From the NCBI GenBank assembly GCA_032128875.1, contig JAVLKG010000001.1, forward strand, positions 480,001-544,000: a stretch of DNA of 64,000 nucleotides, written 5' to 3'. Positions 1 through 64,000 of this stretch are shown piece after piece. Source of the stretch: Candidatus Melainabacteria bacterium 17Bon1m (GTDB lineage Bacteria; Cyanobacteriota; Vampirovibrionia; Obscuribacterales; Obscuribacteraceae). How positions within the stretch are numbered: the stretch's first letter is position 1; every line of letters begins with the position of its first letter. The notes beneath the pieces were generated by a model. The model saw nothing but the letters and a program-made list of their open reading frames with translations, was not told the origin of the DNA and did no database searches. Made by a program: the position numbers and the translations under genes.

Positions 1-318
1 ACTTAATGTACATTTGTGAACCGGGGCGCTGTAATGCTTATAGATACGGCGTTTGAAGAAGTTCGCAGCCACTAGTGAATCACGTAAACTGTTTTAGTAA
101 ATTTGCGGCGAGTATATATGTTTTTGGAAATATCACCAGAACTTGCACAAGAAACAATTTGATGCCTAAAGAAAACAGTGTCCCTGCCTTCGGAGCGGAA
201 CACTGTTTTCAGTTTTTCACGTTTGGGTGGCGTAGTCTTAACTTACCCATGTGTGGCTTTTTTGATGCGTATTATCCGCGTCGAATCGTTTTTCGTAGCG
301 GGGTGGTTGGCATTGGAA

Positions 319-1311
319 TTACGCCGCGCGGCGTTTTTCGTTCTGCTCTTCCTTCTTCTTGATTGCTTTTGCTTCGTCTTCCGGCGTTTCCGAAGTAGGC
401 TCAGCTTTGCCCGACACATCTTCTCGTCCTATCTTAGACATGATCCAGCGACGGTGGCGCCATACGAAGATAGCTGCAATAGGTGTGCCGACTACAATTA
501 AGACACCAACGATGAGTACGGCAGCAAGAATCGCAGTGGTTGTAAAACTGACAACTTGCTTCAGTTCTTTCAAGTCAGCCTTCAAAGTGGTTAATTGGTC
601 GCCAACCCCTTTGACAGGGTCTTTCAACGCGATTACCGGATTTTTCAGTTCGACAATTGGTTCGTACATTTGTCCAAGCTGCCGTTCCATGTGGGCGATA
701 CGCCTGTCGACCGAGTTCATCCCGTTGTGAATGTTTGTGATGTCACCATGCATGGTGGTCATCTTAGCGTTGACTTCGTCCATGGTGGCATCGACTTGTT
801 GCATATCATCACGCAAACCGACCATCGGTTTTTGCAAGTTTGCAATTGGTGCTTCTAATCTGACAATTTGTTTCTGCAGTTCGATAACTGTTTTTTGGGT
901 ATCAGTAACTGGTTTCAAAAGCCACGCAAAAGGATTGAGCGCTTGCAGTCCCATTCCCTTTTTCTTTTTCTTCATTACATTCGGATCAATCTTTTGTCCA
1001 TCTATCTGATTCGACGCCTGGATGGTCTTAGCGTCTAACCGTTCTTGCTCGGTTTGACTGACGCCGGATTTTTTGGCTGCTTTAGCTGCTTGTTTGGCTT
1101 CAGTCTTTGCTGCTTTTGCTTCGGATTTTGCAGCCTTAGCTTCTTCTTTTGATGCAGCAGCTTCTTCTTTTGCTGATTTAGCCTCGTTTTTCGCTTCAAC
1201 ATCGCCTACCACGGTAGGCTGCGCGGTCACCGGTGCCTGCGCCAAAGCCTGCTGGGCGGGGGCGCTCAAAAGCACGGCCGTAATAATTGATAGAAATACC
1301 TTGTTGTACAT
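319..1311 (-). CDS. Exported/membrane-anchored coiled-coil protein
   Basis: Start trimmed to ATG 1311 (GGAG/AAGGA upstream). N-terminal signal peptide (MYNKVFLSIITAVLLSAPAQQALA), Ala/Lys-rich segment, heptad coiled coil, C-terminal hydrophobic helix. Confidence 0.75.
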   Translation of the reverse strand: MYNKVFLSIITAVLLSAPAQQALAQAPVTAQPTVVGDVEAKNEAKSAKEEAAASKEEAKAAKSEAKAAKTEAKQAAKAAKKSGVSQTEQERLDAKTIQASNQIDGQKIDPNVMKKKKKGMGLQALNPFAWLLKPVTDTQKTVIELQKQIVRLEAPIANLQKPMVGLRDDMQQVDATMDEVNAKMTTMHGDITNIHNGMNSVDRRIAHMERQLGQMYEPIVELKNPVIALKDPVKGVGDQLTTLKADLKELKQVVSFTTTAILAAVLIVGVLIVVGTPIAAIFVWRHRRWIMSKIGREDVSGKAEPTSETPEDEAKAIKKKEEQNEKRRAA

Positions 1312-1533
1312 AACGATTCCTTTTTTCTCCGGTGCTGATGAAATGACCGTCTTCAATATCGGAGGTTCCCAAAGATTTTTCCAATGATTTGGAAACAGTA
1401 GGCCTGTCACGCTTGCAGCCAATTATGAACTTAACACGCCAAGCGATGGAACTCTCTGCACTCGAAATCGTCCCACTTTCAGGCTTTATGGGGCGACAGT
1501 GCGCCGGAGCGTTGTTATTAGGGAGATGAGAGT

Positions 1534-1866
1534 ATGGCTAACGAAGAAAAAGATGAAACGAAGAATGAGCTTGCTTGTGAAAGCAGCACCTGCTCTATGG
1601 AAGAAAAACTTTCAAAATTAGGCGCGAAAATTGATGAGTTCGCTGCAAAATCCGCAGAAATGAAAGAAGACGCGAAATGCAAGCTCGACGACCTCAATGA
1701 AAAACGTCAAGCAGCTATGAAGCGCTTTGAAGAATTGAAAACTAGCGCGCCGGAAGCTTTGGCTGAGCTCAAGAGCGGTTTTGAGAAGTCGATCGCTGAC
1801 TTGCAACAAGCATTCGAAGATATTCGCGAAGCCTCGGCTAAGGCGAAGGATAAATTGGCTAGTTAA
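1534..1866 (+). CDS. Small helical coiled-coil protein, probable general-stress protein
   Basis: GGAGA RBS; charged, all-helical 110-aa sequence; sits among stress-type genes. Confidence 0.65.
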   Translation: MANEEKDETKNELACESSTCSMEEKLSKLGAKIDEFAAKSAEMKEDAKCKLDDLNEKRQAAMKRFEELKTSAPEALAELKSGFEKSIADLQQAFEDIREASAKAKDKLAS

Positions 1867-1926
1867 GGGACTTAGGGAGAGGGCGCAGAGTCCTCTCCTT
1901 TTAATGGGAGTAAAAGGGAGAAAGGT

Positions 1927-2400
1927 ATGAATTCAGAAGCTGTAGAAGATTTGAATGCCTTGTTGAAAGGTGAATTGACCGCCGTCGAAACCTACAATCA
2001 GGCACTGCCAAAGGTTGAGAACAAGGAAATCGCCAGTGTATTGAGTGATTGCCTTGCCTCTCACCAAGCGCGAGCCGGAAAACTCTCGGAGGCTATTAGA
2101 GATTTTGGTGGCACACCAGAATGTGATACAGGAGTCTGGGGCAGTTGGGCGAAAATGCTCTCAGGTGGCGCCTCTACGTTCGGAGACGACGCTACTGTAG
2201 CTGCGCTCGAGCAAGAGGAAGATGCGCAAGCTAGCGACTATGAGTGGCGCCTGGTCAAGATGCACGGAGAACACCGCAACTTGGTTAAGAATGAACTGAT
2301 GCCTGAGCAGCAGCGTTACCGTAGCATGTTGGCGAATCTGTTGAATGCTGAGATGAAAGGCAAATGGCCTCCGACACCAGTGAAGGACAAAGAAATTTAG
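1927..2400 (+). CDS. DUF2383/PA2169-type ferritin-like four-helix-bundle protein
   Basis: LNALLKGELTAVETYNQAL...H...L...I...GG.P motif; strong RBS. Confidence 0.8.
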   Translation: MNSEAVEDLNALLKGELTAVETYNQALPKVENKEIASVLSDCLASHQARAGKLSEAIRDFGGTPECDTGVWGSWAKMLSGGASTFGDDATVAALEQEEDAQASDYEWRLVKMHGEHRNLVKNELMPEQQRYRSMLANLLNAEMKGKWPPTPVKDKEI

Positions 2401-2422
2401 TGTTAGCAAAATCAGCCTGAGC

Positions 2423-2457
2423 TAAAACGACTCGCTAAAAGGCGGGTCGTTTTAATT
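2423..2457 (+). terminator. Intrinsic terminator, possibly bidirectional
   Basis: AAAACGACTCGC-loop-GCGGGTCGTTTT hairpin after the stop at 2400. Confidence 0.7.
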
Positions 2458-2538
2458 TAATCGCAGCACGGTGCCACATACGAAGACAAAAACCAAAACC
2501 CAAAACACATACTCAAAAATTTGAACACACAAAGAGAC

Positions 2539-2566
2539 AAAAAGACAGCGCAGGTATGCGCTGTCT
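2539..2566 (-). terminator. Intrinsic terminator for the minus-strand genes
   Basis: AGACAGCGCA-GGTA-TGCGCTGTCT hairpin with a T-run on the minus strand. Confidence 0.65.
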
Positions 2567-2590
2567 CTCATCTTCAAGGTTGCTAGCTTT

Positions 2591-2794
2591 CTAGCCGCCT
2601 ATGAAATCGTCTTCAGTGTACATTCTTTCTTCTTCAGGATCGTTTCGGACGTCGATGCGCACCATGTTGTCTGGAGTCAGAGTGCCGCACTTCGGGCAGG
2701 TGAGTGTGCCTGTTTCATATCGAAATTTGGTGTTGCATAACTGGCACAGATACTTTCCTGCCTCTGCAGGCTTATTCTCCATTTTTGCTTTCAT
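2591..2794 (-). CDS. Small zinc-ribbon protein
   Basis: CQLC...CPKC pairs; start trimmed to MKAKM. Confidence 0.65.
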   Translation of the reverse strand: MKAKMENKPAEAGKYLCQLCNTKFRYETGTLTCPKCGTLTPDNMVRIDVRNDPEEERMYTEDDFIGG

Positions 2795-2827
2795 GTGTTT
2801 GCCCCTATGTTTTAGTTTGACTATCAT

Positions 2828-3262
2828 TTAACCATCGAGAACTACGGCGTCGAGCTGATTAGCGACGCTCTCTAATTCTTCTGGGCTAGCACTTTCCTTG
2901 AGTCTCGGAAAGAGAGTGTTTTCGCAGAATTCTTTGTGTCTTTCAAACTTGTATGCGAGTGTTTCCAACCCTTGTTCGAAGCCAGGCTCGTCGACGTGAA
3001 TCATGCAGAGATTTTCGGCATCAGCTCTGAGTTCGTCGCGGTGCTTCTGTGCTTCTTGCACGAGATCGTCAATTCCTTCGGCGTTGATGGTGCTAATCAG
3101 CGCGTTTTCTTTGTTGAAGTTAGATTCCAGACCGTCCAGAATACGCTTCGTTTCCTCAAAGACACGATCTTGCGTCCACTCGGAATAGTGCGCAGCGGTC
3201 TCAGACAATCTGTGGGCTAAGTGAGCCTCGTTTGTGAGGAGGAATTCAAATACATCCATCAT
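2828..3262 (-). CDS. Hemerythrin/HHE-like cation-binding protein (degenerate)
   Basis: MDVFEFL start and FERHKEFCENTLFPRL C-terminal motif typical of the hemerythrin-like fold. Confidence 0.65.
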   Translation of the reverse strand: MMDVFEFLLTNEAHLAHRLSETAAHYSEWTQDRVFEETKRILDGLESNFNKENALISTINAEGIDDLVQEAQKHRDELRADAENLCMIHVDEPGFEQGLETLAYKFERHKEFCENTLFPRLKESASPEELESVANQLDAVVLDG

Positions 3263-3368
3263 GATTTCATTTACCCCTTTGTAATTTCCACTTTGGAGAC
3301 GCAAGAAGCCCTCCAAGGTTCCAATCGAGGGAGTGTTCACGCGGGATGCGCTTCAACCCCGTCCGCTG

Positions 3369-3402
3369 GAAAAAATAGAGGGGTGTCCTTCGGGCACCCC
3401 TC
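3369..3402 (-). terminator. Intrinsic terminator
   Basis: GAGGGGTGTCC/GGGCACCCCTC hairpin followed by T6 on the minus strand, just after the stop at 3422. Confidence 0.7.
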
Positions 3403-3421
3403 AGTACTGCTTTCTTGTTAT

Positions 3422-3901
3422 CTAAGCTTTCTTTCTCAGCTTAATTGGCTCGATTGATTCGCCAGCGCGCAGCTTTGCTACTTCTTCACCAAGCTTGTCC
3501 AAATCGTATTCGGCATTTTCGATGCAAGGAATTAGAGATGTTTCTTCCCGTTCAATTAATTTACAAACGGCTTCTCTAAGCTCTTTCATCTTTGCTTCGA
3601 ACTCTTCCTTGTCGATGTCGGCATATAGACGTTGAACCTGTGCCAAATGCATTTTGACGCTGTTGTCGCTGTCCTTTAGCTCATCAACAAATGAATTGTC
3701 TTCGGCCATTTGCGCAGCCGCTGGGAAAATAATTACTTCGTCGACGCGGGCGTGTTCTTGCAGTTGCATTCCCAGTTCGCGGACGATATTTTCTTTTTCT
3801 TTCACATCACCGGCGGTATCATACTTTTGCAGAAGTTTTTTGATATCTTCGTGGTCTTTACGAATAACCTCACAAGCAGATATCGCTTTATTCTTAGCCA
3901 T
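3422..3901 (-). CDS. Hemerythrin/HHE-like protein
   Basis: IRKDHEDIKKLL and LQEHARVDEVIIFPA motifs; CAGGAG RBS. Confidence 0.75.
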   Translation of the reverse strand: MAKNKAISACEVIRKDHEDIKKLLQKYDTAGDVKEKENIVRELGMQLQEHARVDEVIIFPAAAQMAEDNSFVDELKDSDNSVKMHLAQVQRLYADIDKEEFEAKMKELREAVCKLIEREETSLIPCIENAEYDLDKLGEEVAKLRAGESIEPIKLRKKA

Positions 3902-3927
3902 TGTTATTTCTCCTGGTCAATTAAGTG

Positions 3928-4161
3928 TTATTCGGCTTTGTTTTCGACGAGAAGGCGCCCCAAATGAGCTTTTAGCTTCTCTAAATGTCTCAGTTCGTCA
4001 TGCTTTATTTCCACCAAGATTTGCGTCAAATGAGTGTCTGCCTGTACGTCGGAGAGATATCCCTCGTACGCCGCGAGCGCTTTAGACTTGTGATGCATGA
4101 TAGAAATCAAGTCATAGGTTTTGTCATTGAGCGGAAAACGCTCCGTTTTTGACGATGTCAT
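3928..4161 (-). CDS. Small ferritin-like helical protein
   Basis: YDLISIMHHKSKALAAYEGY...DELRHLEKL (DExxH); GAGG RBS before ATG 4161. Confidence 0.65.
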   Translation of the reverse strand: MTSSKTERFPLNDKTYDLISIMHHKSKALAAYEGYLSDVQADTHLTQILVEIKHDELRHLEKLKAHLGRLLVENKAE

Positions 4162-4359
4162 TTTCTGTTTCCTCGAATTCGTTTGGTAGGTAGGCGAACG
4201 CAAGCTACCAAATGTTCCCTGTAACTCAAATGCGGCTACATAGTGAAAGAGGAGTGATACCCCGGTAAAAATATTCAATTAAATAGTGAAAGTTACGACT
4301 AAAATCAAGAATCTGAGGTCTGATCATCGCAAAAGGCAAAAGCCGAGCGGGTGCTCGGC

Positions 4360-4762
4360 TTAGCGGTGGAAATAAAGAAACTCTGCTAGCTCGTCGGGGC
4401 ATGGAAGGGGTCTATGCCAAAAGACGCTTTCACCGTCAGGCAACTTTCCGACTGCCGCCCATACACTTACCACGGGGCCTGAGTTGCGAGGAAGCTCTTC
4501 TTCCAATGTCATCACCATGTTGGGTTTCATATCTTGCGAGCAATTAATCAACCTGCTCTTAATGTCGAATACTTCCGGATCCGTAAGGGGCTGAAAGCCG
4601 GAGAGGTGAGCGCCTAACAAAACTAATAACTTGTGCGCCGTGACGTCTGCTTCTGATGCGTCGGCGCCAATAAACTCTTCCATCACCAAAATCCTCTTGC
4701 TTTTCGATTGATGCTAGAAGGACGACGCGGACATGCTCAGGTTCCATCGTGATTGGCTCCAT
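4360..4762 (-). CDS. Hypothetical protein, possibly frameshifted near 4688-4691
   Basis: Two overlapping ORFs (4559-4762 and 4360-4689) join into one frame if one T is removed from GATTTTGGTG. Confidence 0.4.
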
Positions 4763-5015
4763 TACTTAATTCCATCAAGGTTTCACTGGTCATTCACATC
4801 CTTTATAGGAGCAATTCGACTGGCGATAACGAGGTGACTTGAAAGGTGTTTCACAAGGCGACTTGGTAAATCCCTGCATGGATACGGGAACTTTTGACGC
4901 TTTTGCGGGCTCTATCCACGCACAAATTGACACTAATATTGACACATCGATTCAGTGCTCGATCCGCCCCCTCGGGAGTTTGCCGGTCGCCTGAATGAAT
5001 AGAGAGGACATCATT

Positions 5016-5588
5016 ATGCATCAAGCAGTTGTTTGTATCGCGCCGAGTATCACGGACGCAGAGCGCCTTGTAGACACGCTCAAAAGCTCGGGTTTCACCG
5101 CCGACGATATTTCGCTTATGATGCCTGACTCTTACGGCGCTCAAGAATTGGCATATGAAAAACACTCCAAGGCATCCTGCGGCTTTATGATAGGTTCGCT
5201 ACTTGGATCGGTTATCGGGGGCGTGCTCGGTTTCTTCGCGCAACGTGGAAGTTTCGGCACTCAAAACCTAGAACAAGTCATTGCAGCTGGACCTACAATG
5301 GCTGTTTTGGCTGGTATCGCAGTATTTGGCTTAGCATTCGCTTTGATAGGAGCGCTTTATGGTATGAGCCTGCCGGTGTTTGAAGCGAAGAAATTCGAGC
5401 GCACCATGCGCTTCGGTAACACCCTGTTGGCAGTTCACACTGAAAACGAGAAGGAAGCACGTGTTGTTGAAAAACTCTTCAAAGACGGTGGCGGACTCGA
5501 AGTTCAACGAACTGCTGAAGAATCAATCAAGAGACCGAAGACCATGGAACAAAGTGTAATTGAACACGATAAGCGCAGAGCCGCTTAA
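5016..5588 (+). CDS. General-stress membrane protein (DUF3341/YflT-like)
   Basis: AERLVDTLKSSGF..DDIS motif, Gly-rich TM hairpin, LLAVHT motif; GAGG RBS. Confidence 0.7.
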   Translation: MHQAVVCIAPSITDAERLVDTLKSSGFTADDISLMMPDSYGAQELAYEKHSKASCGFMIGSLLGSVIGGVLGFFAQRGSFGTQNLEQVIAAGPTMAVLAGIAVFGLAFALIGALYGMSLPVFEAKKFERTMRFGNTLLAVHTENEKEARVVEKLFKDGGGLEVQRTAEESIKRPKTMEQSVIEHDKRRAA

Positions 5589-5668
5589 TTCTACAAAAAC
5601 GAAAGTGTTCGGCACGGCTAGCGCACCTGAGGATGCATACCTCCAAGGGTGCGCTAGTTATTTGTTGG

Positions 5669-6202
5669 CTATGAAAAGATTGGAGCGGCACTGAGAGGTA
5701 GCATTTGTCTAGTGTCTGAGTCGAAAAATGAAACCCAATTGACCTCGGGTTCGAAGTGCCATGCATGCAGCTTAATCAGGCGCTGCTGACTTCGGTCGCT
5801 TTCTTGCAGAAATCGCGCGGTATCTTGCAATTGTTGCTCTAAGTCAGGTTGGAGCGTGTAGATGCATCCATTGTGCGTGCAAATAATTACGTCTTCTACA
5901 TTCGGCATATTCGATAGTACAGTTTCGAAGAAATTCAACGAATATTCTGGTTTCGGAGGAGGGTGCATTATGTCAGCCGATGCTCGCTGCTCGGCTGTCT
6001 GCTTGTGTAACTGCGCACCTGGAATCAGAATGTATGCGAGTGGTTGCAGTCTCTCTAACTCTTTTAAAGTTGGTATTGCATCTTGCTCGCAACAGGCAAC
6101 GATGACAGTTCTTACTTCTAGCAAGGAATGCTCAGGAACTTTCAGAGAGTAGGCAAAGTGTTCTGGCATCTGTTCGCGGATTTTTTGCAGATACATAAGC
6201 AA
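5669..6202 (-). CDS. Divergent beta-carbonic anhydrase-like protein
   Basis: VIVACC, VIICTHNGC (HxxC) and LHAWHFE match beta-CA motifs; CxDxR is not intact. Confidence 0.55.
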   Translation of the reverse strand: MLMYLQKIREQMPEHFAYSLKVPEHSLLEVRTVIVACCEQDAIPTLKELERLQPLAYILIPGAQLHKQTAEQRASADIMHPPPKPEYSLNFFETVLSNMPNVEDVIICTHNGCIYTLQPDLEQQLQDTARFLQESDRSQQRLIKLHAWHFEPEVNWVSFFDSDTRQMLPLSAAPIFS

Positions 6203-6377
6203 CCTCCATCACGATGCCATAGTGTTATCGGTGCGCCAATCTTGCTGGCAAATTGCTTTGTCGCACCGATACTCTTTTACGAGTCTATGTTTTCATTTTA
6301 GCTTAAGCAGGTTTCAAAAAACTTTCCGCAAGCATTATGAAAGTGTGTTGCTTATACTCGTGCACCACTAGAGGTGC

Positions 6378-6863
6378 TTATGCAACTTTAGAAGAACCAG
6401 TAGAACCCTTATGACGTGCTGGTTTTATCACATGCACCGGGATTTTCGCATTGCTCATGATTCTGTTGCTGATTTCAGGTCCAAACCATCGTAGCTTTCG
6501 TTCTGGTTCTGTAACCAGAACGATTTTCGTTGCATTCATAATGTCAGCTTCTTCGAGAATTCCATCGTGAATTGAATCTACAACGGTAGATTTAATGGAG
6601 ATGCGCACACCTTGAAGTGCGTCGACTAAGGTCTTTCCGAGCTCTTCCAAAAAGTGCTGACATTCATCTACTCTGTCTAACTGTTCATCGGCGAGTCTGA
6701 TCGCCTCTGTCGCGCTGAAAAACGAAGGACGGGCTAGCTTGTCCTCAACGCAGTGCAACAAGCGTATTTCAGAGGTATTTGCGTCAGGATTCATTAACAG
6801 TGTCTGTATGGCGAATTTACCCTGCTCGTATGTCTTGATTGGAAGCAGAATCTTGTTTTGCAT
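6378..6863 (-). CDS. Universal stress protein (USP)-like
   Basis: KILLPI start, LLHCVE, and C-terminal SNRIMSNAKIPVHVIK USP signature; AAGGAGG RBS. Confidence 0.75.
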   Translation of the reverse strand: MQNKILLPIKTYEQGKFAIQTLLMNPDANTSEIRLLHCVEDKLARPSFFSATEAIRLADEQLDRVDECQHFLEELGKTLVDALQGVRISIKSTVVDSIHDGILEEADIMNATKIVLVTEPERKLRWFGPEISNRIMSNAKIPVHVIKPARHKGSTGSSKVA

Positions 6864-6954
6864 GGTAACCTCCTTCGTATCGACATATTGTAATAATGCA
6901 ATATGACAATATTAGTAATTTATCAAAAAGCGCTCATACTGTCAAGGTTTTGAC

Positions 6955-7374
6955 CTAGCGAGAACGCTTTTGTTTAGCCGTTTTGCTCGAAGTTTTTTCA
7001 GTCTTTTGCTTGGACCAAGTCGATCGCGTCGAATTCATTGCAGATAACAAACTGCGCGATTCTTTCTCGTTGGGCGACACAAAGAAAATGCACTCAACCA
7101 CTAGGTCTGCTAGCTCTTGGTGTCGTAAGTGGTAGTAAACATGCCGACCATCGCGGCGTTCTAGCACAACTCTGTTTGCCCGCAAGATTCCCAGATGCTG
7201 AGATACAGTCGCTTGTGGCACCATCAATGCGTCTTTTAGATCCGTCACTGTGCGTTCGCCGTTGCGAAGTTCTTCAATGATGAGCACTCTCAATGGATGC
7301 GCAAGTACACCAAAAAAGCGTGACAGTTCTTCAGCGACTACATTGCGGTCCATATCGGCGAGAGGGTTGCTCAT
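6955..7374 (-). CDS. ArsR/SmtB-family transcriptional regulator
   Basis: FGVLAHPLRVLII...VSQHLGILR...RRDGRHVYY winged HTH. Confidence 0.9.
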   Translation of the reverse strand: MSNPLADMDRNVVAEELSRFFGVLAHPLRVLIIEELRNGERTVTDLKDALMVPQATVSQHLGILRANRVVLERRDGRHVYYHLRHQELADLVVECIFFVSPNEKESRSLLSAMNSTRSTWSKQKTEKTSSKTAKQKRSR

Positions 7375-7426
7375 CCAGAGTTGTGACCGCTTGATCCTAA
7401 CATGTAACCAGCCTCTCGCCGGTTCA

Positions 7427-9073
7427 TCACGTATTGTCAAGGATAGCCACCCCGCTTATTCGCGCCTCTTGCCGTTCGCCTGGTCTTACCCGCGGCCGCC
7501 GGGCATAGCGCGGTATTGTGTGTATATCTGTCGGTGACTGTTCCCAATCAATGAATAGCTTTCCTTTATGCTGCCGCTCCCATTGGGTCAACTGTTGCAG
7601 GCATGCATGGTCCATGTACCGAAGGTTATCCAGGTTCAGGTGCAAGATCTGATCGTCGGCAATTTCACCCAGGACTTCTGTGAGTTTCGGCAGTGCAACG
7701 AATGTCGCCGCACCACTCAGGTGCAGGGTGACCACTCGAGGGTCGTTCGATTTCTGCACATGTATATCCAGGTTTGAAAGGACGAAGAAAGCTTTTGCCG
7801 CGGCGACTACAAATCCGATCAATACACCCGTGAATAAATTAGTGGCGATGATCGCGCTGGCAGTCAGGGCGAAAATCATCAGTTCTCCCTTCTCATAGCC
7901 TTTTATCTGCCCGAATATATTTGAGACCATTCTGTAGCCAATCAGGACCAGCGTTGCCGATAGCACGCAGCTTGGAATAGCCTTCAGAAGTTGTGGTGCA
8001 AGGAAAATGACGGCTAGCATGAGCGCGCCGTGAAGTATATTCGGCGTGTTGTCGGTGGCGCCATTCTGCTTGTTCGCGACGCTTCTGAGAAGCACACCAA
8101 CAATTGGTAGAATGCCGAGAAATCCACATATCGTATTGCCAATACCTTGCGCAATCAGCTCGCGGTCGTGTTTGATATTTCCTCTTGATGCTTGCGGATC
8201 AAGGGCAGTCAGCGTGATCAGTGATTGTGCACTGCAAACAAATGCCAGCATGAATGCTGCGGTCAAAATTTCCTGCTTGCTCACGCAACTGATGAAATTC
8301 GAAACCGTAAGAGGCGTCAGATTCTGCGTCAAATTGGTTGGGAAGTCAACGAGATTTACCGGCAGTTTGAGCCAGTAGGCAACGCTCGAGATGGCAACTA
8401 TTGTCACAAGTACATTCGGAATGGAGCGCAACTTTTTTGGTGCAAAACGCGTCCAGAGCAAGGCGATTGCTATTGCAGAAACGCTCAATACAGCTGCTAA
8501 GAAGTGTGCAGAACCGTCTGCCACGGAGAATGTTTTTATGACAGTCTCGGGAATCAGAACCATATTCATCAACCCGGACTCTTTTGGAGTGTCGTCCAGC
8601 ATTATGTGAAACTGCGTGAAAATAATTAGCAGTCCCATGCCTGCAAGCATGCCGTTGATCAATGCGGGCGAAAGGGCTTTAAACCACTTTGCGGAACTCG
8701 ACAGACCAAGGGCAATTTGAATTAGTCCTGCAGTTAAAACGATAGCGCCGAGATTTTGTATTCCATATTTCCGAATAACCTCGAGAACGAGAACACCAAT
8801 GCCAGCGTCTGGTCCGGAAATTAAGTATGCAGAACTGGAAAACGCACCGCTGATTAGCGACGCGATTACACCCGACATAATGCCGAATTCGGGCGGAACT
8901 CCAGATGCAATTGCTACACCGACATTAAGTGGAAGTGCAATGCAGAGCAATACCAGTGCAGCACAAATGTTGACGCAAGTTAGCTTTCCTCTGGCTTTCG
9001 AGAGGAAGCCTTCCCGTTTGCTTCTCTCCATTAAATCGATCGTTTTTTCCATAGTAAGTTTCTCGCACATCAA
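7427..9073 (-). CDS. SulP/SLC26 inorganic anion transporter with STAS domain
   Basis: IALPLNVGVAIASG, ISGPDAG, RELIAQGIGN; C-terminal STAS-like YMDHAC. Confidence 0.9.
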   Translation of the reverse strand: MMCEKLTMEKTIDLMERSKREGFLSKARGKLTCVNICAALVLLCIALPLNVGVAIASGVPPEFGIMSGVIASLISGAFSSSAYLISGPDAGIGVLVLEVIRKYGIQNLGAIVLTAGLIQIALGLSSSAKWFKALSPALINGMLAGMGLLIIFTQFHIMLDDTPKESGLMNMVLIPETVIKTFSVADGSAHFLAAVLSVSAIAIALLWTRFAPKKLRSIPNVLVTIVAISSVAYWLKLPVNLVDFPTNLTQNLTPLTVSNFISCVSKQEILTAAFMLAFVCSAQSLITLTALDPQASRGNIKHDRELIAQGIGNTICGFLGILPIVGVLLRSVANKQNGATDNTPNILHGALMLAVIFLAPQLLKAIPSCVLSATLVLIGYRMVSNIFGQIKGYEKGELMIFALTASAIIATNLFTGVLIGFVVAAAKAFFVLSNLDIHVQKSNDPRVVTLHLSGAATFVALPKLTEVLGEIADDQILHLNLDNLRYMDHACLQQLTQWERQHKGKLFIDWEQSPTDIHTIPRYARRPRVRPGERQEARISGVAILDNT

Positions 9074-9277
9074 TATATAAGTGGGTATTGCGTGGGGTGA
9101 AAGCTTGGCGCAAGGGTGAAACCCTTACCGGCTCTGCCTCATGCACATATGCGAATATCGTAATACAACCATATCACACCGTTCTGTAGACGCGCATGAT
9201 CTGGCGAGGTTTCCTCTGAATGCAGAAATTTCTCTCTGTATCTAAACCTTCGTGAAACTTTTGTCGCTTTGTTTTTG

Positions 9278-9340
9278 GTAAACGGCAACGCCATGCGTCG
9301 ACCGTTTAAATACCGGGCCACGCATGGCGTCGCCCCTACA
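9278..9340. repeat. REP-like inverted pair (GTAG-type)
   Basis: GGCAACGCCATGCGT (9284-98) pairs with ACGCATGGCGTCGCC (9320-34); the minus strand starts GTAGGGGCG. Confidence 0.6.
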
Positions 9341-9361
9341 TTATTACGATCAATATTGTGA

Positions 9362-10096
9362 TCAATCGAGCTTCATCAGTCCGTTTCGCACAAGTTGTTT
9401 TGCTCCTTCTCTGTAGCTGAGCGGAGACAGCGTGTTGCGATTCGTTTTCAGAAATTTGATCACCGAATCTGGTGCCTTATAACTATATTCGCGCAATGCC
9501 CAACCAATTGCTTTGCGAATGAAGAATTCCTTTTCGTGCGCTCGCCGCAAGCAAAAATCGTAGAGCAGCTTTTCATCAGTCTTTTCTTTGTGCTTATTCA
9601 TGCTGAGGATGGCCGTGCGACGTATCCACATATCGTCGTCATCAATCCACTCTTTCATGATCGGCTTCACGGTTTTTGGGTCGTTTAAAAATGCAACACC
9701 AATGAGCAATGTTGCCAGCGGATCAACAAGATCCCACCATGCTCCCTCGCGCACCAGTTCTTCATATAATGGAATCATGGATGTGTGGATAAACTTCTTG
9801 CACCGCACTGCGTAATCTAGTGCCGCGTACTTTTCTTCTCTATGTTTTCCATTCCAGATTTTGCGAATTACTTGTGAGTATTCATAGTGATCGGCGGGTG
9901 CAAATTCTTTCGCTAGTTTTCGATAGATAGGCTCCCTATCAGGCTTTTGAATTCCCCAGAACGGCATATCGGTCTTCATGTACGCGGCCATTTCTACGGC
10001 CTTGTCGGCGTCTGCCAATTCTGAAAATTCAGAGACGAGGAACTTATGTGCATCGACTGCAATCTTGCTTGGCGAACTCTTGGATTTGAGTGGCAT
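9362..10096 (-). CDS. DNA alkylation repair protein (AlkD-like HEAT-repeat glycosylase)
   Basis: MAAYMK, WWDLVD, WIRRTAIL, EFFIRKAIGWALREY motifs. Confidence 0.9.
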   Translation of the reverse strand: MPLKSKSSPSKIAVDAHKFLVSEFSELADADKAVEMAAYMKTDMPFWGIQKPDREPIYRKLAKEFAPADHYEYSQVIRKIWNGKHREEKYAALDYAVRCKKFIHTSMIPLYEELVREGAWWDLVDPLATLLIGVAFLNDPKTVKPIMKEWIDDDDMWIRRTAILSMNKHKEKTDEKLLYDFCLRRAHEKEFFIRKAIGWALREYSYKAPDSVIKFLKTNRNTLSPLSYREGAKQLVRNGLMKLD

Positions 10097-10158
10097 ATAA
10101 ATCTCCCAGCGAAGTTTAAAGTCTACACGTAAGGACTGCACCTGTGTACAATTTCTAT

Positions 10159-10992
10159 ATGCGTTTTTGGAATATCACCTTACTAGCCTGTGTTCTGTTT
10201 TCCAGCTTTGTCCCATTGGCTGAAGGGGCAAACGCGGACAAACGTGAAATCGCAGCGCAAAGTGGTGCGCCTCTACAAGCGAATGTTACGCACAATAGTG
10301 CTGTCGCTGCTGCAGATGCGATCGCTCCTTTGATGAGATTTCGAGTCCGTTTGACGTCGGTAATTGATGGAGCATTGGCGAAAGTCGGTGATCCTGTGCA
10401 TGGCGAATTACTTGATACAGTGATGCTCCCCAACAACCACTACATTGGTGCAGGGGCTCATGTGCTCGGAGAAGTAACTGCGATTGATCTTTTAAAGACT
10501 TCGCTCAGAGCCGATTTAACTCCCAAGCATTGGCGCAACTGCAACGGAACAATCGGCATCAAAGTGAAGAGTATCGGGGGGCACGATTTAGCAGGGAATA
10601 TTATTCCAGCTCCCAAAACTCGCATAGTTCGAACCGACAAGAAGGCTGCGCCGCTCGGCGTCGACGGCAAGGGCGAGATTACAGTCGTCTACAGCAGTGC
10701 CGGTTACACCGCCGCTAATGTGGCGATATCGGGCGGTTGTCTCGCTGCTGGTCCCGCCGGAATAATCGTCGGACCAATTGTTGGTGGCGTTGCTGGGGCT
10801 GCAGATCCAACTTTTGCGTATGGTCGCCCAGTCACCGGTGATGATCATCATGCTCATGTGAAAGGGTTTTTTAAAGGCGTAATTGGCGGCTTGCCAGGCG
10901 GTTTTCTCATTTCCGGCCTCACCAATCGCGGTATCAATATTTCGCTCACCCCTGGCGACGTTATTGTGTTTCAAGAACACAAAACTGAGTAA
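10159..10992 (+). CDS. Secreted hypothetical protein with a TrbI/VirB10-like beta domain
   Basis: Signal peptide; RVRLTSVID..AKVGDPV.GEL...GAHVLGEV pattern; Gly-rich C-terminal part. Confidence 0.55.
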   Translation: MRFWNITLLACVLFSSFVPLAEGANADKREIAAQSGAPLQANVTHNSAVAAADAIAPLMRFRVRLTSVIDGALAKVGDPVHGELLDTVMLPNNHYIGAGAHVLGEVTAIDLLKTSLRADLTPKHWRNCNGTIGIKVKSIGGHDLAGNIIPAPKTRIVRTDKKAAPLGVDGKGEITVVYSSAGYTAANVAISGGCLAAGPAGIIVGPIVGGVAGAADPTFAYGRPVTGDDHHAHVKGFFKGVIGGLPGGFLISGLTNRGINISLTPGDVIVFQEHKTE

Positions 10993-11066
10993 GTGGAATT
11001 CCTGAATAGCGCAGAATGGTAAATTCTGCCAATTACTGAATTTCTGGAATTACCGAATTCTGCTAC

Positions 11067-11489
11067 TTACTGAATTGGACCGGTCTTCCGTTTCCGTTTG
11101 ACGTCGACGATCAACGTAATAAAGGACGCTATTGTGAGTCCTGATCCAAATGCGAAGAAGAGCACGGGAAGGAAGTAGAGGTTTAGCCAACTGTTGATTG
11201 TCCAGTTCTTTGGATCGCCCTTGTCGTAGAGAATTGGGACAGTGTCGCCGGTTTTGAATTCCGGTGGCGACGAACCAACTTTGCCTCTTCCCTCTATTGC
11301 TTCTCCGTTGTCCGGCCGAAATCGGACAATGGGATAGGACGCGCCCTTGCCACTGGCTTCTAGCCTGAGTACAGTACCAGATGTGGTGCCACCTTCTTTC
11401 AACAATCTCTGAGATTGGAAATAGAACGTTACGGCGACGGCATAGAAGACTATTGATAGCGAGCTGAGAAGCAAAATTACCTTGAACAT
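11067..11489 (-). CDS. DUF3592-type membrane protein
   Basis: Two TM helices flanking GTV...YPIVRF...GDTVPILYD..P. Confidence 0.75.
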   Translation of the reverse strand: MFKVILLLSSLSIVFYAVAVTFYFQSQRLLKEGGTTSGTVLRLEASGKGASYPIVRFRPDNGEAIEGRGKVGSSPPEFKTGDTVPILYDKGDPKNWTINSWLNLYFLPVLFFAFGSGLTIASFITLIVDVKRKRKTGPIQ

Positions 11490-11686
11490 GATTCACACCA
11501 CTTTGTCGGAATCATCAGGTTTCCCTCATCGGTTCGATCAAGAAACGCCTTGATCAATTTGTGCTGCTGATTTCATAGCTGTTTTCACATATGTAGGTAC
11601 ATTGTTGGAATCGCCAGCTGCGGTCAAGTCGACCGGTCGTCAAAAATGTAATTTCTGTAATCTCCTGTTACAGTCCCCACATTCTA

Positions 11687-11715
11687 TTGACAGCTCGGAC
11701 CCTAGACTGTAACGT
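11687..11715 (+). promoter_or_regulatory. Sigma70-type promoter of the arg leader/operon
   Basis: TTGACA (11687-92), 17-bp spacer, TAACGT (11710-15). Confidence 0.7.
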
Positions 11716-11750
11716 GGACAAAGGTTTTGTTTTTTCCAGGGCAACCAGAA

Positions 11751-11831
11751 ATGACCTTTGCGAATTACACCAGCAACAACCGACGTACGCGCCGCGTTCT
11801 ATTGAACTCGGGGCCGGCTGGGCTGCGTTGA
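11751..11831 (+). CDS. Arg-rich leader peptide MTFANYTSNNRRTRRVLLNSGPAGLR
   Basis: 26 codons, with CGA CGT ACG CGC CGC at 11781-95; lies between the promoter and a terminator upstream of argF. Confidence 0.8.
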   Translation: MTFANYTSNNRRTRRVLLNSGPAGLR

Positions 11832-11895
11832 TCTAGGTCACCAGAAACCACACCTTTAGCTCCCGAGTTCTTCTAGGACTCGGGAGTTTTCTTTT
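11792..11895 (+). promoter_or_regulatory. Transcription attenuator (alternative 1:2, 2:3 and 3:4 helices)
   Basis: Terminator CTCCCGAGTTCT/AGGACTCGGGAG + TTTTCTTTT (11860-95). GAACTCGGGG (11804-13) is complementary to the terminator 5' arm. CCGCGTTC/GAACTCGG forms a protector hairpin. Confidence 0.8.
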
Positions 11896-12001
11896 GTCCG
11901 TAGCCGGGTGACATCGGCAATACAAGCCAGAGTGAGCAGTTCAAGGCGAACAAGCAGCTCATCAACTGAGTAAAAAGCTCAGATATAGAGAGGGAAAGAC
12001 C

Positions 12002-13042
12002 ATGGTATTCACAATGTACAAAAAGCCGCCGACCACGCCTGTGGGCTTCAAGTCCCAGCGCATGTCTCCGCCGCAGCATGGTCGTTCGCCGCTCAACAAG
12101 GTTCTTGTAGAAGACACGCTGAGAGGCAAAGACTTCCTGGGCATCGGCTATTTCACCGCCGCTGAATTGAAGCTGTTTTTGGAAACGGCCGAACTGCTTA
12201 AAGCAAACAAGTTTGACGACACCCAAACCCTCTTCGCCAAAGGGCAGACTCTTGCGCTTTGCTTCGAAAAACCATCGCTAAGGACGAAAGTCACTTTCGA
12301 AGCCGGCATGATCCAGCTTGGCGGCAGTTCAATCTTCCTCGAAGACAAGCTTGGTGTCAGGGAATCCGTGCCGGATATCGCCAGAAACCTGGACAGGTGG
12401 TTGGACGGAATTATGGCGCGGGTGTTTGAACACAACACGCTTATCGTGCTTGCCGATTACGCTCAAGTCCCTGTAATCAACGGGCTTAGCGACCTCGAGC
12501 ACCCCTGCCAGGCACTGGCGGATTTTCTGACTATTAAGGAACAAAAAGCTATTAAAGATTGGAACTTCAAAGGAATCAACCTTGCATACGTAGGAGACGG
12601 CAATAATGTGGCTAATTCACTCATGCTTCTCGCCGCCAAGCTTGGCTGCAATTTCTCAATCGCGTGCCCGTCCGGCTATAAGCCCGACGCCACCCTTTGG
12701 GAAATGGCGATGGAAGAGGCGAAGCACACCGGTGCGCAATTAAAAATGACAGAGTCCCCCGCCGAAGCTGTTGCTAACGCGGATGCGGTCTACACCGACA
12801 CTTGGGTGTCGATGGGGCAAGAAGAGGAGATGGCGGAGAGAATCAAAATCTTCGAAAGCTATCAAGTCAACGAAGCTCTGTTGAAGTTTGCAAAACCGGA
12901 TGCCATCGTCATGCACTGTTTGCCCGCGCACCGGGGGCAGGAAATCACAGATGCCGTGATGGATGGACCACAATCAGTAGTTTTTGAACAAGCGGAGAAT
13001 AGACTCCACGTTCAAAAAGCAGTCATCTCACTAATCATGTAA
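12002..13042 (+). CDS. argF: Ornithine carbamoyltransferase
   Basis: FEKPSLRT, HPCQ, GDGNN, WVSMGQE, HCLPAHRG, QAENRLH. Confidence 0.95.
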   Translation: MVFTMYKKPPTTPVGFKSQRMSPPQHGRSPLNKVLVEDTLRGKDFLGIGYFTAAELKLFLETAELLKANKFDDTQTLFAKGQTLALCFEKPSLRTKVTFEAGMIQLGGSSIFLEDKLGVRESVPDIARNLDRWLDGIMARVFEHNTLIVLADYAQVPVINGLSDLEHPCQALADFLTIKEQKAIKDWNFKGINLAYVGDGNNVANSLMLLAAKLGCNFSIACPSGYKPDATLWEMAMEEAKHTGAQLKMTESPAEAVANADAVYTDTWVSMGQEEEMAERIKIFESYQVNEALLKFAKPDAIVMHCLPAHRGQEITDAVMDGPQSVVFEQAENRLHVQKAVISLIM

Positions 13043-13121
13043 TGCGGCAAAAACGCTGCGGTTGAAGGCTTTCTGCATCACCGACAGCGCAACGCAGCAT
13101 TCAAATCAAGGAGCAAATCAA

Positions 13122-14342
13122 ATGAAGAAAATTCTCTTGGCATACAGCGGCGGACTCGACACTTCCTGCATTCTCACCTGGCTGAAGGAGCAGTACAAGG
13201 TGCCTATCGTGGCTTATTGTGCCGATGTCGGACAGAAAGAAGATTTCGAAGCGGTCAAAGTCAAAGCGATCAAAACCGGCGCTGAGAAGTGCATTATTGA
13301 AGATTTGAACGAGACTTTCGTCAAGGATTACATCTTCAAAGCAATTAAAGCCAATGCGCTGTACGAGTCCTTCTACCTGATGGGAACCTCCATCGCTCGT
13401 CCGTGCATTGCGCAAGGCATGATTACTGCAGCTCTGAAAGAAGGCTGCGACACCATTGCTCACGGCGCTACCGGCAAGGGCAACGATCAGGTGCGTTTCG
13501 AACTGGCTGCTAAATCTCTGGCGCCTCATTTGAATGTGATCGCCCCATGGAGAATGTGGAAATTCGACGGCAGGAACGACCTCTTCGATTACGCGGAGAA
13601 GCACGGCATTCCTTTGCCGGTGACCAAAGAGAAGCCATACTCCATGGACGCCAACCTCATGCATATTAGCTATGAAGGCGGCATTCTGGAAGATCCGTGG
13701 GCGGAAGCTCCGGAGAACATCTATCTGTGGACTAAGAACCCGGAAGATGCTCCCAATAAGCCTGAATTCGTCACTATCGACTTTGATGCCGGCGTTCCTG
13801 TTGCAATCAATGGAGAGAAACTCGGCCCAGTAGAGCTACTCAACAAGGCAAATGCAATCGCAGCCGAACATGGCGTGGGAAGGCTCGATATGGTCGAAAA
13901 TCGCTACATCGGCATTAAGTCGAGAGGCGTTTACGAAACACCTGGCGTGACCATCTTGATGCAAGCGCACAAGGCAATCGAATCTCTTGTGCTCGACAAA
14001 GAAGTTATGCACCTCAAAGATTCGTTCACTCAGAAGCTATCGACCCAAATCTACAACGGTTACTGGTTTGCACCAGAAACCCAAATCCTCTGGAAGATGG
14101 TCGAAGAAACCCAACAACCCGTTACCGGTACCGCCAAGATTAAGCTCTACAAGGGCAATTCGATTGTAGTGGCACGGAAGTCTCCGGCGTCGTTGTACGA
14201 CCTCAAGGTTTCCAGCTTCGAGAATATGTCTGAGTTCCAATCGGCGGACGCAGGCGGATTTATCAATATCGCAGGACTGAGACTAAAAACCTGGAGCAAG
14301 AAAAATGCAAGTTTTGAGAAAAGCCTTCAAGCAACCCCTTAG
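13122..14342 (+). CDS. argG: Argininosuccinate synthase
   Basis: LAYSGGLDTS, HGATGKGNDQVRF, SRGVYETPG; AAGGAG RBS before ATG 13122. Confidence 0.97.
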   Translation: MKKILLAYSGGLDTSCILTWLKEQYKVPIVAYCADVGQKEDFEAVKVKAIKTGAEKCIIEDLNETFVKDYIFKAIKANALYESFYLMGTSIARPCIAQGMITAALKEGCDTIAHGATGKGNDQVRFELAAKSLAPHLNVIAPWRMWKFDGRNDLFDYAEKHGIPLPVTKEKPYSMDANLMHISYEGGILEDPWAEAPENIYLWTKNPEDAPNKPEFVTIDFDAGVPVAINGEKLGPVELLNKANAIAAEHGVGRLDMVENRYIGIKSRGVYETPGVTILMQAHKAIESLVLDKEVMHLKDSFTQKLSTQIYNGYWFAPETQILWKMVEETQQPVTGTAKIKLYKGNSIVVARKSPASLYDLKVSSFENMSEFQSADAGGFINIAGLRLKTWSKKNASFEKSLQATP

Positions 14343-15651
14343 TGACGTAGTCACTGAATTCGTTGCCTGCACGCACGCCGATGCGCATCTCGTCAAAGCA
14401 GATTTGACGGGCAGCAAAGCGCATGCTCAAATGCTCGCCGAAGAGGGGCTCATCAGCCCCTCTCAGGGTGAGGCAATTCAAGGCGGTTTGGACACTCTGT
14501 TGGCGAAAGCCGAAGAAGGGAAGTTCGAACTAAAAGTTGAGTATGAAGACGTTCACATGAATGTTGAGAAACAGCTTGAAGAGCTGATCGGTTCAGATGC
14601 TTTGAGGTTGCATACGGCGAGAAGCAGAAACGACCAGGTCGCGCTTGATTTGCGACTCTACACTGTCGGTGCGATTGATTCGCTTGTCGATGGTTTGAAG
14701 TTCCTTCAGGCTGCGATTTTGAAATCAGCGAAGAAGCATGCGGATGTCGTTATGCCGGGCTATACTCATTTGCAGCGTGCGCAGCCAGTTTTATACGCCC
14801 ATGCAGTTCTTGCTTTTCACGAAATGTTTTCGAGAGATATCGAACGTTTCACCGATTGCAAAAAACGCACTGCCGTTTCGCCACTCGGTGCCGGTGCGCA
14901 AGCTGGTTCTGGATTATCAATCAATCCACAATCGGTAGCAGCCAAATTGGGCTTTGAAAAGGTTTTCACAAACTCAATCGACGCTGTGAGCGACAGAGAT
15001 TTTGCAGCTGAGTTTTTGATGGCGTGTAGTTTGACTGCCGTGCACATTTCTCAGATGGCAGAAACATTGGTCATCTGGAGCAGCTCTGAGTTTGGATTTG
15101 TTGAACTGGCAGACAATGTGACGACCACTTCCAGCTTGATGCCTCACAAGAAAAACCCCGATCCACTGGAAATCGCTCGTGCAAAATCTGGTGCTGTAGT
15201 CGGCGACCTGGTTAACTTGCTCATCACGCTGAAGGCGTTGCCGCTTGGCTACAACAGAGACTTGCAAGAGACAAAGCCTCCTGTAATCAACTCTGCCGGC
15301 ATTGTCGGCGAAGCGCTGAAAGTGATGGCGTGCTGTGTAGACGCAGTTACGGTCAACGTTGAGAAAACGTTAGCCGCCGCTTCCGACCCCGCGTTGATGA
15401 CCACCGATCTTGTTGAGTATCTTGTGAACAAAGGCGTCCCCTTCCGTAAGGCGCACGAAACAATCGCTGAGATTGTGGCTGACGCATCGGAGAAAGGCAT
15501 GGCACTTCCTAAGATGGAATTGAGCGAGTATCAGAAGTATGCGGCGGAGTTCCACAACGACCTCTACGCACTCTTCGATCCAAAGCTCTCCGTCTCAGCC
15601 AAAAAATCCCACGGCTCGACCGGAAATGAGCAAGTAAAAAAGAATTTGTGA
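14305..15651 (+). CDS. argH: Argininosuccinate lyase
   Basis: EDVHM, LHTARSRNDQ, MPGYTHLQRAQP, SSLMPHKKNPD, YNRDLQE; overlaps argG by 38 nt. Confidence 0.95.
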   Translation: MQVLRKAFKQPLSDVVTEFVACTHADAHLVKADLTGSKAHAQMLAEEGLISPSQGEAIQGGLDTLLAKAEEGKFELKVEYEDVHMNVEKQLEELIGSDALRLHTARSRNDQVALDLRLYTVGAIDSLVDGLKFLQAAILKSAKKHADVVMPGYTHLQRAQPVLYAHAVLAFHEMFSRDIERFTDCKKRTAVSPLGAGAQAGSGLSINPQSVAAKLGFEKVFTNSIDAVSDRDFAAEFLMACSLTAVHISQMAETLVIWSSSEFGFVELADNVTTTSSLMPHKKNPDPLEIARAKSGAVVGDLVNLLITLKALPLGYNRDLQETKPPVINSAGIVGEALKVMACCVDAVTVNVEKTLAAASDPALMTTDLVEYLVNKGVPFRKAHETIAEIVADASEKGMALPKMELSEYQKYAAEFHNDLYALFDPKLSVSAKKSHGSTGNEQVKKNL

Positions 15652-15791
15652 TGGCTCATCGTTCCAAGGGATGGTCAAATTACTTTTCTTGGAGCGATTC
15701 CGATAGAGAAGTTATCGTAAGACTGATGTCGGCAACTAACAGTAATGATAAAAAAGGAACATTGCTCTTGCTTTAGTCTTTAGGAAAACGC

Positions 15792-16553
15792 GTGCAGTTT
15801 ATCGATAGTATTCCCATATGGTTTGTCTTCTGCGCCTTTGTCGTGAATGCGTTTTGTTGGATTGAGTGCGGATTTCGTTTTGGGCAGTATCGTAAGAGCA
15901 AGGCGGCGCATGAGCCAGAATCCGCAGTTGCCGCAATGATTGCATCTACGCTCGCTTTGCTGGCGTTTGTACTTGGCTTTACATTCAACATTGCAACCAG
16001 TCGGTTTGAAGAGCGAAGAATATTGGTTGTGTCGGAGGCTAACGCGGTCGGTACTGCATATCTCCGAGCTGACTGTTTAGATGAACCAAGCAGCTCTCGC
16101 ATAAAGGCTCTCTTACGTAAATATGTCGAGATCCGTATTGACCTAGACTCGCGTTCGGTACCCAACATCATTTCAACTTCTGAACAGCTGCAGCGCGAAC
16201 TGTGGAAGGAAGCTACCATCATCGCGAAAAGACATTCAGACTCTCCTGTTTGTGCCCTTTTCATAAGTGCCCTCAATGAAGTGATTGATATTCACTCAAG
16301 ACGCGTTACTGCGGGTCTTTATGCTCGCGTGCCGATAGTAGTTTGGTTGTGTTTATTTTTGGTTTCAAGCTTAGCGATGACTGGGCTAGGATTTTTGTGC
16401 GGAATTTTAGGGCATCGTAGTTATTTCGCAACAAGTACTCTGGTTGCAGCATTCGGCGCTGTGATGATTTTGGTGGCAGATTTAGATCGCCCCCTGCAAG
16501 GTGTAATTCGCACGCCGCAACAAGCTTTGACCGAATTGTACAAAAAGCTCTAA
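15792..16553 (+). CDS. DUF4239/bestrophin-like membrane protein
   Basis: LLAFVLGFTF...RF..RR..V..EANAVGTAYLRA and DLDRP motifs. Confidence 0.75.
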   Translation: MQFIDSIPIWFVFCAFVVNAFCWIECGFRFGQYRKSKAAHEPESAVAAMIASTLALLAFVLGFTFNIATSRFEERRILVVSEANAVGTAYLRADCLDEPSSSRIKALLRKYVEIRIDLDSRSVPNIISTSEQLQRELWKEATIIAKRHSDSPVCALFISALNEVIDIHSRRVTAGLYARVPIVVWLCLFLVSSLAMTGLGFLCGILGHRSYFATSTLVAAFGAVMILVADLDRPLQGVIRTPQQALTELYKKL

Positions 16554-16584
16554 TGCTCCTTAATATCGATTGCGCGTTCTTTGC

Positions 16585-18309
16585 CTACGCAATTAGTTGA
16601 ATGGGCAGAGTGTATTTACGCTCGATTAGTCGTCTTATGGCAGCTCTGCTTTCATCGGCGGATAGTTTTTCGTTCTGCTCTATTTTGACTGTGTCATCAG
16701 CAAGGTTCTCGTCGCCGATCACACTGCGAAACCATCGAGAATAATCGTTGCGCCGCAAATGAAACAGCCATGTATCGCTGTCCACTCCCTCTCCGACTTG
16801 CATGAACATAAAGAGGTTTTGGCACTTTATTTTCAGCTGTCCAAAAGCGCCAGTGTAATAGAAACTCCTTTGCGCGCCGAGATTTCCATCGGCGTATTTA
16901 CGCAAATGTCTATGTTGATCTAATGGTGAAGAAATAACTTTTGCTTTTATTGGTGGGCCAAATTCATGTCTAAACCATGCGCAAACTTCTCCCCAGCCGA
17001 CGGGCCCAAACGTGATCTCCGGCGCGCTCTGCTCAACAAGACTTGCGAAGGCTCCCAGTGTATACGCCGTTTGGTTTCCTACTGCCAAAACTAGGTCGGT
17101 GCTGGAAAGAACGGTTTTCGAAATTTCCTTTGGATCTACTGTTATCGTAATAATAGAGCCGGGTTCGTTCCAAATTGGCTCGAATGTATGGTCCCAGTAT
17201 GGGTGCAGCATATGGTGCGCTTCATCGATAACCAGCCAATGTGGGCGCCCAACAGCTCTGCGAAAATTTTGGACTGCGGCGAAAGTTCGAGCCAAAAATC
17301 CTGCTCTTTCGTGCAATGGAACGCCTAAAAGATTTACGACAGCGTTATCGTTTGGATTGGCCAGGACTCTCATTATGTCGCTGACTTCTGGTATATAGTG
17401 CTGATTGCCAACACTAACAGCGCGAGGAGCCATCTCGTATTCGCCTTCCGGGTCGATAATACAGTATTGATATCCGGCCTCTGCAAACTGTTTTAAGATG
17501 GACATCGAGACCGTAGACTTGCCGCTCTGTGAAGGTCCGGCAATTAGAACTCTGAAGTCATAATTTGGTAATGTCACTGCATCTCCATTTGTGGCGGTTC
17601 CAATAGTCAATCTATGATGTTTTAGGTGTCCTGAGTAGTCGGCTAGATCATTCGCCAGAATTTTATCGATAAGCTCTATCACACCGTGACCGTGATCTTG
17701 TTTCATCGAAACATCCGCAAATTCCTTGACCGATGCGAGTGCATTTGCCACAGCTGCAGAGCACTCGCAAATGGACATCATGGAAAGATCATTCTCAGCG
17801 TCGCCGACGCAAACGGAATTGTGTGCGGAGAGTTTCATCTCCTGCAGTGCAGCTTGCAAACCCGTTCCCTTGTTAATACCTGCAGGTAGGACCATTACTG
17901 CACCTTTATTGAAAGATATGTGCAAATCCAAGCCCAATTCTTGAATGGTTTCTAGAACGCATGTTTCATGAGGGTGCCATGTGGAAACGATTACGCGCCC
18001 AACTTCCAGAGTCAGCCCTTTGACCTTCAGCCTGTCCACGAAGATTTGTGGAGGCGACTCAACAAGCTTACGTGCGATTTTTGTACTTGGCTCGTACAAT
18101 AGTGCGCCATTTTCGCAGACAACAAAATCGAATAAATCAATATGCTGATATGCATTAAAAAGGTCTTCCAACAACCGACCAGTGACAAGTATTATGCTTC
18201 GCCCAGACGCTCTAAGGCGAATTAGTGCTTGTGTAACAGAATCCGGCACGTGACCATCTGTCGCCAACGTCCCGTCAAAATCACATGCTAAGCATGCATA
18301 GCGCACCAA
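16585..18309 (-). CDS. HAD-IIB phosphatase fused to a P-loop (HerA-like) ATPase
   Basis: DFDGTL, VTGR, NKG, GDAEND; then GPSQSGKS, IIDPEGEY, VIDEAH. Confidence 0.85.
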   Translation of the reverse strand: MVRYACLACDFDGTLATDGHVPDSVTQALIRLRASGRSIILVTGRLLEDLFNAYQHIDLFDFVVCENGALLYEPSTKIARKLVESPPQIFVDRLKVKGLTLEVGRVIVSTWHPHETCVLETIQELGLDLHISFNKGAVMVLPAGINKGTGLQAALQEMKLSAHNSVCVGDAENDLSMMSICECSAAVANALASVKEFADVSMKQDHGHGVIELIDKILANDLADYSGHLKHHRLTIGTATNGDAVTLPNYDFRVLIAGPSQSGKSTVSMSILKQFAEAGYQYCIIDPEGEYEMAPRAVSVGNQHYIPEVSDIMRVLANPNDNAVVNLLGVPLHERAGFLARTFAAVQNFRRAVGRPHWLVIDEAHHMLHPYWDHTFEPIWNEPGSIITITVDPKEISKTVLSSTDLVLAVGNQTAYTLGAFASLVEQSAPEITFGPVGWGEVCAWFRHEFGPPIKAKVISSPLDQHRHLRKYADGNLGAQRSFYYTGAFGQLKIKCQNLFMFMQVGEGVDSDTWLFHLRRNDYSRWFRSVIGDENLADDTVKIEQNEKLSADESRAAIRRLIERKYTLPIQLIA

Positions 18310-18565
18310 TCAATTTCCTTCAATCTGTGATTAATACGCAGAATAACTAACTTGTAGTCGATCGGTATCATCCAATTGGACTTTCAGCAAACTAATACTT
18401 TCGACTGATGGATGACTGCTTTTTCTTCTCGGAGTTGAGAATGCTGAATAAGCAGTAACGGTCAAATTTTCGAGCAAACCTCTTTCAAAGTTGTATTATC
18501 CAGACGAAGATTGAGAGCAAACTCCACCGAGATTTAACTCCCTTGTGCGACCGCGTGGGAATTTG

Positions 18566-19339
18566 CTAGAGAATTCCGTGATGACTCGAATTCTTCAAGT
18601 TTTCCATTTTTTCGATTTGTGCCGCATTGAGTATTGTGGAAGGTTGCTCGAGATCTTTGAAAATATTGATTGCTTCCTCCACGTGAGGGTGATCAAGTCC
18701 CCTCGTAATACTCACTAGCTGAATTGCTTGTGGGTACAGCTCCGCAGCTTCTTCATATCTGCCCTGCTCAGCCAAGAAGAGTACTTTGACCAGCAGCACA
18801 TCTCCGTAGATCATGGAGTTTTTGCCAAGTTGATTACTGCAGGTTATGAAATCAATTGCTTGGTTCAGATAGTGCTCCGTTTGGGCTGCATGACCGGACT
18901 GCTCAGAAAGTACAGCCAGATGTTTCAAGAGCTTTGCTTTTAATTCGTCCGGTGCATCTGCGCCTGCTCTTTTGGCTAATTCCATTGCCTTCAGCGCGTA
19001 GTTTAGTGATTCGGAGTCTCTGCCGCTTCTCCAGCAAAGTAGGCATAATTGGTGATAGTCCTCTGCACATCCTGCTAATGCATCTGGATTTGCTTCATCA
19101 ATCTTTAGAGCTTCCAAGATGAGAGGCTCTGCCTCAGCATATCTCCCCAGGGCTGCAAGCGATTTGGCCAGACCAGTCTGACTGCGCGCTTTCAATGTGT
19201 CAGCAAGTCCACTGGATTCGACCAGATCGAGAGCAAGTCTGAAATGTCTTATTGCTTGTGCGTAATAGCCCGCTCCATACGCCATTCTTCCAACCGCCAT
19301 TCTTGTTTGCCAACGCAGAAGGCCTTCATTCTCGTTCAT
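18566..19339 (-). CDS. Tetratricopeptide-repeat protein
   Basis: Repeated GRYAEAEPL/GRYEEAAELY and G.DHP motifs. Confidence 0.8.
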   Translation of the reverse strand: MNENEGLLRWQTRMAVGRMAYGAGYYAQAIRHFRLALDLVESSGLADTLKARSQTGLAKSLAALGRYAEAEPLILEALKIDEANPDALAGCAEDYHQLCLLCWRSGRDSESLNYALKAMELAKRAGADAPDELKAKLLKHLAVLSEQSGHAAQTEHYLNQAIDFITCSNQLGKNSMIYGDVLLVKVLFLAEQGRYEEAAELYPQAIQLVSITRGLDHPHVEEAINIFKDLEQPSTILNAAQIEKMENLKNSSHHGIL

Positions 19340-19361
19340 TTGGTTAGTCCTCGAGTGAGCA

Positions 19362-20087
19362 TCAATTTTGATTTGGTGGAAAGCGCTGTCCTTGTTCTAA
19401 CTGGAACTGCTTGAACTTGTTCTGCAGATTTCCGCGTTCGTCGTAATTAATCACTGTAAACGGCTTGATACGCTTTTCTACGCAAACGCTTTGCGATACA
19501 CGCAATGGTTTCCCTGTCACATCAAAGTCTTTTATGATCATTTCAACCTTGATGACTCCATCGCTTAGTGGGCTGTAGTTTACGTCGGTAATCTCAAAGA
19601 AAGTGTCATAAGGCTGCTGTTTGCTCTTCAGGCATCGCACGACCTTTGCTGCTGTCCGAAGGGTCAATCGATCGGTGTGTGATCTAAGTACAGAGACTTG
19701 CACAATTGTTTGGCTTTCAGAATAATCTGCAGTCTCAATACTTCTTACGTAAGGAGTTGCAGTGTAATGCCAAATTCGACCAAGTCCGTCTTGTTGTGTG
19801 CCGATCGTTCGCACAAGAGATATCTGGACATTTGTAGGTTCTGTAATCTGGCGCTGTCCTGTGGCACAATCAGTCGAATCGTAAAACGTCTGGAACTTGG
19901 CTTGCCACGTTCCTGCGAGCCATGGGGGCACCTGAATCCACTGGAAAGACTGCAAATCCGGGGCTGCTGTTGAACCTATCATTGCTTCTGCGCTGCTCAT
20001 GCTCAGTATTAGAGCTAAACAGAGACCGAATAATCTAGCGAAGCGTCTTGCCGTCTTCAAAGCCTGTCCTCCTGCAATTGCACCCAC
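19362..20087 (-). CDS. Secreted hypothetical protein
   Basis: Signal-peptide-like N-terminus; PPWLAGTW motif; operon-like spacing with neighbours. Confidence 0.6.
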   Translation of the reverse strand: MGAIAGGQALKTARRFARLFGLCLALILSMSSAEAMIGSTAAPDLQSFQWIQVPPWLAGTWQAKFQTFYDSTDCATGQRQITEPTNVQISLVRTIGTQQDGLGRIWHYTATPYVRSIETADYSESQTIVQVSVLRSHTDRLTLRTAAKVVRCLKSKQQPYDTFFEITDVNYSPLSDGVIKVEMIIKDFDVTGKPLRVSQSVCVEKRIKPFTVINYDERGNLQNKFKQFQLEQGQRFPPNQN

Positions 20088-20140
20088 ATTAACTGAATTG
20101 CAGTAGGGTCTTTATCGAGCAAAAGGATTAACGAAGGTTC

Positions 20141-21013
20141 TCACTCCTTAGTATGATTGTGTTCTTTACTCTCAGGTAAGGTCATAAGGAAGTTGGCAAT
20201 GTCAGTGGCTTCTTTGGCTGATACCGTTTGCGGTGGCATTCGATACCCCATTTTCTTATATTCACCAGAACGATCAGGTCCGAGCAACGCACCTGTTGTA
20301 ATGCGACTCTCGATAAAGTTATGGCTACGTCTTGCACCTATTCCGAGAAGTGAGGGGCCGATTCTGCCTCCCGCTTCACCAATTGAATGGCAAGCGGCGC
20401 AGCCGTGATCCAAATAAAGCTGTTTGCCATGTTCGCTGGACGCATCCGTCTTTCGTGGGGAAAAACGGGCACCCTGTGGTACTGAATCGGTAACATCGCC
20501 TCCGTGATGCGATATCTTCCATTGCGATTCTGTATTAGGTAATTTGGATAGATACACAGACACAGCCTTGGCCTGCGGCGCAGGCAGCCGGGCATGCGAC
20601 ATGATTTCCTTTGGTGTCAAAAACGGAGGAAATTTTACCTTAGCGGCAGCTTTTGAGAGGCGGCTTTCAATTTCTGCTTGGCTCATGTACTTGCCAATTC
20701 CATCCAGCGGAGGGCCTATGGTACCGCCTTCGCTTTCAATAATGTGACAGCTTCTGCAGCTCAATTCCTGCGCTATTTTGCGACCATCCGGTGCACTATT
20801 TTGATTTCCGGGGCTTTGATTATCTTTTGCGAAAACGTCTGGCGTGGCAGCTCCAAAAAAAAGTACAGCCGATAATACAAATTGAATTGAAAGTCGGGTT
20901 TTTGGAACAGCAATGTACCGCAAGACCGTATTTTTCATGTTTTCATATTCAGCCATTGAAATCATCCTTAAACGCGCGACATTATTATTGTCGTTGATTT
21001 CCTCCAGATTCAA
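20141..21013 (-). CDS. Dihaem c-type cytochrome (start uncertain)
   Basis: CRSCH and CAACH, each followed by GG.IGP.L.GIG; distal Met candidates. Confidence 0.85.
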   Translation of the reverse strand: MNLEEINDNNNVARLRMISMAEYENMKNTVLRYIAVPKTRLSIQFVLSAVLFFGAATPDVFAKDNQSPGNQNSAPDGRKIAQELSCRSCHIIESEGGTIGPPLDGIGKYMSQAEIESRLSKAAAKVKFPPFLTPKEIMSHARLPAPQAKAVSVYLSKLPNTESQWKISHHGGDVTDSVPQGARFSPRKTDASSEHGKQLYLDHGCAACHSIGEAGGRIGPSLLGIGARRSHNFIESRITTGALLGPDRSGEYKKMGYRMPPQTVSAKEATDIANFLMTLPESKEHNHTKE

Positions 21014-21078
21014 ACAACCACAAGTAGGATTCTGCTCTGTCTATAGTTATAATTGGCACACGGCTTGGAATTGAACAT

Positions 21079-21834
21079 ATGGGTAACGAAGAACAGGACA
21101 CCAAAACACGCATTCGAATTTTGCTTGTAGAAGATCACGCCCTGACCAGGGTGGGCATCAAAACAGTGCTCAAGCGAGAGGCTGATTTTGAAGTCGTTGG
21201 TGATGCATCAAATGGCGAAGAAGCGATTGCACAAGCTGAAGCGCTTAAGCCTGACATTATTTTGATGGATGTTGGCATGCCTGTAATGGACGGAATTCAG
21301 GCGTCTAAGAAGATTGTTGACAGCGGATCTGCCGCCAAAATAATCATGCTTACGCAGCATGACAACGAGCAGGACATTCTTGCCTCACTGTCTGCCGGTG
21401 CATCCGGTTATTGCCTTAAGGATGTCGAGGCTTCGAGATTGTACATGGCAATCCGGACAGTCAATGCCGGTGATGCCTGGCTTGATTCAGCCATAGCCGG
21501 TAAGGTTCTAAAACTCTATAACACGCAAAATCCTGCTCCCGCGAGCACCCAGCCTCAAGAGCCGGCTTCGCCAAAAGAACACCACTCGGTAGCCGCTGGC
21601 AGCCCTAGTCAAAAGGCATATGACCCAGATCGCCCCTATGCAGAGCCCCTCTCGCCTCGAGAATTAGAGGTTCTTGGGCTTATCGTGGAAGGGCTATCCA
21701 ATCAGCAAATCTCAGATCGGCTAATTATTTCGTTGCCAACCACTAAAACGCATGTTCGCAATATTCTCAATAAGTTAGCAGTTGATGATCGAACTCAAGC
21801 GGCTGTGCATGCTATGCGGCGCGGTATCGTCTAG
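21079..21834 (+). CDS. NarL/LuxR-family response regulator
   Basis: Receiver domain (VEDH, MDVGMP, K) and LSPRELEVL...TVKTH-like LuxR HTH. Confidence 0.92.
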   Translation: MGNEEQDTKTRIRILLVEDHALTRVGIKTVLKREADFEVVGDASNGEEAIAQAEALKPDIILMDVGMPVMDGIQASKKIVDSGSAAKIIMLTQHDNEQDILASLSAGASGYCLKDVEASRLYMAIRTVNAGDAWLDSAIAGKVLKLYNTQNPAPASTQPQEPASPKEHHSVAAGSPSQKAYDPDRPYAEPLSPRELEVLGLIVEGLSNQQISDRLIISLPTTKTHVRNILNKLAVDDRTQAAVHAMRRGIV

Positions 21835-22038
21835 CTTTTGAAGCTTGTTTGCGGCGTTGCCAATGTGTTTGCTGTGCTATTTCATCAGGTGCATCCTTCT
21901 TTGGGATGAATTTTGGGATTTTAATTTTTACGCAGAGTCCTCAAAGTGGCTGCGATGTCCTGCGAAGAGCACCGCAGAATCATTCATCAGTTAGATGTTC
22001 GCAGGCCTGTTTGATGCCAGAGTAGTCTTGTTGAATTA

Positions 22039-24837
22039 GTGCAGGCGCCTTTGGATAGAAAAATGGCTAGAGTTGGTGATTTCCCCGCCCCCGTAAAGGG
22101 GCCGGATTTCGCTTTTTTCGAACCTGAATATGTACTGGAGCAATTACAAACTGGTTTCGCTGGATTGTCAGCTGAGGATGCTGCTAAACGTTTAATTCGG
22201 CACGGTCGCAATTCTATTGAGATTTTTGTGCCGTCTTCACTGTTTAGAAAGCTGAGCGGAAATTTTTTCCATGCCATGGCAGTTCTTTTGTGGTTGACGG
22301 GGCTTGTTGCACTCGCAGCAAAAATGCCTGAATTGGCAATTGCTATTTGGCTCGTCAACATAGTTAACGGGAGTTTTTCCTTCTGGCAGGAAAATTGCGC
22401 GCAAAAAGCATTAGAAGCGCTCAACAAGCTCCTGCCTGTTAACGTGCAAGTTGTAAGATCTTCTCTTCCGGTGAACATTTCGGCTTCGGATCTTGTTCCT
22501 GGAGATATCGTTTTGCTAAATGAAGGTGATCGCGTATCTGCGGATATGCGAATCCTATCGTGCCAGAGTCTTGAAATCGATCAGTCAATTCTGACAGGAG
22601 AATCGAGACCTGTTCGTAAGCAGGCTGCTACTCTGGAACGTCAGCAGGCAAACGGTGTTTTAAACGCGGATTTTCACAACCTGGTTTTCGCAGGCACGAT
22701 GGTACTGACAGGGCATGCGCAAGCTGTTGTGTTTGCAACTGGCACCAATACAGAATTTGGCAAGATTGCCAATTTAGCGCAAACCATAGTAGACCAACCA
22801 AGTCCTTTGCAGAAGGAGATGGAGCGATTGTCGCGAACCGTCTCGGCAATTTCCATTGCTGTTGGAGCCGCAATGTTTATGGCGGCAAAACTTTTGGCAC
22901 ATACGGAAACACAAGCAGCTTTCATGTTTGCATTAGGAATGATCGTTGCGTTCGTTCCTGAAGGGATGGTGCCGACCGTAACCCTATCTCTGGCCCTTGC
23001 TGTGCAGAGAATGGTCAAGCGAAACGCCCTGGTTAAGAGACTTTCCTCGGTGGAGGCTCTAGGCAGTTGCAGCATAATTTGTACCGACAAAACGGGTACT
23101 ATCACGGAAAATAAAATGACCGTCACTCGTGCTTTTGCAGGAGGAGCAGAGTTTCAACTTACTGGTTTAGGCTATTCGTTCGAAGGAACTCTAATTCCTG
23201 GTCAGGACAGTGGCGCTAATTCTGAAATTTTCGAACTGCTAAAGGCTGGTGTTTGGTGCAACAACGCGAGAATAGAGTTACCGCCTTCCAATTATGTCAG
23301 CGGTGATCCTACGGAAGTAGCTTTGCTTGTTGCAGCTGGTAAAGCTGGGCAGCCAGTTAAATGCATGGCACCAAGGCTCCACGAAAATATTTTCGATTCT
23401 CGCAGAAAAAGCATGAGCACCGTGCATGATGACAGCGGTAGCAAGGTCGCATACATCAAGGGCTCAGCAGCCCATATCATTGCCAATTGCCGAAGGCAGC
23501 TCATAGGCAAAGTGGAGTTGGAATTAACCGAAGAGCAAAGAGCGGTCCTGATAAGACGGGTCGATAGTTATGCGGAAGACGGATTGAGAGTCATCGCAGC
23601 GGCACGCAATCGTATCTCAGAGAACTCAAAAGATTTCTCGGCTCCATCTGTAGAGACTGATGCATGCTTTATTGGACTTTTTGCCATGTACGATCCGCCA
23701 CGGCGAGGCGTTGCCGAAGCAGTTGCGAAGTGCAAAAGAGCTGGAATACAGGTAGTGATGATCACTGGAGATTATGAGATTACTGCTCGTGCCATAGCAC
23801 GTAAGGTTGGAATTATCGAAAGTGATTCACCTACCATTTTTACAGGAGCTCAGCTTGATCGCATCAGTGATGATGAGTTTATCGAATCACTGCGGGAAGA
23901 GGTCGTTTTTGCAAGAGTGAATCCTGATCATAAGCTAAGGATCGTGCAGGCTTTTCAACGGTGTGGACGGATTGTTGCAGTCACTGGTGATGGAGTAAAC
24001 GATGCTCCTGCCCTCAAAAGTGCAGATATCGGAGTAGCGATGGGACAGAATGGAGCAGATGTGGCCAAGGAATCTGCAGATATGATTTTATTGGATGATA
24101 ATTTTGCTTCGATTGTCAGTGCAATTGAAGAGGGGCGATGTGTCTACGACAATATAAGAAAGTTTGCCGTGTACGTGTTCAACAGCAATATGGCTGAGGC
24201 GGTTCCGTTCGTGGTAATGCTTTTTTCGTGCGGACTAATTCCCTTGCCTCTGACTGTAATGCAGGTTTTATGTATTGATCTCGGCACTGATATGCTGCCG
24301 GCCCTTGGCTTGGGTGTTGATCCAGCAGAACCGGGGATTATGCATAGAGTTCCGCGTAATTTGAATGAACCTTTGCTTACACGGGCCCTGCTTGCAAAAG
24401 CGCTCTTGTGGTACGGCGCGATCGAAGCTATTGCCGGAATGAGCGGATATTTCTTTCTCAATTGGCTTCATGGTTGGCCGACTATTCCGCTTGCGCAGCC
24501 ACCCTCAGTCATATGGAAGATGGCGACCTCGATGACCCTTTCTTGCATTGTTTGCGCGCAGGTCGGTGCAGTATTTTGCTGCCGCACCGATCGTGCGTCT
24601 ATTTTCTCTGTAAACCTGCTCGAAAATCGTTTGGTTGTCGCTGGTGTCTTCGTAGAGATCTTGCTTCTGCTGTTACTGTTATTTTTTCCTTTTGCAAATC
24701 AAATATTCGGAACCGCGCCCTTGGGTTTCACAGAGTTGCTGTATGCTGCCTGCTGGATTCCAATTGTGGTTGCATTAGACGAAATTCGTAAGCTCTACTT
24801 AAGGAAATCACGCGGCTTCCGGCAAGCGGAGCGCTGA
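22039..24837 (+). CDS. P-type (type II) cation-transporting ATPase
   Basis: TGES, VPEG, DKTGT, MITGD, TGDGVNDAPAL. Confidence 0.95.
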   Translation: MQAPLDRKMARVGDFPAPVKGPDFAFFEPEYVLEQLQTGFAGLSAEDAAKRLIRHGRNSIEIFVPSSLFRKLSGNFFHAMAVLLWLTGLVALAAKMPELAIAIWLVNIVNGSFSFWQENCAQKALEALNKLLPVNVQVVRSSLPVNISASDLVPGDIVLLNEGDRVSADMRILSCQSLEIDQSILTGESRPVRKQAATLERQQANGVLNADFHNLVFAGTMVLTGHAQAVVFATGTNTEFGKIANLAQTIVDQPSPLQKEMERLSRTVSAISIAVGAAMFMAAKLLAHTETQAAFMFALGMIVAFVPEGMVPTVTLSLALAVQRMVKRNALVKRLSSVEALGSCSIICTDKTGTITENKMTVTRAFAGGAEFQLTGLGYSFEGTLIPGQDSGANSEIFELLKAGVWCNNARIELPPSNYVSGDPTEVALLVAAGKAGQPVKCMAPRLHENIFDSRRKSMSTVHDDSGSKVAYIKGSAAHIIANCRRQLIGKVELELTEEQRAVLIRRVDSYAEDGLRVIAAARNRISENSKDFSAPSVETDACFIGLFAMYDPPRRGVAEAVAKCKRAGIQVVMITGDYEITARAIARKVGIIESDSPTIFTGAQLDRISDDEFIESLREEVVFARVNPDHKLRIVQAFQRCGRIVAVTGDGVNDAPALKSADIGVAMGQNGADVAKESADMILLDDNFASIVSAIEEGRCVYDNIRKFAVYVFNSNMAEAVPFVVMLFSCGLIPLPLTVMQVLCIDLGTDMLPALGLGVDPAEPGIMHRVPRNLNEPLLTRALLAKALLWYGAIEAIAGMSGYFFLNWLHGWPTIPLAQPPSVIWKMATSMTLSCIVCAQVGAVFCCRTDRASIFSVNLLENRLVVAGVFVEILLLLLLLFFPFANQIFGTAPLGFTELLYAACWIPIVVALDEIRKLYLRKSRGFRQAER

Positions 24838-26325
24838 CTTTTTGAAGTTCTTTTGGTCGTGCCCCCACTCGAGAGTTACGTTGCCTCCTTGTTCTTTAAA
24901 TTGCTTCTCGAACGCGCGGATTGTTTCTATGCACGCGTGGTCCATGTACATTAAGCCTGAGAAGTCAATGTGAAGGTCCGTGTGAGGATCGAGCTTCTCT
25001 ATTTCGTCAGAAATCTTCGGCAAGCTCAAGAATGTTGCTGCACCGGCGAGACGCATAACAAGCTGGTCTTCCTCTTCTTCCTTGGTGATATCGACTTTGC
25101 AGAAGATATATAGGATTTTGAGAATTGAGAGTGCAACACCTGTGAGCACACCAGTCAGTAAGTCAACTCCAACGATAGTTGCCATCGTAGCCAGAAGAAT
25201 CAACAATTCCGTTTTACTTTGCTTGCCGATTGCTTTGATTTCGTTGATGTTCAACAGTTTGTATCCCGTGTACACCAGCAGCGCTGCCAGCACAGCGGTA
25301 GGAATTTGCTTCAGCAACGCTGGGAAGGCGACAACGAAAAGTAAAAGCCAGACACCGTGCAGGATGGCTGATAGCCTGCTCTTTGCACCCGCTTTGACGT
25401 TGACTGAGCTGCGAACGATGACACCCGTAAGGGGAAGAGCGCCCACGATACCACATAAGGTATTACCCACGCCTTGGGCCACCAACTCCTTGTCGTACTT
25501 CGCTTTGTTTTCTGGTGCCATTCTGTCGATTGCACTGGCGCTCAGTAGTGTCTCCGCGCTGGCAATGAATGCGACGATCAAACCTTGTTGCAAAATCACC
25601 CATCCAAGTGTTGGAATTTGCGAAAGGTCGAGCCAATTGACTGCATTCAGAATGTTGTTGGGCAGCTCAACGTGTTTTACTTCTAACCCCATTGCTGCAG
25701 CAAGAACAGTGGCTGCAAATACCGAGATCAGTGTTGGGGGAACAGCATTGCGCAATTTTGTGAAAGGAAGCTTTTCCCAGAGAATAATGATCGCGATTGT
25801 GATCAAACCAATCAGAGCCGCTAAGTGGTTAAAGTCATGATTGAGAGTGAGGACATCCATCAAAATCTTTGGTATGGCAATGAGATTATCTAAACCACTG
25901 CCTTTTGGCTTGTCGTCAAGCATGACGTGGAATTGACTGGCAAGGATGAGTAAGCCGATGCCGGACAACATACCTTGCACCACTGCTGGTGACACTGCTC
26001 GGAAAATTCTGCCTAGCTTGAGCGCGCCGAATGCAATTTGCGTGATCCCTGCGACGACAAGAATCAGACCAAGCGCCGGCAGTCCGTATTTACTGATGAT
26101 TTCCCAAATGATTACCGCAAGCCCTGCGGCAGGACCGCTGACTTGTAAAGGTGACCCCGACAATGTGCCGACAACAATACCGCCGATGATCCCCGTTATT
26201 AAACCTGCAGCGGGGTGTACTCCTGAAGCGATCGCAATACCCATACAGAGTGGTAGTGCAACGAGAAATACGACCAGCGATGAAAGTAAATCTTGCCGCA
26301 AGTTTTTGCCGGCGATCGATGTCAT
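24808..26325 (-). CDS. SulP/SLC26 anion (bicarbonate/sulfate) transporter
   Basis: VALPLCMGIAIASG, VSGPAAG, ELVAQGVGN, STAS YMDHAC; GAGGGAG RBS. Confidence 0.92.
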   Translation of the reverse strand: MTSIAGKNLRQDLLSSLVVFLVALPLCMGIAIASGVHPAAGLITGIIGGIVVGTLSGSPLQVSGPAAGLAVIIWEIISKYGLPALGLILVVAGITQIAFGALKLGRIFRAVSPAVVQGMLSGIGLLILASQFHVMLDDKPKGSGLDNLIAIPKILMDVLTLNHDFNHLAALIGLITIAIIILWEKLPFTKLRNAVPPTLISVFAATVLAAAMGLEVKHVELPNNILNAVNWLDLSQIPTLGWVILQQGLIVAFIASAETLLSASAIDRMAPENKAKYDKELVAQGVGNTLCGIVGALPLTGVIVRSSVNVKAGAKSRLSAILHGVWLLLFVVAFPALLKQIPTAVLAALLVYTGYKLLNINEIKAIGKQSKTELLILLATMATIVGVDLLTGVLTGVALSILKILYIFCKVDITKEEEEDQLVMRLAGAATFLSLPKISDEIEKLDPHTDLHIDFSGLMYMDHACIETIRAFEKQFKEQGGNVTLEWGHDQKNFKKSALRLPEAA

Positions 26326-26482
26326 GAGAGTTCTCCCTCGTGTTTTCGGGGTTTGCATTGGTTTGGTGACGGCCAAAGGAAGATTGGTGTTTCAATTTCG
26401 CGGGGATTTTAAGCATTTCCGAACAAAAATAGCTTTCAAGAACCTTTTCTTGAAAGCTTTAAGAAGGGGTCTTGAAAAGGGG

Positions 26483-27184
26483 CTAATCGCGCAGTCCTAT
26501 GAAGGTTTGGATCACAATGGCGTGGTTTGCCTGATCGTCGAAATTGTCCGTCCTGTTTACATACTGCAACTGGTAACCAACCTCAACTCGGCTTCTTTTA
26601 ATGGATTTTAGACCTACGCCAAAGAAGCATCGGTTTTGGTCGATACCTGCTTCTGGTCCGCCATTCAGGGTGTTCAGGTTTATAAATAGCTCGTCTTGAG
26701 CGGTCAGGTACATACGCTTGTTTACGTTGTAATTCAACTTCACGAGGTATCGCAGTCTGTTGCTGACGCCATTAACACCGCCCAAGAAGCGCTGTTCACT
26801 ACGGATTCTGTTGTACAGGGAGAATCTTTTGATTGGCTTGTGATACAAAACCTGCTGCCAGATGCGGTTTTCATGCACGACCTGACTATTTTGGTTGCTG
26901 TAATTTGTTTGCCAGAGATATCCTGCAAAAAAGCCCAAATTATCTGTTTGTCTCCACTCGAGACCAGGTCGAACCAGTAGCTGGCTTATCTGCGAGACGT
27001 TGTACCCTATCCGGGGCGCGACCTCGAAATAACCTCTAAGCTTGCCTTTGATTGGCTCGTCCAACGTCACCGGAGTCCAAAGCTGCATGTCGTGATCGAC
27101 GTTAGCTCTTGCGGCATTAGGTAACGCCGTGCATGCCACTAACAATGCACACGGTAATATCCAACGCCGCGCCCTTACTTTCAT
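26483..27184 (-). CDS. DUF2490-type outer-membrane beta-barrel
   Basis: Signal peptide, ENRIWQQ, R.EQRF, RLRY, ELFINLN, DQNR. Confidence 0.8.
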   Translation of the reverse strand: MKVRARRWILPCALLVACTALPNAARANVDHDMQLWTPVTLDEPIKGKLRGYFEVAPRIGYNVSQISQLLVRPGLEWRQTDNLGFFAGYLWQTNYSNQNSQVVHENRIWQQVLYHKPIKRFSLYNRIRSEQRFLGGVNGVSNRLRYLVKLNYNVNKRMYLTAQDELFINLNTLNGGPEAGIDQNRCFFGVGLKSIKRSRVEVGYQLQYVNRTDNFDDQANHAIVIQTFIGLRD

Positions 27185-27253
27185 CCGACTTACCGAGGTA
27201 CCCACATGGATCGCACAGCGAATCACCGGCTACATTGTTGCACAGGATTGTCC

Positions 27254-28558
27254 CTAATCTTTCTCGTTTTCTTGTCTGCCGCCGGTTCTAATAATGCAGG
27301 TGTGTGCGCCACGTCCCTTTACTTTGCTGACCGCAATCGTCAAGCTTTTGTACTTGAAGTTATCTCCAACGCGCGGCGGTCGCTGAAGTCTGTCTAAGAC
27401 CAACCCGCTCAGCGTCTCGATGGCTTCTTCTTGCATGGAAATTTCCAAGTATTCTTCCAGCTCGTACAGGTGAACAGTTCCGTCTACTCTCAATGAACCG
27501 TTCTCCAGCCATTCTATCTTGTGTCGCGTGATAGACTCGTCAATTTCGCGGATGACCTCTTCAAATATGTCATCGGTGCTGATGATACCGGCTGTTCCAC
27601 CGTACTCATCAAGCACGACGGCCATGTGGGTGCGATATTCACGCATCGACTCCAGAACGTTTTTCAGCGGTGACGACAAAGGAACGAAAGGCACAGGATT
27701 AACGGTCAGGGCGTTGTCGTTGTATTCTTCGAGCAGAGCTGCAAGATCTTTGATATGAACAACGCCAATGATGTTGTCTTTATCTTCTGTATAAACTGGA
27801 AATCGAGAATGCGTTGCAGTTCGAATGCACTCGTCCAATTGCTCTTTTGATGGGCGCACCGGCAATGCTGTCACATGAACTCGAGGCACCATGATGTCTT
27901 CTGCGACAAGTTCGCCAAAATCGAACATTTGTTTTATCACTGTACCGATTTCATCGCTGATAATTCCTTCTGTTTCACTCTCTTCTAAAATCAATTGAAT
28001 TTCGTCTGCGGAAAAGGCAGGCACACTAGACTTTGAACGGTCGATTCCAAAAAAAGTTTTCAATAAAAAGGTATTGAGTCCATTCAAAACGTAAATAATC
28101 GGTTTGAATAACGACATGCAGAACAGCATCGGTCGGATTAGTAGAAACATCACCAGCTCTGACTTTTGAAGAGCCAATGATTTTGGAACGATCTCACCGA
28201 GAACGACATGCATATAAGTGAGCAAAACCAGCGATAGAATACTCGCTACGAGGTGTACCGCAGTAAGCTCAACGATGCCTGTCGCGCTCAACTGTTGTGT
28301 GATCCAGTGTGCAATCACTTCCTCGCCGTACATACCCAGCGCCAAACTGGCGATAGTGATACCGACTTGAGACGCCGCAATATACCGGTCTTGTCGTGCA
28401 GGCTCTTTGATGACCGCGATAATTTGTTGTGCGGTCTTGTCCCCATCTAGCGCGCGTTTTTCGATGGACTGTTTGGGCGCAACAACAGTCGCGAATTCAG
28501 ACGCCACAAAGAGAGCGTTGCAAAAGATCAAAAAGAAAATTATGCCGAGCTCAAACAT
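27254..28558 (-). CDS. CNNM/DUF21-CBS-CorC (hemolysin-family) protein
   Basis: NALFVASEFA, GEIVPKS, IMVPR, HSRFPVY, DEYGGTAG. Confidence 0.92.
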   Translation of the reverse strand: MFELGIIFFLIFCNALFVASEFATVVAPKQSIEKRALDGDKTAQQIIAVIKEPARQDRYIAASQVGITIASLALGMYGEEVIAHWITQQLSATGIVELTAVHLVASILSLVLLTYMHVVLGEIVPKSLALQKSELVMFLLIRPMLFCMSLFKPIIYVLNGLNTFLLKTFFGIDRSKSSVPAFSADEIQLILEESETEGIISDEIGTVIKQMFDFGELVAEDIMVPRVHVTALPVRPSKEQLDECIRTATHSRFPVYTEDKDNIIGVVHIKDLAALLEEYNDNALTVNPVPFVPLSSPLKNVLESMREYRTHMAVVLDEYGGTAGIISTDDIFEEVIREIDESITRHKIEWLENGSLRVDGTVHLYELEEYLEISMQEEAIETLSGLVLDRLQRPPRVGDNFKYKSLTIAVSKVKGRGAHTCIIRTGGRQENEKD

Positions 28559-29858
28559 TTTGTGCCGTTCCCTTTCTTATCACGGTCACAATTGTGGCGG
28601 CATGATGTTCTACCTGCTCAACCGTAATGATGGCAGCCGGCAACTCAACGGTATCCCCTCTTTCTGGAACTCTTCCGAGTATTTCCATAACTAGTCCATT
28701 GATTGTTTCTGCTTCGCTGTCGTAATTTGCACCCAAAAACTTCGTTGCTCTGTGCAATTTATAATTGCCGGAGACGCGTATTCTTCCGTCCTCGAGTACT
28801 TCAAATATGTCCGGTTTCTTAAAGTTGGCGGCGTCGAAATCTTGAATAAGTTCTCCCAAAATATCGCCAACAGTAACAAGTCCGATCATGCTGCCGTGTT
28901 CGTCCATCACGAATGCGACATGAGAATGCTCTCGTTTTAGCAATGTGATTAAGCGGCTCAATGTTAGGTTTTCCGGAATAATTGGAGTCTTTGAAATAAG
29001 TTCTTCCAGTGAGCTTTTTTCACCTTTGTCAAACCAGGCCTGGATAACTTGTTTTACGTTTACACATCCAAGTACATCATCGACATCAGCACCGTGCACC
29101 ACTAGCCGAGTGTACGGGCTGCTCAAGGCACTGCGGTACGCTTCTTGCATGCTGAGTTTGCTAGATATTGAAAGCACATTCGGGCGCGGAATCATGATTT
29201 GCTTTGCGGTTTTTTCGCTGAGTTCGAGCGCCTGGTGCAAGCGTTCATGTTCTTCTGGTTCCAGTAATCCACCATCCTTGCTTTGCGCCAACAGCAAGGC
29301 AATCTCGTCCAGAGAATGAACGTGTTTGTGAGACGACGCGGGCACACCGAGCAGCTTTAATAGTGCGACTCCGCTGCCGTTGAATAGCCATATAAATGGG
29401 CGAAGTATTACAGACGCGACGCGCAACGGCCAGTACATGAATAACGCAATCGGCTCAGAGTGCGTCAGCGAAACCGACTTGGGAAGCAGTTCGCCGATGA
29501 GAATTTGCAGTAAGGTAAAAACGCCAAGAATCGCGACGGCCGCTACCGACTCGGCAAGGACGTGGTCGAGTTTGAAAACTTCAACTAGAAACGCAGCCCA
29601 GATCGGACCAAACTGTGTCTCAGTGTAGGCGCCCAGAACCAGGCTCGAAAAGGTGATGGCTATCTGACAAGTAGCGATATATTCGTCCAGCCTGCGAGGC
29701 GTTTCGAGAATCGGCAGGAGCGAGCTGGCCAACTTATTGCCTGACAAGGCAGCCTTGCGAATAATGGTTGTTCTGGCGGCGACTGTTGCGAATTCGGCTG
29801 CGACGAATATCGAATTGAGAAATATAAAACCTATTGCAATTGCCCAGACGCTTGTCAT
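28551..29858 (-). CDS. CNNM/DUF21-CBS-CorC protein (tandem paralogue)
   Basis: NSIFVAAEFA, GELLPKS, IMIPR, DEHGSMIG; start trimmed to MTSVW. Confidence 0.9.
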   Translation of the reverse strand: MTSVWAIAIGFIFLNSIFVAAEFATVAARTTIIRKAALSGNKLASSLLPILETPRRLDEYIATCQIAITFSSLVLGAYTETQFGPIWAAFLVEVFKLDHVLAESVAAVAILGVFTLLQILIGELLPKSVSLTHSEPIALFMYWPLRVASVILRPFIWLFNGSGVALLKLLGVPASSHKHVHSLDEIALLLAQSKDGGLLEPEEHERLHQALELSEKTAKQIMIPRPNVLSISSKLSMQEAYRSALSSPYTRLVVHGADVDDVLGCVNVKQVIQAWFDKGEKSSLEELISKTPIIPENLTLSRLITLLKREHSHVAFVMDEHGSMIGLVTVGDILGELIQDFDAANFKKPDIFEVLEDGRIRVSGNYKLHRATKFLGANYDSEAETINGLVMEILGRVPERGDTVELPAAIITVEQVEHHAATIVTVIRKGTAQNV

Positions 29859-30190
29859 TACTGTTTTTGGACTACCCTTTGAAGTTGCCATTGGAACGCT
29901 TCTTAACGCTCCAAGAACATTCGTTTGTCGCCTTTTTGCTGCACCCTGGTCAGGTGTTGAGACACCCAAAAGGTACCGGAGTTCCTGCGCCTGCCTCATA
30001 CTTGAGTGTACTACTACCGCCTTTCATGAGGGGCACTACCTCTCCATGACGGTTCTAAACTCTGCGATAACACTCGCAAACCCGAGTCCTGGTTGCCTTT
30101 TGCGCACGTAACAAAAGGCTTTGTTTAGGGAACACATCAATTTTTAGTTGGTCCAACCAGTTGAAAGAAGGTAAAAACATTGGGGGCGTT

Positions 30191-30487
30191 ATGGCGAAAT
30201 CGAATCTTAATGAACCAAACAGAGGTGCGGGCAGGCAGCGCGGCAGTGAGAAGAGCCAGCGTGAAAAGGATTTGGAAGATAAAGCGAAGGGTCACGAGCA
30301 GTCCGGAGGAGAACAATCGAATCGGACACATCAAAATGAAGATGTACAAGCGGAGCGCGCCGATGTCGCTGCGAAATTTCGCGGAAATCAGAAAGGCTTC
30401 GGGAAGAATCAAGGGAAGGAAGCTGGCGATAGAAGTGCACCACATGGAACACGCGCCGAAGGTTCTGAACGCGGAAGTACGTTCTAG
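30191..30487 (+). CDS. Small hydrophilic, disordered protein
   Basis: GGGGG RBS; Gly/Arg/Glu/Gln-rich 98 aa; fills the gap between opposite-strand genes. Confidence 0.5.
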   Translation: MAKSNLNEPNRGAGRQRGSEKSQREKDLEDKAKGHEQSGGEQSNRTHQNEDVQAERADVAAKFRGNQKGFGKNQGKEAGDRSAPHGTRAEGSERGSTF

Positions 30488-30510
30488 TCTCTCAGCCATT
30501 TGTGCGTTCG

Positions 30511-32151
30511 CTAAAAGTTGTTGCAAATTCCATTTGGAAGTTTCTCTTTCGGCAGAGGACATTTCTGTTTCAGATATGTGTAGCAAGATGGAAAGAGACG
30601 CTCGAACTCGTATGATTTGTGCTTTTCCTTCTCGTTCATGTAGAGGTAAGCAAACATGTCGGCGAACAGCTGAGAACACCCGCGCGTTCCACGCTCTCTC
30701 GCCCAGCGTTGTCTGTAAACCAAGTTTTTTGGCATACGGGCGAAATCATGCACATAACGGTGCTTAAAAACAAGGCTTAGAGATGGTTTTCCCAGGCAGT
30801 GATCGAATGCATGACCGAACTCGTGTAAGACAATTTCAGTTGAAGATTCTCTGCTGTAAGGAATGCAAGAGTTGTCTTCTCCAATAATGACCTGCTTCTT
30901 CTTTTGACTGTAAAGCCCTGCGCACTTTTCCAATTCAGGATCCCATTTTCCGTTTGAGTCTTTGTACAGAGGTATCGCATACTCTGCGATTGTTGGCGAA
31001 ATCACAACAGAAACACCATAGTCTTGTAGCTGCTCAAGCACTGGCTTTGGAATTATTTCAATCGCATCTTCTACGATCTGCTTGGAAGTATTCGAGCGAG
31101 TGGTCTGTCTCAGAATCGTTACTGGAATTGTCGGTTTTGATGTGTCTCTTGCCGGTGGCTTTGGTGGGTTCTTTAGGGATTGTTGGCTGGCTGGAGGCTC
31201 GAAGTGAAGAGCGGAGAAATATTCTTGTGCTGCTTCATTCCAGTTGTGAGTTGTGAGGTAGCAGTCTCCTTTTTGTTCATGATACTTGTAGTTATTTGGT
31301 ACAACCTTGAGCGCCAAATCGAATTGATTTACTGCTTGAAGCGGCATTTCCAAACTCTGCAATAGACGGGCCAAGGCATACCGCCTATTGGGACAAGTCG
31401 GCTCAGCATTAACAGCTCGCTGCCAATATTGAAGCCACATGGTGTCGTTTCTCTGCTCTCTGTAGCAAAGCCCGAGATACTGATATGCGTCTGCATAGGT
31501 TGGGTCGATTGCAATCGCTTTCTTGTAATGTTCGATAGCGGCTGGAATCTCGTTCTTGTACTGATGAAAAAATCCGGACGCAGTTTCGGACACAGCCGTC
31601 TCTGATTGATCCATTGATTTTGCCAACTCTAATTCTTTCAGTGCCTTTTCTGGTTTGTGATGGCGGCTAAAGTAACAGCTGCGTATAAAATGCGTTATGG
31701 TCGAATGGGGTTGTAGCTTCTGTGCTTTGTCGAGTTGCTCAAAGAATTCGTCCTCCTTTTTCATGTTCAAGTAACAATAGGCTCTCCAAATGTGTGAATC
31801 GTATTTGAGTAAAGAATCCTCTGGAACACATTCGAAATTGAATAAGGCACTAGGATAATTTTGTCTGTTTGACGCGAGCTGACCTTGGACATAGGGATCA
31901 CTTTGATTTGACGACAACTGCTCGCTCAACGCTTTGGCGTCTTCGGGGGCACGCCCAGCTTGAAGAGAGCATTGATACAGCATGACGCGCACAAACTCTT
32001 TTTGATCAGAAGGCATGTCGGCGGCTACAGACCTTATCTGAATTTTGGGTTCTTCAACCGTTGGAGCGTCGTTCCGGCTAGCGTCCAGCGCCAATGCGGG
32101 CGCGAACAACAAAATGGATAAGCCTGCGGCAATGAGCGCTGTTTTTTGCAT
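30511..32151 (-). CDS. Exported TPR protein with a C-terminal ATLF-like zinc-metallopeptidase domain
   Basis: Signal peptide, multiple TPRs, VLHEFGHAFD, LFP.CY.YL. Confidence 0.75.
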   Translation of the reverse strand: MQKTALIAAGLSILLFAPALALDASRNDAPTVEEPKIQIRSVAADMPSDQKEFVRVMLYQCSLQAGRAPEDAKALSEQLSSNQSDPYVQGQLASNRQNYPSALFNFECVPEDSLLKYDSHIWRAYCYLNMKKEDEFFEQLDKAQKLQPHSTITHFIRSCYFSRHHKPEKALKELELAKSMDQSETAVSETASGFFHQYKNEIPAAIEHYKKAIAIDPTYADAYQYLGLCYREQRNDTMWLQYWQRAVNAEPTCPNRRYALARLLQSLEMPLQAVNQFDLALKVVPNNYKYHEQKGDCYLTTHNWNEAAQEYFSALHFEPPASQQSLKNPPKPPARDTSKPTIPVTILRQTTRSNTSKQIVEDAIEIIPKPVLEQLQDYGVSVVISPTIAEYAIPLYKDSNGKWDPELEKCAGLYSQKKKQVIIGEDNSCIPYSRESSTEIVLHEFGHAFDHCLGKPSLSLVFKHRYVHDFARMPKNLVYRQRWARERGTRGCSQLFADMFAYLYMNEKEKHKSYEFERLFPSCYTYLKQKCPLPKEKLPNGICNNF

Positions 32152-32347
32152 TGCGAAAAGCTCCTAAATCCATTCTACGCACGGATCTCATATTGCGCCA
32201 ACCTCGTTCTGTTTTTTCGGCAGGGTACCCCCAAAATTTGATCCGTCTTATCTGTAACTTAATTGCAGAACTTCCTCAGCTCTTCCTAATATGCGTCTGT
32301 AATAAGTGTTACTGATGGTATCCTTGAGATCTGGAAATCTTGGTTAT

Positions 32348-33580
32348 ATGAGCGTTATGCAGTTGTCGTCCTCAAAACTTTTTTGTTTGGCGACGTTCGC
32401 CACGACGAGCCTGCTCCTTCATGGCTGCGGGCAGCAAGGTGCGCCCGCTTCGGCGACTTATGCCCCGCCGGCAGCTTCGGTTCAGCTTTCCGAGGTTCGA
32501 CTCGGCCCCGTGACCGAGAGCAGTCGCTTTTCGGCTACTTTGAACTCTCGCAAGTCGGTGAGTTTGCGTCCTCGAGTCACAGGACAGGTAAAAGAGATTT
32601 ACGTTCGCAGCGGCGACAAAGTGGGCTTTGGCTCAAAGTTGATACTCATTGACCAGGAGAAGCAGCAAGCCTCTGTCGATAGTTTTGAAGCACAAGTTTC
32701 TTCCGACCAGGCGGATGTTCAGACTGCCCGTGAAACACTCCATTCGCTTGAGGCAGACAGGACTTCGCGGTTGTCAGAATTGAAGCTGGCGCAACAGGAG
32801 TTCGATCGCGCCAAGGATTTGCATTCCCAAGGCGCCGTTTCTGCGCAAGAAGAAGACACACGTGCTAATCAATTGCGAGTCGCTAAGGCTCAAGTCGAAT
32901 CTATTGAAGCAAAAATTAGCGCACAGCGCTCCGTTCTTTCTAGAGAGCAAATGGAGGAAAAGCAGCACCGCGCTTCAGTCAAAGAGCAAGGTGTGCAGCT
33001 TCGCTATCACTTGATTCGGGCTCCATTTGCCGGAACCGTCGGCGATATTCCAGTCAAGCTTGGTGACTATGTGACATCGGATACGGTGCTGACTACTGTC
33101 ACCCAAAATAGACCGCTGGAATTGTACGTTTCCATTCCCACCGAGTATTCCAGCCGCCTGCACAATGGCATGACGGTTGAGCTTACAGATGCATCCGATG
33201 CGATTCTCGGTCGTGCTAAAGTGTTTTTCGTCTCGCCTAATGTTGAGAGTCAGAGCCAAACTGTTTTAGTTAAGGCGATTTTCGATAATCCCGGTGAAAA
33301 ACTTCGCGCCGGTCAATTAATCACCGCGAGAGTATTGTGGAAGACTGAGCCAGGAGTGCTGGTTCCGACTCCTGCCGTCATGCACCTGACCGGACAAGAT
33401 TTTGTCTTCGTAGCAGAGCAGCAAGGCAAGAATTTCGTCGCGAAGCAGAAGCTGGTTCGACTCGGTGACATCGAAGGCAATGCATATCGCGTTCATAGTG
33501 GCTTGCAGCCGGGGCAGAAGATAGTCGTTTCAGGTATTCAAAACCTGACCGACGGCATGGCAATTCAGCCGAAAGAGTAA
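32348..33580 (+). CDS. RND efflux periplasmic adaptor (MFP)
   Basis: Lipobox LLHGC, LRPRVTG, IRAPFAG.VG, GLQPG.KIVVSG. Confidence 0.93.
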   Translation: MSVMQLSSSKLFCLATFATTSLLLHGCGQQGAPASATYAPPAASVQLSEVRLGPVTESSRFSATLNSRKSVSLRPRVTGQVKEIYVRSGDKVGFGSKLILIDQEKQQASVDSFEAQVSSDQADVQTARETLHSLEADRTSRLSELKLAQQEFDRAKDLHSQGAVSAQEEDTRANQLRVAKAQVESIEAKISAQRSVLSREQMEEKQHRASVKEQGVQLRYHLIRAPFAGTVGDIPVKLGDYVTSDTVLTTVTQNRPLELYVSIPTEYSSRLHNGMTVELTDASDAILGRAKVFFVSPNVESQSQTVLVKAIFDNPGEKLRAGQLITARVLWKTEPGVLVPTPAVMHLTGQDFVFVAEQQGKNFVAKQKLVRLGDIEGNAYRVHSGLQPGQKIVVSGIQNLTDGMAIQPKE

Positions 33581-33584
33581 CCTG

Positions 33585-36500
33585 ATGTTTGCAGACTTCT
33601 TCATCAAACGGCCGATTTTCGCCACCGTTTGCTCGCTCGTGCTGGTCATCGCAGGGGCTGTGTGCATCCCGAGCTTGCCGATTGCACAGTACCCACAGAT
33701 AGCACCCCCACGCGTCAACGTGACGTGCAATTACACCGGCGCCAGTGCAGAGACTGTCGAATCTGCAGTGACGACTGTTTTGGAAAAACAGATAAACGGT
33801 GCGCAAAATATTCGCTACATCAATTCGACCAGTGGCAATGACGGAACCGCCTCCGTCGACATCACCTTCAACCTCGGGCGCGACCCGGACCTGGCAGCCG
33901 TGGATGTTCAGACTCGCGTAGCAGCGGTCGAAGGACGCCTGCCAGAAGACGTGAAGCGCACCGGCGTGTCGGTCAACAAAGTATCCAGTCAATTCGTTTT
34001 GGCTATCGGTATCGGGTGCCGCGACAATCGATACGACAGCCAGTTCATCAGTAACTATTGCGACGTCTATGTAAAAGACGCTCTGAAGCGTGTCAAAGGC
34101 GTGGGCGATGCTCAAATCTTCGGGGAGCGTAAATACTCCATGAGGGTATGGCTAGACCCTCAAAAACTAGCCAACCGTAAGCTCACCGCCCTTGACGTTG
34201 TGAATGCTGTCGCAGAGCAAAACGTGCAAGTTGCCGCTGGCCAAATCGGTCAACCACCGGCTCCCGAGGGGCAACTCTATCAAATTAGCGTGCGCGCTGT
34301 CGGACGTTTGAAAACAGCCAAAGAGTTTGAAAACATGATCATCCGCGCCACGCCGGATGGTCAGATGATTCGCTTGAAGGACGTCGGACGTGCCGAACTG
34401 GGCGCGGAGAATTACCAGTCTATTGTGCGCTATCGCGGCAGAGAGGCAGTCGGCATCGGTATCTTCCAAACCCCGACTGCAAACGCGCTTGAAGTTTCTA
34501 AAGGCGTTCGCGAGGCAATGACTCGTCTGGCAAAGCGTTTTCCGCCCGGTTTGGAATATGACTACGCCTTCGACACTACACTGGCTGTGCGCGAGTCTAT
34601 CAAGGAGGTTTTGATTACACTTGGGCAAGCGATTGGGCTTGTCGTGTTGGTCACCTTCTTATTCCTACAAGACTGGCGCAGTACTTTTATACCGTCTATT
34701 ACCATCCCCGTCTCGCTTATCGGCACTTTCGCCTTTATGCAATTGTTGGGCTTTTCGATCAATACACTCACTCTATTCGGTATCACGCTTGCTACAGGAC
34801 TGGTCGTTGACGACGCGATTGTTGTTATCGAAAACATCAGCAGGTTGATTAAAGAACGCGCTCTGGGCGGCGTGGAAGCCGCCCACGAGTCGATGAAGGA
34901 AATCACCGGCGCAGTAATTGCTATCTCGCTTGTGTTGGGCGCAGTGTTCATACCTGTCGCTTTTTTTCCGGGCACTACTGGTCTTCTATACCGACAATTC
35001 GCACTTACCATCGCTTGCTCCGTCGGTATTTCAACCTGGGTTGCGCTTACATTGACACCGGCACTTTCCGCTAAGTGGCTCAAGGGGCACAGCGAGAAGC
35101 AGAGCGTGATTTTCGTACCGATCAACACATTCCTTGATTGGCTGCGGAGCAGTTATGAGTGGTCGCTGCGCTGGGCGCTCAAGGTCAAGCCATTGATTAT
35201 TTTGGCGTTCTTCGTGTGCATTGGGCTTACATATTGGCTCTTCAACGCTGTGCCAAAAGGGTTTGTCCCGAATGAAGACCAAGGCTATTTCATCGTCATT
35301 GTCGAGTCCCCGGAGGGCGTATCTCTGGGTTACACGGCTAATGTTTTGCAGCGCGTGGATGAGGCTCTCAGCAAAGAACCTTCGATCGAATCAAACTTCG
35401 GTATTGCAGGATTCAGCTTCTCGGGTAATTCTCCGAACAACGGGTTGCTCTTTGCCAGTTTGAAACCCTGGAAAGAACGCAAAGAAGGTCAATCGCTCGA
35501 CCAGATTATCGAACGCATTCGCGGTCCTTTGTCGTCGATCACCGACGCTACAGTCATCCCCTTCAACCCTCCTGTGATCGAGGGTTTGGGCAATTTCGGC
35601 GGCTTCCAATTTGAGCTGCAAGATATGTTGGGCGGCGACACCAAGATGATCGCCGACGCCACAAAATTGATGTGCCAGAAGGGCAATCAGTGTCCGGAGC
35701 TGCGTGGTGTCTATTCCAGCTTCAAAGCCAATTCTCCGCAACTGGTTGTCACTGTTTTCCGGGAGAAAGCAAAGAGTGTTGGCGTCGAAATGAGCGATGT
35801 TTTCAGGACGCTTCAGGTTTTCCTTGGCTCCGAGTACGTCAACGATTTCGACATGGGTTCGCGCATTTACCGCGTCTATGTTCAAGCAGATCAGAAGTTC
35901 CGTTCTAATCCAAAAGATATCGAGCGCTTCTATGTTCGCTCCAAATCAGGGCAGATGATAAGCCTATCCAATCTCGTCACCGTTTCGCGCACGACCACTC
36001 CCCAAACCATCACACACTACAATTTGTTCCGCTCTACGGAAATTAACGGTAGTGCCGCCCCTGGTATCAGTTCGGGCCAGGCAATGGAAAAGATGGAGCA
36101 GCTCGCCAAAGAAAATCTGCCCCCGGGTATGGGTTATGAGTGGTCTGGAATCGCTCTTGAGCAAACCGAATCCGCCAGCAAGTCCGTGCTTCTTTTCGGG
36201 CTTGGATTTGTATTTGTATTTTTGGTTCTTGCGGCCCAGTACGAAAGTTTTCTCGATCCATTCATCATTCTTCTATCGGTCCCTCTGGCAATGCTTGGAG
36301 CGCTGAGCGCGCAGTCTGCTCGCGGATTGGAGAATGATGTGTTTTGTCAGATTGGGTTGGTGATGTTGATTGGATTGGCGAGCAAAAACGCCATTTTGAT
36401 TGTCGAGTACGCCAATCAATTGAACGAACAGGGGCTGAGTGTGAAAGAGGCTGTCGTTAAGGCGGCAAGCATCCGACTGCGCCCAATTTTGATGACTTCA

Positions 36501-36725
36501 CTGGCGTTCATCATGGGTATCATGCCGCTGGTTTTTGCCCACGGCGCCGGTGCCGCCAGCCGTCACTCGCTCGGAACCGCGGTCTGTGGAGGGATGGTCG
36601 TTTCATCCATTCTCAGCCTCTACCTGGTCCCCGTTGTATATGAATACCTGGGCATGCTCCGGCAAAAACTCCGCAAACGTAAGCCCCCAGAGCCTGTAGC
36701 GGAAAAAGAGCACGTTTCTCTATAG
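33585..36725 (+). CDS. RND efflux permease (HAE1 family)
   Basis: FFIKRPIFA, GLVVDDAIVVIEN, KNAILIVE, RLRPILMTS. Confidence 0.96.
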   Translation: MFADFFIKRPIFATVCSLVLVIAGAVCIPSLPIAQYPQIAPPRVNVTCNYTGASAETVESAVTTVLEKQINGAQNIRYINSTSGNDGTASVDITFNLGRDPDLAAVDVQTRVAAVEGRLPEDVKRTGVSVNKVSSQFVLAIGIGCRDNRYDSQFISNYCDVYVKDALKRVKGVGDAQIFGERKYSMRVWLDPQKLANRKLTALDVVNAVAEQNVQVAAGQIGQPPAPEGQLYQISVRAVGRLKTAKEFENMIIRATPDGQMIRLKDVGRAELGAENYQSIVRYRGREAVGIGIFQTPTANALEVSKGVREAMTRLAKRFPPGLEYDYAFDTTLAVRESIKEVLITLGQAIGLVVLVTFLFLQDWRSTFIPSITIPVSLIGTFAFMQLLGFSINTLTLFGITLATGLVVDDAIVVIENISRLIKERALGGVEAAHESMKEITGAVIAISLVLGAVFIPVAFFPGTTGLLYRQFALTIACSVGISTWVALTLTPALSAKWLKGHSEKQSVIFVPINTFLDWLRSSYEWSLRWALKVKPLIILAFFVCIGLTYWLFNAVPKGFVPNEDQGYFIVIVESPEGVSLGYTANVLQRVDEALSKEPSIESNFGIAGFSFSGNSPNNGLLFASLKPWKERKEGQSLDQIIERIRGPLSSITDATVIPFNPPVIEGLGNFGGFQFELQDMLGGDTKMIADATKLMCQKGNQCPELRGVYSSFKANSPQLVVTVFREKAKSVGVEMSDVFRTLQVFLGSEYVNDFDMGSRIYRVYVQADQKFRSNPKDIERFYVRSKSGQMISLSNLVTVSRTTTPQTITHYNLFRSTEINGSAAPGISSGQAMEKMEQLAKENLPPGMGYEWSGIALEQTESASKSVLLFGLGFVFVFLVLAAQYESFLDPFIILLSVPLAMLGALSAQSARGLENDVFCQIGLVMLIGLASKNAILIVEYANQLNEQGLSVKEAVVKAASIRLRPILMTSLAFIMGIMPLVFAHGAGAASRHSLGTAVCGGMVVSSILSLYLVPVVYEYLGMLRQKLRKRKPPEPVAEKEHVSL

Positions 36726-36827
36726 AGGCTGCTAAATTTTGCTCGCGGGCGCTACTATTGCTGCCCCTGCGGCTACTTGCGTGGTTCTGCAAACAATTTT
36801 GAAAAAGTCACTCTGCCTTAACGGATA

Positions 36828-36860
36828 TTCCGGAAAAATTCACGTATCAACTGCTAACAT
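36828..36860 (+). promoter_or_regulatory. Shared direct-repeat promoter, copy 1
   Basis: TTCCGG-N5-TTCACG-N10-TAACAT upstream of ATG 36890. Confidence 0.6.
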
Positions 36861-36889
36861 CCCCTCACTGATACCCCAGGTTTTTAGAA

Positions 36890-37462
36890 ATGTCCTTTAC
36901 TAACAAGCTTCTCCGGCTGTGCCCCTATTCATTAATGAGCTTCGGGCTCTCGCTGTTTCTCACGTGTCTGTGTGCGCCGGCAAACGCGCAGCAGGCAGAA
37001 AGCAAAACTGTTTACGAGTCCAAGCGGACCGCGCATAAGGTCAGCGGGTGGGAGCGCGGCTTGGTAAAACGGTCGCCAAATCTCGGCAAATATTATTGGA
37101 CGCCACTGACTGAGTACTCCCAAAATAAAGGCTCGCGTCGAACCGGCAAGGGGGTTCGGCAAGCCAGCCCCAGCGGGCAGCCAGCTCAAACTGCCAGGCA
37201 CTATGTAAAACCGCGTTTTGCCCCATTGCCCAAGAACGATCGCGCCGAGTTCTCTTGTGATGAAATTCAAACTCGTTCGGGTGTGAGTGCGAAGGTAAGC
37301 TTTGATAAAGCACGCAGCCAGCTCGCTTCGCGTCGAGTTACGGATTCAACAAATGATTGCTCTGCTGTTCTCACTTACGGAGACAAGGAAAAGGGAGAAG
37401 GCTACAGCTATAAACGACAAGATTTGTCGGTCAGTGGGCGCCTCTACAATCAAAAGAAATAG
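36890..37462 (+). CDS. Secreted basic hypothetical protein
   Basis: Signal peptide ending ANA; 190-aa ORF with its own promoter motif. Confidence 0.6.
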   Translation: MSFTNKLLRLCPYSLMSFGLSLFLTCLCAPANAQQAESKTVYESKRTAHKVSGWERGLVKRSPNLGKYYWTPLTEYSQNKGSRRTGKGVRQASPSGQPAQTARHYVKPRFAPLPKNDRAEFSCDEIQTRSGVSAKVSFDKARSQLASRRVTDSTNDCSAVLTYGDKEKGEGYSYKRQDLSVSGRLYNQKK

Positions 37463-37770
37463 AATTCGAAAAGGACAAGCTCCCGGCCGTGCTGAGAGCT
37501 TGTGAAAGCAGTACGAGTTAGGAGCGATTTTTCCCCTGAACTGCAATTTTTGTGCGCGCATCGCAGAGAACCCATCTGCTGTGCGCGGTTTCGCTGTGTT
37601 GACTGGTGCTCTCTGGTTCAGTTTGTTTTACGTCGCCGGCGTTTTTCAAAACGCTGACATTGACACTTGATTGAAACAATTGACCTTCAGAATTCAGAAA
37701 TCCCGAGCCCGCCCTCCCAAACAATTGTCCGCCCGTTTACGGCCGGCAAGCTTTTAAAAGGAATACCACT

Positions 37771-38823
37771 ATGGGTCAAACCATCGGATTTCCCGCTAAT
37801 GCAGCAAAATTGAATCGCGGCCCGCGCACGGCAGCACGCAAGAGACTAGAAAGACAATTACTAAGTCAGAACACTGCAAAAGGGTCTAGTGCCGCCAATG
37901 AGTCCCGCGAGAAGGAAGACGCCGGCGCCCGGAGAAGTTTAGACCCCGAGGCACAATTGCCTGCGAATGAAGAAGAAGCCGACGTCGAAGTTTATCTCGA
38001 TTTGCCGGAAGAATGGTTTGGTCTAACAACACCAACCACTAAGTATGACTACGATGTTTATTTGACGACTGAAACGTTTAAAGCGGCTGTATATGCGCAT
38101 AATCGCGAATATCGTTATGTAGAGCGTTTGTTGCCTGACGGGAAGACTGAGACGATTTATTCGGGTCCGAATTTTCTAGACAGCCGCACTGTAATTGAAG
38201 ACGCCAACGGTCAAATCATTTGCACCATCAGGGCTAATCACCTGGGTAACGGTGTCATTGAAGTGCGATACCTGGCTGATGGCTCATACACCACAGAACA
38301 CCAAGCGCCCGAAGAGCACGACAATTTCAGCTATGAGAAAGATAATCGAGGGCGCATCACCAGCTTGACCCTGGGCGATGGCACTCATTTAAAACTCGCT
38401 TATGGTGGCACTAGTCCTACGCCGTATCTTTTTATAGATGCCGACGGTGTCGAATGGCGGCGCTGTCCGCGTACTGAAGTGTTTAAGAACGAACAAGGGG
38501 AAAACCTTGGTGGCAAGCCTGTTCAGATGGTCGCTGCCAACGAGTCAGGCTCGTACATGTTTGCAAGTTATGGTCGCTACACAGTGATGCACAGAAATGG
38601 TTTCATTGAAGAGCGCTACTTTCCGACCATTCGTGATTTGTTGGATCAAGATTTGCCGGTGACGGTGGCAATTCGCAACGAGAAAGATCGTGAGCGTGCC
38701 GACAAATTCACAGACAGTTTGCGTGCTCAGTATGCAAATGCCGATCTTAAAGTGGAAGTCTTGCCTTGCGAAGACAAGGACGGTGCCATCGTAAATGGTC
38801 GCCACGTGAGCCGTTTCTACTAG
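37771..38823 (+). CDS. Hypothetical protein with YD/RHS-like beta-hairpin repeats
   Basis: AAGGA RBS; LPDG, DANGQ, YEKDNRGRITSL hairpin motifs. Confidence 0.55.
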   Translation: MGQTIGFPANAAKLNRGPRTAARKRLERQLLSQNTAKGSSAANESREKEDAGARRSLDPEAQLPANEEEADVEVYLDLPEEWFGLTTPTTKYDYDVYLTTETFKAAVYAHNREYRYVERLLPDGKTETIYSGPNFLDSRTVIEDANGQIICTIRANHLGNGVIEVRYLADGSYTTEHQAPEEHDNFSYEKDNRGRITSLTLGDGTHLKLAYGGTSPTPYLFIDADGVEWRRCPRTEVFKNEQGENLGGKPVQMVAANESGSYMFASYGRYTVMHRNGFIEERYFPTIRDLLDQDLPVTVAIRNEKDRERADKFTDSLRAQYANADLKVEVLPCEDKDGAIVNGRHVSRFY

Positions 38824-38856
38824 GGGCTAAGCGCATACAGCGCCTTGCTAAATTGA

Positions 38857-39042
38857 TCAGACGATATCTTTTACGTCGGTAAAACCTTCTAGTTGGCTTA
38901 CAAAAGAGTCGACAAGCCATTTGTCGCTCTGCGGGCAATCTTTCATTGCGCTTCTGAAAAGCTGCATTGCTTGTTCTTCTTCACCTTTTTCGAGCAGGTC
39001 ACGGGCAACAAGTAATTTCAACAAGCGTTTTTCGAGAAGCAT
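38857..39042 (-). CDS. Small helical hypothetical protein
   Basis: 61-aa amphipathic ORF with a GGAG RBS. Confidence 0.45.
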   Translation of the reverse strand: MLLEKRLLKLLVARDLLEKGEEEQAMQLFRSAMKDCPQSDKWLVDSFVSQLEGFTDVKDIV

Positions 39043-39256
39043 GTTAGGCCGACTCCGTGGTGTCCTTACTCGACCATCTTGAATGTAGTGTAAAGAAGTT
39101 ACCTCCCTCGTCAGAGGGGGGTAACGTTAAATCCGACCAGGCTGGACTTTTAAGCGTTTTTGAACCTGGGTGAGGTATAGCCGGACAGCCTTCTGCTCAT
39201 CTAATCGTCGGGTCCGTCCGGCCACTTTTGTTTGACTCAAGAGAAGCTTGTTTTCC

Positions 39257-40537
39257 TTAGTGGAAGAAACGCAATCGTTGGTGGCGATTGTCGACTGTAA
39301 AGCGCCAACCTCCAAAAAATGCTTGCCCTAGCAATCCGGCTGAGCCTTCTTTGCCGACCATTCCTTTGCCTCCGACGTCGGCGCTACATTTCACGTGGCG
39401 CACGATGATAGGTCCAAGCCGCAGCATGTCCACGTTAAATCCAATCGCCTCTGTTGTGCCGTCACCTCCGACGCCCTTGTGATATTCCGTGACGCCGCCG
39501 GCTGTGTCTAGTCCCAGTTCGCGCACGTTGGAGGGGCTAAACATAATACCTTCTGCGCCCGTGTCCACAATCATTTGCGTTTTCTTCCCTTTCTCACCTT
39601 CTAACTGGACATATAAGTGCTTGCCGATTCGTTGAAACGGAATTGAGTATTGGTCATCTTTTACGAAGTCTGCGGATTTCGTAAATCGAATACAATGCCC
39701 TACATTGTCTATCTCGTAGTCGATGTCGCTGAAGAAATCCTGACCGAGTAGTGGTGCATGATCCCATTCTTCGGTAATTGTCACAGGAATGCGCTTTGTG
39801 ATACCGCCTATGGTGACATCGAGTTTCATGTTCCAAGAGTCGACACTACCGCCTATTCCGCCAACTTTGTTTGTTGCTGGTGTTGTAGGTGGATGAATGC
39901 CGAGTTCACGCAAATGGTTTTTGCCTAGCATGGTTACTGACGCGCCTGTGTCGAAACAGAAGGTCATGCGCCGTTTATTGACGGCGCCTTCGACATTCAT
40001 ATCGTCGTGACCAGGTGTCAGTGAAAAATATGCTTTGGCATTAGGCGGCACGACAGTCACCACAGGGCGGTCATCATCATCGTCGTCGTCTTCGTCGCCG
40101 GGCGGCAAGCCACGCCGCGGCGGCGTATTTGAAGAAGGAAGTTTTTTGTTGCTGCTCGTCGAGAGGGCCGTGCCAGCTGAAGCTTGCGCACGCTCGATGA
40201 TAGAGAGTTGTTTTTGGGCAAGTGCTTTGATACTTGGGTCCGCTCCACTCGCGACAACGCCCTCGTACAAGTTTTTAGCCTGGTCTAGCTGCCCGCCGAC
40301 GTGGAAGCAAAGCCCTCGGTAATACTGGGCATATGGGTCGTTCGGGTTTGATTTGAGCCGGGTATCAAAGTACTGCGCCGCTACTTTGTAATTCCGCGCC
40401 TGAAACATCTTCAGCCCATAATCGAAATATTGGTCGGCTGCCGCGGGTTGAATCTGATAGGTGGAGAGGCTAGCTGCACCGCACGCGATTGCGAAAGTTT
40501 TTCCAAGAAAAACTCGAAAACCTTTCATATTCATCAA
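39257..40537 (-). CDS. Exported TPR protein with two retropepsin-like aspartyl protease domains
   Basis: FDTGAS...LLGQDF and VDTGAE...LLGQAF; N-terminal TPR. Confidence 0.85.
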   Translation of the reverse strand: MMNMKGFRVFLGKTFAIACGAASLSTYQIQPAAADQYFDYGLKMFQARNYKVAAQYFDTRLKSNPNDPYAQYYRGLCFHVGGQLDQAKNLYEGVVASGADPSIKALAQKQLSIIERAQASAGTALSTSSNKKLPSSNTPPRRGLPPGDEDDDDDDDRPVVTVVPPNAKAYFSLTPGHDDMNVEGAVNKRRMTFCFDTGASVTMLGKNHLRELGIHPPTTPATNKVGGIGGSVDSWNMKLDVTIGGITKRIPVTITEEWDHAPLLGQDFFSDIDYEIDNVGHCIRFTKSADFVKDDQYSIPFQRIGKHLYVQLEGEKGKKTQMIVDTGAEGIMFSPSNVRELGLDTAGGVTEYHKGVGGDGTTEAIGFNVDMLRLGPIIVRHVKCSADVGGKGMVGKEGSAGLLGQAFFGGWRFTVDNRHQRLRFFH

Positions 40538-40648
40538 TTACGACCCCTCACCGCTTTGACCATAATATTCCCGGCCAATATGCGCGACAGCGATCTTTCA
40601 CGGCTCACGAAAGGTTAATTGGTTGAAGAACGACAAATTTCCAGAATC

Positions 40649-40681
40649 TCAACGCCAATTTCACGTTGTCTACCCTATTGT
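40649..40681 (+). promoter_or_regulatory. Shared direct-repeat promoter, copy 2
   Basis: TCAACG-N5-TTCACG-N10-TATTGT upstream of ATG 40727. Confidence 0.6.
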
Positions 40682-40726
40682 GATAACACGTCTCGAACCA
40701 CCAGATCCTTGCACGGAGAATTCCCA

Positions 40727-41206
40727 ATGGTTGATGCTGTTTACGACTCTAAGGTCGAGGCCCCGAAGCCTGTTTTACAATTCGCCGCCAGCGGTCTTCA
40801 GAGTGATGAGCGTTCTGCCGTCGGGGACCGCATTAGGCAAGAAACTGATTTGGGCAATCGTCTAATGAATCAGGACCAGGTCACCATTGGGCTAATTGGC
40901 GACGCGAGAACCCAGTTTCCGAATATGCCGCTGGAGCAGGGGCTTGTGAAGGCGCTCGAGTCCGGTAAGGAGGAAGTTTTTCAAGAGCAAAAACGCCAGA
41001 AAGATGCAGGGATGAACCCTCCACCGTTAGGAAAAATGATGGTGGACTCTGGTTTGGTTACCCAAAAACAGGTCGACGACGCCCTTGTCGAGCAGGGAAG
41101 GCTGAAAGCCGAAGGAAAACCAGCGCCGCGTATTGGCGACATTCTTGTGCAACAGTTGAAGGACAATATCGCCAAGGCAGTGGCTGATCAGAACAGCAAG
41201 AAGTAA
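40727..41206 (+). CDS. Stand-alone MshEN-like protein
   Basis: PLGKMMVDSGLVTQKQVDDALVEQ...RIGDILV resembles RLGxxLxxxGLxxxxxLxxxLxxQ; GGAG RBS. Confidence 0.55.
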   Translation: MVDAVYDSKVEAPKPVLQFAASGLQSDERSAVGDRIRQETDLGNRLMNQDQVTIGLIGDARTQFPNMPLEQGLVKALESGKEEVFQEQKRQKDAGMNPPPLGKMMVDSGLVTQKQVDDALVEQGRLKAEGKPAPRIGDILVQQLKDNIAKAVADQNSKK

Positions 41207-41297
41207 ACTTCGTTTTCATCCCGTCCTCAAGCAAGTTCTGAATAGGCTACAATCAGATCCGGCATCGGCATTGCGGGCTGATGTAACGGTGAACTTG

Positions 41298-42614
41298 ATG
41301 CTCAGGCTGATTGTTTCTCTCACAATTTTATCCGTCTCTTTTTGCTCTCCGGCGTGGTCTGCGACGAGCGAGCGCAAGATTTTGTCATTGCCGATTCTCT
41401 ATGTCACGGACCGGGAGAAAACGGTGAATCGCGGCAGCTATCAGGATTATGGTGTGCAGATGATCGAGCCGGTTGACGCGCTTTATTATGGCTGTCAGCA
41501 GGTGAAGGTCAAGCTGACCGCGAAAGAAGCCGAGGAGATGGAAAGTCTTCCCCGCTGGGGATGGCAGCTGCGCGGGGAGAAGGACCCGGACCCGTATGTT
41601 CAAAACGGACAAACAGCGGCTGCTGCGCATAGCGGACAAACTGTTCAAGCCACCCAAACAAGTAAAGAAGGAAAAGCACAGACCGAAGTTAGCGAAACCG
41701 GCGAGTCTGGAGAAAAGAGCGTAACCGGCAAAACTGGCGAGACTTCAGTGTCCCCGTCGGCCGCGGTGCCTCAGGATGCGACCAATGGGCCGAATCTTGA
41801 ATTCGGAAATCAAGTTTTCGACAAAGAATCCGACTTTCAAAGCCTCGTTGCAAAACTGCGAAGAGCGATGGAAATCAACAAACGCAAAGAGTTCATAATC
41901 TTCGTGCATGGTTGTTGCATCGGATTTGAGGGCTCGATGAATCAAGCCGCAGCACTGGAAGAGGCGACGCACATACCTGTAATCAACTATGCCTGGGGCT
42001 CTGTGAAAGGCAATTACGGCGGCTCGACGATGACTTATCCGCGATCGCAAGAGCGCTTCAATGGACTTGTGCGTCGACTTTTAAAAGAGTTTCCGGACGA
42101 GAAAATCACACTCGCCGGCAACAGTGTCGGCAATATGATGATTGTTGAATACTGCCTGGAAACTTGCGAACACAGCGACCTTCGGAAGTTCGACAATATC
42201 ATTTTGTCTCGTGCTGATATGGACGCATTTGCTTTCAAGACGCAAGTGAAACATGTGATGCGCACGACGAAGCATGTGAGTTTATACGTCGCGAAGAATG
42301 ATCCGCAAATCAATCTCTCAGGCGTTTTGCGTTGGTTTTTCAATCCGAAAGATGGAAGTGAGCGAGTTGGAAATACACGCTCCGCGGCGATGTATCATTG
42401 CGACCAACCCGTTGTTGTTTATGATGTTTCCGCGTTGCGCCTGAAGCACATTATGCCGCACAGAGCTGTTTCCGAACTGCTGAACAATGATGGTTGCACG
42501 CCCGCGGATTCGCCCGTGTACATCTACACCGCTGAAAAGGATAATGTCGTGCGAGTTGTTCAGCGCCCCGGCAAAGTCGCCGAGCGGCAGTTTGCCAATG
42601 CAAGTGGGGAATAA
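41298..42614 (+). CDS. Exported alpha/beta hydrolase (DUF900-like)
   Basis: ILYVTDR, IFVHG, GNSVG nucleophile elbow, ADMD, LYV..ND. Confidence 0.75.
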   Translation: MLRLIVSLTILSVSFCSPAWSATSERKILSLPILYVTDREKTVNRGSYQDYGVQMIEPVDALYYGCQQVKVKLTAKEAEEMESLPRWGWQLRGEKDPDPYVQNGQTAAAAHSGQTVQATQTSKEGKAQTEVSETGESGEKSVTGKTGETSVSPSAAVPQDATNGPNLEFGNQVFDKESDFQSLVAKLRRAMEINKRKEFIIFVHGCCIGFEGSMNQAAALEEATHIPVINYAWGSVKGNYGGSTMTYPRSQERFNGLVRRLLKEFPDEKITLAGNSVGNMMIVEYCLETCEHSDLRKFDNIILSRADMDAFAFKTQVKHVMRTTKHVSLYVAKNDPQINLSGVLRWFFNPKDGSERVGNTRSAAMYHCDQPVVVYDVSALRLKHIMPHRAVSELLNNDGCTPADSPVYIYTAEKDNVVRVVQRPGKVAERQFANASGE

Positions 42615-42699
42615 ACCCACAAGAATTTCACAACAACAGTCAACAATGGTCTGAATAGCACCGAGCGGTTGGCTGTTGTTTTTTGCCTCGGGTGAGTTG

Positions 42700-43242
42700 A
42701 TGGAGAGAAAAGCTCGCATCACAAATATGATTGTGTTTTTTCTGCTTACTACAGTGGCGACTGCGTGTGGAGCGATCGCGTCTAACTTGCTCTGGAGGGC
42801 TGTTTCCATGGATCTGCTTCGCTTATTCGAAGCTCCTAAATGGCTCTATATAATGACGTGTTCACTCATTCCAGTAATTTCGTTCGTCTTGAGTCTTCTG
42901 CTTTTTAGAATTTATCTTTGCTTCCAACAAGCTGCCGAGCCTGTTAGGAGCTGCGGATTGGACTTTCTTTTGGGCTTCATCCCATCGTGGAGTATCGTGT
43001 CGTCGCTGGCGATGTTTTGGGGCACAGCTTCCTACCTAAACCATCTGCCGCAGCGCACGGCCGAAGATGTGATGTCGAATATTTTCACCGCATACATGCG
43101 TGGATCTCACTTGCTCCTTAATGCGCTTGTCGCCTCCGTTTGCATAGGCGTTTTTGTCGCATTTTTCCTAAGAGCATGCAGAACCTTGCTGCCCTACTTT
43201 ATCGAAGCCATTAATTTTAGAAGCAGAAAACTAGTGGGGTAG
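42700..43242 (+). CDS. Four-TM membrane hypothetical protein
   Basis: Four hydrophobic helices. Confidence 0.55.
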   Translation: MERKARITNMIVFFLLTTVATACGAIASNLLWRAVSMDLLRLFEAPKWLYIMTCSLIPVISFVLSLLLFRIYLCFQQAAEPVRSCGLDFLLGFIPSWSIVSSLAMFWGTASYLNHLPQRTAEDVMSNIFTAYMRGSHLLLNALVASVCIGVFVAFFLRACRTLLPYFIEAINFRSRKLVG

Positions 43243-44028
43243 AGCGCTCAATCCGGCAATGGCAGCATTCTTGGTTGCAACATAGGTGCTGCCAGCTGTT
43301 TGATAGATTGTTCTTACGCTCAAACAAACGATCAACACTCCTACTGCAACCATTAGAGGTTTTGGTTGGACAGACTTACATGCTTTTGCTGCAATTGGAG
43401 CGGCAATCATTCCACCAATTACGAGCCCAATGACGGCATTAAGGTAAATAGAGCCGAGTGACACGAGAAACACTGCCGAGGTTGCCGCAGCAACGAAGAA
43501 TTCAGCCACATTGACAGATCCGATGACGAAGCGAGGGCTGTTGCCTTTTGCCACTAGGGTGGAAGTGACGACTGGACCCCAGCCACCACCGCCGATGGCA
43601 TCTACGAAACCACCGAGAAAACCCAAGCGTCCGATGTGATTTCTCTTCGGCTCCGGCTGGTGCTTGCGTGCAGCTTTAGCAAGGATGAGAATGCCCATTC
43701 CTAGCAGGTATAAGCTGATGAATGGCTTGATGACTTCGCCATTGACGTTGCACAAAATATAGGCGCCTATAATACCGCCGATAACACCAGGGATGACCAG
43801 CCGCTTTAAAAATTCCTTGTCGACGTTGCCCGCCCTTAGATGGCAGAATGCTGAAACAGCAGTCGTGAATAGCTCTGCAGTATGAACGCTAGCGGATGCT
43901 ACGACTGGTGACACGCCGATAGAGAGCATCAGTGTTGAACAGCTAACGCCGTAAGCCATGCCCAATGTCCCATCGATCATTTGTGCGATGAAACCGGCGA
44001 GAATAAAGAATGGAAGCGAGTTGTCCAT
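43231..44028 (-). CDS. TauE/SafE (sulfite exporter/TSUP) family protein
   Basis: AQMIDGTLGMAYGV, DAIGGGGWGP. Confidence 0.9.
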   Translation of the reverse strand: MDNSLPFFILAGFIAQMIDGTLGMAYGVSCSTLMLSIGVSPVVASASVHTAELFTTAVSAFCHLRAGNVDKEFLKRLVIPGVIGGIIGAYILCNVNGEVIKPFISLYLLGMGILILAKAARKHQPEPKRNHIGRLGFLGGFVDAIGGGGWGPVVTSTLVAKGNSPRFVIGSVNVAEFFVAAATSAVFLVSLGSIYLNAVIGLVIGGMIAAPIAAKACKSVQPKPLMVAVGVLIVCLSVRTIYQTAGSTYVATKNAAIAGLSALPH

Positions 44029-44049
44029 AATAACTTTTGAGGGTTTCCT

Positions 44050-44490
44050 TTAAGCAGTCGTGCAGGATGTCGACGATTTGCGAATGAGATCTGCGAGTGA
44101 GGTGTTGTCCAAAATGTCTGAGATTGCGTCACGCACTTCGCGCATCAGGAGCCGCAGGTTGCAGGCTTCCGGTTCGGGACAGCTTGGACAGGGCTCGTAT
44201 GCTGTCACTGAGGCGCACGGGATGGGCGCTAAAGGTCCGTCCATAAGCCGCGCCACCTCTCCGATAGTGATTTGGTCAGCCGGGCGATTGAGTACATAGC
44301 CGCCGCGCGAACCTCTCCGGCTGCGCAGGACTCCTGCGTTTTTCAGCGTGAGCATGATTTGGTTGAGGAAAGGCTCCGGTATTTGAGCTTTTTTGGCTAT
44401 TTCAGATGCGGAAACACCTTGCTCTTGGTCGCAAGCGCCAAGAAAAAGCAGCGCTTTGGTTGCGTATTCGCCTCTTCGTGAGAGTTTCAT
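44050..44490 (-). CDS. Rrf2-family transcriptional regulator
   Basis: MKLSRRGEYA, SRRG..GGY.L, DGPLAPIPC, Cys cluster. Confidence 0.92.
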   Translation of the reverse strand: MKLSRRGEYATKALLFLGACDQEQGVSASEIAKKAQIPEPFLNQIMLTLKNAGVLRSRRGSRGGYVLNRPADQITIGEVARLMDGPLAPIPCASVTAYEPCPSCPEPEACNLRLLMREVRDAISDILDNTSLADLIRKSSTSCTTA

Positions 44491-44530
44491 ATTGGCAAGG
44501 GATTGGTCGCCGGGGTATTTCTTAAGGCAT

Positions 44531-44555
44531 AAAGTTGACCGGATTGGTCGCCTAT
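44531..44555. promoter_or_regulatory. Rrf2 (IscR type-1-like) operator palindrome
   Basis: AAAGTTGACCGGATTGGTCGCCTAT, 41-65 bp upstream of the rrf2 start. Confidence 0.6.
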
Positions 44556-44831
44556 TGGAAGAACCATATGGTGTCATGTCTAATAAGGATGCGGCAAGTT
44601 CTTGACAGCCCGGCTGCAAAGAATGCTAAACATAGCGCTGGCTTTAGTTTTGACCTGTTTTTGCCTCGCTTGATTTCTAAGAACGCTCTCATTCCATACT
44701 CAGAAGTTAAACCGTTATCGGTTTAACTTCTAGATGATATACGCGGCTGGATGTGCCCAGAATTGCCAGCCCGTGGCGTTGACTGGAATTGGTTGGGTTT
44801 TGGAGGGGTTCTAGTGCCTCGTGACGACCGC

Positions 44832-47444
44832 TTAGAAATCCTCTTCGCCCTTCTCCTTGGGGATGCTAAACCAGAAGGCGCAACCGCCAGTTTCGGCGTC
44901 GACGACGCCGACTTTTCCGCCGTGGGCAGCAATGATCATTTTGCAAATGGCGAGGCCGAGTCCGTAGCCTTTGCCTCTCGTCTTCGAGTCTGCAGTTTGG
45001 AAGAAGCGGTCAAAGACTTTGACTTTATTCTCGTCAGAAAGTCCTGGTCCGCTGTCGTTGACGTAAATCTCTGTTTGATAAGTTGTATTTTTGTGCGTGA
45101 TACTAATAGTGGTATCAGGTGGAGAATGGCTTATAGCATTGCCCAGGTAATTAACCAATACTTGTACAAGCCTATGTCTATCTGCTGTTACGACGATAGG
45201 CTTTACTTTATTGACGAGCGCGACTTTGCGTTGCAGCGCCAGCGATTGAACCGACGTGATTGCTTGATCAATTACTTCGGTAATGTCGAAATCCGAGAGT
45301 TGTATCTCAATGCGTCCGGACTCCAAGTTCTCAATTGTGAGCAGATCGTCTACTAATCCAAGCATGCGATCGACATTGGCACGGGCCGAATTTAGCTGCC
45401 GTGTGCCCAGTTCTGATGCCTCTTTTTCTACTTGCATCTGCAAAGCTCTGAGTGTTCCTTGCACGAGAATCAACGGCTCACGCAAATCGCGAGCCACCAT
45501 CTTCATAATGGTTGTGCGTTGTTTCCAAACATCATTTAGTTGCTCGGCCACGTCGTGTAATACAAAGTCTAGATACGAAATTTCGTCCGTGCCCGAAACC
45601 TGCGGTTTAAGCGGTTCTCGCAGTGGCAGGCGTGTTGAATTGTAAGTCAGTTGCTGCATGCGGCTGGAGATATCTCGGCCGAAGAGAAACACAAGAATGA
45701 AAGAGAGAAAGAGGCTGCCGATTATACCGCCGGTGATAATTCCTTCAACTCTCTGGTGCTGCTGCGCCTGAGCCTGGCGTGCGGCTTTCAATCGAGTTTG
45801 TTCTGCTTCCGAAAGTTTCAAAAATTCTTCTTGTCTGTAGATAGCGAACTTCCAAAACGGCATGACGCTGTTGTACAGTTCCATCTCGTCTTGCAGGTTT
45901 TCTTGAGTCATGTACGGGCGCATTTCGACAAATCGTTTGTATTCGACATCACCCAAATTCTTCAGTTTGTCCAGCAGCTTACGCATCTCCGCGTCGTCTT
46001 TGACTAGCTGGTAAAGATTGTCGTACTGGTGTTCTGCCATGTTGCGGTAATAGAGACCCTGTTGATGGTCTGTCGATTTTCCGTACAGCAAGTAGTTGCC
46101 CATAAAACCATAAGAGACCACTCCCATGCTCATCATGCGGTTGAGGTATGTGGCAATTTCTGTTTGTTTGTGCTCATTGATGAGCGCTGCTTCTTGCTCG
46201 TTGATGACTTGACCGATACCAGTCAAAAGCATTGTTGTCAGAGTCAGAGGCACAATCACCAAAAGCATCGCTTTCTTGAATATGCCGGGTTTGAATTTCC
46301 TTTCTTGGGCGACGCGTTCTGCTGATTGCCCGCTCAGCTCAAGCCGCATCAGTTGAGTCAATTCGTGAATGCCTGCATGATTATCTTTTTCGAAGGACTC
46401 CACACCTACTGCGGTTACTTCGGTGACATTGGCTGCCAATTTTTCCAGAGTGAGAAGGTCGTTGACGAGGGCAATCAATCGTTCTACATTCTCGGTACCC
46501 TGCGTTAAAAGCGGCTTGGCTTCCTGGTTTATCTTTTCGCCGTCCGACTTGTCGAAGACCGCCAATGACAAACTAACCGCCGAGAGCGGCGAGCGCATGT
46601 CGTGTGCCACCATCTCCATCAAATGCTTTCTGAATTGCGCGGCTTTGTTTAGCTGTGCAGACGCTTTATGCAAAATATTGTCGAGATACGCAAATTCGTC
46701 ATCGCCAAGAATTTCTTTTTCAAGAGTTACTCTTTTCGGCAGCTTGACGGCGTTTTCGATGAGGATTGCCATCCGCTCAGTGATTTCTTTGTTGAATGCA
46801 AAAAGCAGCAAGATCGCAACAATGAAGTTGACGACCATGCCCCAGTACACCACTTTCTTGGTCAATTCTCGATAGTGTTTTTCACTCGCGATTGATTTGG
46901 CGAGGCGGTCTTGCTCGTTTTGCGAAATTGAATAGAAGCGTTTGTAATTTTCGTACGCTGAGAAAACCAAACTGCGCGCGCTTCTCAACTGGCGAAAAGG
47001 CTCTTCGGCCGACTCTCCGGGAATCCACGGACGCAGCCACTTGAGTTTTTCCATCTCCGGCACTGCCAACTCATAAACTTCGCGCGCCGCACGTTTTCTC
47101 TCTTCGTCATTGCCGGCAAGAGCTAACAGAACTTTGAATTCATCAAGGGCGATTTGGACATAATGCTCGCCCTTTTCGCGTGACTTGTCGTCGCGAGAAA
47201 TCAAATAGCGGCAGTACAATCCGTACCCGACCGTACCTGCTGCAATGAGACGATTGGCGTGGATCGTCTGCTCCAGGCTATTGCGCTGATCGACAAGCGC
47301 TGATTCCGCCTGCTGACTCATCCAGCCGACCCATAGGAGCAAAATAATTTCAATCAACAGCGGGACAAAAACCAGCATTAGCCCCTTGGTAAATATCCGC
47401 CGTTTAAATTTGACGTTTGGGGTTGCTAGATCGGATTCCGCCAT
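44832..47444 (-). CDS. Membrane sensor histidine kinase with a duplicated sensor-DHp module
   Basis: Two TM-periplasmic-TM-HAMP-HisKA modules (VAHDMRSPL; VARDLREPL) and one HATPase (N, DSGPG, FDRF, G.GLGL). Confidence 0.88.
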   Translation of the reverse strand: MAESDLATPNVKFKRRIFTKGLMLVFVPLLIEIILLLWVGWMSQQAESALVDQRNSLEQTIHANRLIAAGTVGYGLYCRYLISRDDKSREKGEHYVQIALDEFKVLLALAGNDEERKRAAREVYELAVPEMEKLKWLRPWIPGESAEEPFRQLRSARSLVFSAYENYKRFYSISQNEQDRLAKSIASEKHYRELTKKVVYWGMVVNFIVAILLLFAFNKEITERMAILIENAVKLPKRVTLEKEILGDDEFAYLDNILHKASAQLNKAAQFRKHLMEMVAHDMRSPLSAVSLSLAVFDKSDGEKINQEAKPLLTQGTENVERLIALVNDLLTLEKLAANVTEVTAVGVESFEKDNHAGIHELTQLMRLELSGQSAERVAQERKFKPGIFKKAMLLVIVPLTLTTMLLTGIGQVINEQEAALINEHKQTEIATYLNRMMSMGVVSYGFMGNYLLYGKSTDHQQGLYYRNMAEHQYDNLYQLVKDDAEMRKLLDKLKNLGDVEYKRFVEMRPYMTQENLQDEMELYNSVMPFWKFAIYRQEEFLKLSEAEQTRLKAARQAQAQQHQRVEGIITGGIIGSLFLSFILVFLFGRDISSRMQQLTYNSTRLPLREPLKPQVSGTDEISYLDFVLHDVAEQLNDVWKQRTTIMKMVARDLREPLILVQGTLRALQMQVEKEASELGTRQLNSARANVDRMLGLVDDLLTIENLESGRIEIQLSDFDITEVIDQAITSVQSLALQRKVALVNKVKPIVVTADRHRLVQVLVNYLGNAISHSPPDTTISITHKNTTYQTEIYVNDSGPGLSDENKVKVFDRFFQTADSKTRGKGYGLGLAICKMIIAAHGGKVGVVDAETGGCAFWFSIPKEKGEEDF

Positions 47445-47524
47445 ATTTGAATTTAGCTCACTGGCCTTCGTGTAAGATATTACTTCAAGCGACAAGAAAT
47501 GCTTGTCCAGTTGCTGGAAGTTCC

Positions 47525-48214
47525 ATGGCGAAGATACTCATCGTAGAAGATGATACCGAACTTGCAAAGAGTATTGCCGACTGGCTTACTCTGGAGAATC
47601 ACACGGTCGAGCATGCCGAGACCGGAGAGGACGGATTGCAGCTGGTAAACGGTTACCAGTACGACCTTTTGATTCTCGACTGGCAACTGCCCGGCATTTC
47701 CGGCGTAGATGTTTGCAAGCAATACAGGCGTCAGGGCGGCGAGATGCCGGTGCTTTTCTTGACGGGCAAATCAGGCGCGGATGCCATTGAGACAGGTCTG
47801 GACGCAGGGGCGGATGACTATCTGGTCAAGCCTTTCCAGGTTCGAGAGCTTTCTGCCCGTATTCGCTCATTAATGCGTCGCCCCAAAGGTTTGCTGCCAA
47901 CCAAGTTGAAAGTGGACTATTTGTCGGTCGAGCTCGAGACGCGTACCGCAATTGTCAACAACGACCGGGTCGTTCTTTCGCCCAAAGAGTTTGCCTTACT
48001 GGAGTTTCTCTTCCGCCATCCCAACCGCTGCTACGGGGCTAAGGCACTGTTGGAAGCCATATGGCCGTCCGAGACCGAAAGTTCGGAAGATACCGTGCGT
48101 ACGATTATGAAAAACCTGCGGCGCAAGATCACGCCGGCTGGATCCGAATGTGTCATAAAAACGGTTCAAGGCTCTGGCTATATTATTGAACAGGCCGTCA
48201 CGTCCGAGTCCTGA
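47525..48214 (+). CDS. OmpR/PhoB-family response regulator
   Basis: ILIVEDD, LDWQLP, GADDYLVKPF, winged helix IKTV.GSGY. Confidence 0.93.
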   Translation: MAKILIVEDDTELAKSIADWLTLENHTVEHAETGEDGLQLVNGYQYDLLILDWQLPGISGVDVCKQYRRQGGEMPVLFLTGKSGADAIETGLDAGADDYLVKPFQVRELSARIRSLMRRPKGLLPTKLKVDYLSVELETRTAIVNNDRVVLSPKEFALLEFLFRHPNRCYGAKALLEAIWPSETESSEDTVRTIMKNLRRKITPAGSECVIKTVQGSGYIIEQAVTSES

Positions 48215-48264
48215 AACCCGGCGCCGTTCCAATTTCTTGATAGATATACTTTTGCCTGAAATCA

Positions 48265-48297
48265 TTCACGTTTAATTCACGTGTCGGCACTTACTAT
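48265..48297 (+). promoter_or_regulatory. Shared direct-repeat promoter, copy 3 (perfect repeat)
   Basis: TTCACG-TTTAA-TTCACG-N10-TACTAT. Confidence 0.7.
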
Positions 48298-48303
48298 CAT
48301 GTC

Positions 48304-48585
48304 ATCGAAGACGTCAGTCCGACATCACTGACGACGGCGATACTGAAAGGCTCGAGCAGGTTCACCATCCTCCTCGCTCGCGTCGCGAAAACCAATCGAA
48401 CCGCATTCGGTGGTCTGCCCCACAGTTTGCATTCTGTGCTCGTAAACCGAAATTCACGCGTCGCTTTACGAGCCTCGATTGGATTTATCCCCCGCCCATC
48501 TATAACTAAATAAGAATTGCCTTGCAGGCTAAGAATTTTGTGCAAGGGGGGAGAGGGGCTTTCGAGCCTCTCTCTCGGGCTTTTT
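48304..48585 (+). ncRNA. Candidate structured non-coding RNA (~280 nt)
   Basis: Promoter upstream, no ATG inside, at least 7 helices including a multibranch domain, 3' UUCG hairpin followed by a T-run. Confidence 0.55.
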
Positions 48586-48719
48586 GTATTATTCTCCGCG
48601 CTTATCTATGACGTCTATGGTGGACGTCTCCTGATACCACAGGTAGTTTTACGCCGGTCGTTTATCGCTGGTAATTCGCCAGCCAGCGTTGGGCAATGCC
48701 AGGCATCGCCCCGCCCGAA

Positions 48720-49946
48720 CTAATAAACGCGAACTGGCCTGCCGCTTACTTTTTTCGCTTCGAATTTCGGCTTCTCCGGATTGCGTCCGAAAGAAACTCC
48801 GAACGTCTCGAAAAGCGCTACATCTGCCGGATCTACAAGGCGCTGAACAATTGCTTCTTTGACGTCCATGTATTCCAGGTTGCCGGCGCGATAGGAGACG
48901 ACGGTCACACCGTTTATTCCTTGGGTAACCAGTTCTACTGCAGCTGAGCCGACTTCCAGACCGAAGTTGGAATCGAGTGCCGATGAGGCTCCGCAGCGCA
49001 CCATGTGGCTGGGGCGAATCTCGCGAACTTCAGGAATTTCGTACACGCCTTCGACAAATTGTCCGGTGCGCTTCATGAATTCTTTGATTTCAGGATCGGC
49101 TTTGATGCGGTCTTCGATTTGTTTTACGACGTACTTTCCAGCTCCCATCAGTTTTCTATGACCAAAGGAGTCTGGTTCTGAACTCATGTCTACGAGTTCG
49201 TTGCCCGACGCATCTCTCAAGCCTTCTGCGACGACGACCACGCAAGTGCCCGCTTTGACGTCGCTTTCTTCGATCCGCTTGATGAATTTGCCTTTCAATT
49301 GTTTGTACAAAACGTCGAAGTCGACTGGAATTTCTGGAATCAAAACAGCATCGCAATCCGCTGCTACACCGCCGCGGAATGCTGTGTGACCTGCGTAGCG
49401 TCCGAACACTTCCATGACGATGATGCGGTTATGAGTGCGACCGGTAGTCTTCAAATCGCGCACAGCTTCAGCGATTCTGTTGATAGTCGAATCGCCGCCA
49501 ACGCTGTAAGGCATCAAATCGAGGTCCATTGTTTTTGGCGCATGAACGCATGGAATGCCTTGAGAAGCCAGATCTGCTACCACCGAGCCGGTGTCGTCGC
49601 CGCCTGCGATTACCAATGCATCGAGCTGAAACTTCTTCAGACCTTCTTTGATACGGTCGTATTTCTTTTCGTCTTTGATTTTTGAAACTTTCACTCGTGA
49701 GTTGCCGGCCTCGCTGCCAGCCACGATGACGTCGATTTGTTCTACGCGGTCAGCGGTCAGCTTGCAAAGGGATTTGAATTCGACCAGATTGTAAAGTCCA
49801 GCGTAGCCGTTAGGGATGATGTACGCCGTCATTCCCTTGGAAAGAGCTGTCAGTGCTGCTCCCTTGATAACGCCGTTCAGACCGCCGCAGTCGCCGCCCG
49901 ATGTAATGATGCCAATATTTTTCACGCTGCCTCCAATGTCTTTCAT
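48720..49946 (-). CDS. pfp: 6-phosphofructokinase, probably PPi-dependent
   Basis: TSGGD..GLN, GGDDT (Asp form), PKTMD (Lys), EVFGR.AG, D.FGH. Confidence 0.85.
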   Translation of the reverse strand: MKDIGGSVKNIGIITSGGDCGGLNGVIKGAALTALSKGMTAYIIPNGYAGLYNLVEFKSLCKLTADRVEQIDVIVAGSEAGNSRVKVSKIKDEKKYDRIKEGLKKFQLDALVIAGGDDTGSVVADLASQGIPCVHAPKTMDLDLMPYSVGGDSTINRIAEAVRDLKTTGRTHNRIIVMEVFGRYAGHTAFRGGVAADCDAVLIPEIPVDFDVLYKQLKGKFIKRIEESDVKAGTCVVVVAEGLRDASGNELVDMSSEPDSFGHRKLMGAGKYVVKQIEDRIKADPEIKEFMKRTGQFVEGVYEIPEVREIRPSHMVRCGASSALDSNFGLEVGSAAVELVTQGINGVTVVSYRAGNLEYMDVKEAIVQRLVDPADVALFETFGVSFGRNPEKPKFEAKKVSGRPVRVY

Positions 49947-50304
49947 CGCGCCAAGGTCTTTGACATGCCCTTTTCTGGTCTTCGCATCGGTAAACTGCCG
50001 AACGAAAAGACCTATAAAAGGTCCGGAAAATTTTAGTCGATAGGAGGTCTTGACCTCACTGAGTGTAAACAGCAGCGAAGTGTGTTCTCATTTGAACGTC
50101 TCGATCAATTGAAAAACTGTTGTGAGCCCAAGGCGCGGCGCGTAGTGTTTCACTAGAGTGGAAATGTTGAGGTTTGGATCGTTGCAGGGCAGCGCCCTGG
50201 GAGCGCCGGCGGCTCGCCGGCTTCGGGCGGCATGAGTGCCGCTCCTCAGCGGAGGCTGATGTGTTAGAAGAGCAGAGGGCTGCACAACTCGGAGCATTGC
50301 GTCA

Positions 50305-50958
50305 GTGAATCAGCTTTCTAAACTTTCAAAAGTTGCCTGTATTCTCTGTCTGGTTGTGGTTTTTACCTTTCTATCAGCTTCGCTCTGGTGGGGCTGTGTC
50401 TACCGTTTGCCGCGCAGCAAGCCGATCCTGCTCGATTTGCGTTCTGATAAAACGCGCGACGACCCCGCTAGTGACCGCTGTTTTATGATTTGCGCCGGGC
50501 TGGCAAACAATCCTCACGGTTTTCCAGGGCACTGTTACATAATCTGGGACCGCTATGCTCCCGAACGGCTTGAGTACACTACTTCCGATGGATTTGTGCC
50601 GGGGCGAATGGAAGATTTGATACCCTCCTTGTACTCCGACATTCACGGAATAATGGCTGACAATGCGCTTGTTGGCAATATGAGAAATTTTGATTACGTC
50701 GCTGTACGAGTTGACCGACCGGTGTATGACAGTGCCAGAGCTGTTCGACAGAAGTTTGTGCAAAACCCAATCTTCCATACTGGCGTGCGCGATTGTGTCG
50801 CTTACGTTGACGAAATCAGCGAGATTGCAGGGCTGAAGAGGCCAAAGCGCGATTTTGTTTATCCGCTCGACTATTTGGTTCAATTGAAAAAACTGAATGA
50901 ATCGAAGCTCGAAGTGTCGCTGGAAAGCTATAGCGGCGTAAGAAACGCGAAAGAATAG
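50305..50958 (+). CDS. Membrane-anchored hypothetical protein
   Basis: N-terminal TM helix; PGH and RDCV motifs suggest a possible papain-like fold. Confidence 0.55.
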   Translation: MNQLSKLSKVACILCLVVVFTFLSASLWWGCVYRLPRSKPILLDLRSDKTRDDPASDRCFMICAGLANNPHGFPGHCYIIWDRYAPERLEYTTSDGFVPGRMEDLIPSLYSDIHGIMADNALVGNMRNFDYVAVRVDRPVYDSARAVRQKFVQNPIFHTGVRDCVAYVDEISEIAGLKRPKRDFVYPLDYLVQLKKLNESKLEVSLESYSGVRNAKE

Positions 50959-51045
50959 CTAGGGCTAAGGTTGCTCCTTCGTCAATCGGCTATTCTGTCG
51001 GCTGACAACAGGCGCGTGACCGTTCGCGCAGGATACAGAGGCATT

Positions 51046-52350
51046 ATGTTGGCTAGAAGAAAGTCGCTCAAATCACTATTACTCGCTGCCACGCTGGTTG
51101 GCGCTCTATGCCCGCAAGTATGGGCAGACGAAGTTATCGACACCAATCCGAATCCGCCGGACAACAAGCCTGGCGAGACCACCGTAAAAATTGAGCCGAC
51201 AGATTCTTCCTCGTCGTCGTCTTCGTCGCCTTCTTCGTCGTCGTCGTCTTCTTCTTCTTCTTCTTCTTCTTCTTCTTCTTCTTCTTCTTCTTCTTCTTCT
51301 TCTTCTTCTTCTTCCGACGCTGCAGCTCAAAAGGAATACGATAAAGATTCCAAAATCGTGTCGCCCGAATCGATTCCTGTGTCTAAAGTGCCGGACAAAG
51401 TTGGCATTATCGAAACCAGTCGCGGTTATTACATGGATGTCGAACACTGGAAGGCAAAGCCGAAAGTTGCTCGTCCCAAGATTGGTCTGGCTCTTGGCGG
51501 TGGCGGCGCGAGGGGCGCGGCGCATGTCCCAGTCATTCGTGCTCTCGAGAAAGAAGGCATCAAGTTCGACTACATTGCAGGCACTAGCATTGGCTCTGTT
51601 GTAGGCGGCCTTTATGCTGCCGGTGTTTCTCTCGATGACATGGAAGATGAGTTTGAAAACGGAAAGCTCATGAGGAGCTTCATGACCGTTTCGCTCGCTG
51701 TGAGAATCGCTGTCTCACCAGTGATGCTCATGCCGCGCGTTTTCGGCTCAAAAGAATACGACGGACTTTATCGTGGCAACAAGTTTCGAAAGTATTTGGT
51801 CAAGGGATTATCTTGTCACGACTTGAATATTGAAGATCTGAAAATACCGTTTGCGGCAGTTTCACTGAATCTTTTGGATGGCAAGCCTTACATGATTCGC
51901 AAAGGCAATCTTGGATTTGCAATGCAGTCTAGCTCTGCTGTGCCTGGCTTGAGAAAACCAGTGGAAATCGGTGATTATTTGTTTGTTGATGGTGGCGCGC
52001 TCTGCAATCTGCCCGTGAAGCAAGTGCGCGAGATGGGCGCTGATTTTGTTATCGCAGTGAACATCGATCAACCCTTTCCAGCCGCGAAGAAAGAGGAGTT
52101 TCGCAAGATTGGCAGTGTCACCACTCGAATGCTCAACTGGGACCTGTGGGAGATGGACATGCCTCAATCCCAACTTGCCGACATCACGATTCAACCCGAC
52201 ACAACAGGTGTAAGCTTGATTTCCACGAAGAAATCTGATGCAGTCAAGTGCGTCAAGGCTGGAGAGAAAGCCGTGCAAGAAGCTCTGCCTCTGCTGCGCG
52301 AGAAGCTGAAAAACTACGGCATTGCTACGTCATCTCAACAGAGCGAATAA
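51046..52350 (+). CDS. Exported patatin-like phospholipase with a poly-Ser linker
   Basis: GGGARG, GTSIG, DGG; signal peptide; GAGG RBS. Confidence 0.9.
   Translation: MLARRKSLKSLLLAATLVGALCPQVWADEVIDTNPNPPDNKPGETTVKIEPTDSSSSSSSSPSSSSSSSSSSSSSSSSSSSSSSSSSSSSDAAAQKEYDKDSKIVSPESIPVSKVPDKVGIIETSRGYYMDVEHWKAKPKVARPKIGLALGGGGARGAAHVPVIRALEKEGIKFDYIAGTSIGSVVGGLYAAGVSLDDMEDEFENGKLMRSFMTVSLAVRIAVSPVMLMPRVFGSKEYDGLYRGNKFRKYLVKGLSCHDLNIEDLKIPFAAVSLNLLDGKPYMIRKGNLGFAMQSSSAVPGLRKPVEIGDYLFVDGGALCNLPVKQVREMGADFVIAVNIDQPFPAAKKEEFRKIGSVTTRMLNWDLWEMDMPQSQLADITIQPDTTGVSLISTKKSDAVKCVKAGEKAVQEALPLLREKLKNYGIATSSQQSE
51205..51315 (+). repeat. TCN/TCT trinucleotide tract (36 Ser + 1 Pro)
   Basis: 22 consecutive TCT at 51247-51312. 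Confidence 0.95.
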
Positions 52351-52394
52351 AGGGATTGGAAAATGGGCGCGTGCAACGCGCCCCCACGATTTTT

Positions 52395-52433
52395 GCGAAC
52401 CAGCTTATGCGAACCAGCTTAAGCGAACCAGCT
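52395..52433. repeat. 14-bp tandem repeat, ~3 copies, over a stop codon
   Basis: GCGAACCAGCTTA(T/A) units. Confidence 0.85.
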
Positions 52434-53144
52434 GCTGCTGATTTGCTGATTTACTGGAGCCAGCGCGCGGGTCTTCAAAATTGCGTTCAAACCAGAGCTG
52501 GTTTGTGTCGGCTTTGCAGCTACTGCGACTGGCGCGGCGATTGCCATTGCTGCTACCGGCTCTCCAACAGATACTAACTCAGCAACTGCCACGGCAACTT
52601 CGTCGAGATGAACAGGTTTTGCCATTGCTGTGAAATCAACAACCGTGATCACGCCTTCATCGCTGTCTTCAGTTTCTTCTTGCGGTGCGATAAATGAATT
52701 GATCGGTGCAATGAAGTTGGATGATGTTTGGCGCTGGGCTTCCATTTCCGCATGCACTTGAGGCATATGTGAGGCATAAATCTTTGCCAACTCTTGAGCA
52801 AAATTCCTTGCTGCTTGTTCGCGCTCGATTGGTTCGATAGGGCAGAAGGTGTTTGCCTTTTCTACTTGAGCTGCTTGCTTCTCTTGAACATAGGTGGGCA
52901 CTTCCGGCACAAACAAATTTGCCTTGGGTACCACAGCTTCGATGTGTTCATAGCCGTCACTGACCACCGCCATCTTTGAGAGCAGCGAGGTGCAGGTTTC
53001 TTCTTCGATTGCCATTGGGATATCGGATACCGACATGCAAGCGTCGAATGACTTGCCTTTGTCGGAAGAAGCCAGAGGCGGTGGCATGAAGCAGAATCTA
53101 TCGTCTTCTTGCTTGACCGATCTCGGAGGGTCTACATTTCGCAT
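52419..53144 (-). CDS. Hypothetical protein (type C), homologous to the C-terminal tail of the 817-aa paralogue
   Basis: GAGG RBS; shared motifs RF...PPP, TV.DFT and S.SW(F/W) at the C-terminus. Confidence 0.65.
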   Translation of the reverse strand: MRNVDPPRSVKQEDDRFCFMPPPLASSDKGKSFDACMSVSDIPMAIEEETCTSLLSKMAVVSDGYEHIEAVVPKANLFVPEVPTYVQEKQAAQVEKANTFCPIEPIEREQAARNFAQELAKIYASHMPQVHAEMEAQRQTSSNFIAPINSFIAPQEETEDSDEGVITVVDFTAMAKPVHLDEVAVAVAELVSVGEPVAAMAIAAPVAVAAKPTQTSSGLNAILKTRALAPVNQQISSSWFA

Positions 53145-53186
53145 CTATGATTCCTCGGGACTTCGAACTTTGATGGAGTTGTTCAG

Positions 53187-53219
53187 ATAGTAACTGGCAG
53201 TGAGTTAATTTCTCGTGAA
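53187..53219 (-). promoter_or_regulatory. Shared direct-repeat promoter, copy 4
   Basis: Minus strand reads TTCACG-AGAAA-TTAACT-N10-TACTAT. Confidence 0.65.
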
Positions 53220-53284
53220 TATCAATTTGGTTTACAGCTATTTTTCAACTTTGCTTTCCGTAGTTTGACCCAAAATTGTTGCAG

Positions 53285-55096
53285 CTATGTAACTGCGGTT
53301 TGATTTCCGTTGGTGTTTGGATTTGTCAGCGGGGGCATTTTGATTGGGTCGTTCCAAACACCGGTGACCGGGTTGAACGTTTTGCTGTGAGTATTGCGGT
53401 ACTCGGATACGTAAATCGGGTCGATGCCTTCGATGCCTTCGAGTCCGAGCAATCTTCCTGTCGAAGCGACTTCTTGCGGTGGGAGTGGAACGAGTTTGGG
53501 GTCCACTGCGGCAACGCGGATTGGTTTGTTGGGAACTGTGAGGAAAGCAGGAGCGACGTTCGGTTTGCGAATTCCGTTTTCGTCCAGGTCGGCAACTTGC
53601 GTTTTCGGCTTCGGAAGCAGTTGTGTTCTTGCTGCAACTTGCGTCGGTGTTTGATCCGGAACGATGTTCGGAGTGGTATTTGGGGTGGTGTTCGGAGTAG
53701 TGTTGTTCGAGCCGGTATTGCTGCTGCCGCTCTTCTTGCCACCCTTGCCGCCTTTTCCGCCACCTTTGCCAGCTTGTTGAGCTGCTTTGGCGCCGAGTCT
53801 TTCGGCTTCGGAGGCTGCACCGCGCATCAGACCAGCGAAGTCGAATGCATACTTAACAGCTGCTGTGGCGAGGAAGTTGCAAGCGCTGACGATGTAGAGA
53901 CCGCTGGAAGCTTCGCTTTTAGTAAGGGCGAGGATGAGGATGACGACGTTCCAGAAGAAAGACCAGAATGCCAGAGTGATTACGCCTTGGCACCATGCCG
54001 GGAATGCGTCTCTGAAGAGCTTCATCGGCCAGACCCAGAGCGCTGCCATGATTGGTCCGACGAAGAAGAGGTAGTACATGAACGCCATTTGGAAGGCGGT
54101 GAGGATAGACCATGCAGTGTTGATGCCGGCGTTGGACATGAACATAGCCATGCGCATACCGAGCGAACCTTGGCTCATGGTTCCGTCGTCGCGGTTGGCT
54201 GGAACTTCATTGAGACCGACGCAAGGATCAACCAGTTTGCCCCACATCATTCCTTCGCCTTTGGCGAAAGGCTCGTTGCCGCGGGGGGAAGTGTCGGCTG
54301 GCGGGAGGTTGGCGATGCTGCCGTCGTTTTCAGACAAGGAGCGAACACCGAAAGCGCGGATTTCAGCGCACATCGCATCTTGGTACATGTCGGTGCCTTG
54401 AATGCGGCGGTACTCGGAAGCGATGGTGTACTGGAGGCTATTGCCGAGGTCGATTGAGTAGTTGACGACGAGGTAGGTGCTGGGGACGAGGAAAACGCCG
54501 ATGATTGCGCGTTGGATGCCTTCGAGTGGGCTAGCTTGTCCGACCATGCACGGATTGCCTTGGGCGATGATCGCTCTGACTTGTGTGAGCACTGCGCCTG
54601 GAAGAATGAGAAGCAGAGCCATCGGTACGAAGAATCCGTCGCGGAGTCTGTTCCAACGGTTGCCACCTTCGGTGGTGAAGTTCTTCATCACGCGCTGGCA
54701 GTAGTCGATTGCTTGAATGGCTTGCTCGCGAGCAATTTCACCAGCATTGTTGCCAGCTTGATTTTGTTGAGCTTGCTGGGTTGCTTGTGCTTGCGGAACA
54801 GAGTTGCTGGGTTTTTTCTGTTTTGCTACGGTTCTGTCTGCTCTGTTTTCCATAACACGAGCTTGCTGCGTGTTGTTCCACAGTCCAGGAACGAGCTTCA
54901 GCGATTCTGCCGTTGCATCGAGCTGGGGCATACCCACGTAGGTGTCCCAGTTTCTGTTTTGTACAGAGAGTGGGTCGCCTTTGGCGTTGGCATCAAAACA
55001 AAAAGCAGTCACTACGAACAGTGCTGCCATCAAAGCAAGTACAACCGACTTGGCTGATTTGTTATCGGTGAAAACCGAAGAAACGCTGCGTGTCAT
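53285..55096 (-). CDS. VirB6/TrbL-like polytopic membrane protein, type B2
   Basis: Signal/TM N-terminus; conserved core (AIDYC..NFTT.GGN.WN, FVP..L, GPIMAALW.WP..F..W...TL.FW); Pro/Gly-rich tail. Confidence 0.7.
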   Translation of the reverse strand: MTRSVSSVFTDNKSAKSVVLALMAALFVVTAFCFDANAKGDPLSVQNRNWDTYVGMPQLDATAESLKLVPGLWNNTQQARVMENRADRTVAKQKKPSNSVPQAQATQQAQQNQAGNNAGEIAREQAIQAIDYCQRVMKNFTTEGGNRWNRLRDGFFVPMALLLILPGAVLTQVRAIIAQGNPCMVGQASPLEGIQRAIIGVFLVPSTYLVVNYSIDLGNSLQYTIASEYRRIQGTDMYQDAMCAEIRAFGVRSLSENDGSIANLPPADTSPRGNEPFAKGEGMMWGKLVDPCVGLNEVPANRDDGTMSQGSLGMRMAMFMSNAGINTAWSILTAFQMAFMYYLFFVGPIMAALWVWPMKLFRDAFPAWCQGVITLAFWSFFWNVVILILALTKSEASSGLYIVSACNFLATAAVKYAFDFAGLMRGAASEAERLGAKAAQQAGKGGGKGGKGGKKSGSSNTGSNNTTPNTTPNTTPNIVPDQTPTQVAARTQLLPKPKTQVADLDENGIRKPNVAPAFLTVPNKPIRVAAVDPKLVPLPPQEVASTGRLLGLEGIEGIDPIYVSEYRNTHSKTFNPVTGVWNDPIKMPPLTNPNTNGNQTAVT

Positions 55097-55129
55097 GTAT
55101 GCAGTGCCTGGGGGGTGGGGGACCTTTAG

Positions 55130-55162
55130 ATATTAAAGAGGAGATCGTGAAAACCACGTGAA
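55130..55162 (-). promoter_or_regulatory. Shared direct-repeat promoter, copy 5
   Basis: Minus strand reads TTCACG-TGGTT-TTCACG-N10-TAATAT. Confidence 0.7.
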
Positions 55163-55396
55163 CGCGCAAATTTAGGCGCCTGTGAAGGTTTTGGCTGTTG
55201 AGCCGAGCGAATGTTCACCCTCATGTTCACGCTGAAATTCACGCGATCAAGCCAGAGAATTAATGTGTTTTTTTTCGAGACGTAACTCGACATCAATTCG
55301 ACCCAAAAAAATTTGAGTAGAAGAACGCCGACCTCCGATTTTTTGTCTATCTCGGATTAATTTTTGCCGTTTTCTGAGGCGTTTCTTTAGCTGAGG

Positions 55397-58060
55397 CTAT
55401 TTGCTGTCACCCGCTTTGTCAGCCAGTTCCGCAGCTTTCTGACCAGCTGCTTTGACGAGTCCACCGAAGTCGAATGCGTATTTGACAGACGCTGTGGCGA
55501 GGAAATTGATGGCTGTCACCATGAAGATGCCTGTGTCGTCGGTCCCTTTGAAGCACGCTAGAAGCAAGATTGTGGTGCTCCAGAACAAACTCCAGAAGCA
55601 CAGCGTGACTACGCCTTCAACCCAGCTGCCGAACGCGTCTCGAAGGAATTTCATTGGCCACACCCAGAGCGCGGCCATGATTGGTCCTACAAAGAAAAGG
55701 TAATAGAAAAATGCCATTTGGAATGCGCAGAGAATTGACCAGCCTGTGCACATCGCTGCGTTGGTCGTGTTTAGCAGTGAACGTACAGCAACGTTGGAGG
55801 ACTCGATACTGGCGTCGTCTCTGTTCGCTGGAACCAGGTGTAGTCCCGAACAGGGGTCTTCTAATTTGCCCCATATTCGCGCTTCTGCTTTTGCGAAGAT
55901 ACCCTGCGGATTTCGAGGTGTGAAGTCCCATGGTGGGGTGTTGAGCGAACTATCGTTCTCTGACACATAGCGAGGACCAAAGGCGCGAATTTCAGCGCAC
56001 ATGGCGTCCTCGTACATGTCTGTTTGGAACAGCCGCTTGTACTCATCAGCAACGGTAAATTGAATACTGTTGCCTAAGTCAATCGCGTAGTTACAGATTA
56101 AATAGCTTCCCGGAATTAAGAAAACAGCTATCATGCCGCGCTGCATTCCATCGATTGGGCTGACTTGCCCAACGATAGGCGAACCTTGCGAAATAATCGC
56201 ACGCACTTGGCACACGACTGCGCCTGGCAGCAAAATAAGAATCGCCATCGGCACGAAGACACCATCGCGGAACCTGTTCCACTTATTGCCGCCTTCGGTT
56301 GTGAAATTCCTCATGAAGCGTGAGCAATAGTCGATAGCTTGTACCGCTTGTTCTCTCGCGATGTCTGCAGCGGAGTTACCTGCTTGGTTTGCTTGTGCTT
56401 GCCCTGATGCTTTTGCTGCTGGAGTTGAGTTTTTCGGTTGACGAGCCAACCCGGCCATCCGCTCTGCTGCTAGGAACTGAGTCTTTTGAATCTGGTCGTT
56501 CGTAGCAAGTGCAGTGTCTGCTGCCAAAGCTTTTGCCTTAGCAGCAGCTTCTCGCATGTAGGTCGTTTTATAGACCTCGTTCTGCAAAATGTTTGCGTTG
56601 TTCTGCCTGTTTTGATTTTGGCTTTGCTGGTTGCCTTGCGACTGCCCGCCACCGTTGTTGCCGCCGCCATTGTTGCCACCATTGCCGCCTCCGGCCCCGT
56701 TACCGCCTCCGCCGTTGTTGTTTCCAACTCCAAAGGCGCCGCCACCTTGCGGCAAATATTGCTGCAGTTGTTGCTGCAAATTTTGGTTATTGGGCTGTTG
56801 CTGAAGCGCATTTTGCATCGCTTGCTGACGCGCGAGACGCTGCGCAGCCAGCGCTTGCTGTGTCCGCTGCTGCGGTGTCAGTTGCGACTGTCCTTGCGGC
56901 TGATACCCACCTGCTTGTGGGGTGAACGTAACCGCTGGCTGCCCCGTCGTGCCACCAGGCAGTGTTACTCCGCCACCGCCTTGGGGTACCTGTGCTCCCG
57001 GAAACGGAAGATTCCCTAACTGTGGAAGTTGAGGAAACTGCAGGTTCGGAAATGGAAGTTGTGGTAATTGAATTTGAGGACCGCCCGGCAATTGAAGCGT
57101 CGGGAGGTTGGCGGAAACATTAGGCGCCTGGCCCTGAATGGTGGGAAGTTGTCCCTGGACGTTGACACCTAATTTAGGAACTTGAGCCTTTAGTAAAGGC
57201 GCTTGACCTTGCAGTGTGGGCAGCTGTCCGTTGACGCGAACATTGAGACTGCCCTGGGCACTTCCGTTTCCGCCCCTGACGCGGCCATTCACGCTCAGCC
57301 CGTTTCCATTCGCGGTGGCACGGATACTGCCGCTGGAGTTGCCTCCATTGTTTCCGCTGGCACTTCCGCGGACGTTTCCGCCAGCACTTGCACTAATGCT
57401 TCCGCTGCCGCCGCCGTTTCCACCTGAATTTGCACTGATGCTTCCGCTGGCATTGCCCCCAGCGCTTCCATTGGCGTTTCCACTTATACTTCCGCTGGCG
57501 TTTCCACCGGCATTACCACCAAAACTGCCGCTCGCACTGCCGCTCACACTGCCGCCGCCCTGTGCTTGTGAGCTTGAACCAAAAACGGTGACGCCGCTGC
57601 CCGGTGCGGGAGTTGTGTAGCCGGTTTTGCCTTTCTTGTTATTTTTTGCGACTTTGCCTTGACCAGCTTGTTGCCCCTGTGAATTTTGCTGGGTGGTTTG
57701 AGTCGGATTTTGGCGAAGCAATTGCAATAGACTTTGCATTTGCTTTTGGTTTTGCATCTGTTTTAGTAAAGCTTGCTGATGTTGCAGCTCCTGCTGCCCC
57801 ACTGCAGGCTGAGAGCCTGAACTGGAGCCAGCCTTGGCTTGAGCACTGGTGCCTGAAACTGATCCCGAAACAGATACGGAACCAGAGCCAGAACCGGAAC
57901 CGGAACTGGAACCCTTCTTGCAATGCGCAGGCTTCTTGATCGGTGCCCCTTTGTCACAAGAATGCGTTTGCGCGGTTGCGCCCACTGTCGACACTAAAAT
58001 TGCCCCAAGTGTCAGCAGGCTGTAGGCGATTGATAATCTTCGGTATTTCAAGGAAGTCAC
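55397..58060 (-). CDS. VirB6/TrbL-like membrane protein, type B1, with a long Gly/Ser/Asn/Gln-rich N-terminal region
   Basis: GTG start with GGAG RBS; same conserved core; low-complexity repeats. Confidence 0.7.
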   Translation of the reverse strand: MTSLKYRRLSIAYSLLTLGAILVSTVGATAQTHSCDKGAPIKKPAHCKKGSSSGSGSGSGSVSVSGSVSGTSAQAKAGSSSGSQPAVGQQELQHQQALLKQMQNQKQMQSLLQLLRQNPTQTTQQNSQGQQAGQGKVAKNNKKGKTGYTTPAPGSGVTVFGSSSQAQGGGSVSGSASGSFGGNAGGNASGSISGNANGSAGGNASGSISANSGGNGGGSGSISASAGGNVRGSASGNNGGNSSGSIRATANGNGLSVNGRVRGGNGSAQGSLNVRVNGQLPTLQGQAPLLKAQVPKLGVNVQGQLPTIQGQAPNVSANLPTLQLPGGPQIQLPQLPFPNLQFPQLPQLGNLPFPGAQVPQGGGGVTLPGGTTGQPAVTFTPQAGGYQPQGQSQLTPQQRTQQALAAQRLARQQAMQNALQQQPNNQNLQQQLQQYLPQGGGAFGVGNNNGGGGNGAGGGNGGNNGGGNNGGGQSQGNQQSQNQNRQNNANILQNEVYKTTYMREAAAKAKALAADTALATNDQIQKTQFLAAERMAGLARQPKNSTPAAKASGQAQANQAGNSAADIAREQAVQAIDYCSRFMRNFTTEGGNKWNRFRDGVFVPMAILILLPGAVVCQVRAIISQGSPIVGQVSPIDGMQRGMIAVFLIPGSYLICNYAIDLGNSIQFTVADEYKRLFQTDMYEDAMCAEIRAFGPRYVSENDSSLNTPPWDFTPRNPQGIFAKAEARIWGKLEDPCSGLHLVPANRDDASIESSNVAVRSLLNTTNAAMCTGWSILCAFQMAFFYYLFFVGPIMAALWVWPMKFLRDAFGSWVEGVVTLCFWSLFWSTTILLLACFKGTDDTGIFMVTAINFLATASVKYAFDFGGLVKAAGQKAAELADKAGDSK

Positions 58061-58091
58061 TTTAGAATTTCTCCGGGTCGAAAACCAATGA

Positions 58092-59633
58092 TTAAGCTCT
58101 ACCTTGGTGGTGCGGCGAGCCGCCTTTCTTACCGCCACTGGCGCCATTTTCACTGGCTTCTCTGGCTTTTTCGAGCAGTCTGTCGACCAATTCGCCCGGT
58201 TTTAATTCGAATGGTGCAAAGGGTACGTACATCATCATAACCATGAAGCACATGAGCATGAGTCCTTCCCACTCTGTGTTTGGTACATATTCACCAATTT
58301 CTCTGAGCCAAGAAATACGGGTGACCATGACAAACACAATCAGGACCCACCAGAATCTCCAAAGAGATAGTGTTACTACTGCATTTACCCAATTTATAAA
58401 GACTGGTTTGAATAATCTGCCTACGCTACCCGGCCATGCATAGAGGGCGGCGGCGATAGGTCCCATCAAAAGAAGGTAGCAGCTCATTGCCAACTGGAAT
58501 GCTGCGAGGATGAGCAAGCCAACTCCCATAGACATATTGATCATGCCGGAAGCCATTTGGAAGGTTTGATCTTTAAATTCTTGCGGATCGAGACCGTCTC
58601 TGAGTTGACCTCTGGCTTCTTTGGCTTGTTGCTGACCAAGTGCCCATTGAACGACTTCATTTGCAGTGAATTGCTGTGCGATTGCATAGGTCATCGAGTT
58701 ACCGACGTCAATCGAGTAGCTCATGATCAATTGAGTAGAAGGAATAAGGAAAAGAGCAATCATTGCGCGGAGGATATGTCCCAGCGGTCCGCCTTGGTTG
58801 TCTTCGTCAGGATTTGCGAATTGGGAGATCATCAGCTTCATTTGAAGGATGACGGCTCCCGGTACGAGAAGGAGAAGAGCCATCGGCAGGTAAACATGGC
58901 GGTACATTTGCTGCACCATGCCGATTGCTTGTGATACCGGACGGAAAGGAGCGCGGGTGCTGCCGGTTGTGCCGACTGCTTCGTTGGCTACATTTATGTT
59001 GCCTGCCAGAAGCATCGGGATGTAATCGGAGAGTGCATCGCAGTTGCCATTTTGCATGGCATCGCCCGCTGCCTGCATTTGACCTTGCATGTCGCTAACT
59101 GCGTTGGGTATTGCTTGCTGGGGAGCGCCACCGATTGCTACTTGCTGTGTTGTTGCATTGTCGGCCGCCAAGGCTTGCTGTGGGTTGCCTGCCGGAGTGC
59201 GAGGATAAGTAGGTTGTTCTTTGGTGAAGTTGTTTTGGTATCCCTTATTACCTGTGTTAGAACCTTCTTGGTTCTTCTTGCGCTGCTTCATCATTTCGAT
59301 AGTAAGGGTGTAATCGCGAAGTCTCGTTCTATCCGGAGCCGGCTTCGACTCGTGAACGTATGGGGTGCCTTCGCAATTAGAATCCGGACGCGGCTGAGCA
59401 TCGTGAAGAGCTGACAACGGGTGGTCTTGGTTCCAGCGTCTTTGCTGCTGGGTGAGAGAGTTGCCTTGTCTTTGAGCCAAAGCATCTTGAGCGACGGCGC
59501 CGAACATGATGACCATCAAGATCGCAAGCGCGAGGGTCTTGGTCATTTGACCGACCTTTGCTGCTTTGGCGATGTTGGTAAGGAGGTTACGAGTAAAAGC
59601 CGACTCGTCCGGCGAAAAAACGCGGTTTGTCAT
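58092..59633 (-). CDS. VirB6/TrbL-like membrane protein, type A
   Basis: YLPMALLLLVPGA, YSIDVGNS, MGPIAAALYAWP..F..W...TL.LW. Confidence 0.7.
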   Translation of the reverse strand: MTNRVFSPDESAFTRNLLTNIAKAAKVGQMTKTLALAILMVIMFGAVAQDALAQRQGNSLTQQQRRWNQDHPLSALHDAQPRPDSNCEGTPYVHESKPAPDRTRLRDYTLTIEMMKQRKKNQEGSNTGNKGYQNNFTKEQPTYPRTPAGNPQQALAADNATTQQVAIGGAPQQAIPNAVSDMQGQMQAAGDAMQNGNCDALSDYIPMLLAGNINVANEAVGTTGSTRAPFRPVSQAIGMVQQMYRHVYLPMALLLLVPGAVILQMKLMISQFANPDEDNQGGPLGHILRAMIALFLIPSTQLIMSYSIDVGNSMTYAIAQQFTANEVVQWALGQQQAKEARGQLRDGLDPQEFKDQTFQMASGMINMSMGVGLLILAAFQLAMSCYLLLMGPIAAALYAWPGSVGRLFKPVFINWVNAVVTLSLWRFWWVLIVFVMVTRISWLREIGEYVPNTEWEGLMLMCFMVMMMYVPFAPFELKPGELVDRLLEKAREASENGASGGKKGGSPHHQGRA

Positions 59634-59667
59634 TCGTGGGCTCTGGGGGCGTCAGGGCTACACGAAG

Positions 59668-59700
59668 ATAGTAGTTAGGGGAACGTGAAAGTAGCGTGAA
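59668..59700 (-). promoter_or_regulatory. Shared direct-repeat promoter, copy 6
   Basis: Minus strand reads TTCACG-CTACT-TTCACG-N10-TACTAT. Confidence 0.7.
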
Positions 59701-59890
59701 CGGCATGAAAGCGCACCCTGGTCAGCCTTCCCGGTTTTAATCTTCCGAGAAGGAGGGGCCGTCGAACCGATTTTCGACGCTGCAGTTACTTGAGAGAGAG
59801 AAGAAAAATATGCTGGCTTTCGGTTGGCTCTGTTTTAAGGTGCTCCTTCTTTGATTTGTAATTTGCTTCTAGGTAATTGTTTTTAGGAGC

Positions 59891-62344
59891 CTAAGACCAC
59901 CAGCTATTGCTCAGTGCTTGTGGCACTGGAGGCTTGACTGGGGTCTCTGCCTGCGCCCAGGCGCCGCGCTGACGCAGGACTGTGCCGAGAGCGTGGTTGA
60001 GATTCGGTTTGCGAGATTCGGGAGCGGACCGCCCCTGAAGGTCGCTAGTAAAATCAGCGACTGTGACGAGTACTTCTTCCTGCGGCTCGAACGATTGCTG
60101 GGTGTTTGGCACCAGGCTAAAACCAGTGAGAGGTGGTGCACTGACGGGCGGCGCCGTGGCTGCAGCTGCTTCTGCGACTGTTTGCAGCTTGGAGAGCAAT
60201 TGCTGAGGCGTCAGCGCTACGCCGGATGGAACTTTGGCAAATCCGGCCGCAGGCTGTCCGCTCACCATTGGGGGCGGCGGGTAATTGAAGCGCTGGTCTC
60301 TGAGTGCGGCGATTCTAGGATCATCGTTCGAGTTCATTTCTGACTCCTGATTGGGGGTGGAGGTGGAGGTGGAGGATGGGGAGAAGTCTTCTGCTTCTAT
60401 TTCTGCTTTTACTTTTTCTAGATAGATAAGATCCGGATCTTGGTGCGGGACGCTCGCCGGATAGTGCATCACGTTCTGAATCGAGTTGCCGAGCACGCTG
60501 CCGATTGTGTTTCTCGGCAATGGCGCAACCGGATGTCCGGATGAAGGCGGTGCCGCACAGACGGGGTCATTCCAAACACCGGTTTCTTTGTTGAGCGTGC
60601 ATTTTGTTTCGACTGGTGTTTCTTGTACGTCAGGAGACCAGCCAGTCATTGGGTCGGAAAAGGCGATGCGAGGTGCGGCAGGTTGGATTGATTCGGCGGG
60701 GGTTGCAGGAACAGCAGGCACGACCGGAGCGACGGGGGCTGCCAGCGGTGGTTTTGAAACGTTTTGGGGAGAAACGAGCGGCATTGGTCCTTTCGCATTA
60801 GCTTTGAGCGGGGCCGCTGGAACCTTGGGCAATTCATTGCCCTCGTCATCGTGAGTAACTGTGAATCCTGCCATTCTGGCAGCGATTGGAGCAGCGCTGG
60901 CGACTTTGTCCGGAGCCGCTGCAGGAGCGCTATTTTGTTTGCTGCCGGCGCCTTTCGAGCCACCTTTCTTGCCACCCTTGCCGCCGCCTTTGCCACCACC
61001 GCCGCCACCACCTTCCGCGCCTGCTGCAACTTCAGCGCCGATCATTTCGCACTGTTGAACAGCGCTCTTCATGATGGCAGCGCAGTCAAATGCATGTTTT
61101 ACAGAGGTCGTCGCGAGTACGTTCAGCGCAGTCACCATGTATAGACCGGTCGAAGCTTGTGCTTTGGTCATTGCCAGAAGGCAGATGGTGATTTGCCAGA
61201 GGAAACTCCAGAACGCCAGCGTAATGCAGCTTTCAACCCAGGTGGGGAATGCTTGTTTGAACATTTGGGTCGGCCATGCCCAGAGCCCGGCCATGATCGG
61301 ACCAGCGAAGTAGAGGTAGTAAAAGAAAGCCATTTGGAACGCGGTTAGCATTGCCCAACCGGCGCAAAGCCCTGCGTTAGCTGTGTACATGCCCATGCGT
61401 GTTGCAATCGATGCTTGCGGCATGATGGTGTCTTCGCGGTTGGGCGGAACAAGATAGAGACCGGTGCAGGGATCGCTGATTTTGCCCCAAAGGCGACCTT
61501 CAATTTTCGCGAACGGCTCGTTGCCGCGGGGGGAAAGATCTGGGGAGATATCTTTGCTCAGCGAACCTTCGGCTTCAGCCAAATAACGAACACCGAATGC
61601 GCGGATTTCTGCGCACATTGCGTCGCGGTACATGTCACCGCCGACGATGCGCGAGTATTCTGAACTGACTGTGTAGTGAAGGCTGTTGCCCAGGTCGATG
61701 GCGAAGTTTGTGACGAGGCAGCTTGCCGGAACCAGCGCGACTGCAATGATTCCGCGCTGTATACCTTCGAGCGGGCTGGTCGCACCGAGGACCGGGTTGC
61801 CTTGCGCCATGATTGCTCTTACTTGTGTAAGGACGGCACCAGGCAGAATCAGCAAAAGTGCGATAGGCACGAAAACATTGTTGCGGTGTCTGTTCCAACG
61901 GTTGCCGTCCGATGTCGTGAAGTTTTTCATAAAACGCGAAGCGTAGTCGATGGCCATGCACGCCATGTCGCGTGCGATGTCACCGGCTGAGTTGCCGACT
62001 TGGCTTTGACCGGCTTGCGACTCGGCGGCAGCACCCTTGGTGGCATTTTTCGGACGAAGCGATTTTGCTGCAATCAGTTCGGCTCTGTTCTTGGACACTT
62101 GGCCTACTTGCTGGTCCTTTACCTCGCCTTGTTTTTTTGCAAGCGCCTCTGCTTCCTCTGCGAGCTCGTCGGGCTTCATCGCTTGGTTTTGCTCTTCTTC
62201 CATCGACTTCAAATTGGTCTTGTTCACATCTTCAGCAAATGCTTGAGAGTTGCAAGCGAAAAACGAGATGAGTAGCGCGCTCACAAAGGTGAGGACGAAA
62301 CCAGCGTGTTGCATTTTTTGAAGATTGGACTTCGACAATTTCAC
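59891..62344 (-). CDS. VirB6/TrbL-like membrane protein, type B2, fused to a type-C tail
   Basis: Conserved core; GAGG RBS; Pro-rich tail carrying type-C motifs. Confidence 0.7.
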   Translation of the reverse strand: MKLSKSNLQKMQHAGFVLTFVSALLISFFACNSQAFAEDVNKTNLKSMEEEQNQAMKPDELAEEAEALAKKQGEVKDQQVGQVSKNRAELIAAKSLRPKNATKGAAAESQAGQSQVGNSAGDIARDMACMAIDYASRFMKNFTTSDGNRWNRHRNNVFVPIALLLILPGAVLTQVRAIMAQGNPVLGATSPLEGIQRGIIAVALVPASCLVTNFAIDLGNSLHYTVSSEYSRIVGGDMYRDAMCAEIRAFGVRYLAEAEGSLSKDISPDLSPRGNEPFAKIEGRLWGKISDPCTGLYLVPPNREDTIMPQASIATRMGMYTANAGLCAGWAMLTAFQMAFFYYLYFAGPIMAGLWAWPTQMFKQAFPTWVESCITLAFWSFLWQITICLLAMTKAQASTGLYMVTALNVLATTSVKHAFDCAAIMKSAVQQCEMIGAEVAAGAEGGGGGGGKGGGKGGKKGGSKGAGSKQNSAPAAAPDKVASAAPIAARMAGFTVTHDDEGNELPKVPAAPLKANAKGPMPLVSPQNVSKPPLAAPVAPVVPAVPATPAESIQPAAPRIAFSDPMTGWSPDVQETPVETKCTLNKETGVWNDPVCAAPPSSGHPVAPLPRNTIGSVLGNSIQNVMHYPASVPHQDPDLIYLEKVKAEIEAEDFSPSSTSTSTPNQESEMNSNDDPRIAALRDQRFNYPPPPMVSGQPAAGFAKVPSGVALTPQQLLSKLQTVAEAAAATAPPVSAPPLTGFSLVPNTQQSFEPQEEVLVTVADFTSDLQGRSAPESRKPNLNHALGTVLRQRGAWAQAETPVKPPVPQALSNSWWS

Positions 62345-62358
62345 TGTTGATTCCTCGC

Positions 62359-63711
62359 TTACTTGCCGCTCGAAGCTGCTTTGCCCATCTTTTCGCCGAT
62401 TTCGGCCGCTTTCATACCGGCTGCTTTGACCAGTCCGGAGAAGTCAAATGCGTGTTTGACTGAGCCTGTGGCGAGGAAATTCAAAGCCGTTAGCATGAAG
62501 ATGCCCGTGTCGTCTGTGCCTTTGAAGCAAGCGATGAGGAGTACTACTGTTGTCCAAAAAAAGCTCCAGAAGCAGAGGGTAATGACGCCTTCAACCCATA
62601 TGCCGAACGAATCTCTGAACACTTTCAACGGCCAGACCCAAAGACCAGCGAATACAGGACCGATGAAGAACAAGTAGTAAAAGAAAGCTGTTTGGAATGC
62701 GCAGCATATTGTCCAACCGGTATTCGCTGCTGCGTTTGTCGAGAAGAGAACGGCGCGAGCGGCAATTGTTGAAGCCGGCATCGATGCGTCATCGCGGTTG
62801 GGAGGAACCAGGTAGAGACCGGCGCATGGATCGTTGAGTTTGCCCCAGAGTCTGCCTTCTGCAGGTGAGAAGAGACCTGCAAAACGTGGGGCGAGGTCTG
62901 GGTCAGGAACTTTGAGCGAGCCTTCATTTTCCGAAAGATAGCGCACTCCGAATGCGCGAATCTCGGCGCACATCGCATCGTGATACATGTCCGTGCCGCA
63001 CATGTTGCGGTATTCCTGAGCGATTGTGTACTGAAAACTGTTGGCGAGGTCTACGGCGTAATTGACGATCAAGTAGCTGGCGGGGATGAGGAAAACGCCG
63101 ATGAACGAACGTTGAAGACCGTCGATTGGGCTGACTTGACCGACTACCGGATTGCCTTGTGCGATGATGGCGCGCATTTGCGACATTACTGCACCGGGAA
63201 GGAGGAAAAGAATTCCGATCGGTACGAACACGCCATCACGAAAACGATTCCAACGGTTGCCGCCTTCAGTAGTAAAGTTTTTCAAAAAACGCGAGCAGTA
63301 GTCGATTGCTGCGCAACCTTGATCGCGTGCGATGTCGGCTGCAGAATTGCCTGCTTGAGTGGCTTGCGCTTGACCGGTCGCTTTGGCTGTCGGAGCGGTG
63401 TTGCGCGGTTGGTTCATCTGACCGATCATGCGCTCGGTTTGATTCCAGCGTGACATTCGCAGGACGATCGCTTTGAGTTTTTCGGGAGGAAGTTTTGAGA
63501 GCGCTTCGGCGATTGCATCCAAGCGTTCTTTCTTGATTGCCTTGTCGTATTCTTTTGCCGCTTTGACAGATGTCGAGGCGCCGTCTGTTCCCATTTTTTC
63601 TTTCGGGCGTAGTCCTTGAGCCAGACATTCTGGCGCGGCTACCGTGAGAATCAGCATTAGAACTGCCACACCGGCGAGAGCTATTTTTGTGATATTGCCT
63701 GAAGATGACAC
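62359..63711 (-). CDS. VirB6/TrbL-like membrane protein, type B1 (short)
   Basis: Conserved core; FKGTDDTGIFM shared with the 55397-58060 protein. Confidence 0.7.
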   Translation of the reverse strand: MSSSGNITKIALAGVAVLMLILTVAAPECLAQGLRPKEKMGTDGASTSVKAAKEYDKAIKKERLDAIAEALSKLPPEKLKAIVLRMSRWNQTERMIGQMNQPRNTAPTAKATGQAQATQAGNSAADIARDQGCAAIDYCSRFLKNFTTEGGNRWNRFRDGVFVPIGILFLLPGAVMSQMRAIIAQGNPVVGQVSPIDGLQRSFIGVFLIPASYLIVNYAVDLANSFQYTIAQEYRNMCGTDMYHDAMCAEIRAFGVRYLSENEGSLKVPDPDLAPRFAGLFSPAEGRLWGKLNDPCAGLYLVPPNRDDASMPASTIAARAVLFSTNAAANTGWTICCAFQTAFFYYLFFIGPVFAGLWVWPLKVFRDSFGIWVEGVITLCFWSFFWTTVVLLIACFKGTDDTGIFMLTALNFLATGSVKHAFDFSGLVKAAGMKAAEIGEKMGKAASSGK

Positions 63712-63763
63712 TTTGTTTTCCTCGGGGGTGGAGAGGCGGAGCTTAGGAGGTTTTTCTTAAAAC

Positions 63764-63805
63764 GTTTCGCTTAGGCGGTTTCGCTTAGGCTGTTTTGTTT
63801 AGGCA
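63764..63805. repeat. 14-bp tandem repeat, 3 copies, over a stop codon
   Basis: GTTTCGCTTAGGCG / GTTTCGCTTAGGCT / GTTTTGTTTAGGCA. Confidence 0.75.
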
Positions 63806-64000
63806 GCCTTTTTGCCTTGAGCGGCTTGGCTGATTTCTTTGCCCTTCTCCAGGAGCTTGTCGACCATGTCACCGGGTCTGCAATCGAATGGTGCAAACGG
63901 TACGTACATCATCATCACCAGGAAGCAGCCGAGCATAAGAGCTTCCCACTCTGTATTCGCCTGGTATTCGCCGATCTCTGAGAGCCAATGAATTCGTGTC
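63799..64000 (-). CDS. Partial (3' end) type-A VirB6/TrbL-like paralogue
   Basis: Translates TRIHWLSEIGEYQANTEWEALMLGCFLVMMMYVPFAPFDCRPGDMVDKLLEK..., close to the C-terminus of 58092-59633. Confidence 0.85.
   Translation of the reverse strand, partial: TRIHWLSEIGEYQANTEWEALMLGCFLVMMMYVPFAPFDCRPGDMVDKLLEKGKEISQAAQGKKAA

Follow-up and report, generated by a model that had tools for sequence, protein, structure and literature searches.

A candidate ribosome-mediated transcription attenuator specific for arginine ahead of argF-argG-argH in Candidatus Obscuribacterales (Melainabacteria)

Arginine synthesis in bacteria is usually controlled by the ArgR repressor, and in some Firmicutes by T-boxes. 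The amino acids for which leader-peptide attenuation of biosynthetic genes is known are Trp, His, Leu, Ile/Val, Thr, Phe and Cys. The region ahead of argF, argG and argH in the Melainabacteria DNA analyzed here (the window, i.e., the whole 64-kb stretch) raises the question whether a ribosome reading arginine codons could exert this type of control on arginine synthesis. A preliminary description had proposed a complete attenuator of the trp type at this place, and all its parts were recovered base for base between positions 11687 and 11897 of the window (Table 1). According to our analysis, based on sequence comparison and folding models, the region probably acts as a transcription attenuator of the ribosome-mediated (leader-peptide) type, sensing how far tRNA-Arg is charged and governing argF-argG-argH accordingly in this bacterium of the Obscuribacterales (Melainabacteria).

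Table 1. Features of the putative arginine attenuator and of the genes that follow it, in window coordinates.
Feature	Coordinates	Strand	Remarks
-35 box TTGACA	11687..11692	+	identical in 4/4 leaders; first six invariant columns of the whole-leader MAFFT alignment
-10-like hexamer TAACGT	11710..11715	+	17-nt spacer after the -35 box
Putative leader-peptide uORF, 26 codons plus TGA, predicted product MTFANYTSNNRRTRRVLLNSGPAGLR	11751..11831	+	ATG 11751, TGA 11829-11831
Regulatory codon cluster CGA CGT ACG CGC CGC (Arg Arg Thr Arg Arg)	11781..11795	+	codons 11-15
Segment 1, 5' arm of the protector (anti-antiterminator) hairpin	11789..11799	+	overlaps Arg codons 14-15
Segment 2, core GAACTCGGGG at 11804-11813	11804..11815	+	partner is segment 1 or segment 3
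Segment 3, terminator 5' arm, also antiterminator 3' arm	11859..11871	+	
Segment 4, terminator 3' arm	11875..11887	+	
U-tract TTTTCTTTT	11887..11895	+	
argF (ornithine carbamoyltransferase)	12002..13042	+	NCBIfam TIGR00658, 385.8 bits, cut-off 280.85
argG (argininosuccinate synthase)	13062..14342	+	NCBIfam NF001770, 583 bits, cut-off 334
argH (argininosuccinate lyase)	14305..15651	+	NCBIfam TIGR00838, 520.4 bits, cut-off 279.5

The nearest upstream ORF (11050-11496) lies on the opposite strand, hence the terminator is not the end of another gene of the + strand. On the downstream side, the coordinates of argG are those of the longest ORF; the profile match begins at residue 20, so the true start of this gene may lie later. 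The promoter claimed in the preliminary description, TTGACA-N17-TAACGT, is present as a sequence, with a weak -10 element. Indeed, TAACGT and TATAAT agree at only three of six positions, which is why the site did not appear in the list returned by a promoter scan. In the three related leaders described below (L001, L002 and L003), the hexamers found at the same spacing are TAACGT, TAGTTT and TAACCT, respectively, giving the common pattern TTGACA-N17-TAnnnT. If this site is used, transcription would start near 11722, about 7 nt past the -10 hexamer. Besides, a 9-nt perfect inverted repeat (GTTACAGTC at 11667-11675 and GACTGTAAC at 11705-11713) lies on both sides of the -35 box and extends into the -10 hexamer, and a third half-site, CTGTAA, occurs at 11655-11660. 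This repeat is found in L001 with one mismatch and is absent from L002 and L003; it may be the operator of a lineage-specific second layer of control, based on a protein.

A uORF of 26 amino acids with four Arg codons in five positions had been reported downstream of the promoter-like site, and this reading frame was confirmed. It is preceded by a weak Shine-Dalgarno sequence, AGGG or AAGG, 11-15 nt upstream of its ATG, from which it would presumably be translated. Arginine accounts for 942 of the 18,591 codons (5.07%) in the 53 ORFs of the window, and at this frequency the probability that 25 random codons include a 5-codon window with at least four Arg is P = 5.2e-4. Two to three of the Arg codons are located inside the G+C-rich helix 1:2 (CGCCGCG), so that part of the Arg run could be a by-product of this stem being read in one of its three frames.

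The terminator had been described as a 12-bp helix with a U-tract lying 106 nt before argF. Its site, its tract and its distance to the gene (106 nt from the T-tract to the argF ATG at 12002) were all retained, and the stem proved longer, with 13-14 pairs. A terminator scan found it independently, as a hairpin at 11858-11888 whose stem of 14 pairs includes seven G-C and closes a 3-nt loop, with TTTTCTTTTG after it; the terminator helix 3:4 was evaluated at -21.9 kcal/mol with ViennaRNA. The 10-nt antiterminator pairing put forward in the preliminary description exists as well, GAACTCGGGG (11804-11813) forming nine Watson-Crick pairs and one G.U with 11861-11870. The corresponding helix 2:3, made of 11804-11814 and 11859-11870 plus an internal stem, reaches -25.3 kcal/mol. 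Likewise, the protector hairpin expected over the last Arg codons is found as helix 1:2, in which 11789-11799 pairs with 11804-11814 (-14.1 kcal/mol, with two internal mismatches). Folding of the leader (11720-11900) gave a z of -3.2, equalled by one of 200 shuffles. When the 5' arm of the terminator was matched against the upstream leader, the best duplex (-19.8 kcal/mol) fell on segment 2, and only 2 of 1000 dinucleotide shuffles were as good.

The helices 1:2, 2:3 and 3:4 are mutually exclusive, and in the folding model a ribosome stalled on the regulatory codons would mask segment 1. Constrained folds of the four leaders were computed with a 30-nt stretch set as unpairable in order to mimic the ribosome. 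In transcripts cut before segment 4 and folded with no mask, segment 2 was paired with segment 1 and segment 3 was left free. When any of the four Arg codons was placed in the A site of the ribosome and the transcript cut at the same place, the 2:3 antiterminator was obtained in all four leaders, with energies of -17 to -25 kcal/mol. With the mask at the stop codon, helix 1:2 and the terminator were formed, helix 1:2 being present in the unconstrained as well as in the ribosome-at-stop folds of the four leaders. The folding of both conformers, which the preliminary description had suggested as a check, is thus as the model requires in each leader. At full length, the minimum-energy fold always included the terminator, so that read-through has to depend on kinetics, as it does in known attenuators.

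From these elements, the following course of events may be proposed. Once RNA synthesis has begun at the predicted start site, a ribosome would load on the 26-codon uORF. When Arg-tRNA is ample, it would pass the Arg cluster and segment 2 and reach the stop codon located 16 nt further. Segment 2 would then be either covered by the ribosome or paired again with segment 1, leading to the formation of the 3:4 terminator and to the arrest of the polymerase near 11890-11895. When Arg-tRNA is scarce, the ribosome would instead stall at codons 11-15, covering segment 1. Segment 2, left free, would pair with segment 3 as soon as the latter has emerged, so that no terminator would be formed and argFGH would be transcribed. 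In the case of zero translation, the 1:2 and 3:4 helices would form and transcription would be terminated. Such a scheme supposes a kinetic coupling between transcription and translation, through which read-through would respond to arginine.

A comparison of the argF upstream regions of related genomes had also been suggested in the preliminary description, with the expectation of a conserved Arg-codon cluster and of covarying helices. A contig scan with the OTCase of the window recovered 80 loci, which together with the window make 81 sources. Three of these loci are close relatives by OTCase identity: L001 (96%), from a bacterial MAG, and L002 (67%) and L003 (64%), both from MAGs of Candidatus Obscuribacterales, a group within the phylum Candidatus Melainabacteria. 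For the other 77 argF loci (Anaerolineae, Nitrospira, Acidobacteriota, Pseudomonas and others), OTCase identity does not exceed 54%. The full leader layout was found ahead of a syntenic argF-argG-argH in the three close relatives recovered, which all keep the Arg-codon cluster and the covarying helices. The upstream neighbors differ among these relatives, which indicates that the leader travels with the operon.

In L001, L002 and L003, an ATG uORF of 26, 29 and 30 codons, respectively, occupies the equivalent position. In L001, an in-frame TAA stands directly ahead of the ATG and fixes the start of the uORF. The Arg run reads CGA CGT ACG CGC CGC (RRTRR) in the window and in L001, four successive CGC (RRRR) in L002, and CGA CGC CGC CGC (RRRR) in L003. 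The motif of segment 2, GAAC[T/C]CGGGG, is present in all leaders, its core being invariant except for a change of T to C in L003, and the stop codon lies 16, 16, 16 and 13 nt past segment 2 in the window, L001, L002 and L003, respectively. The terminator hairpins of the three relatives have energies of -16 to -19 kcal/mol and are each followed by a U-tract.

In a generic scan for a terminator combined with an Arg-run uORF, covering both strands of the window and of the 80 loci, this combination was found ahead of argF only in the four leaders and in none of the 77 distant loci; the scan also gave many weak matches inside coding regions. The sole other match with an ATG and four Arg in five codons, at position 7022 of locus L032, lies inside a 418-aa ORF of the other strand and was rejected. 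A covariance model built from the four leaders and searched over the 81 sources (680,081 bases) returned four matches, all being its own inputs, and no second copy in the window.

Values of 46% and 32% were obtained for the identity of the leader peptides to the peptide of the window. Apart from M1 and one L, the invariant positions are three Arg and two residues specified by segment 2, N and G; the Arg run forms the sole conserved block in addition to the residues that segment 2 specifies. The Arg codons lying outside helix 1:2 differ synonymously (CGA CGT, CGC CGC and CGA CGC). Such a pattern is the one expected, and it supports a selection that would act on the codon run and on the RNA, not on the peptide.

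Conservation of the helices was examined on alignments limited to the hairpins, whose ends were chosen by hand to bring the arms into register because whole-leader MAFFT alignments shift the terminator of L003 by one column. For the terminator 3:4, 40 of 42 cells are paired, 3 of 11 pairs are compensatory and the covariation score was reached by 5 of 500 shuffles, figures to be read with the weak statistics of four sequences from three distinct lineages and with a choice of ends that favors structure. When the partners were slid by one column, pairing fell to 62-64%. For the antiterminator 2:3, 35 of 36 cells are paired and one of nine pairs has changed on both sides, a weak statistic since 138 of 500 shuffles were as good. 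In L003, the replacement of U-A by C-G in 2:3 and that of A-U by G-C in 3:4 share one column of segment 3, showing that segments 2, 3 and 4 have changed together (three-way covariation). Helix 1:2 hardly varies and aligns poorly; its pairs were therefore not counted, and it is uninformative on covariation. In each of the four leaders, the best duplex of the terminator arm falls on segment 2, being equalled by 2, 2, 27 and 2 of 1000 shuffles; the value of 27 belongs to L002, the antiterminator of which is weaker, with an interrupted helix. Little conservation is seen between the start site and segment 1, where no candidate site for an aptamer or a protein occurs.

Other arginine controls were also sought. 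At the gathering thresholds, no Rfam family was matched over the whole window, including the T-box, the riboswitches and the Trp, His, Leu, Thr and Phe leaders. At E <= 10 over 11500-12100, the sole Rfam match was a spurious microRNA on the terminator hairpin, which was discarded. An ArgR domain is absent from the 53 ORFs of the 64-kb window, 3 of which were compared with NCBIfam and 50 with Pfam. A search for ARG-boxes with at most three mismatches, using the Escherichia coli consensus, from which an operator in this lineage could diverge, gave none in 11500-12000 and four matches in the window for ten expected.

Several other explanations of the locus were weighed against the attenuator. That an Arg-rich short ORF and a hairpin came together by chance is hardly credible: short reading frames with several Arg in a row do turn up often out of frame in coding DNA, as in L032, but the arrangement recurs in the three relatives, whose OTCase identity goes down to 64%, and in none of the 77 other loci, and the shuffle controls on folding and on the duplex as well as the probability of the Arg run speak against it. 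The unit could also be an independent small gene, encoding a small RNA or a basic micro-protein beside argF, whose own promoter would then lie in the 106-nt spacer. It does have promoter-like and terminator elements of its own, and terminated leaders of other attenuators act in trans, an example being rnTrpL (10.1101/606483, in its available part). However, the promoter scan found no promoter-like site between the terminator and argF, the unit always lies directly ahead of argFGH though the flanking genes differ, its peptide is not conserved, and the conserved complementarity between segment 2 and the terminator arm would have no role in a plain small gene, all of which makes this explanation quite improbable.

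The two remaining explanations accept a regulatory leader and differ in what sets it. The uORF could encode an arrest peptide of the kind exemplified by TnaC, SpeFL and the fungal arginine attenuator peptide, here sensing free arginine in the ribosome tunnel; stalling would then occur at high arginine. Arg runs in the nascent chain can slow ribosomes, which is in favor of this possibility. A stall at the Arg cluster would however favor the antiterminator, so that arginine synthesis would be switched on by high arginine, the opposite of what a biosynthetic operon requires. Such a sensor also needs a conserved peptide, whereas conservation here is limited to the Arg run and to what segment 2 imposes on the peptide; an arrest peptide is accordingly judged very unlikely, even more so than a separate small gene. 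Alternatively, the terminator/antiterminator switch could be real and respond to a factor acting in trans (RNA-binding protein, small RNA or metabolite), the uORF and its Arg codons being by-products of stem 1:2. The position of two to three of the four Arg codons within this helix and the weak Shine-Dalgarno sequence of a uORF whose translation is presumed are compatible with such a factor, which, though improbable, is less so than any of the other three. Against it, the ATG, the frame of 26-30 codons and the stop codon 13-16 nt past segment 2 are kept in the four leaders while the peptide drifts, and synonymous changes outside the helix have preserved the Arg residues. In addition, the poor conservation from the start site to segment 1 offers no candidate aptamer or protein site, and neither a riboswitch nor a T-box was matched in Rfam. 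The attenuator read by a translating ribosome is therefore the explanation that we retain, supported in silico by the layout of the relatives and by the folds of both conformers.

The locus has the structural features by which the attenuator class is recognized, namely a short ORF, a cluster of cognate codons, an intrinsic terminator, mutually exclusive helices, and conservation with covariation, the last with the weak statistics of four sequences. Leader-peptide attenuators of this class are known in enterobacteria (trpL, hisL, leuL, thrL, ivbL/ilvL and pheL), and Rfam holds Trp, His, Leu, Thr and Phe leader families. As in these leaders, a short promoter-proximal ORF with clustered codons for the end product is followed by four segments giving the exclusive pairings 1:2, 2:3 and 3:4, with 3:4 being an intrinsic terminator just ahead of the first biosynthetic gene, and a ribosome stalled on the regulatory codons would liberate segment 2. 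Unlike them, the present leader has Arg codons, precedes an argFGH operon, belongs to a Melainabacteria host and matches no leader family of Rfam. The position of the stop codon also differs, being 13-16 nt past segment 2 here and between segments 1 and 2 in trpL.

With ArgR/AhrC and the Arg T-boxes, the proposed attenuator would share the feedback control of arginine biosynthesis, and T-boxes also read the charging of tRNA-Arg through a terminator/antiterminator choice. The difference lies in the sensing, which is proposed to be achieved by the ribosome instead of direct binding of the tRNA to the leader or of a protein to DNA. The fungal arginine attenuator peptide, encoded by a uORF of arg-2/CPA1, likewise is a uORF product controlling a gene of the arginine pathway in response to arginine. 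It is however eukaryotic and translational, its conserved nascent peptide senses free arginine, and it has neither an Arg-codon run nor a terminator.

Arg codons of leader ORFs have been linked to arginine supply in other bacterial systems. In the Salmonella speF leader, termination is reportedly Rho-dependent, not intrinsic. There, according to the available part of the report, Arg codons of the uORF orf34 make both the choice between mRNA conformations and the expression of the downstream gene depend on the arginine supply, the gene controlled being that of a polyamine enzyme (speF, ornithine decarboxylase) and not one of arginine synthesis (PMC6386406). In Staphylococcus aureus, the leader peptide rbfL is described, in the portion of the paper at hand, as sensing arginine limitation through ribosome pausing at Arg codons (PMC13009471). 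In contrast with the present locus, it relies on two rare AGA/AGG codons, and access to the ribosome-binding site of rbf is blocked by the paused ribosome; the control is therefore translational, with no terminator, and its target is a biofilm regulator repressed by arginine limitation (same portion of PMC13009471).

A recent case of a lineage-restricted, ribosome-mediated attenuator found by computation is the uORFC-8-2 motif upstream of cysS in Rhodobacterales, with 145 representatives in the accessible part of the survey (PMC8632094). According to the same part, it resembles the present leader by its conserved AUG, its tandem cognate codons in the first stem and its terminator with a U run, and differs from it by its Cys codons, by the aminoacyl-tRNA synthetase gene that it precedes and by its 145 representatives, vs four here (PMC8632094). 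For arginine genes, this part of the survey contains nothing beyond a carA hairpin (PMC8632094). In the accessible part of a comparative study of Actinobacteria, arginine operons were found to lack an RNA element ahead of them, and T-boxes are cited for the arginine genes of other species (PMC1262725). In a genome-wide survey of premature terminators, arginine, argF, argG and argC are unmentioned in the main text (PMC2965389). A leader-peptide attenuator of arginine biosynthesis was not found in the literature searched, the scope of which was papers readable without subscription, supplements excluded.

The mechanism is a known one, and what would be new, with in silico support, is its specificity for arginine and its Melainabacteria host. 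The evidence tips somewhat toward this being the first classical attenuator, with a leader peptide and an intrinsic terminator, specific for arginine; by this means the Obscuribacterales, non-photosynthetic relatives of cyanobacteria, would control the last three steps of arginine synthesis through the charging of tRNA-Arg as read by the ribosome. If so, this control would stand in for, or add to, the ArgR repressors and T-boxes used elsewhere, and would fill one of the remaining gaps among the amino acids sensed by leader-peptide attenuation. It would also offer a compact and portable arginine-responsive switch of about 180 nt, easily tested in E. coli. Besides, the present locus suggests that uORFs below the length limits of gene callers may carry regulatory information in uncultured lineages. 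With a conserved attenuator based on Arg codons, the mechanism would be extended to one more amino acid, and also to a phylum for which metagenomes are almost the sole source of knowledge.

The predicted promoter of the arginine leader carries a perfect inverted repeat in the window, with two 9-nt arms (GTTACAGTC and GACTGTAAC). The -35 box is located between these arms and the -10 hexamer is overlapped by the repeat, while a CTGTAA element further upstream forms a third half-site. When related argFGH loci carrying the leader were compared with the window promoter, the repeat was retained with one mismatch in L001, the locus whose ornithine carbamoyltransferase (OTCase) is closest to that of the window, and was absent from the two Candidatus Obscuribacterales loci, L002 and L003. 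This repeat is a putative operator, through which a transcription factor may act on the same promoter.

Two segments of the leader show complementarity to CAAAGGT, the predicted transcript 5' end, namely ACCTTTG, immediately 3' of the uORF start codon, and ACCUUU, just 5' of the terminator. In the unconstrained fold of the window leader, CAAAGGT was paired with the latter. In the comparison between the window and L001, this 5'-end complementarity was imperfect in L001. The predicted pairing could modulate uORF initiation.

Positions of features in and around the leader and in the OTCases
Feature	Sequence	Position	Remark
Inverted repeat with third half-site	window	11655-11713	
Third half-site	window	11655-11660	CTGTAA
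Repeat arms	window	11667-11675 / 11705-11713	
Predicted transcript 5' end	window	11719-11725	CAAAGGT
Segment after uORF start codon	window	11754-11760	ACCTTTG
Segment before terminator	window	11851-11856	ACCUUU
Tandem array	L001	1-183	
62-codon ORF	L002	3395-3583	
OTCase N-terminal extension	window	12002-12130	profile starts at residue 41-43
OTCase N-terminal extension	L002	3938-4075	profile starts at residue 46-48
OTCase N-terminal extension	L003	3917-4070	profile starts at residue 51-54
TPR-repeat protein	window	30511-32151 (- strand)	546 aa

Downstream of the leader, the OTCases of this clade carry approximately 40-50 extra N-terminal residues ahead of the start of the family profile. The extension is partly alignable among relatives (tblastn, from query residue 16-17) and contains a common stretch, Q-R-M-x-x-P-x-G-x-S-P-L, read from the sequences. 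Across the whole window (1-64000), no Rfam family reached its gathering score, whether of tRNAs, rRNAs, riboswitches or known leaders, and 22 of the 50 window ORFs scanned had no Pfam match at E <= 1e-5. A TPR-repeat protein showed a weak C-terminal match (residues 356-529) to the Pfam ATLF family (E = 2.6e-7, 31 bits for a cut-off of 27.4).

Upstream of the leader promoter, L001 harbors, a little 5' and at the edge of its sequence, a tandem repeat of a 36-nt unit (5.1 copies, 97% matches), which is missing at the corresponding position of the window. In L002, a 62-codon ORF immediately precedes the leader promoter and matches the Pfam semialdehyde dehydrogenase NAD-binding domain over positions 1-50 of 121 only (E = 3.9e-10). 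This ORF appears to be the remaining N-terminal part of a truncated argC, hinting at an older argC-argF linkage.

Follow-up and report, generated by a model that had tools for sequence, protein, structure and literature searches.

Does a set of short direct repeats in one segment of a Candidatus Obscuribacterales (Melainabacteria) genome define a regulon, and if so, which protein would read the repeats and which genes would it control? The window, the 64-kb stretch of that genome that was analyzed, had been described in the original prediction as carrying six copies of a promoter of the form TTCACG-N5-TTCACG-N10-TAnnnT, possibly read by an OmpR-type protein encoded in their midst. To our knowledge, next to nothing has been learned of how genes are regulated in the nonphotosynthetic relatives of cyanobacteria, and our literature searches turned up no publication on the regulator, the motif, or the gene family described here. 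The locus holds a real, conserved local regulon whose promoters are of a kind already known. We consider it reasonably probable, judging from sequence and conservation, that the sites are activator-dependent sigma-70-type promoters of that regulon and that the regulator is most probably the product of positions 47525 to 48214.

Six sites of one geometry in the window

A pattern scan placed all six sites at the predicted coordinates and on the predicted strands (Table 1), and each is intergenic. The 11-bp repeat period holds at every site, as does the distance of exactly 10 nt between the repeats and a TAnnnT hexamer (TACTAT at three sites; TAATAT, TAACAT, and TATTGT at one each). The repeat itself is less uniform than proposed: TTCACG-N5-TTCACG is exact at 48265(+), 55162(-), and 59700(-), that is, at three of the six sites, whereas those at 36828, 40649, and 53219 have two mismatches each. 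Five sites have a start codon ahead of them, 29 to 42 nt past the -10 hexamer, the distance having been put at 30 to 50 nt.

Such sites are far more frequent than in shuffled sequence. Within the 64-kb window, the full 33-nt pattern was matched seven times with two or fewer mismatches, against 0.20 expected, and the exact TTCACG-N5-TTCACG repeat three times, against 0.01 expected; neither count was reached in any of 100 shuffles. The seventh match, at 27543(-), falls within the coding region of a CNNM transporter gene and was treated as probably due to chance. A position weight matrix trained on the six sites scores them at 29.9 to 39.9 bits versus no more than 11.4 bits elsewhere, a separation that is circular and was excluded from the evidence. 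None of the six sites is more than about 12 kb away from the regulator gene. The reverse-orientation half-site cluster upstream of site 5, of which at least two half-site copies are visible in most loci, may constitute an additional binding site.

Table 1. Sites, genes, and the candidate RNA considered in the text (window coordinates)
Feature	Position	Strand	Details
Site 1	36828..36860	+	TTCCGG-N5-TTCACG-N10-TAACAT; distal half-site degenerate, two mismatches
Site 2	40649..40681	+	TCAACG-N5-TTCACG-N10-TATTGT; distal half-site degenerate
Site 3	48265..48297	+	Exact TTCACG-N5-TTCACG-N10-TACTAT; 51 nt past regulator stop codon
Site 4	53187..53219	-	TTCACG-N5-TTAACT-N10-TACTAT; proximal half-site TTAACT
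Site 5	55130..55162	-	Exact motif, TAATAT; 33 nt ahead of ATG of 603-aa array protein
Site 6	59668..59700	-	Exact motif, TACTAT; 34 nt ahead of ATG of 513-aa array protein
Half-site cluster, reverse orientation	55214..55243	+	TTCACC, TTCACG, TTCACG; 12-bp period; ~55 to 80 nt upstream of site 5
190-aa protein with signal peptide	36890-37462	+	ATG 29 nt past site 1
160-aa protein with MshEN-like motif	40724-41206	+	ATG 42 nt past site 2
DUF900 hydrolase	41271-42614		Downstream of MshEN-like gene; small membrane protein next
Sensor histidine kinase	44832..47444	-	Divergent from regulator; two tandem TM-periplasmic-TM-DHp modules
OmpR/PhoB-family response regulator	47525..48214	+	229 aa; candidate binder of the repeats
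Candidate ncRNA	48304..48590	+	~290 nt; from site 3
241-aa acidic protein	52419-53144	-	ATG 42 nt past site 4
Array of five paralogous polytopic membrane proteins	53285..63711	-	603, 918, 513, 817, and 450 aa; uncharacterized family
603-aa array protein	53285-55096	-	Downstream of site 5
918-aa array protein	55397-58153	-	Overlaps 513-aa array gene
513-aa array protein	58092-59633	-	Downstream of site 6

Conservation of the motif in related genomes

The conservation set comprised 24 related loci (386,424 bp), of which L001 to L012 are orthologous loci from other MAGs; the resulting footprint covers sites 3 to 6, the four that lie inside the fetched flanks. With two or fewer mismatches, the motif was matched 36 times, 31 of them exactly, against about 7e-4 exact matches expected at equal base frequencies (2 x 386,424 / 4^15). 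All 36 matches belong to the orthologous loci L001 to L012, where they coincide with sites 3 to 6 or, in L010, with one further array promoter; L013 to L024 yielded no match to the TTCACG motif. Site 3 is kept in all 10 loci that reach that point, the rearranged L006 included, site 6 in 9 of 9, and site 5 in all 12 orthologous loci, with a single mismatch in L012. Site 4 is kept in L001 to L004 only, the close clade of the window, and is absent, with at least seven mismatches, from L005 to L011, 7 of the 11 loci in which the gene occurs.

Across the 12 orthologous loci, pairwise identity is 0.96 to 1.00 in the half-sites and 0.97 to 1.00 in the -10 hexamer, falls to 0.54 to 0.96 in the 5-nt spacer and 0.67 to 0.78 in the 10-nt spacer, and is just 0.35 to 0.49 across the 100 nt upstream. 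In L002 to L011, the adjacent gene has only 57 to 72% identity at its third codon positions. Within each orthologous set, the invariant columns are the motif columns and no others. The sites are one motif class under strong selection, with a footprint that takes in 9 to 12 other genomes for sites 3, 5, and 6 and 4 for site 4.

Promoter architecture and proposed mechanism

A pho box sits 10 bp from the -10 hexamer, and this fixed distance is the activating geometry. In promoters of this kind, two direct-repeat half-sites about one helical turn (10 to 11 bp) apart stand in for the -35, at a constant distance of about 10 bp from a sigma-70-type -10; all six sites agree with this, their period being 11 bp and their distance to TAnnnT exactly 10 nt. 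No -35 hexamer was found at a spacing of 16 to 18 nt at any of the six, the best match to TTGACA amounting to 0 to 3 of 6 positions, and the lack of this element fits activation by an OmpR/PhoB-type dimer. The original prediction of a Pho-box-like geometry, with an activator site in place of the -35, agrees with these findings. The arrangement is that of the Pho boxes of PhoB in E. coli and the PHO boxes of PhoP in Streptomyces and other actinobacteria, where at least two direct-repeat half-sites, one helical turn apart, take the place of the -35 a short, constant distance ahead of the -10; those boxes are bound by a winged-helix dimer of the OmpR/PhoB family, and we infer such binding here. 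For PhoB, PMC10294691 describes a strict spacing requirement between the box and the core promoter, and PMC9019756 treats direct repeats that recur every 11 bp around a GTTCAC(C/G) core as established binding sites of actinobacterial PhoP. Unlike the PhoB and PhoP systems, the one described here belongs to an uncultured, nonphotosynthetic sister lineage of cyanobacteria and has targets other than phosphate genes, and its kinase, unlike PhoR, has a duplicated sensor architecture.

We propose that the two TTCACG half-sites, a direct repeat with a period of 11 bp, or one turn of DNA, placed 10 nt before a good TAnnnT -10, would occupy approximately -39 to -23 relative to the predicted transcription start, in promoters with no -35 hexamer. 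A phosphorylated OmpR/PhoB-family regulator would bind the repeats as a head-to-tail dimer and recruit RNA polymerase; this regulator would most probably be the product of 47525 to 48214, phosphorylated by the divergently encoded tandem-sensor kinase. Operons of lineage-specific large polytopic membrane proteins would be coactivated through sites 5 and 6, and through site 4 in the close clade, together with a structured ncRNA of about 290 nt, adjoining the regulator gene, through site 3; the weaker sites would probably add the secreted 190-aa protein (site 1) and the operon led by the MshEN-like protein (site 2).

The candidate regulator and its kinase

The predicted OmpR protein is a canonical OmpR/PhoB-family regulator, with Response_reg (PF00072, 4.7e-28) and Trans_reg_C (PF00486, 9.9e-20) domains. 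Its closest solved relative is DrrD (1kgs; E 1.6e-39, full-length alignment), and the acidic pocket, the phospho-acceptor Asp, the Thr, and the Lys are all kept in the regulator alignment. In 9 other genomes, amino acid identity is 96.5 to 100%, and that of third codon positions is 57 to 89%; relatives at an E value of 1e-30 or below number in the thousands, the nearest beyond the tight orthogroup being 66% identical. Site 3 is found about 50 nt past the regulator stop codon in 10 of 10 loci, also where the neighboring genes are inverted (L006). Linkage and conservation make the adjacent regulator the best candidate binder of the repeats. The kinase, which had been called odd, is so by virtue of a tandem-duplicated sensor: the first DHp domain retains the His but lacks an ATPase domain, and in the second an Arg replaces the His and HATPase_c follows. 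Its start is likely to be Met18 of an open reading frame that reaches 47495.

Another winged-helix regulator, with its gene elsewhere in the genome, could instead bind the repeats; if it were, for example, the phosphate-starvation regulator of the organism, the sites would serve as PHO boxes. The two-component system next to them would then be a bystander or a target. The half-site, in particular GTTCACGC at site 6, nearly equals the actinobacterial PhoP core GTTCAC(C/G) with its 11-bp period, as given in PMC9019756. The conserved 80-bp intergenic region between the regulator and kinase genes contains no TTCACG repeat, so that there is no sign of autoregulation, OmpR-family paralogues are many, and further members of the family are surely encoded in this genome. 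We nevertheless judge binding by another protein to be unlikely, given that no pst, pho, or other phosphate genes occur in the 64-kb window or in the related loci, that the sites all cluster around this regulator gene, and that site 3 moves with the gene through rearrangement. Moreover, the adjacent regulator does not reach the NCBIfam equivalog cutoff for PhoB (TIGR02154, 178.3 versus 296.2 bits). It also stays below the RppA equivalog cutoff (201.3 versus 250 bits).

With the adjacent regulator retained as the candidate binder, its mode of action has to be considered. Promoters with no usable -35, of which there are six here, should be weak without an activator, and the fixed 10 nt to the -10 is the geometry of activation at pho boxes; both points speak against a repressor or dual regulator that acts through the same repeats by occluding polymerase at -39 to -23, a role that we regard as improbable. 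Looping, which the reverse-orientation half-sites upstream of site 5 could support, would suit such a role, and PhoB-type regulators can activate or repress according to site position, as stated in PMC10294691. Recognition by an alternative sigma factor, in which TTCACG would be a -35-like element and not a regulator site, would account for a bipartite element that is conserved and keeps a constant distance to start codons but is a very improbable explanation: 10 and 21 nt separate the ends of the two TTCACG copies from the downstream hexamer, neither of which suits a 16- to 18-nt spacer, the hexamer is sigma-70-like, and an element duplicated at a period of 11 bp is what one typically sees where winged-helix proteins bind in tandem.

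Genes behind the sites

Besides the five array genes in the window, a sixth copy ends near 63800 and continues beyond the window edge. The 513-aa and 918-aa genes overlap and therefore probably form one operon. The idea that the likeness of the promoters was merely inherited, each having been copied along with a paralogous array gene and no shared regulator being implied, is scarcely credible, for although the genes behind sites 5 and 6 are paralogues and have a C-rich 5' untranslated region (5'UTR) element in common, sites 1 to 4 precede unrelated products (a secreted protein, the MshEN-like protein, the ncRNA, and the 241-aa protein), the promoters differ outside the motif columns, which alone are invariant in each orthologous set, and the motif is missing from the paralogous arrays that these genomes carry at other loci. 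Beside the array-pair paralogues in L013, L014, L016, L017, and L019 lie a kinase and a paralogue of the regulator with about 40% identity, and a related but different repeat promoter is found at the paralogous array pairs of L013, L014, L016, and L019; this pattern speaks for the adjacent regulator as the reader of the TTCACG sites.

Tandem arrays of VirB6/TrbL paralogues occur in type IV secretion systems, for example, those of the Rickettsiales, and the present array resembles them: its members, too, are encoded in tandem and are polytopic proteins of the inner membrane that carry a signal peptide and long tails of low complexity. The designation "VirB6-like" is nevertheless not supported: Pfam TrbL was not matched at an E value of 1 or below by any of 30 family members or by the window proteins, a PDB fold search with a confident array protein model (pLDDT 85.2) gave no match at an E value of 0.001 or below, and the window contains no other type IV secretion genes. 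With a poor AlphaFold model obtained earlier (pLDDT 61), the highest-probability match was 8rtd_L, from the type IV secretion system of R388, at a nonsignificant E value of 0.69. The best hit of a PDB sequence search with the array family profile had an E value of 0.11, and a Pfam scan for tail domains in 16 long family members returned just two marginal matches. Clusters of TrbL, TrbL_2, TrbL_3, and TrbL_4 are ESM-atlas neighbors of the array proteins at 0.88 in language-model features, which we take as a lead only. As for the gene behind site 2, the NCBIfam model NF053729 for the c-di-GMP-binding MshEN domain scores its product at 23.8 bits versus a cutoff of 38 (E 2.9e-5).

A conserved structured RNA downstream of site 3

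Site 3 faces a 505-bp gap bounded by two convergent genes, and the ncRNA that had been placed there is a likely product of this promoter. The alignment of 10 sequences has a mean column identity of 82% and compensatory changes at seven pairs, a number reached in none of 500 shuffles; the folding z-score is -3.3, and a terminator scan located a GC-rich hairpin of 12 bp and the T-run behind it at 48549 to 48586. Each locus holds one copy. Rfam 15 contains no family matching the RNA at the gathering score, the best permissive E value being 2.4. A small protein encoded in the gap (48298 to 48720) was rejected because the alignment contains indels, of lengths not divisible by three, that disrupt the short open reading frames.

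Joint activation of an sRNA and envelope genes is a feature of two-component systems such as EnvZ-OmpR, with OmrA/B and MicF, and PhoQP, with MgrR. The locus is similar to these in that one type of site stands ahead of both membrane protein genes and a stand-alone ncRNA with its own terminator, but at about 290 nt, with stronger conservation and no Rfam family, the RNA differs from typical base-pairing sRNAs of that kind. Its predicted pairing with five regulon 5'UTRs (-24.6 to -37.5 kcal/mol) is no stronger than that with 28 control UTRs, which average -29.4 and reach a minimum of -38.7, and direct targeting is accordingly without support.

Implications

The promoter mechanism itself is textbook, and the interest of the locus lies in what it joins as one unit: a lineage-specific membrane protein family with no fold match, a new conserved RNA, and a split-function sensor kinase. 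The regulon has been called a surface/contact program, a term that is speculation. As a tentative and bolder interpretation, the hyperconserved OmpR-type regulator and its two-sensor-module kinase might be the master switch of an envelope apparatus confined so far to Melainabacteria, consisting of giant polytopic proteins with no PDB fold counterpart and a regulatory RNA of about 290 nt that belongs to a new family; this would possibly be a previously unseen surface or contact system, perhaps secretion-like, with a dedicated regulon, and its kinase would separate the phospho-accepting His from the ATPase domain. One signal probably switches on the unknown membrane proteins and the new small RNA together. 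The candidate binding site can be read straight from sequence conservation at this locus, which opens the way to a direct test in a heterologous host, despite the lack of cultures of the organisms themselves.

Results

When two mismatches at most are allowed, TTCACG-N5-TTCACG-N10-TAnnnT occurs seven times in the window against 0.20 expected, and none of 100 shuffles gave seven; the motif is enriched over background within the window. The exact repeat TTCACG-N5-TTCACG accounts for three occurrences (0.01 expected from dinucleotide-preserving shuffles; 0 of 100 gave three). Six of the seven matches are those of the original prediction, and the other, inside a CNNM transporter gene, is at chance level. 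The claim of six copies of one promoter holds for the geometry, which is identical in all six, and must be relaxed for the repeat itself, which is exact in three and imperfect in three. Each of these six is intergenic and carries the -10-like hexamer ascribed to it, and five of the six aim at a start codon 29 to 42 nt past the hexamer, as proposed. No -35 hexamer was found at 16 to 18 nt at any of the six (0 to 3 of 6 positions matching TTGACA); with the identical spacing, this upholds the proposed PhoB-type geometry.

Coordinates of the motif sites and other features in the window
Feature	Position	Strand	Description
Site 1	36828	+	distal half-site degenerate, TTCCGG
Site 2	40649	+	distal half-site degenerate, TCAACG
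Site 3	48265	+	exact repeat
Site 4	53219	-	proximal half-site degenerate, TTAACT
Site 5	55162	-	exact repeat
Site 6	59700	-	exact repeat
Seventh match	27543	-	within CNNM transporter gene
Regulator	47525-48214	+	OmpR/PhoB family
Kinase	44832-47444	-	ORF to 47495
RNA 3' end	48549-48586		hairpin and T-run
5'UTR	59634-59667		C-rich element
5'UTR	55097-55129		C-rich element
5'UTR	36861-36889		C-rich element
Inverted half-sites	55214-55243	+	TTCACC, TTCACG, TTCACG; 12-bp period
GAAGATTAAA element	about 59735-59760	-	~35 nt upstream of site 6
Intergenic gap	63712-63800	-	~14-bp tandem repeat
241-aa gene	52419-53144	-	site 4 product
Modelled array core	62362-63411	-	
TPR protein gene	30511-32151	-	546 aa

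A search of genome contigs with the 603-aa array protein encoded behind site 5 yielded 24 loci, all from Obscuribacterales/Melainabacteria metagenome-assembled genomes (MAGs). One of these, L001, shows 97% protein identity and 95.8% nucleotide identity in the regulator gene, and so represents a genome closely related to the source, with a different sequence. When both strands of these loci (386,424 bp) were scanned with up to two mismatches, 36 matches emerged (31 exact, 1 with one mismatch, and 4 with two), all of them within the 12 loci syntenic with the window (L001 to L012); none was found in the 12 that hold paralogous array copies elsewhere in the genomes (L013 to L024). Site 3 is kept in 10/10 loci reaching the 3' end of the regulator gene, site 5 in 12/12 (with one mismatch in L012), and site 6 in 9/9 that extend to it. 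Site 4 is present in L001 to L004 only; in L005 to L011, the region ahead of the orthologous gene matches the motif at best with seven to eight mismatches. An additional exact site stands at the head of the next array unit in L010, another array gene runs off the end of the window, and a seventh site probably lies just past base 64000 in the window's own genome. Pairwise identity is 0.96 to 1.00 in the half-sites and 0.97 to 1.00 in the -10 hexamer, falling to 0.54 to 0.96 in the 5-nt spacer, 0.67 to 0.78 in the 10-nt spacer, and 0.35 to 0.49 in the MAFFT-aligned 100 nt upstream; third codon positions of the regulator gene, a neutral yardstick, are 57 to 72% identical in L002 to L011. The conserved columns are specifically those of the motif. 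This footprint covers sites 3 to 6; sites 1 and 2, over 10 kb away from the query gene, fall outside the flanks, and the case for them is that made by the within-window statistics.

Further elements accompany the sites. The inverted half-site cluster upstream of site 5 has at least two copies in most orthologous loci. A conserved C-rich element, CCCCCAG(G/A), is common to the regulon 5'UTRs, 12 to 20 nt ahead of the start codon, and also occurs in paralogous loci L013, L014, L016, and L019; CCCCCAG is found only four times in the window, twice within these UTRs. The UTR of site 6 is nearly invariant between species, and upstream of this site GAAGATTAAA is conserved in L001 to L011, flanked by variable arms that are complementary to each other; it may form a hairpin or bind a protein. 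Between the 450-aa gene and the truncated array gene upstream of it, a short gap contains two copies of CCTAAGCGAAAC and a third, partial copy, and no TTCACG motif.

The regulator combines a receiver domain with a Trans_reg_C winged-helix domain, retains the acidic, Asp, Thr, and Lys residues conserved in such proteins, and aligns at full length with solved OmpR/PhoB-family proteins (best, DrrD 1kgs, 1.6e-39), confirming its family assignment. It scores under the NCBIfam equivalog cutoffs for RppA (201.3 versus 250) and PhoB (178.3 versus 296.2). Its orthologues form a single 90% cluster in the protein database, the next relatives being 66% identical. In nine other genomes its amino acid identity is 96.5 to 100%, compared with 83 to 99% for the kinase, 92 to 99% for phosphofructokinase, and 45 to 92% for the 241-aa protein; it is better conserved than the adjacent phosphofructokinase, though its third codon positions are only 57 to 72% identical (L002 to L011). 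The divergent kinase, which probably starts at Met18, is as odd as had been supposed: a TM-periplasmic-TM-DHp module is duplicated in tandem, the first DHp retaining the phospho-accepting His without an ATPase domain and the second having Arg at that position and carrying the only HATPase_c. The 80-bp region between the two genes is conserved and contains no TTCACG repeat.

Downstream of site 3, where a noncoding RNA had been proposed, lies a block of ~290 nt with a mean column identity of 82% in ten genomes, ending in a 12-bp GC-rich hairpin and T-run at which conservation also stops, even in the rearranged locus L006. A coding function is argued against because indels are not multiples of three. 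RNAalifold predicted 66 pairs; in a pruned set of 57, 96.1% of cells pair and seven pairs show compensatory changes (both values reached in 0/500 column shuffles), and sliding the partners by one to three columns lowers pairing to 36 to 46%. Covariation support is modest because most helices are invariant; the single-sequence folding z-score is -3.3. Rfam has no family for this RNA, and a profile HMM of the block detects a single copy per locus, invariably beside the regulator. These data make the proposed noncoding RNA likely.

A core of ~350 aa, for which five to seven membrane helices are predicted, is common to the tandem array proteins (603, 918, 513, 817, and 450 aa). Ahead of it come a signal peptide and linkers of low complexity, and several of the proteins end in long tails rich in Pro and Thr. 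Among 58 matches, relatives come, wherever the source is named, only from Candidatus Obscuribacterales/Melainabacteria MAGs; when 1.84 billion representatives were searched with a profile, 419 family members were recovered at E <= 0.001, many of 1,000 to 3,000 aa and the longest of 3,174 aa. Pfam returned nothing except two marginal matches, and the core, modelled with confidence from a 58-sequence alignment (pLDDT 85.2, pTM 0.79), had no PDB match in Foldseek at E <= 0.001. TrbL-type clusters are among the ESM-atlas feature neighbors (0.88). On these results, the designation "VirB6-like" is no more than a lead. The site 1 product (190 aa) has a predicted signal peptide, in agreement with the proposed secreted target. 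In the site 2 product, which is followed by a DUF900 hydrolase, the expected MshEN-type motif is present with a subthreshold score. The 241-aa product has no family match, and in L005 to L011 no motif promoter of its own precedes its gene; in L006 (10293-10667) and L012 (7369-7731), the 603-aa orthologue has a tail like that of the 817-aa protein. The tail region and this small gene seem to be reshuffled between species. Elsewhere in the window, the C terminus of the TPR protein matches the ATLF metalloprotease-like domain (PF07737, E 2.6e-7, 31 versus 27.4 bits).

Discussion

If transcription starts 7 nt past the hexamer, one half-site would span about -39 to -34 and the other about -28 to -23, which is where PhoB-type dimers contact polymerase at promoters without a -35 hexamer; the pho box is placed 10 bp from the -10 hexamer. 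Published accounts describe actinobacterial PhoP PHO boxes as direct repeats of 11-bp period with a GTTCAC(C/G) core (PMC9019756), closely resembling the TTCACG repeats here, and PhoB as binding direct repeats whose distance from the core promoter is strict (PMC10294691). From these positions and precedents, we read the sites as activator-dependent promoters, which would serve a single OmpR/PhoB-type regulator.

That regulator is most probably the adjacent one, judging from gene arrangement. Site 3 starts 51 nt past its stop codon in the window and adjoins its gene in 10/10 loci, even in L006 with its inverted phosphofructokinase and patatin genes, and every site seen is within ~12 kb of it. 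In L013, L014, L016, L017, and L019, a paralogous array pair (513-like and 918-like genes) has beside it a kinase, whose N-terminal module is related to that of the window kinase, and a paralogous regulator of ~40% identity, in which the recognition helix differs; in four of these (L013, L014, L016, and L019), the shared promoter region has a related, different element, TTCACC-N6-TTAWCT-N8-TATTCT. Because the pairing of two-component system and array recurs, it favors the adjacent regulator, short of proof. Beside this arrangement, and notwithstanding the PHO-box likeness, it is unlikely that a different winged-helix regulator, for example, a phosphate regulator, acts at the sites. Repression in place of activation is improbable at positions such as these, and recognition of the motif by an alternative sigma factor is very improbable. 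That the likeness of the motifs is mere copying with gene duplication is scarcely credible beside the conservation of their columns.

Within the literature covered by our search, nothing concerned the array family, the RNA, or the regulon and the site of its regulator, and the abstract openings of papers naming both Obscuribacter and response regulators gave no sign of the locus. The promoter architecture is already known; the other four elements (regulator site, regulon, RNA, and array family) appear to be undescribed.

Follow-up and report, generated by a model that had tools for sequence, protein, structure and literature searches.

A predicted regulatory RNA family of one Obscuribacteraceae genus, with an activator-type promoter beside a two-component system

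Our analysis of a 64,000-nucleotide stretch of DNA from Candidatus Melainabacteria bacterium 17Bon1m (the window; all coordinates are positions within it unless stated otherwise) supports the presence, at 48304-48585 on the plus strand, of a conserved, structured, non-coding element that has its own activator-type promoter and its own terminator. With a probability of roughly 0.6, we read this element as a new, genus-restricted family of small regulatory RNA (sRNA) of a familiar kind that is a predicted output of the adjacent two-component system. The genes, promoters and transcript that enter into this reading are the following:

44832..47444, minus strand: divergent histidine kinase gene, 870 aa, with Pfam HisKA and HATPase_c
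47525..48214, plus strand: OmpR/PhoB-family response-regulator gene, with Pfam Response_reg and Trans_reg_C, directly upstream of the RNA
48265..48281, plus strand: regulator box, a direct repeat of two TTCACG units with an 11-bp period in the place of a -35 element, 0 mismatches
48292..48297, plus strand: -10 hexamer TACTAT, 10 nt past the second repeat, invariant across the genus sequences
48304..48585, plus strand: predicted sRNA transcript of ~280 nt, its start placed from the -10 hexamer and its end from the terminator
55130..55162, minus strand: P2 promoter (TTCACG-N5-TTCACG-N10-TAATAT), preceding ORF 53285-55096
59668..59700, minus strand: P3 promoter (TTCACG-N5-TTCACG-N10-TACTAT), preceding ORF 58092-59633

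The promoter in front of the RNA begins 50 nt after the end of the response-regulator gene. Its two TTCACG units (48265-70 and 48276-81 on the plus strand, with N5 between them) form a box that is identical in 12 of 12 genus sequences, and no -35-like hexamer is found at 17-nt spacing from TACTAT, where the bases read CGTTTA. Exact copies of the repeat at 55146-55162 and 59684-59700, both on the minus strand, are likewise followed by a 10-nt gap, a -10 hexamer, a short leader and a long ORF. Across the 7.55-Mb genome the pattern TTCACG-N5-TTCACG-N10-TANNAT occurs at exactly three sites, all at most 12 kb from the response-regulator gene. Over the genus, the full pattern gives 40 matches in 13 of 13 genomes (2-4 in each), the 10-nt gap to TANNAT in 40 of 40 being built into the search pattern, and a reversed-pattern control gives 0 matches in all 13. 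Twelve of the 13 genomes have the sRNA-type promoter, most often with the two operon-type promoters 7-11 kb from it on one contig. The shared promoter claimed in the original prediction is therefore upheld by a three-promoter set that stands beside the two-component genes and recurs across the genus. Its description of a perfect promoter copy facing ~280 nt without an ATG also proved accurate, as the repeat has 0 mismatches and the plus strand holds no ATG in 48302-48590; one ATG, at 48299-48301, falls within the -10/start region.

Judged by sequence, this layout is that of an activator-dependent promoter of the OmpR/PhoB response-regulator type. In PhoB boxes, a pair of direct repeats spaced by an 11-bp period takes the place of the -35 element (PMC4971064). 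The promoters studied here share with these Pho-box (class II) PhoB/OmpR promoters the 11-bp direct repeats beside the -10 and the replacement of the -35 by a box at a fixed distance from the -10. They differ in that the repeat is TTCACG and not the E. coli pho-box heptamer. We assign the TTCACG boxes to the adjacent regulator from proximity and co-occurrence only, which makes its binding putative. The bare TTCACG-N5-TTCACG repeat is also enriched beyond these sites, with 14 copies in the 7.55-Mb assembly against ~0.9 expected by simple arithmetic. Eleven of these exact repeats lie outside the locus, on contigs C1, C3, C4, C5, C7 and C8; several are followed 10 nt later by a -10-like hexamer, and the one at C1:556838 has a third repeat. 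These outside repeats may be sites of paralogous regulators, and the genome has at least 28 OmpR-family matches at E<=1e-40.

The regulator itself reached no NCBIfam equivalog cut-off, the best model being RppA (202 vs 250 bits), with PhoB at 178.8 vs 296.2. Its orthologues are 97-100% identical across the genus and have the same range as the RNA: 12 of 13 genus genomes carry both, and the only one without the RNA (G001, 77% complete) is also without the regulator orthologue. The best matches outside the genus, at 61-63% identity, correspond to a paralogue that is also present in this genome. The neighbouring kinase shows an internal duplication, in which residues 1-235 resemble ~383-606 at 26% identity and Pfam gives two HisKA stretches. 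The 80-nt spacer between the divergent kinase and regulator genes (47445-47524) is nearly identical genus-wide and holds no TTCACG-N5-TTCACG box.

Downstream of the promoter, the block conserved among relatives starts at 48302 and ends with the terminator. The plus strand of 48303-48590 folds at -100.4 kcal/mol (z = -3.44, with 1 of 200 shuffles as good), and the minus strand has z = -2.38. A consensus structure computed by RNAalifold from 12 sequences comprises hairpins P1 and P2, a branched P3 (closing helix, P3a and P3b), P4 and P5, as listed here:

48304..48341, plus strand: P1 hairpin, variable stem with invariant loop CGACAUC (48320-48326)
48349..48384, plus strand: P2 hairpin, CU-rich loop UUCACCAUCCU at 48361-48371 with an invariant CAUCC core
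48392..48482, plus strand: P3 multibranch domain, closed by CCAAUCGA/UCGAUUGG, from RNAalifold
48410..48423, plus strand: P3a, GUGG-UCUGCC-CCAC, within P3
48438..48473, plus strand: P3b, within P3, with compensatory changes
48500..48519, plus strand: single-stranded linker with conserved CUAYAA and AAUAAGA, its invariant columns unpaired
48520..48547, plus strand: P4 hairpin CCUUGC/GCAAGG with an A/U-rich loop, invariant in 11 of the 11 sequences that reach it
48549..48585, plus strand: P5 terminator hairpin (12-13 bp, three G-U pairs) and T run, stem invariant in 11 of 11

Conservation within the RNA is blocky, with invariant loops and junctions between variable stems. The invariant unpaired motifs are CGACAUC in P1, CAUCC in P2, UCUGCC in P3a, GAAAnUCACGC in P3b and CUAYAA…AAUAAGA in the linker. 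Nine of 12 sequences have CCAUCCUCCU as the P2 loop and 11 of 12 have UCUGCC as the P3a loop, and the P3 closing helix is invariant save for G-U/A-U at one pair. The tetranucleotide CAUC occurs three times (5' CAUCG, the P1 loop CGACAUC and the P2 loop CAUCC), each time invariant in 12 of 12 sequences between neighbouring bases that vary. At the 3' end, the hairpin at 48549-76 has a 12-bp stem with 7 G-C pairs and a loop of 4 and is followed by GGGCTTTTTG, which is the form of an intrinsic terminator. Eight of 11 relatives have a broken T run (GGGCAUUUC; tail GGGCATTTC) and with it a weaker U run.

Most of the helices drawn in the original prediction are present, namely CGTCAGT/ACTGACG (48312-18/48327-33), CGAGC/GCTCG, CCTTGCA/TGCAAGG, CCAATCGA/TCGATTGG (48392-99/48475-82), CTCGTAAA/TTTACGAG and the terminator hairpin with its GGGCTTTTTG. 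Three finer details fared less well in the comparison with relatives. An inner hairpin ACCG/CGGT is found in this genome and its closest relatives, but genus-wide it is GUGG-UCUGCC-CCAC that is conserved instead. The segment CCTCCT, described as resembling an anti-Shine-Dalgarno sequence, persists in 9 of 12 sequences, with CCACCT in its place in one and CCCCT in two, so that the invariant part of the loop is CAUCC. Finally, a further TTCACG in an inner loop is not conserved, as CTCACG or ATCACG stands there in 5 of 12 sequences and only TCACGC is kept; we considered this TTCACG as a third regulator site and rejected it on that ground.

Several helices are backed by compensatory changes. Over the full alignment, with one doubtful long-range helix left out, 96.5% of 653 cells are paired. 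Nine of 56 pairs change on both sides, compared with 3.4±1.3 in shuffled alignments and 1-5 in slid controls. None of 500 shuffles equals the 9 both-side pairs. The set behind these figures consists of 12-13 related sequences from one genus with few independent events, and the shuffle control overstates significance for sequences so related. Compensatory changes fall in three helices (P1, P2 and P3b), those in P3b being UA to GC in three sequences and UA to CG in one. Because MAFFT misaligns P1 in three sequences, P1 was checked by single-sequence folds and by a model refit. All 12 single-sequence folds contain both P2 and P1, the latter with CGACAUC in its loop, although the stems differ in sequence. 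The refit of the 5' domain (model R2) pairs 86.5% of cells against 29-48% in slid controls, with 7 both-side pairs (reached by 3 of 500 shuffles; P1 has 5 and P2 has 2) and 16 both-side cells (reached by 0 of 500), in an alignment that was fitted to the structure and so leans towards it. Because the P3 closing helix, P4 and P5 do not vary, they carry no covariation information either way. With regard to strand, G-U cells outnumber A-C cells in the helices by 53 to 2, an imbalance in favour of the plus strand. Three G-U pairs of P5 would become C-A mismatches on the minus strand, and the structure conservation index is 0.67 for the plus strand and 0.60 for the minus strand.

These patterns bear on whether the region encodes a small protein, either through an 82-aa minus-strand ORF or a short plus-strand one, or is the remnant of a decaying gene. 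The original prediction had itself pointed to the minus-strand ORF at 48297-48545 as the element whose conservation would speak against an RNA. An ORF of 82 aa is indeed present in this genome and one of 81 aa in a close relative. However, the ORF opens with TTG, has no Pfam match and does not keep its frame, being frameshifted or truncated in most other sequences; tblastn splits it across several frames in L006, L008, L009 and L011, and the longest minus-strand ORFs of the relatives differ in start, frame and length. No conserved plus-strand ORF was found, since ORFs of at least 10 codons sit at different positions with different lengths and are absent from one genome. The alignment indels of 1, 2, 4 and 5 nt are non-triplet, and the conserved blocks follow helices and loops rather than codons. 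We consider a coding origin for this region extremely improbable.

The element belongs to no family that we could recognize. A search of the whole window with Rfam 15 (4227 models) gave 0 matches at gathering score, in line with the novelty that had been proposed for it, and the 12 homologous loci likewise gave 0. Matches at E<=10 to SNORD111 (17.9 bits), rli52 (16.7) and SNORD49 (10.5) were taken as chance. Full-text searches found no published work on regulatory RNAs in Melainabacteria or Obscuribacterales.

The RNA has a narrow distribution. One copy is present in this assembly, and blastn recovers it in 11 of 12 other genus genomes at 76-96% identity; its matches in 48 genomes outside the genus were all 17-37 nt long and are put down to chance. 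The covariance model R1, built on the RNA core and searched against 104 genomes of the family, finds the RNA in the same 11 genus genomes as blastn and gives no convincing match in the 91 genomes of other genera, where the best hit (20 bits, E 0.069) was taken as chance. Pattern scans of public genome and metagenome collections returned 23 loci, comprising 15 full-length R1 matches with one new variant (L062) and 8 loci that R1 scores at no more than 13 bits and that we set aside as chance matches. The records with the RNA carry only Melainabacteria, Obscuribacterales, Obscuribacteraceae, 'Cyanobacteria bacterium' or 'bacterium' titles. The order of the divergent kinase, the regulator and the RNA co-directional with the regulator is kept in 12 of 12 loci. 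Mean pairwise identities for the parts of the locus are as follows:

40-nt promoter: 0.90
RNA: 0.776
Regulator third codon positions: 0.604
Spacer after the regulator stop codon: 0.515
Spacer towards pfk (19-201 nt long): 0.165

The RNA is conserved above its flanks and above synonymous sites, a sign of selection. We regard a new RNA family of a familiar kind, confined to one genus, as well supported.

The gene order also raises a role in cis, in which the structure would be the 3' UTR of the regulator mRNA and/or a shared convergent terminator region that overlaps the pfk mRNA in antisense at its 3' end. The interval from the regulator stop (48214) to 48549 contains no terminator, and the sequence may thus also be part of the regulator mRNA as its 3' UTR. 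Convergent pfk follows the RNA in 10 of the 11 loci that extend far enough, with its stop 19-201 nt from the RNA end, and the P4 hairpin on the minus strand is followed by a conserved AUUCUUAUU. Against this stand the invariant box and -10 of a promoter that belongs to a three-member set, the covariation in P1, P2 and P3b far from the ends of either gene, and the P5 G-U pairs that favour the plus strand. Moreover, pfk is replaced in one genome and P4-P5 is still identical there. We therefore judge a mainly cis-acting structure to be very unlikely. We rejected a leader or riboswitch of a downstream gene because in 10 of 11 loci the gene that follows points towards the RNA, and a single genome has a gene beyond the terminator that reads in the same direction. 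That genome's locus, L011, has in place of pfk a co-directional 357-aa ORF (L011 382-1455, minus strand) with an N-terminal hydrophobic segment.

A trace of the sequence is found in an RNA library. One metatranscriptome contig of 230 nt corresponds to 48317-48546 with 3 differences and lies wholly inside the predicted RNA; it places this sequence, or that of a close relative, in an RNA library, and such contigs carry no end, strand or abundance information. No contig of that library covers the flanks, an absence to which we give no weight. Two runs labelled 'transcriptomic' gave 5.5-kb contigs over the whole stretch at even depth, which we set aside as uninformative, as they may represent DNA or the source sample.

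The preferred reading, an sRNA that is an output of the two-component system, takes its functional content from the promoter set. The same promoter layout drives two membrane-protein operons, and on this basis we interpret the RNA as the arm of the kinase/regulator pair that acts after transcription. We infer the transcription start, regulator binding, action in trans and base pairing in this scheme, which would run as follows. By binding the TTCACG repeats, the phosphorylated regulator would activate the RNA and, along with it, the two operons for multi-pass membrane proteins. The RNA would then expose its invariant unpaired CGACAUC (P1), its CU-rich P2 loop with CAUCC, and UCUGCC, and these loops would pair in trans with mRNAs, on or close to their ribosome-binding sites or start codons, with neither Hfq nor CsrA. 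Action in trans through the invariant loops is, in our assessment, the most likely mode. No Hfq or CsrA Pfam domain was detected in the 93%-complete genome, and a divergent cyanobacterial-type Hfq would probably escape the Hfq Pfam model.

Five paralogous multi-pass membrane proteins (53285-55096, 55397-58153, 58092-59633, 59891-62344 and 62359-63711, all on the minus strand) have a conserved core in common (repeat families D1, D2, D4 and D6) and gave no Pfam or NCBIfam match; two of the five come first after a copy of the shared promoter. For one of the five proteins, language-model neighbours have TrbL/VirB6-type families (score 0.88), which we treat as a lead only. The leaders at 55097-55130 and 59634-59668, both on the minus strand, and their homologous leaders contain an invariant C-rich motif, CCCCAGGC behind the P2 promoter and GTAGCCCTG.CGCCCCCAGAGC behind the P3 promoter. 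The sRNA holds an invariant CUGCCCCAC in the same sense as this motif, and the two could constitute a common recognition element. Between the RNA and these operons, 51195-51329 is a long run of TTC/GTC triplets in which a 54-nt unit recurs in 10 overlapping copies. Overlapping ORFs of the two strands contain this run, and its minus-strand reading would give an acidic (Glu/Asp) tract.

Searches for pairing partners gave little. When each sRNA was folded at full length with the initiation regions of its own regulator and kinase, the duplexes were all long and broken by loops, and they shared no site. Six unpaired segments were screened as seeds over 76,724 candidate initiation regions; self-hits of the locus apart, no perfect match exceeded 12 nt, which is chance level. 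One seed match spans a start codon (a 249-aa ORF on C2) but pairs with genus-variable bases.

The lack of a convincing mRNA target in these screens leaves room for an RNA that binds or titrates a protein or another RNA rather than pairing with mRNAs, with the repeated unpaired CAUC as the binding site. The recurrence of CAUC at three invariant places among variable flanking bases would suit such a function. So would the length and fold, as ~280 nt in several domains is large for a simple seed-pairing sRNA, and so would the 40-nt P4-P5 region, whose invariance goes beyond the need of a terminator. On the other hand, proteins of the CsrA and Hfq types were not found, no candidate partner protein is encoded beside the RNA, and CAUC has only three copies, one of them partly paired in P1. 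We hold titration to be unlikely. A more ambitious version of the trans-acting scheme seems to us unlikely as well, and slightly more so. It holds that the RNA is a chaperone-independent, multi-domain riboregulator of a genus-specific two-component regulon with TrbL/VirB6-like membrane-protein operons, carried by members of the Obscuribacteraceae, which are uncultured relatives of cyanobacteria that do not photosynthesize. In this version the three invariant single-stranded CAUC sites would form a new recognition code for start-codon regions (GAUG) or for an RNA-binding protein.

The closest working analogue for the predicted sRNA is RoxS/RsaE of Bacillus and Staphylococcus. RoxS/RsaE is a trans-acting sRNA that is activated by an OmpR-family two-component regulator (ResDE/SrrAB) and has several unpaired C-rich regions that pair with G-rich Shine-Dalgarno sequences (PMC4409812). 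The RNA described here resembles it in its response-regulator-type promoter and its C/U-rich loops (CCAUCCUCCU and UCUGCC), in a genome where no Hfq was found. The regulator site of RoxS lies at about -65 (PMC4409812), as opposed to the -35-replacing box of our promoter. The present RNA also differs in having no sequence or structure match to it (Rfam scans were empty), in coming from another phylum and in its length of ~280 nt. Rfam holds an RsaE model, and RoxS is a little over 100 nt long. A second comparison is offered by the enterobacterial sRNAs of two-component regulons, OmrA/OmrB and MicF (OmpR-dependent) and MgrR (PhoP-dependent), which act on envelope-related mRNAs, are ~90-110 nt long and depend on Hfq. 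Here the likeness is in concept, an sRNA belonging directly to a two-component regulon, and the operons co-regulated in our case encode multi-pass membrane proteins. In contrast to these sRNAs, the RNA from this locus is three times longer, has no Rfam match and occurs where no Hfq was found.

A seed alignment for a new RNA family is now at hand, and its range of one genus gives it modest general importance. For the organism, the locus defines a testable regulon made up of one kinase/regulator pair, three promoters of the same architecture, one RNA and two membrane-protein operons. If the riboregulator reading were true, it would couple expression of an envelope or secretion apparatus to translation control. 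The locus offers a compact entry to signal transduction and RNA regulation in a lineage that is known almost only from metagenomes.
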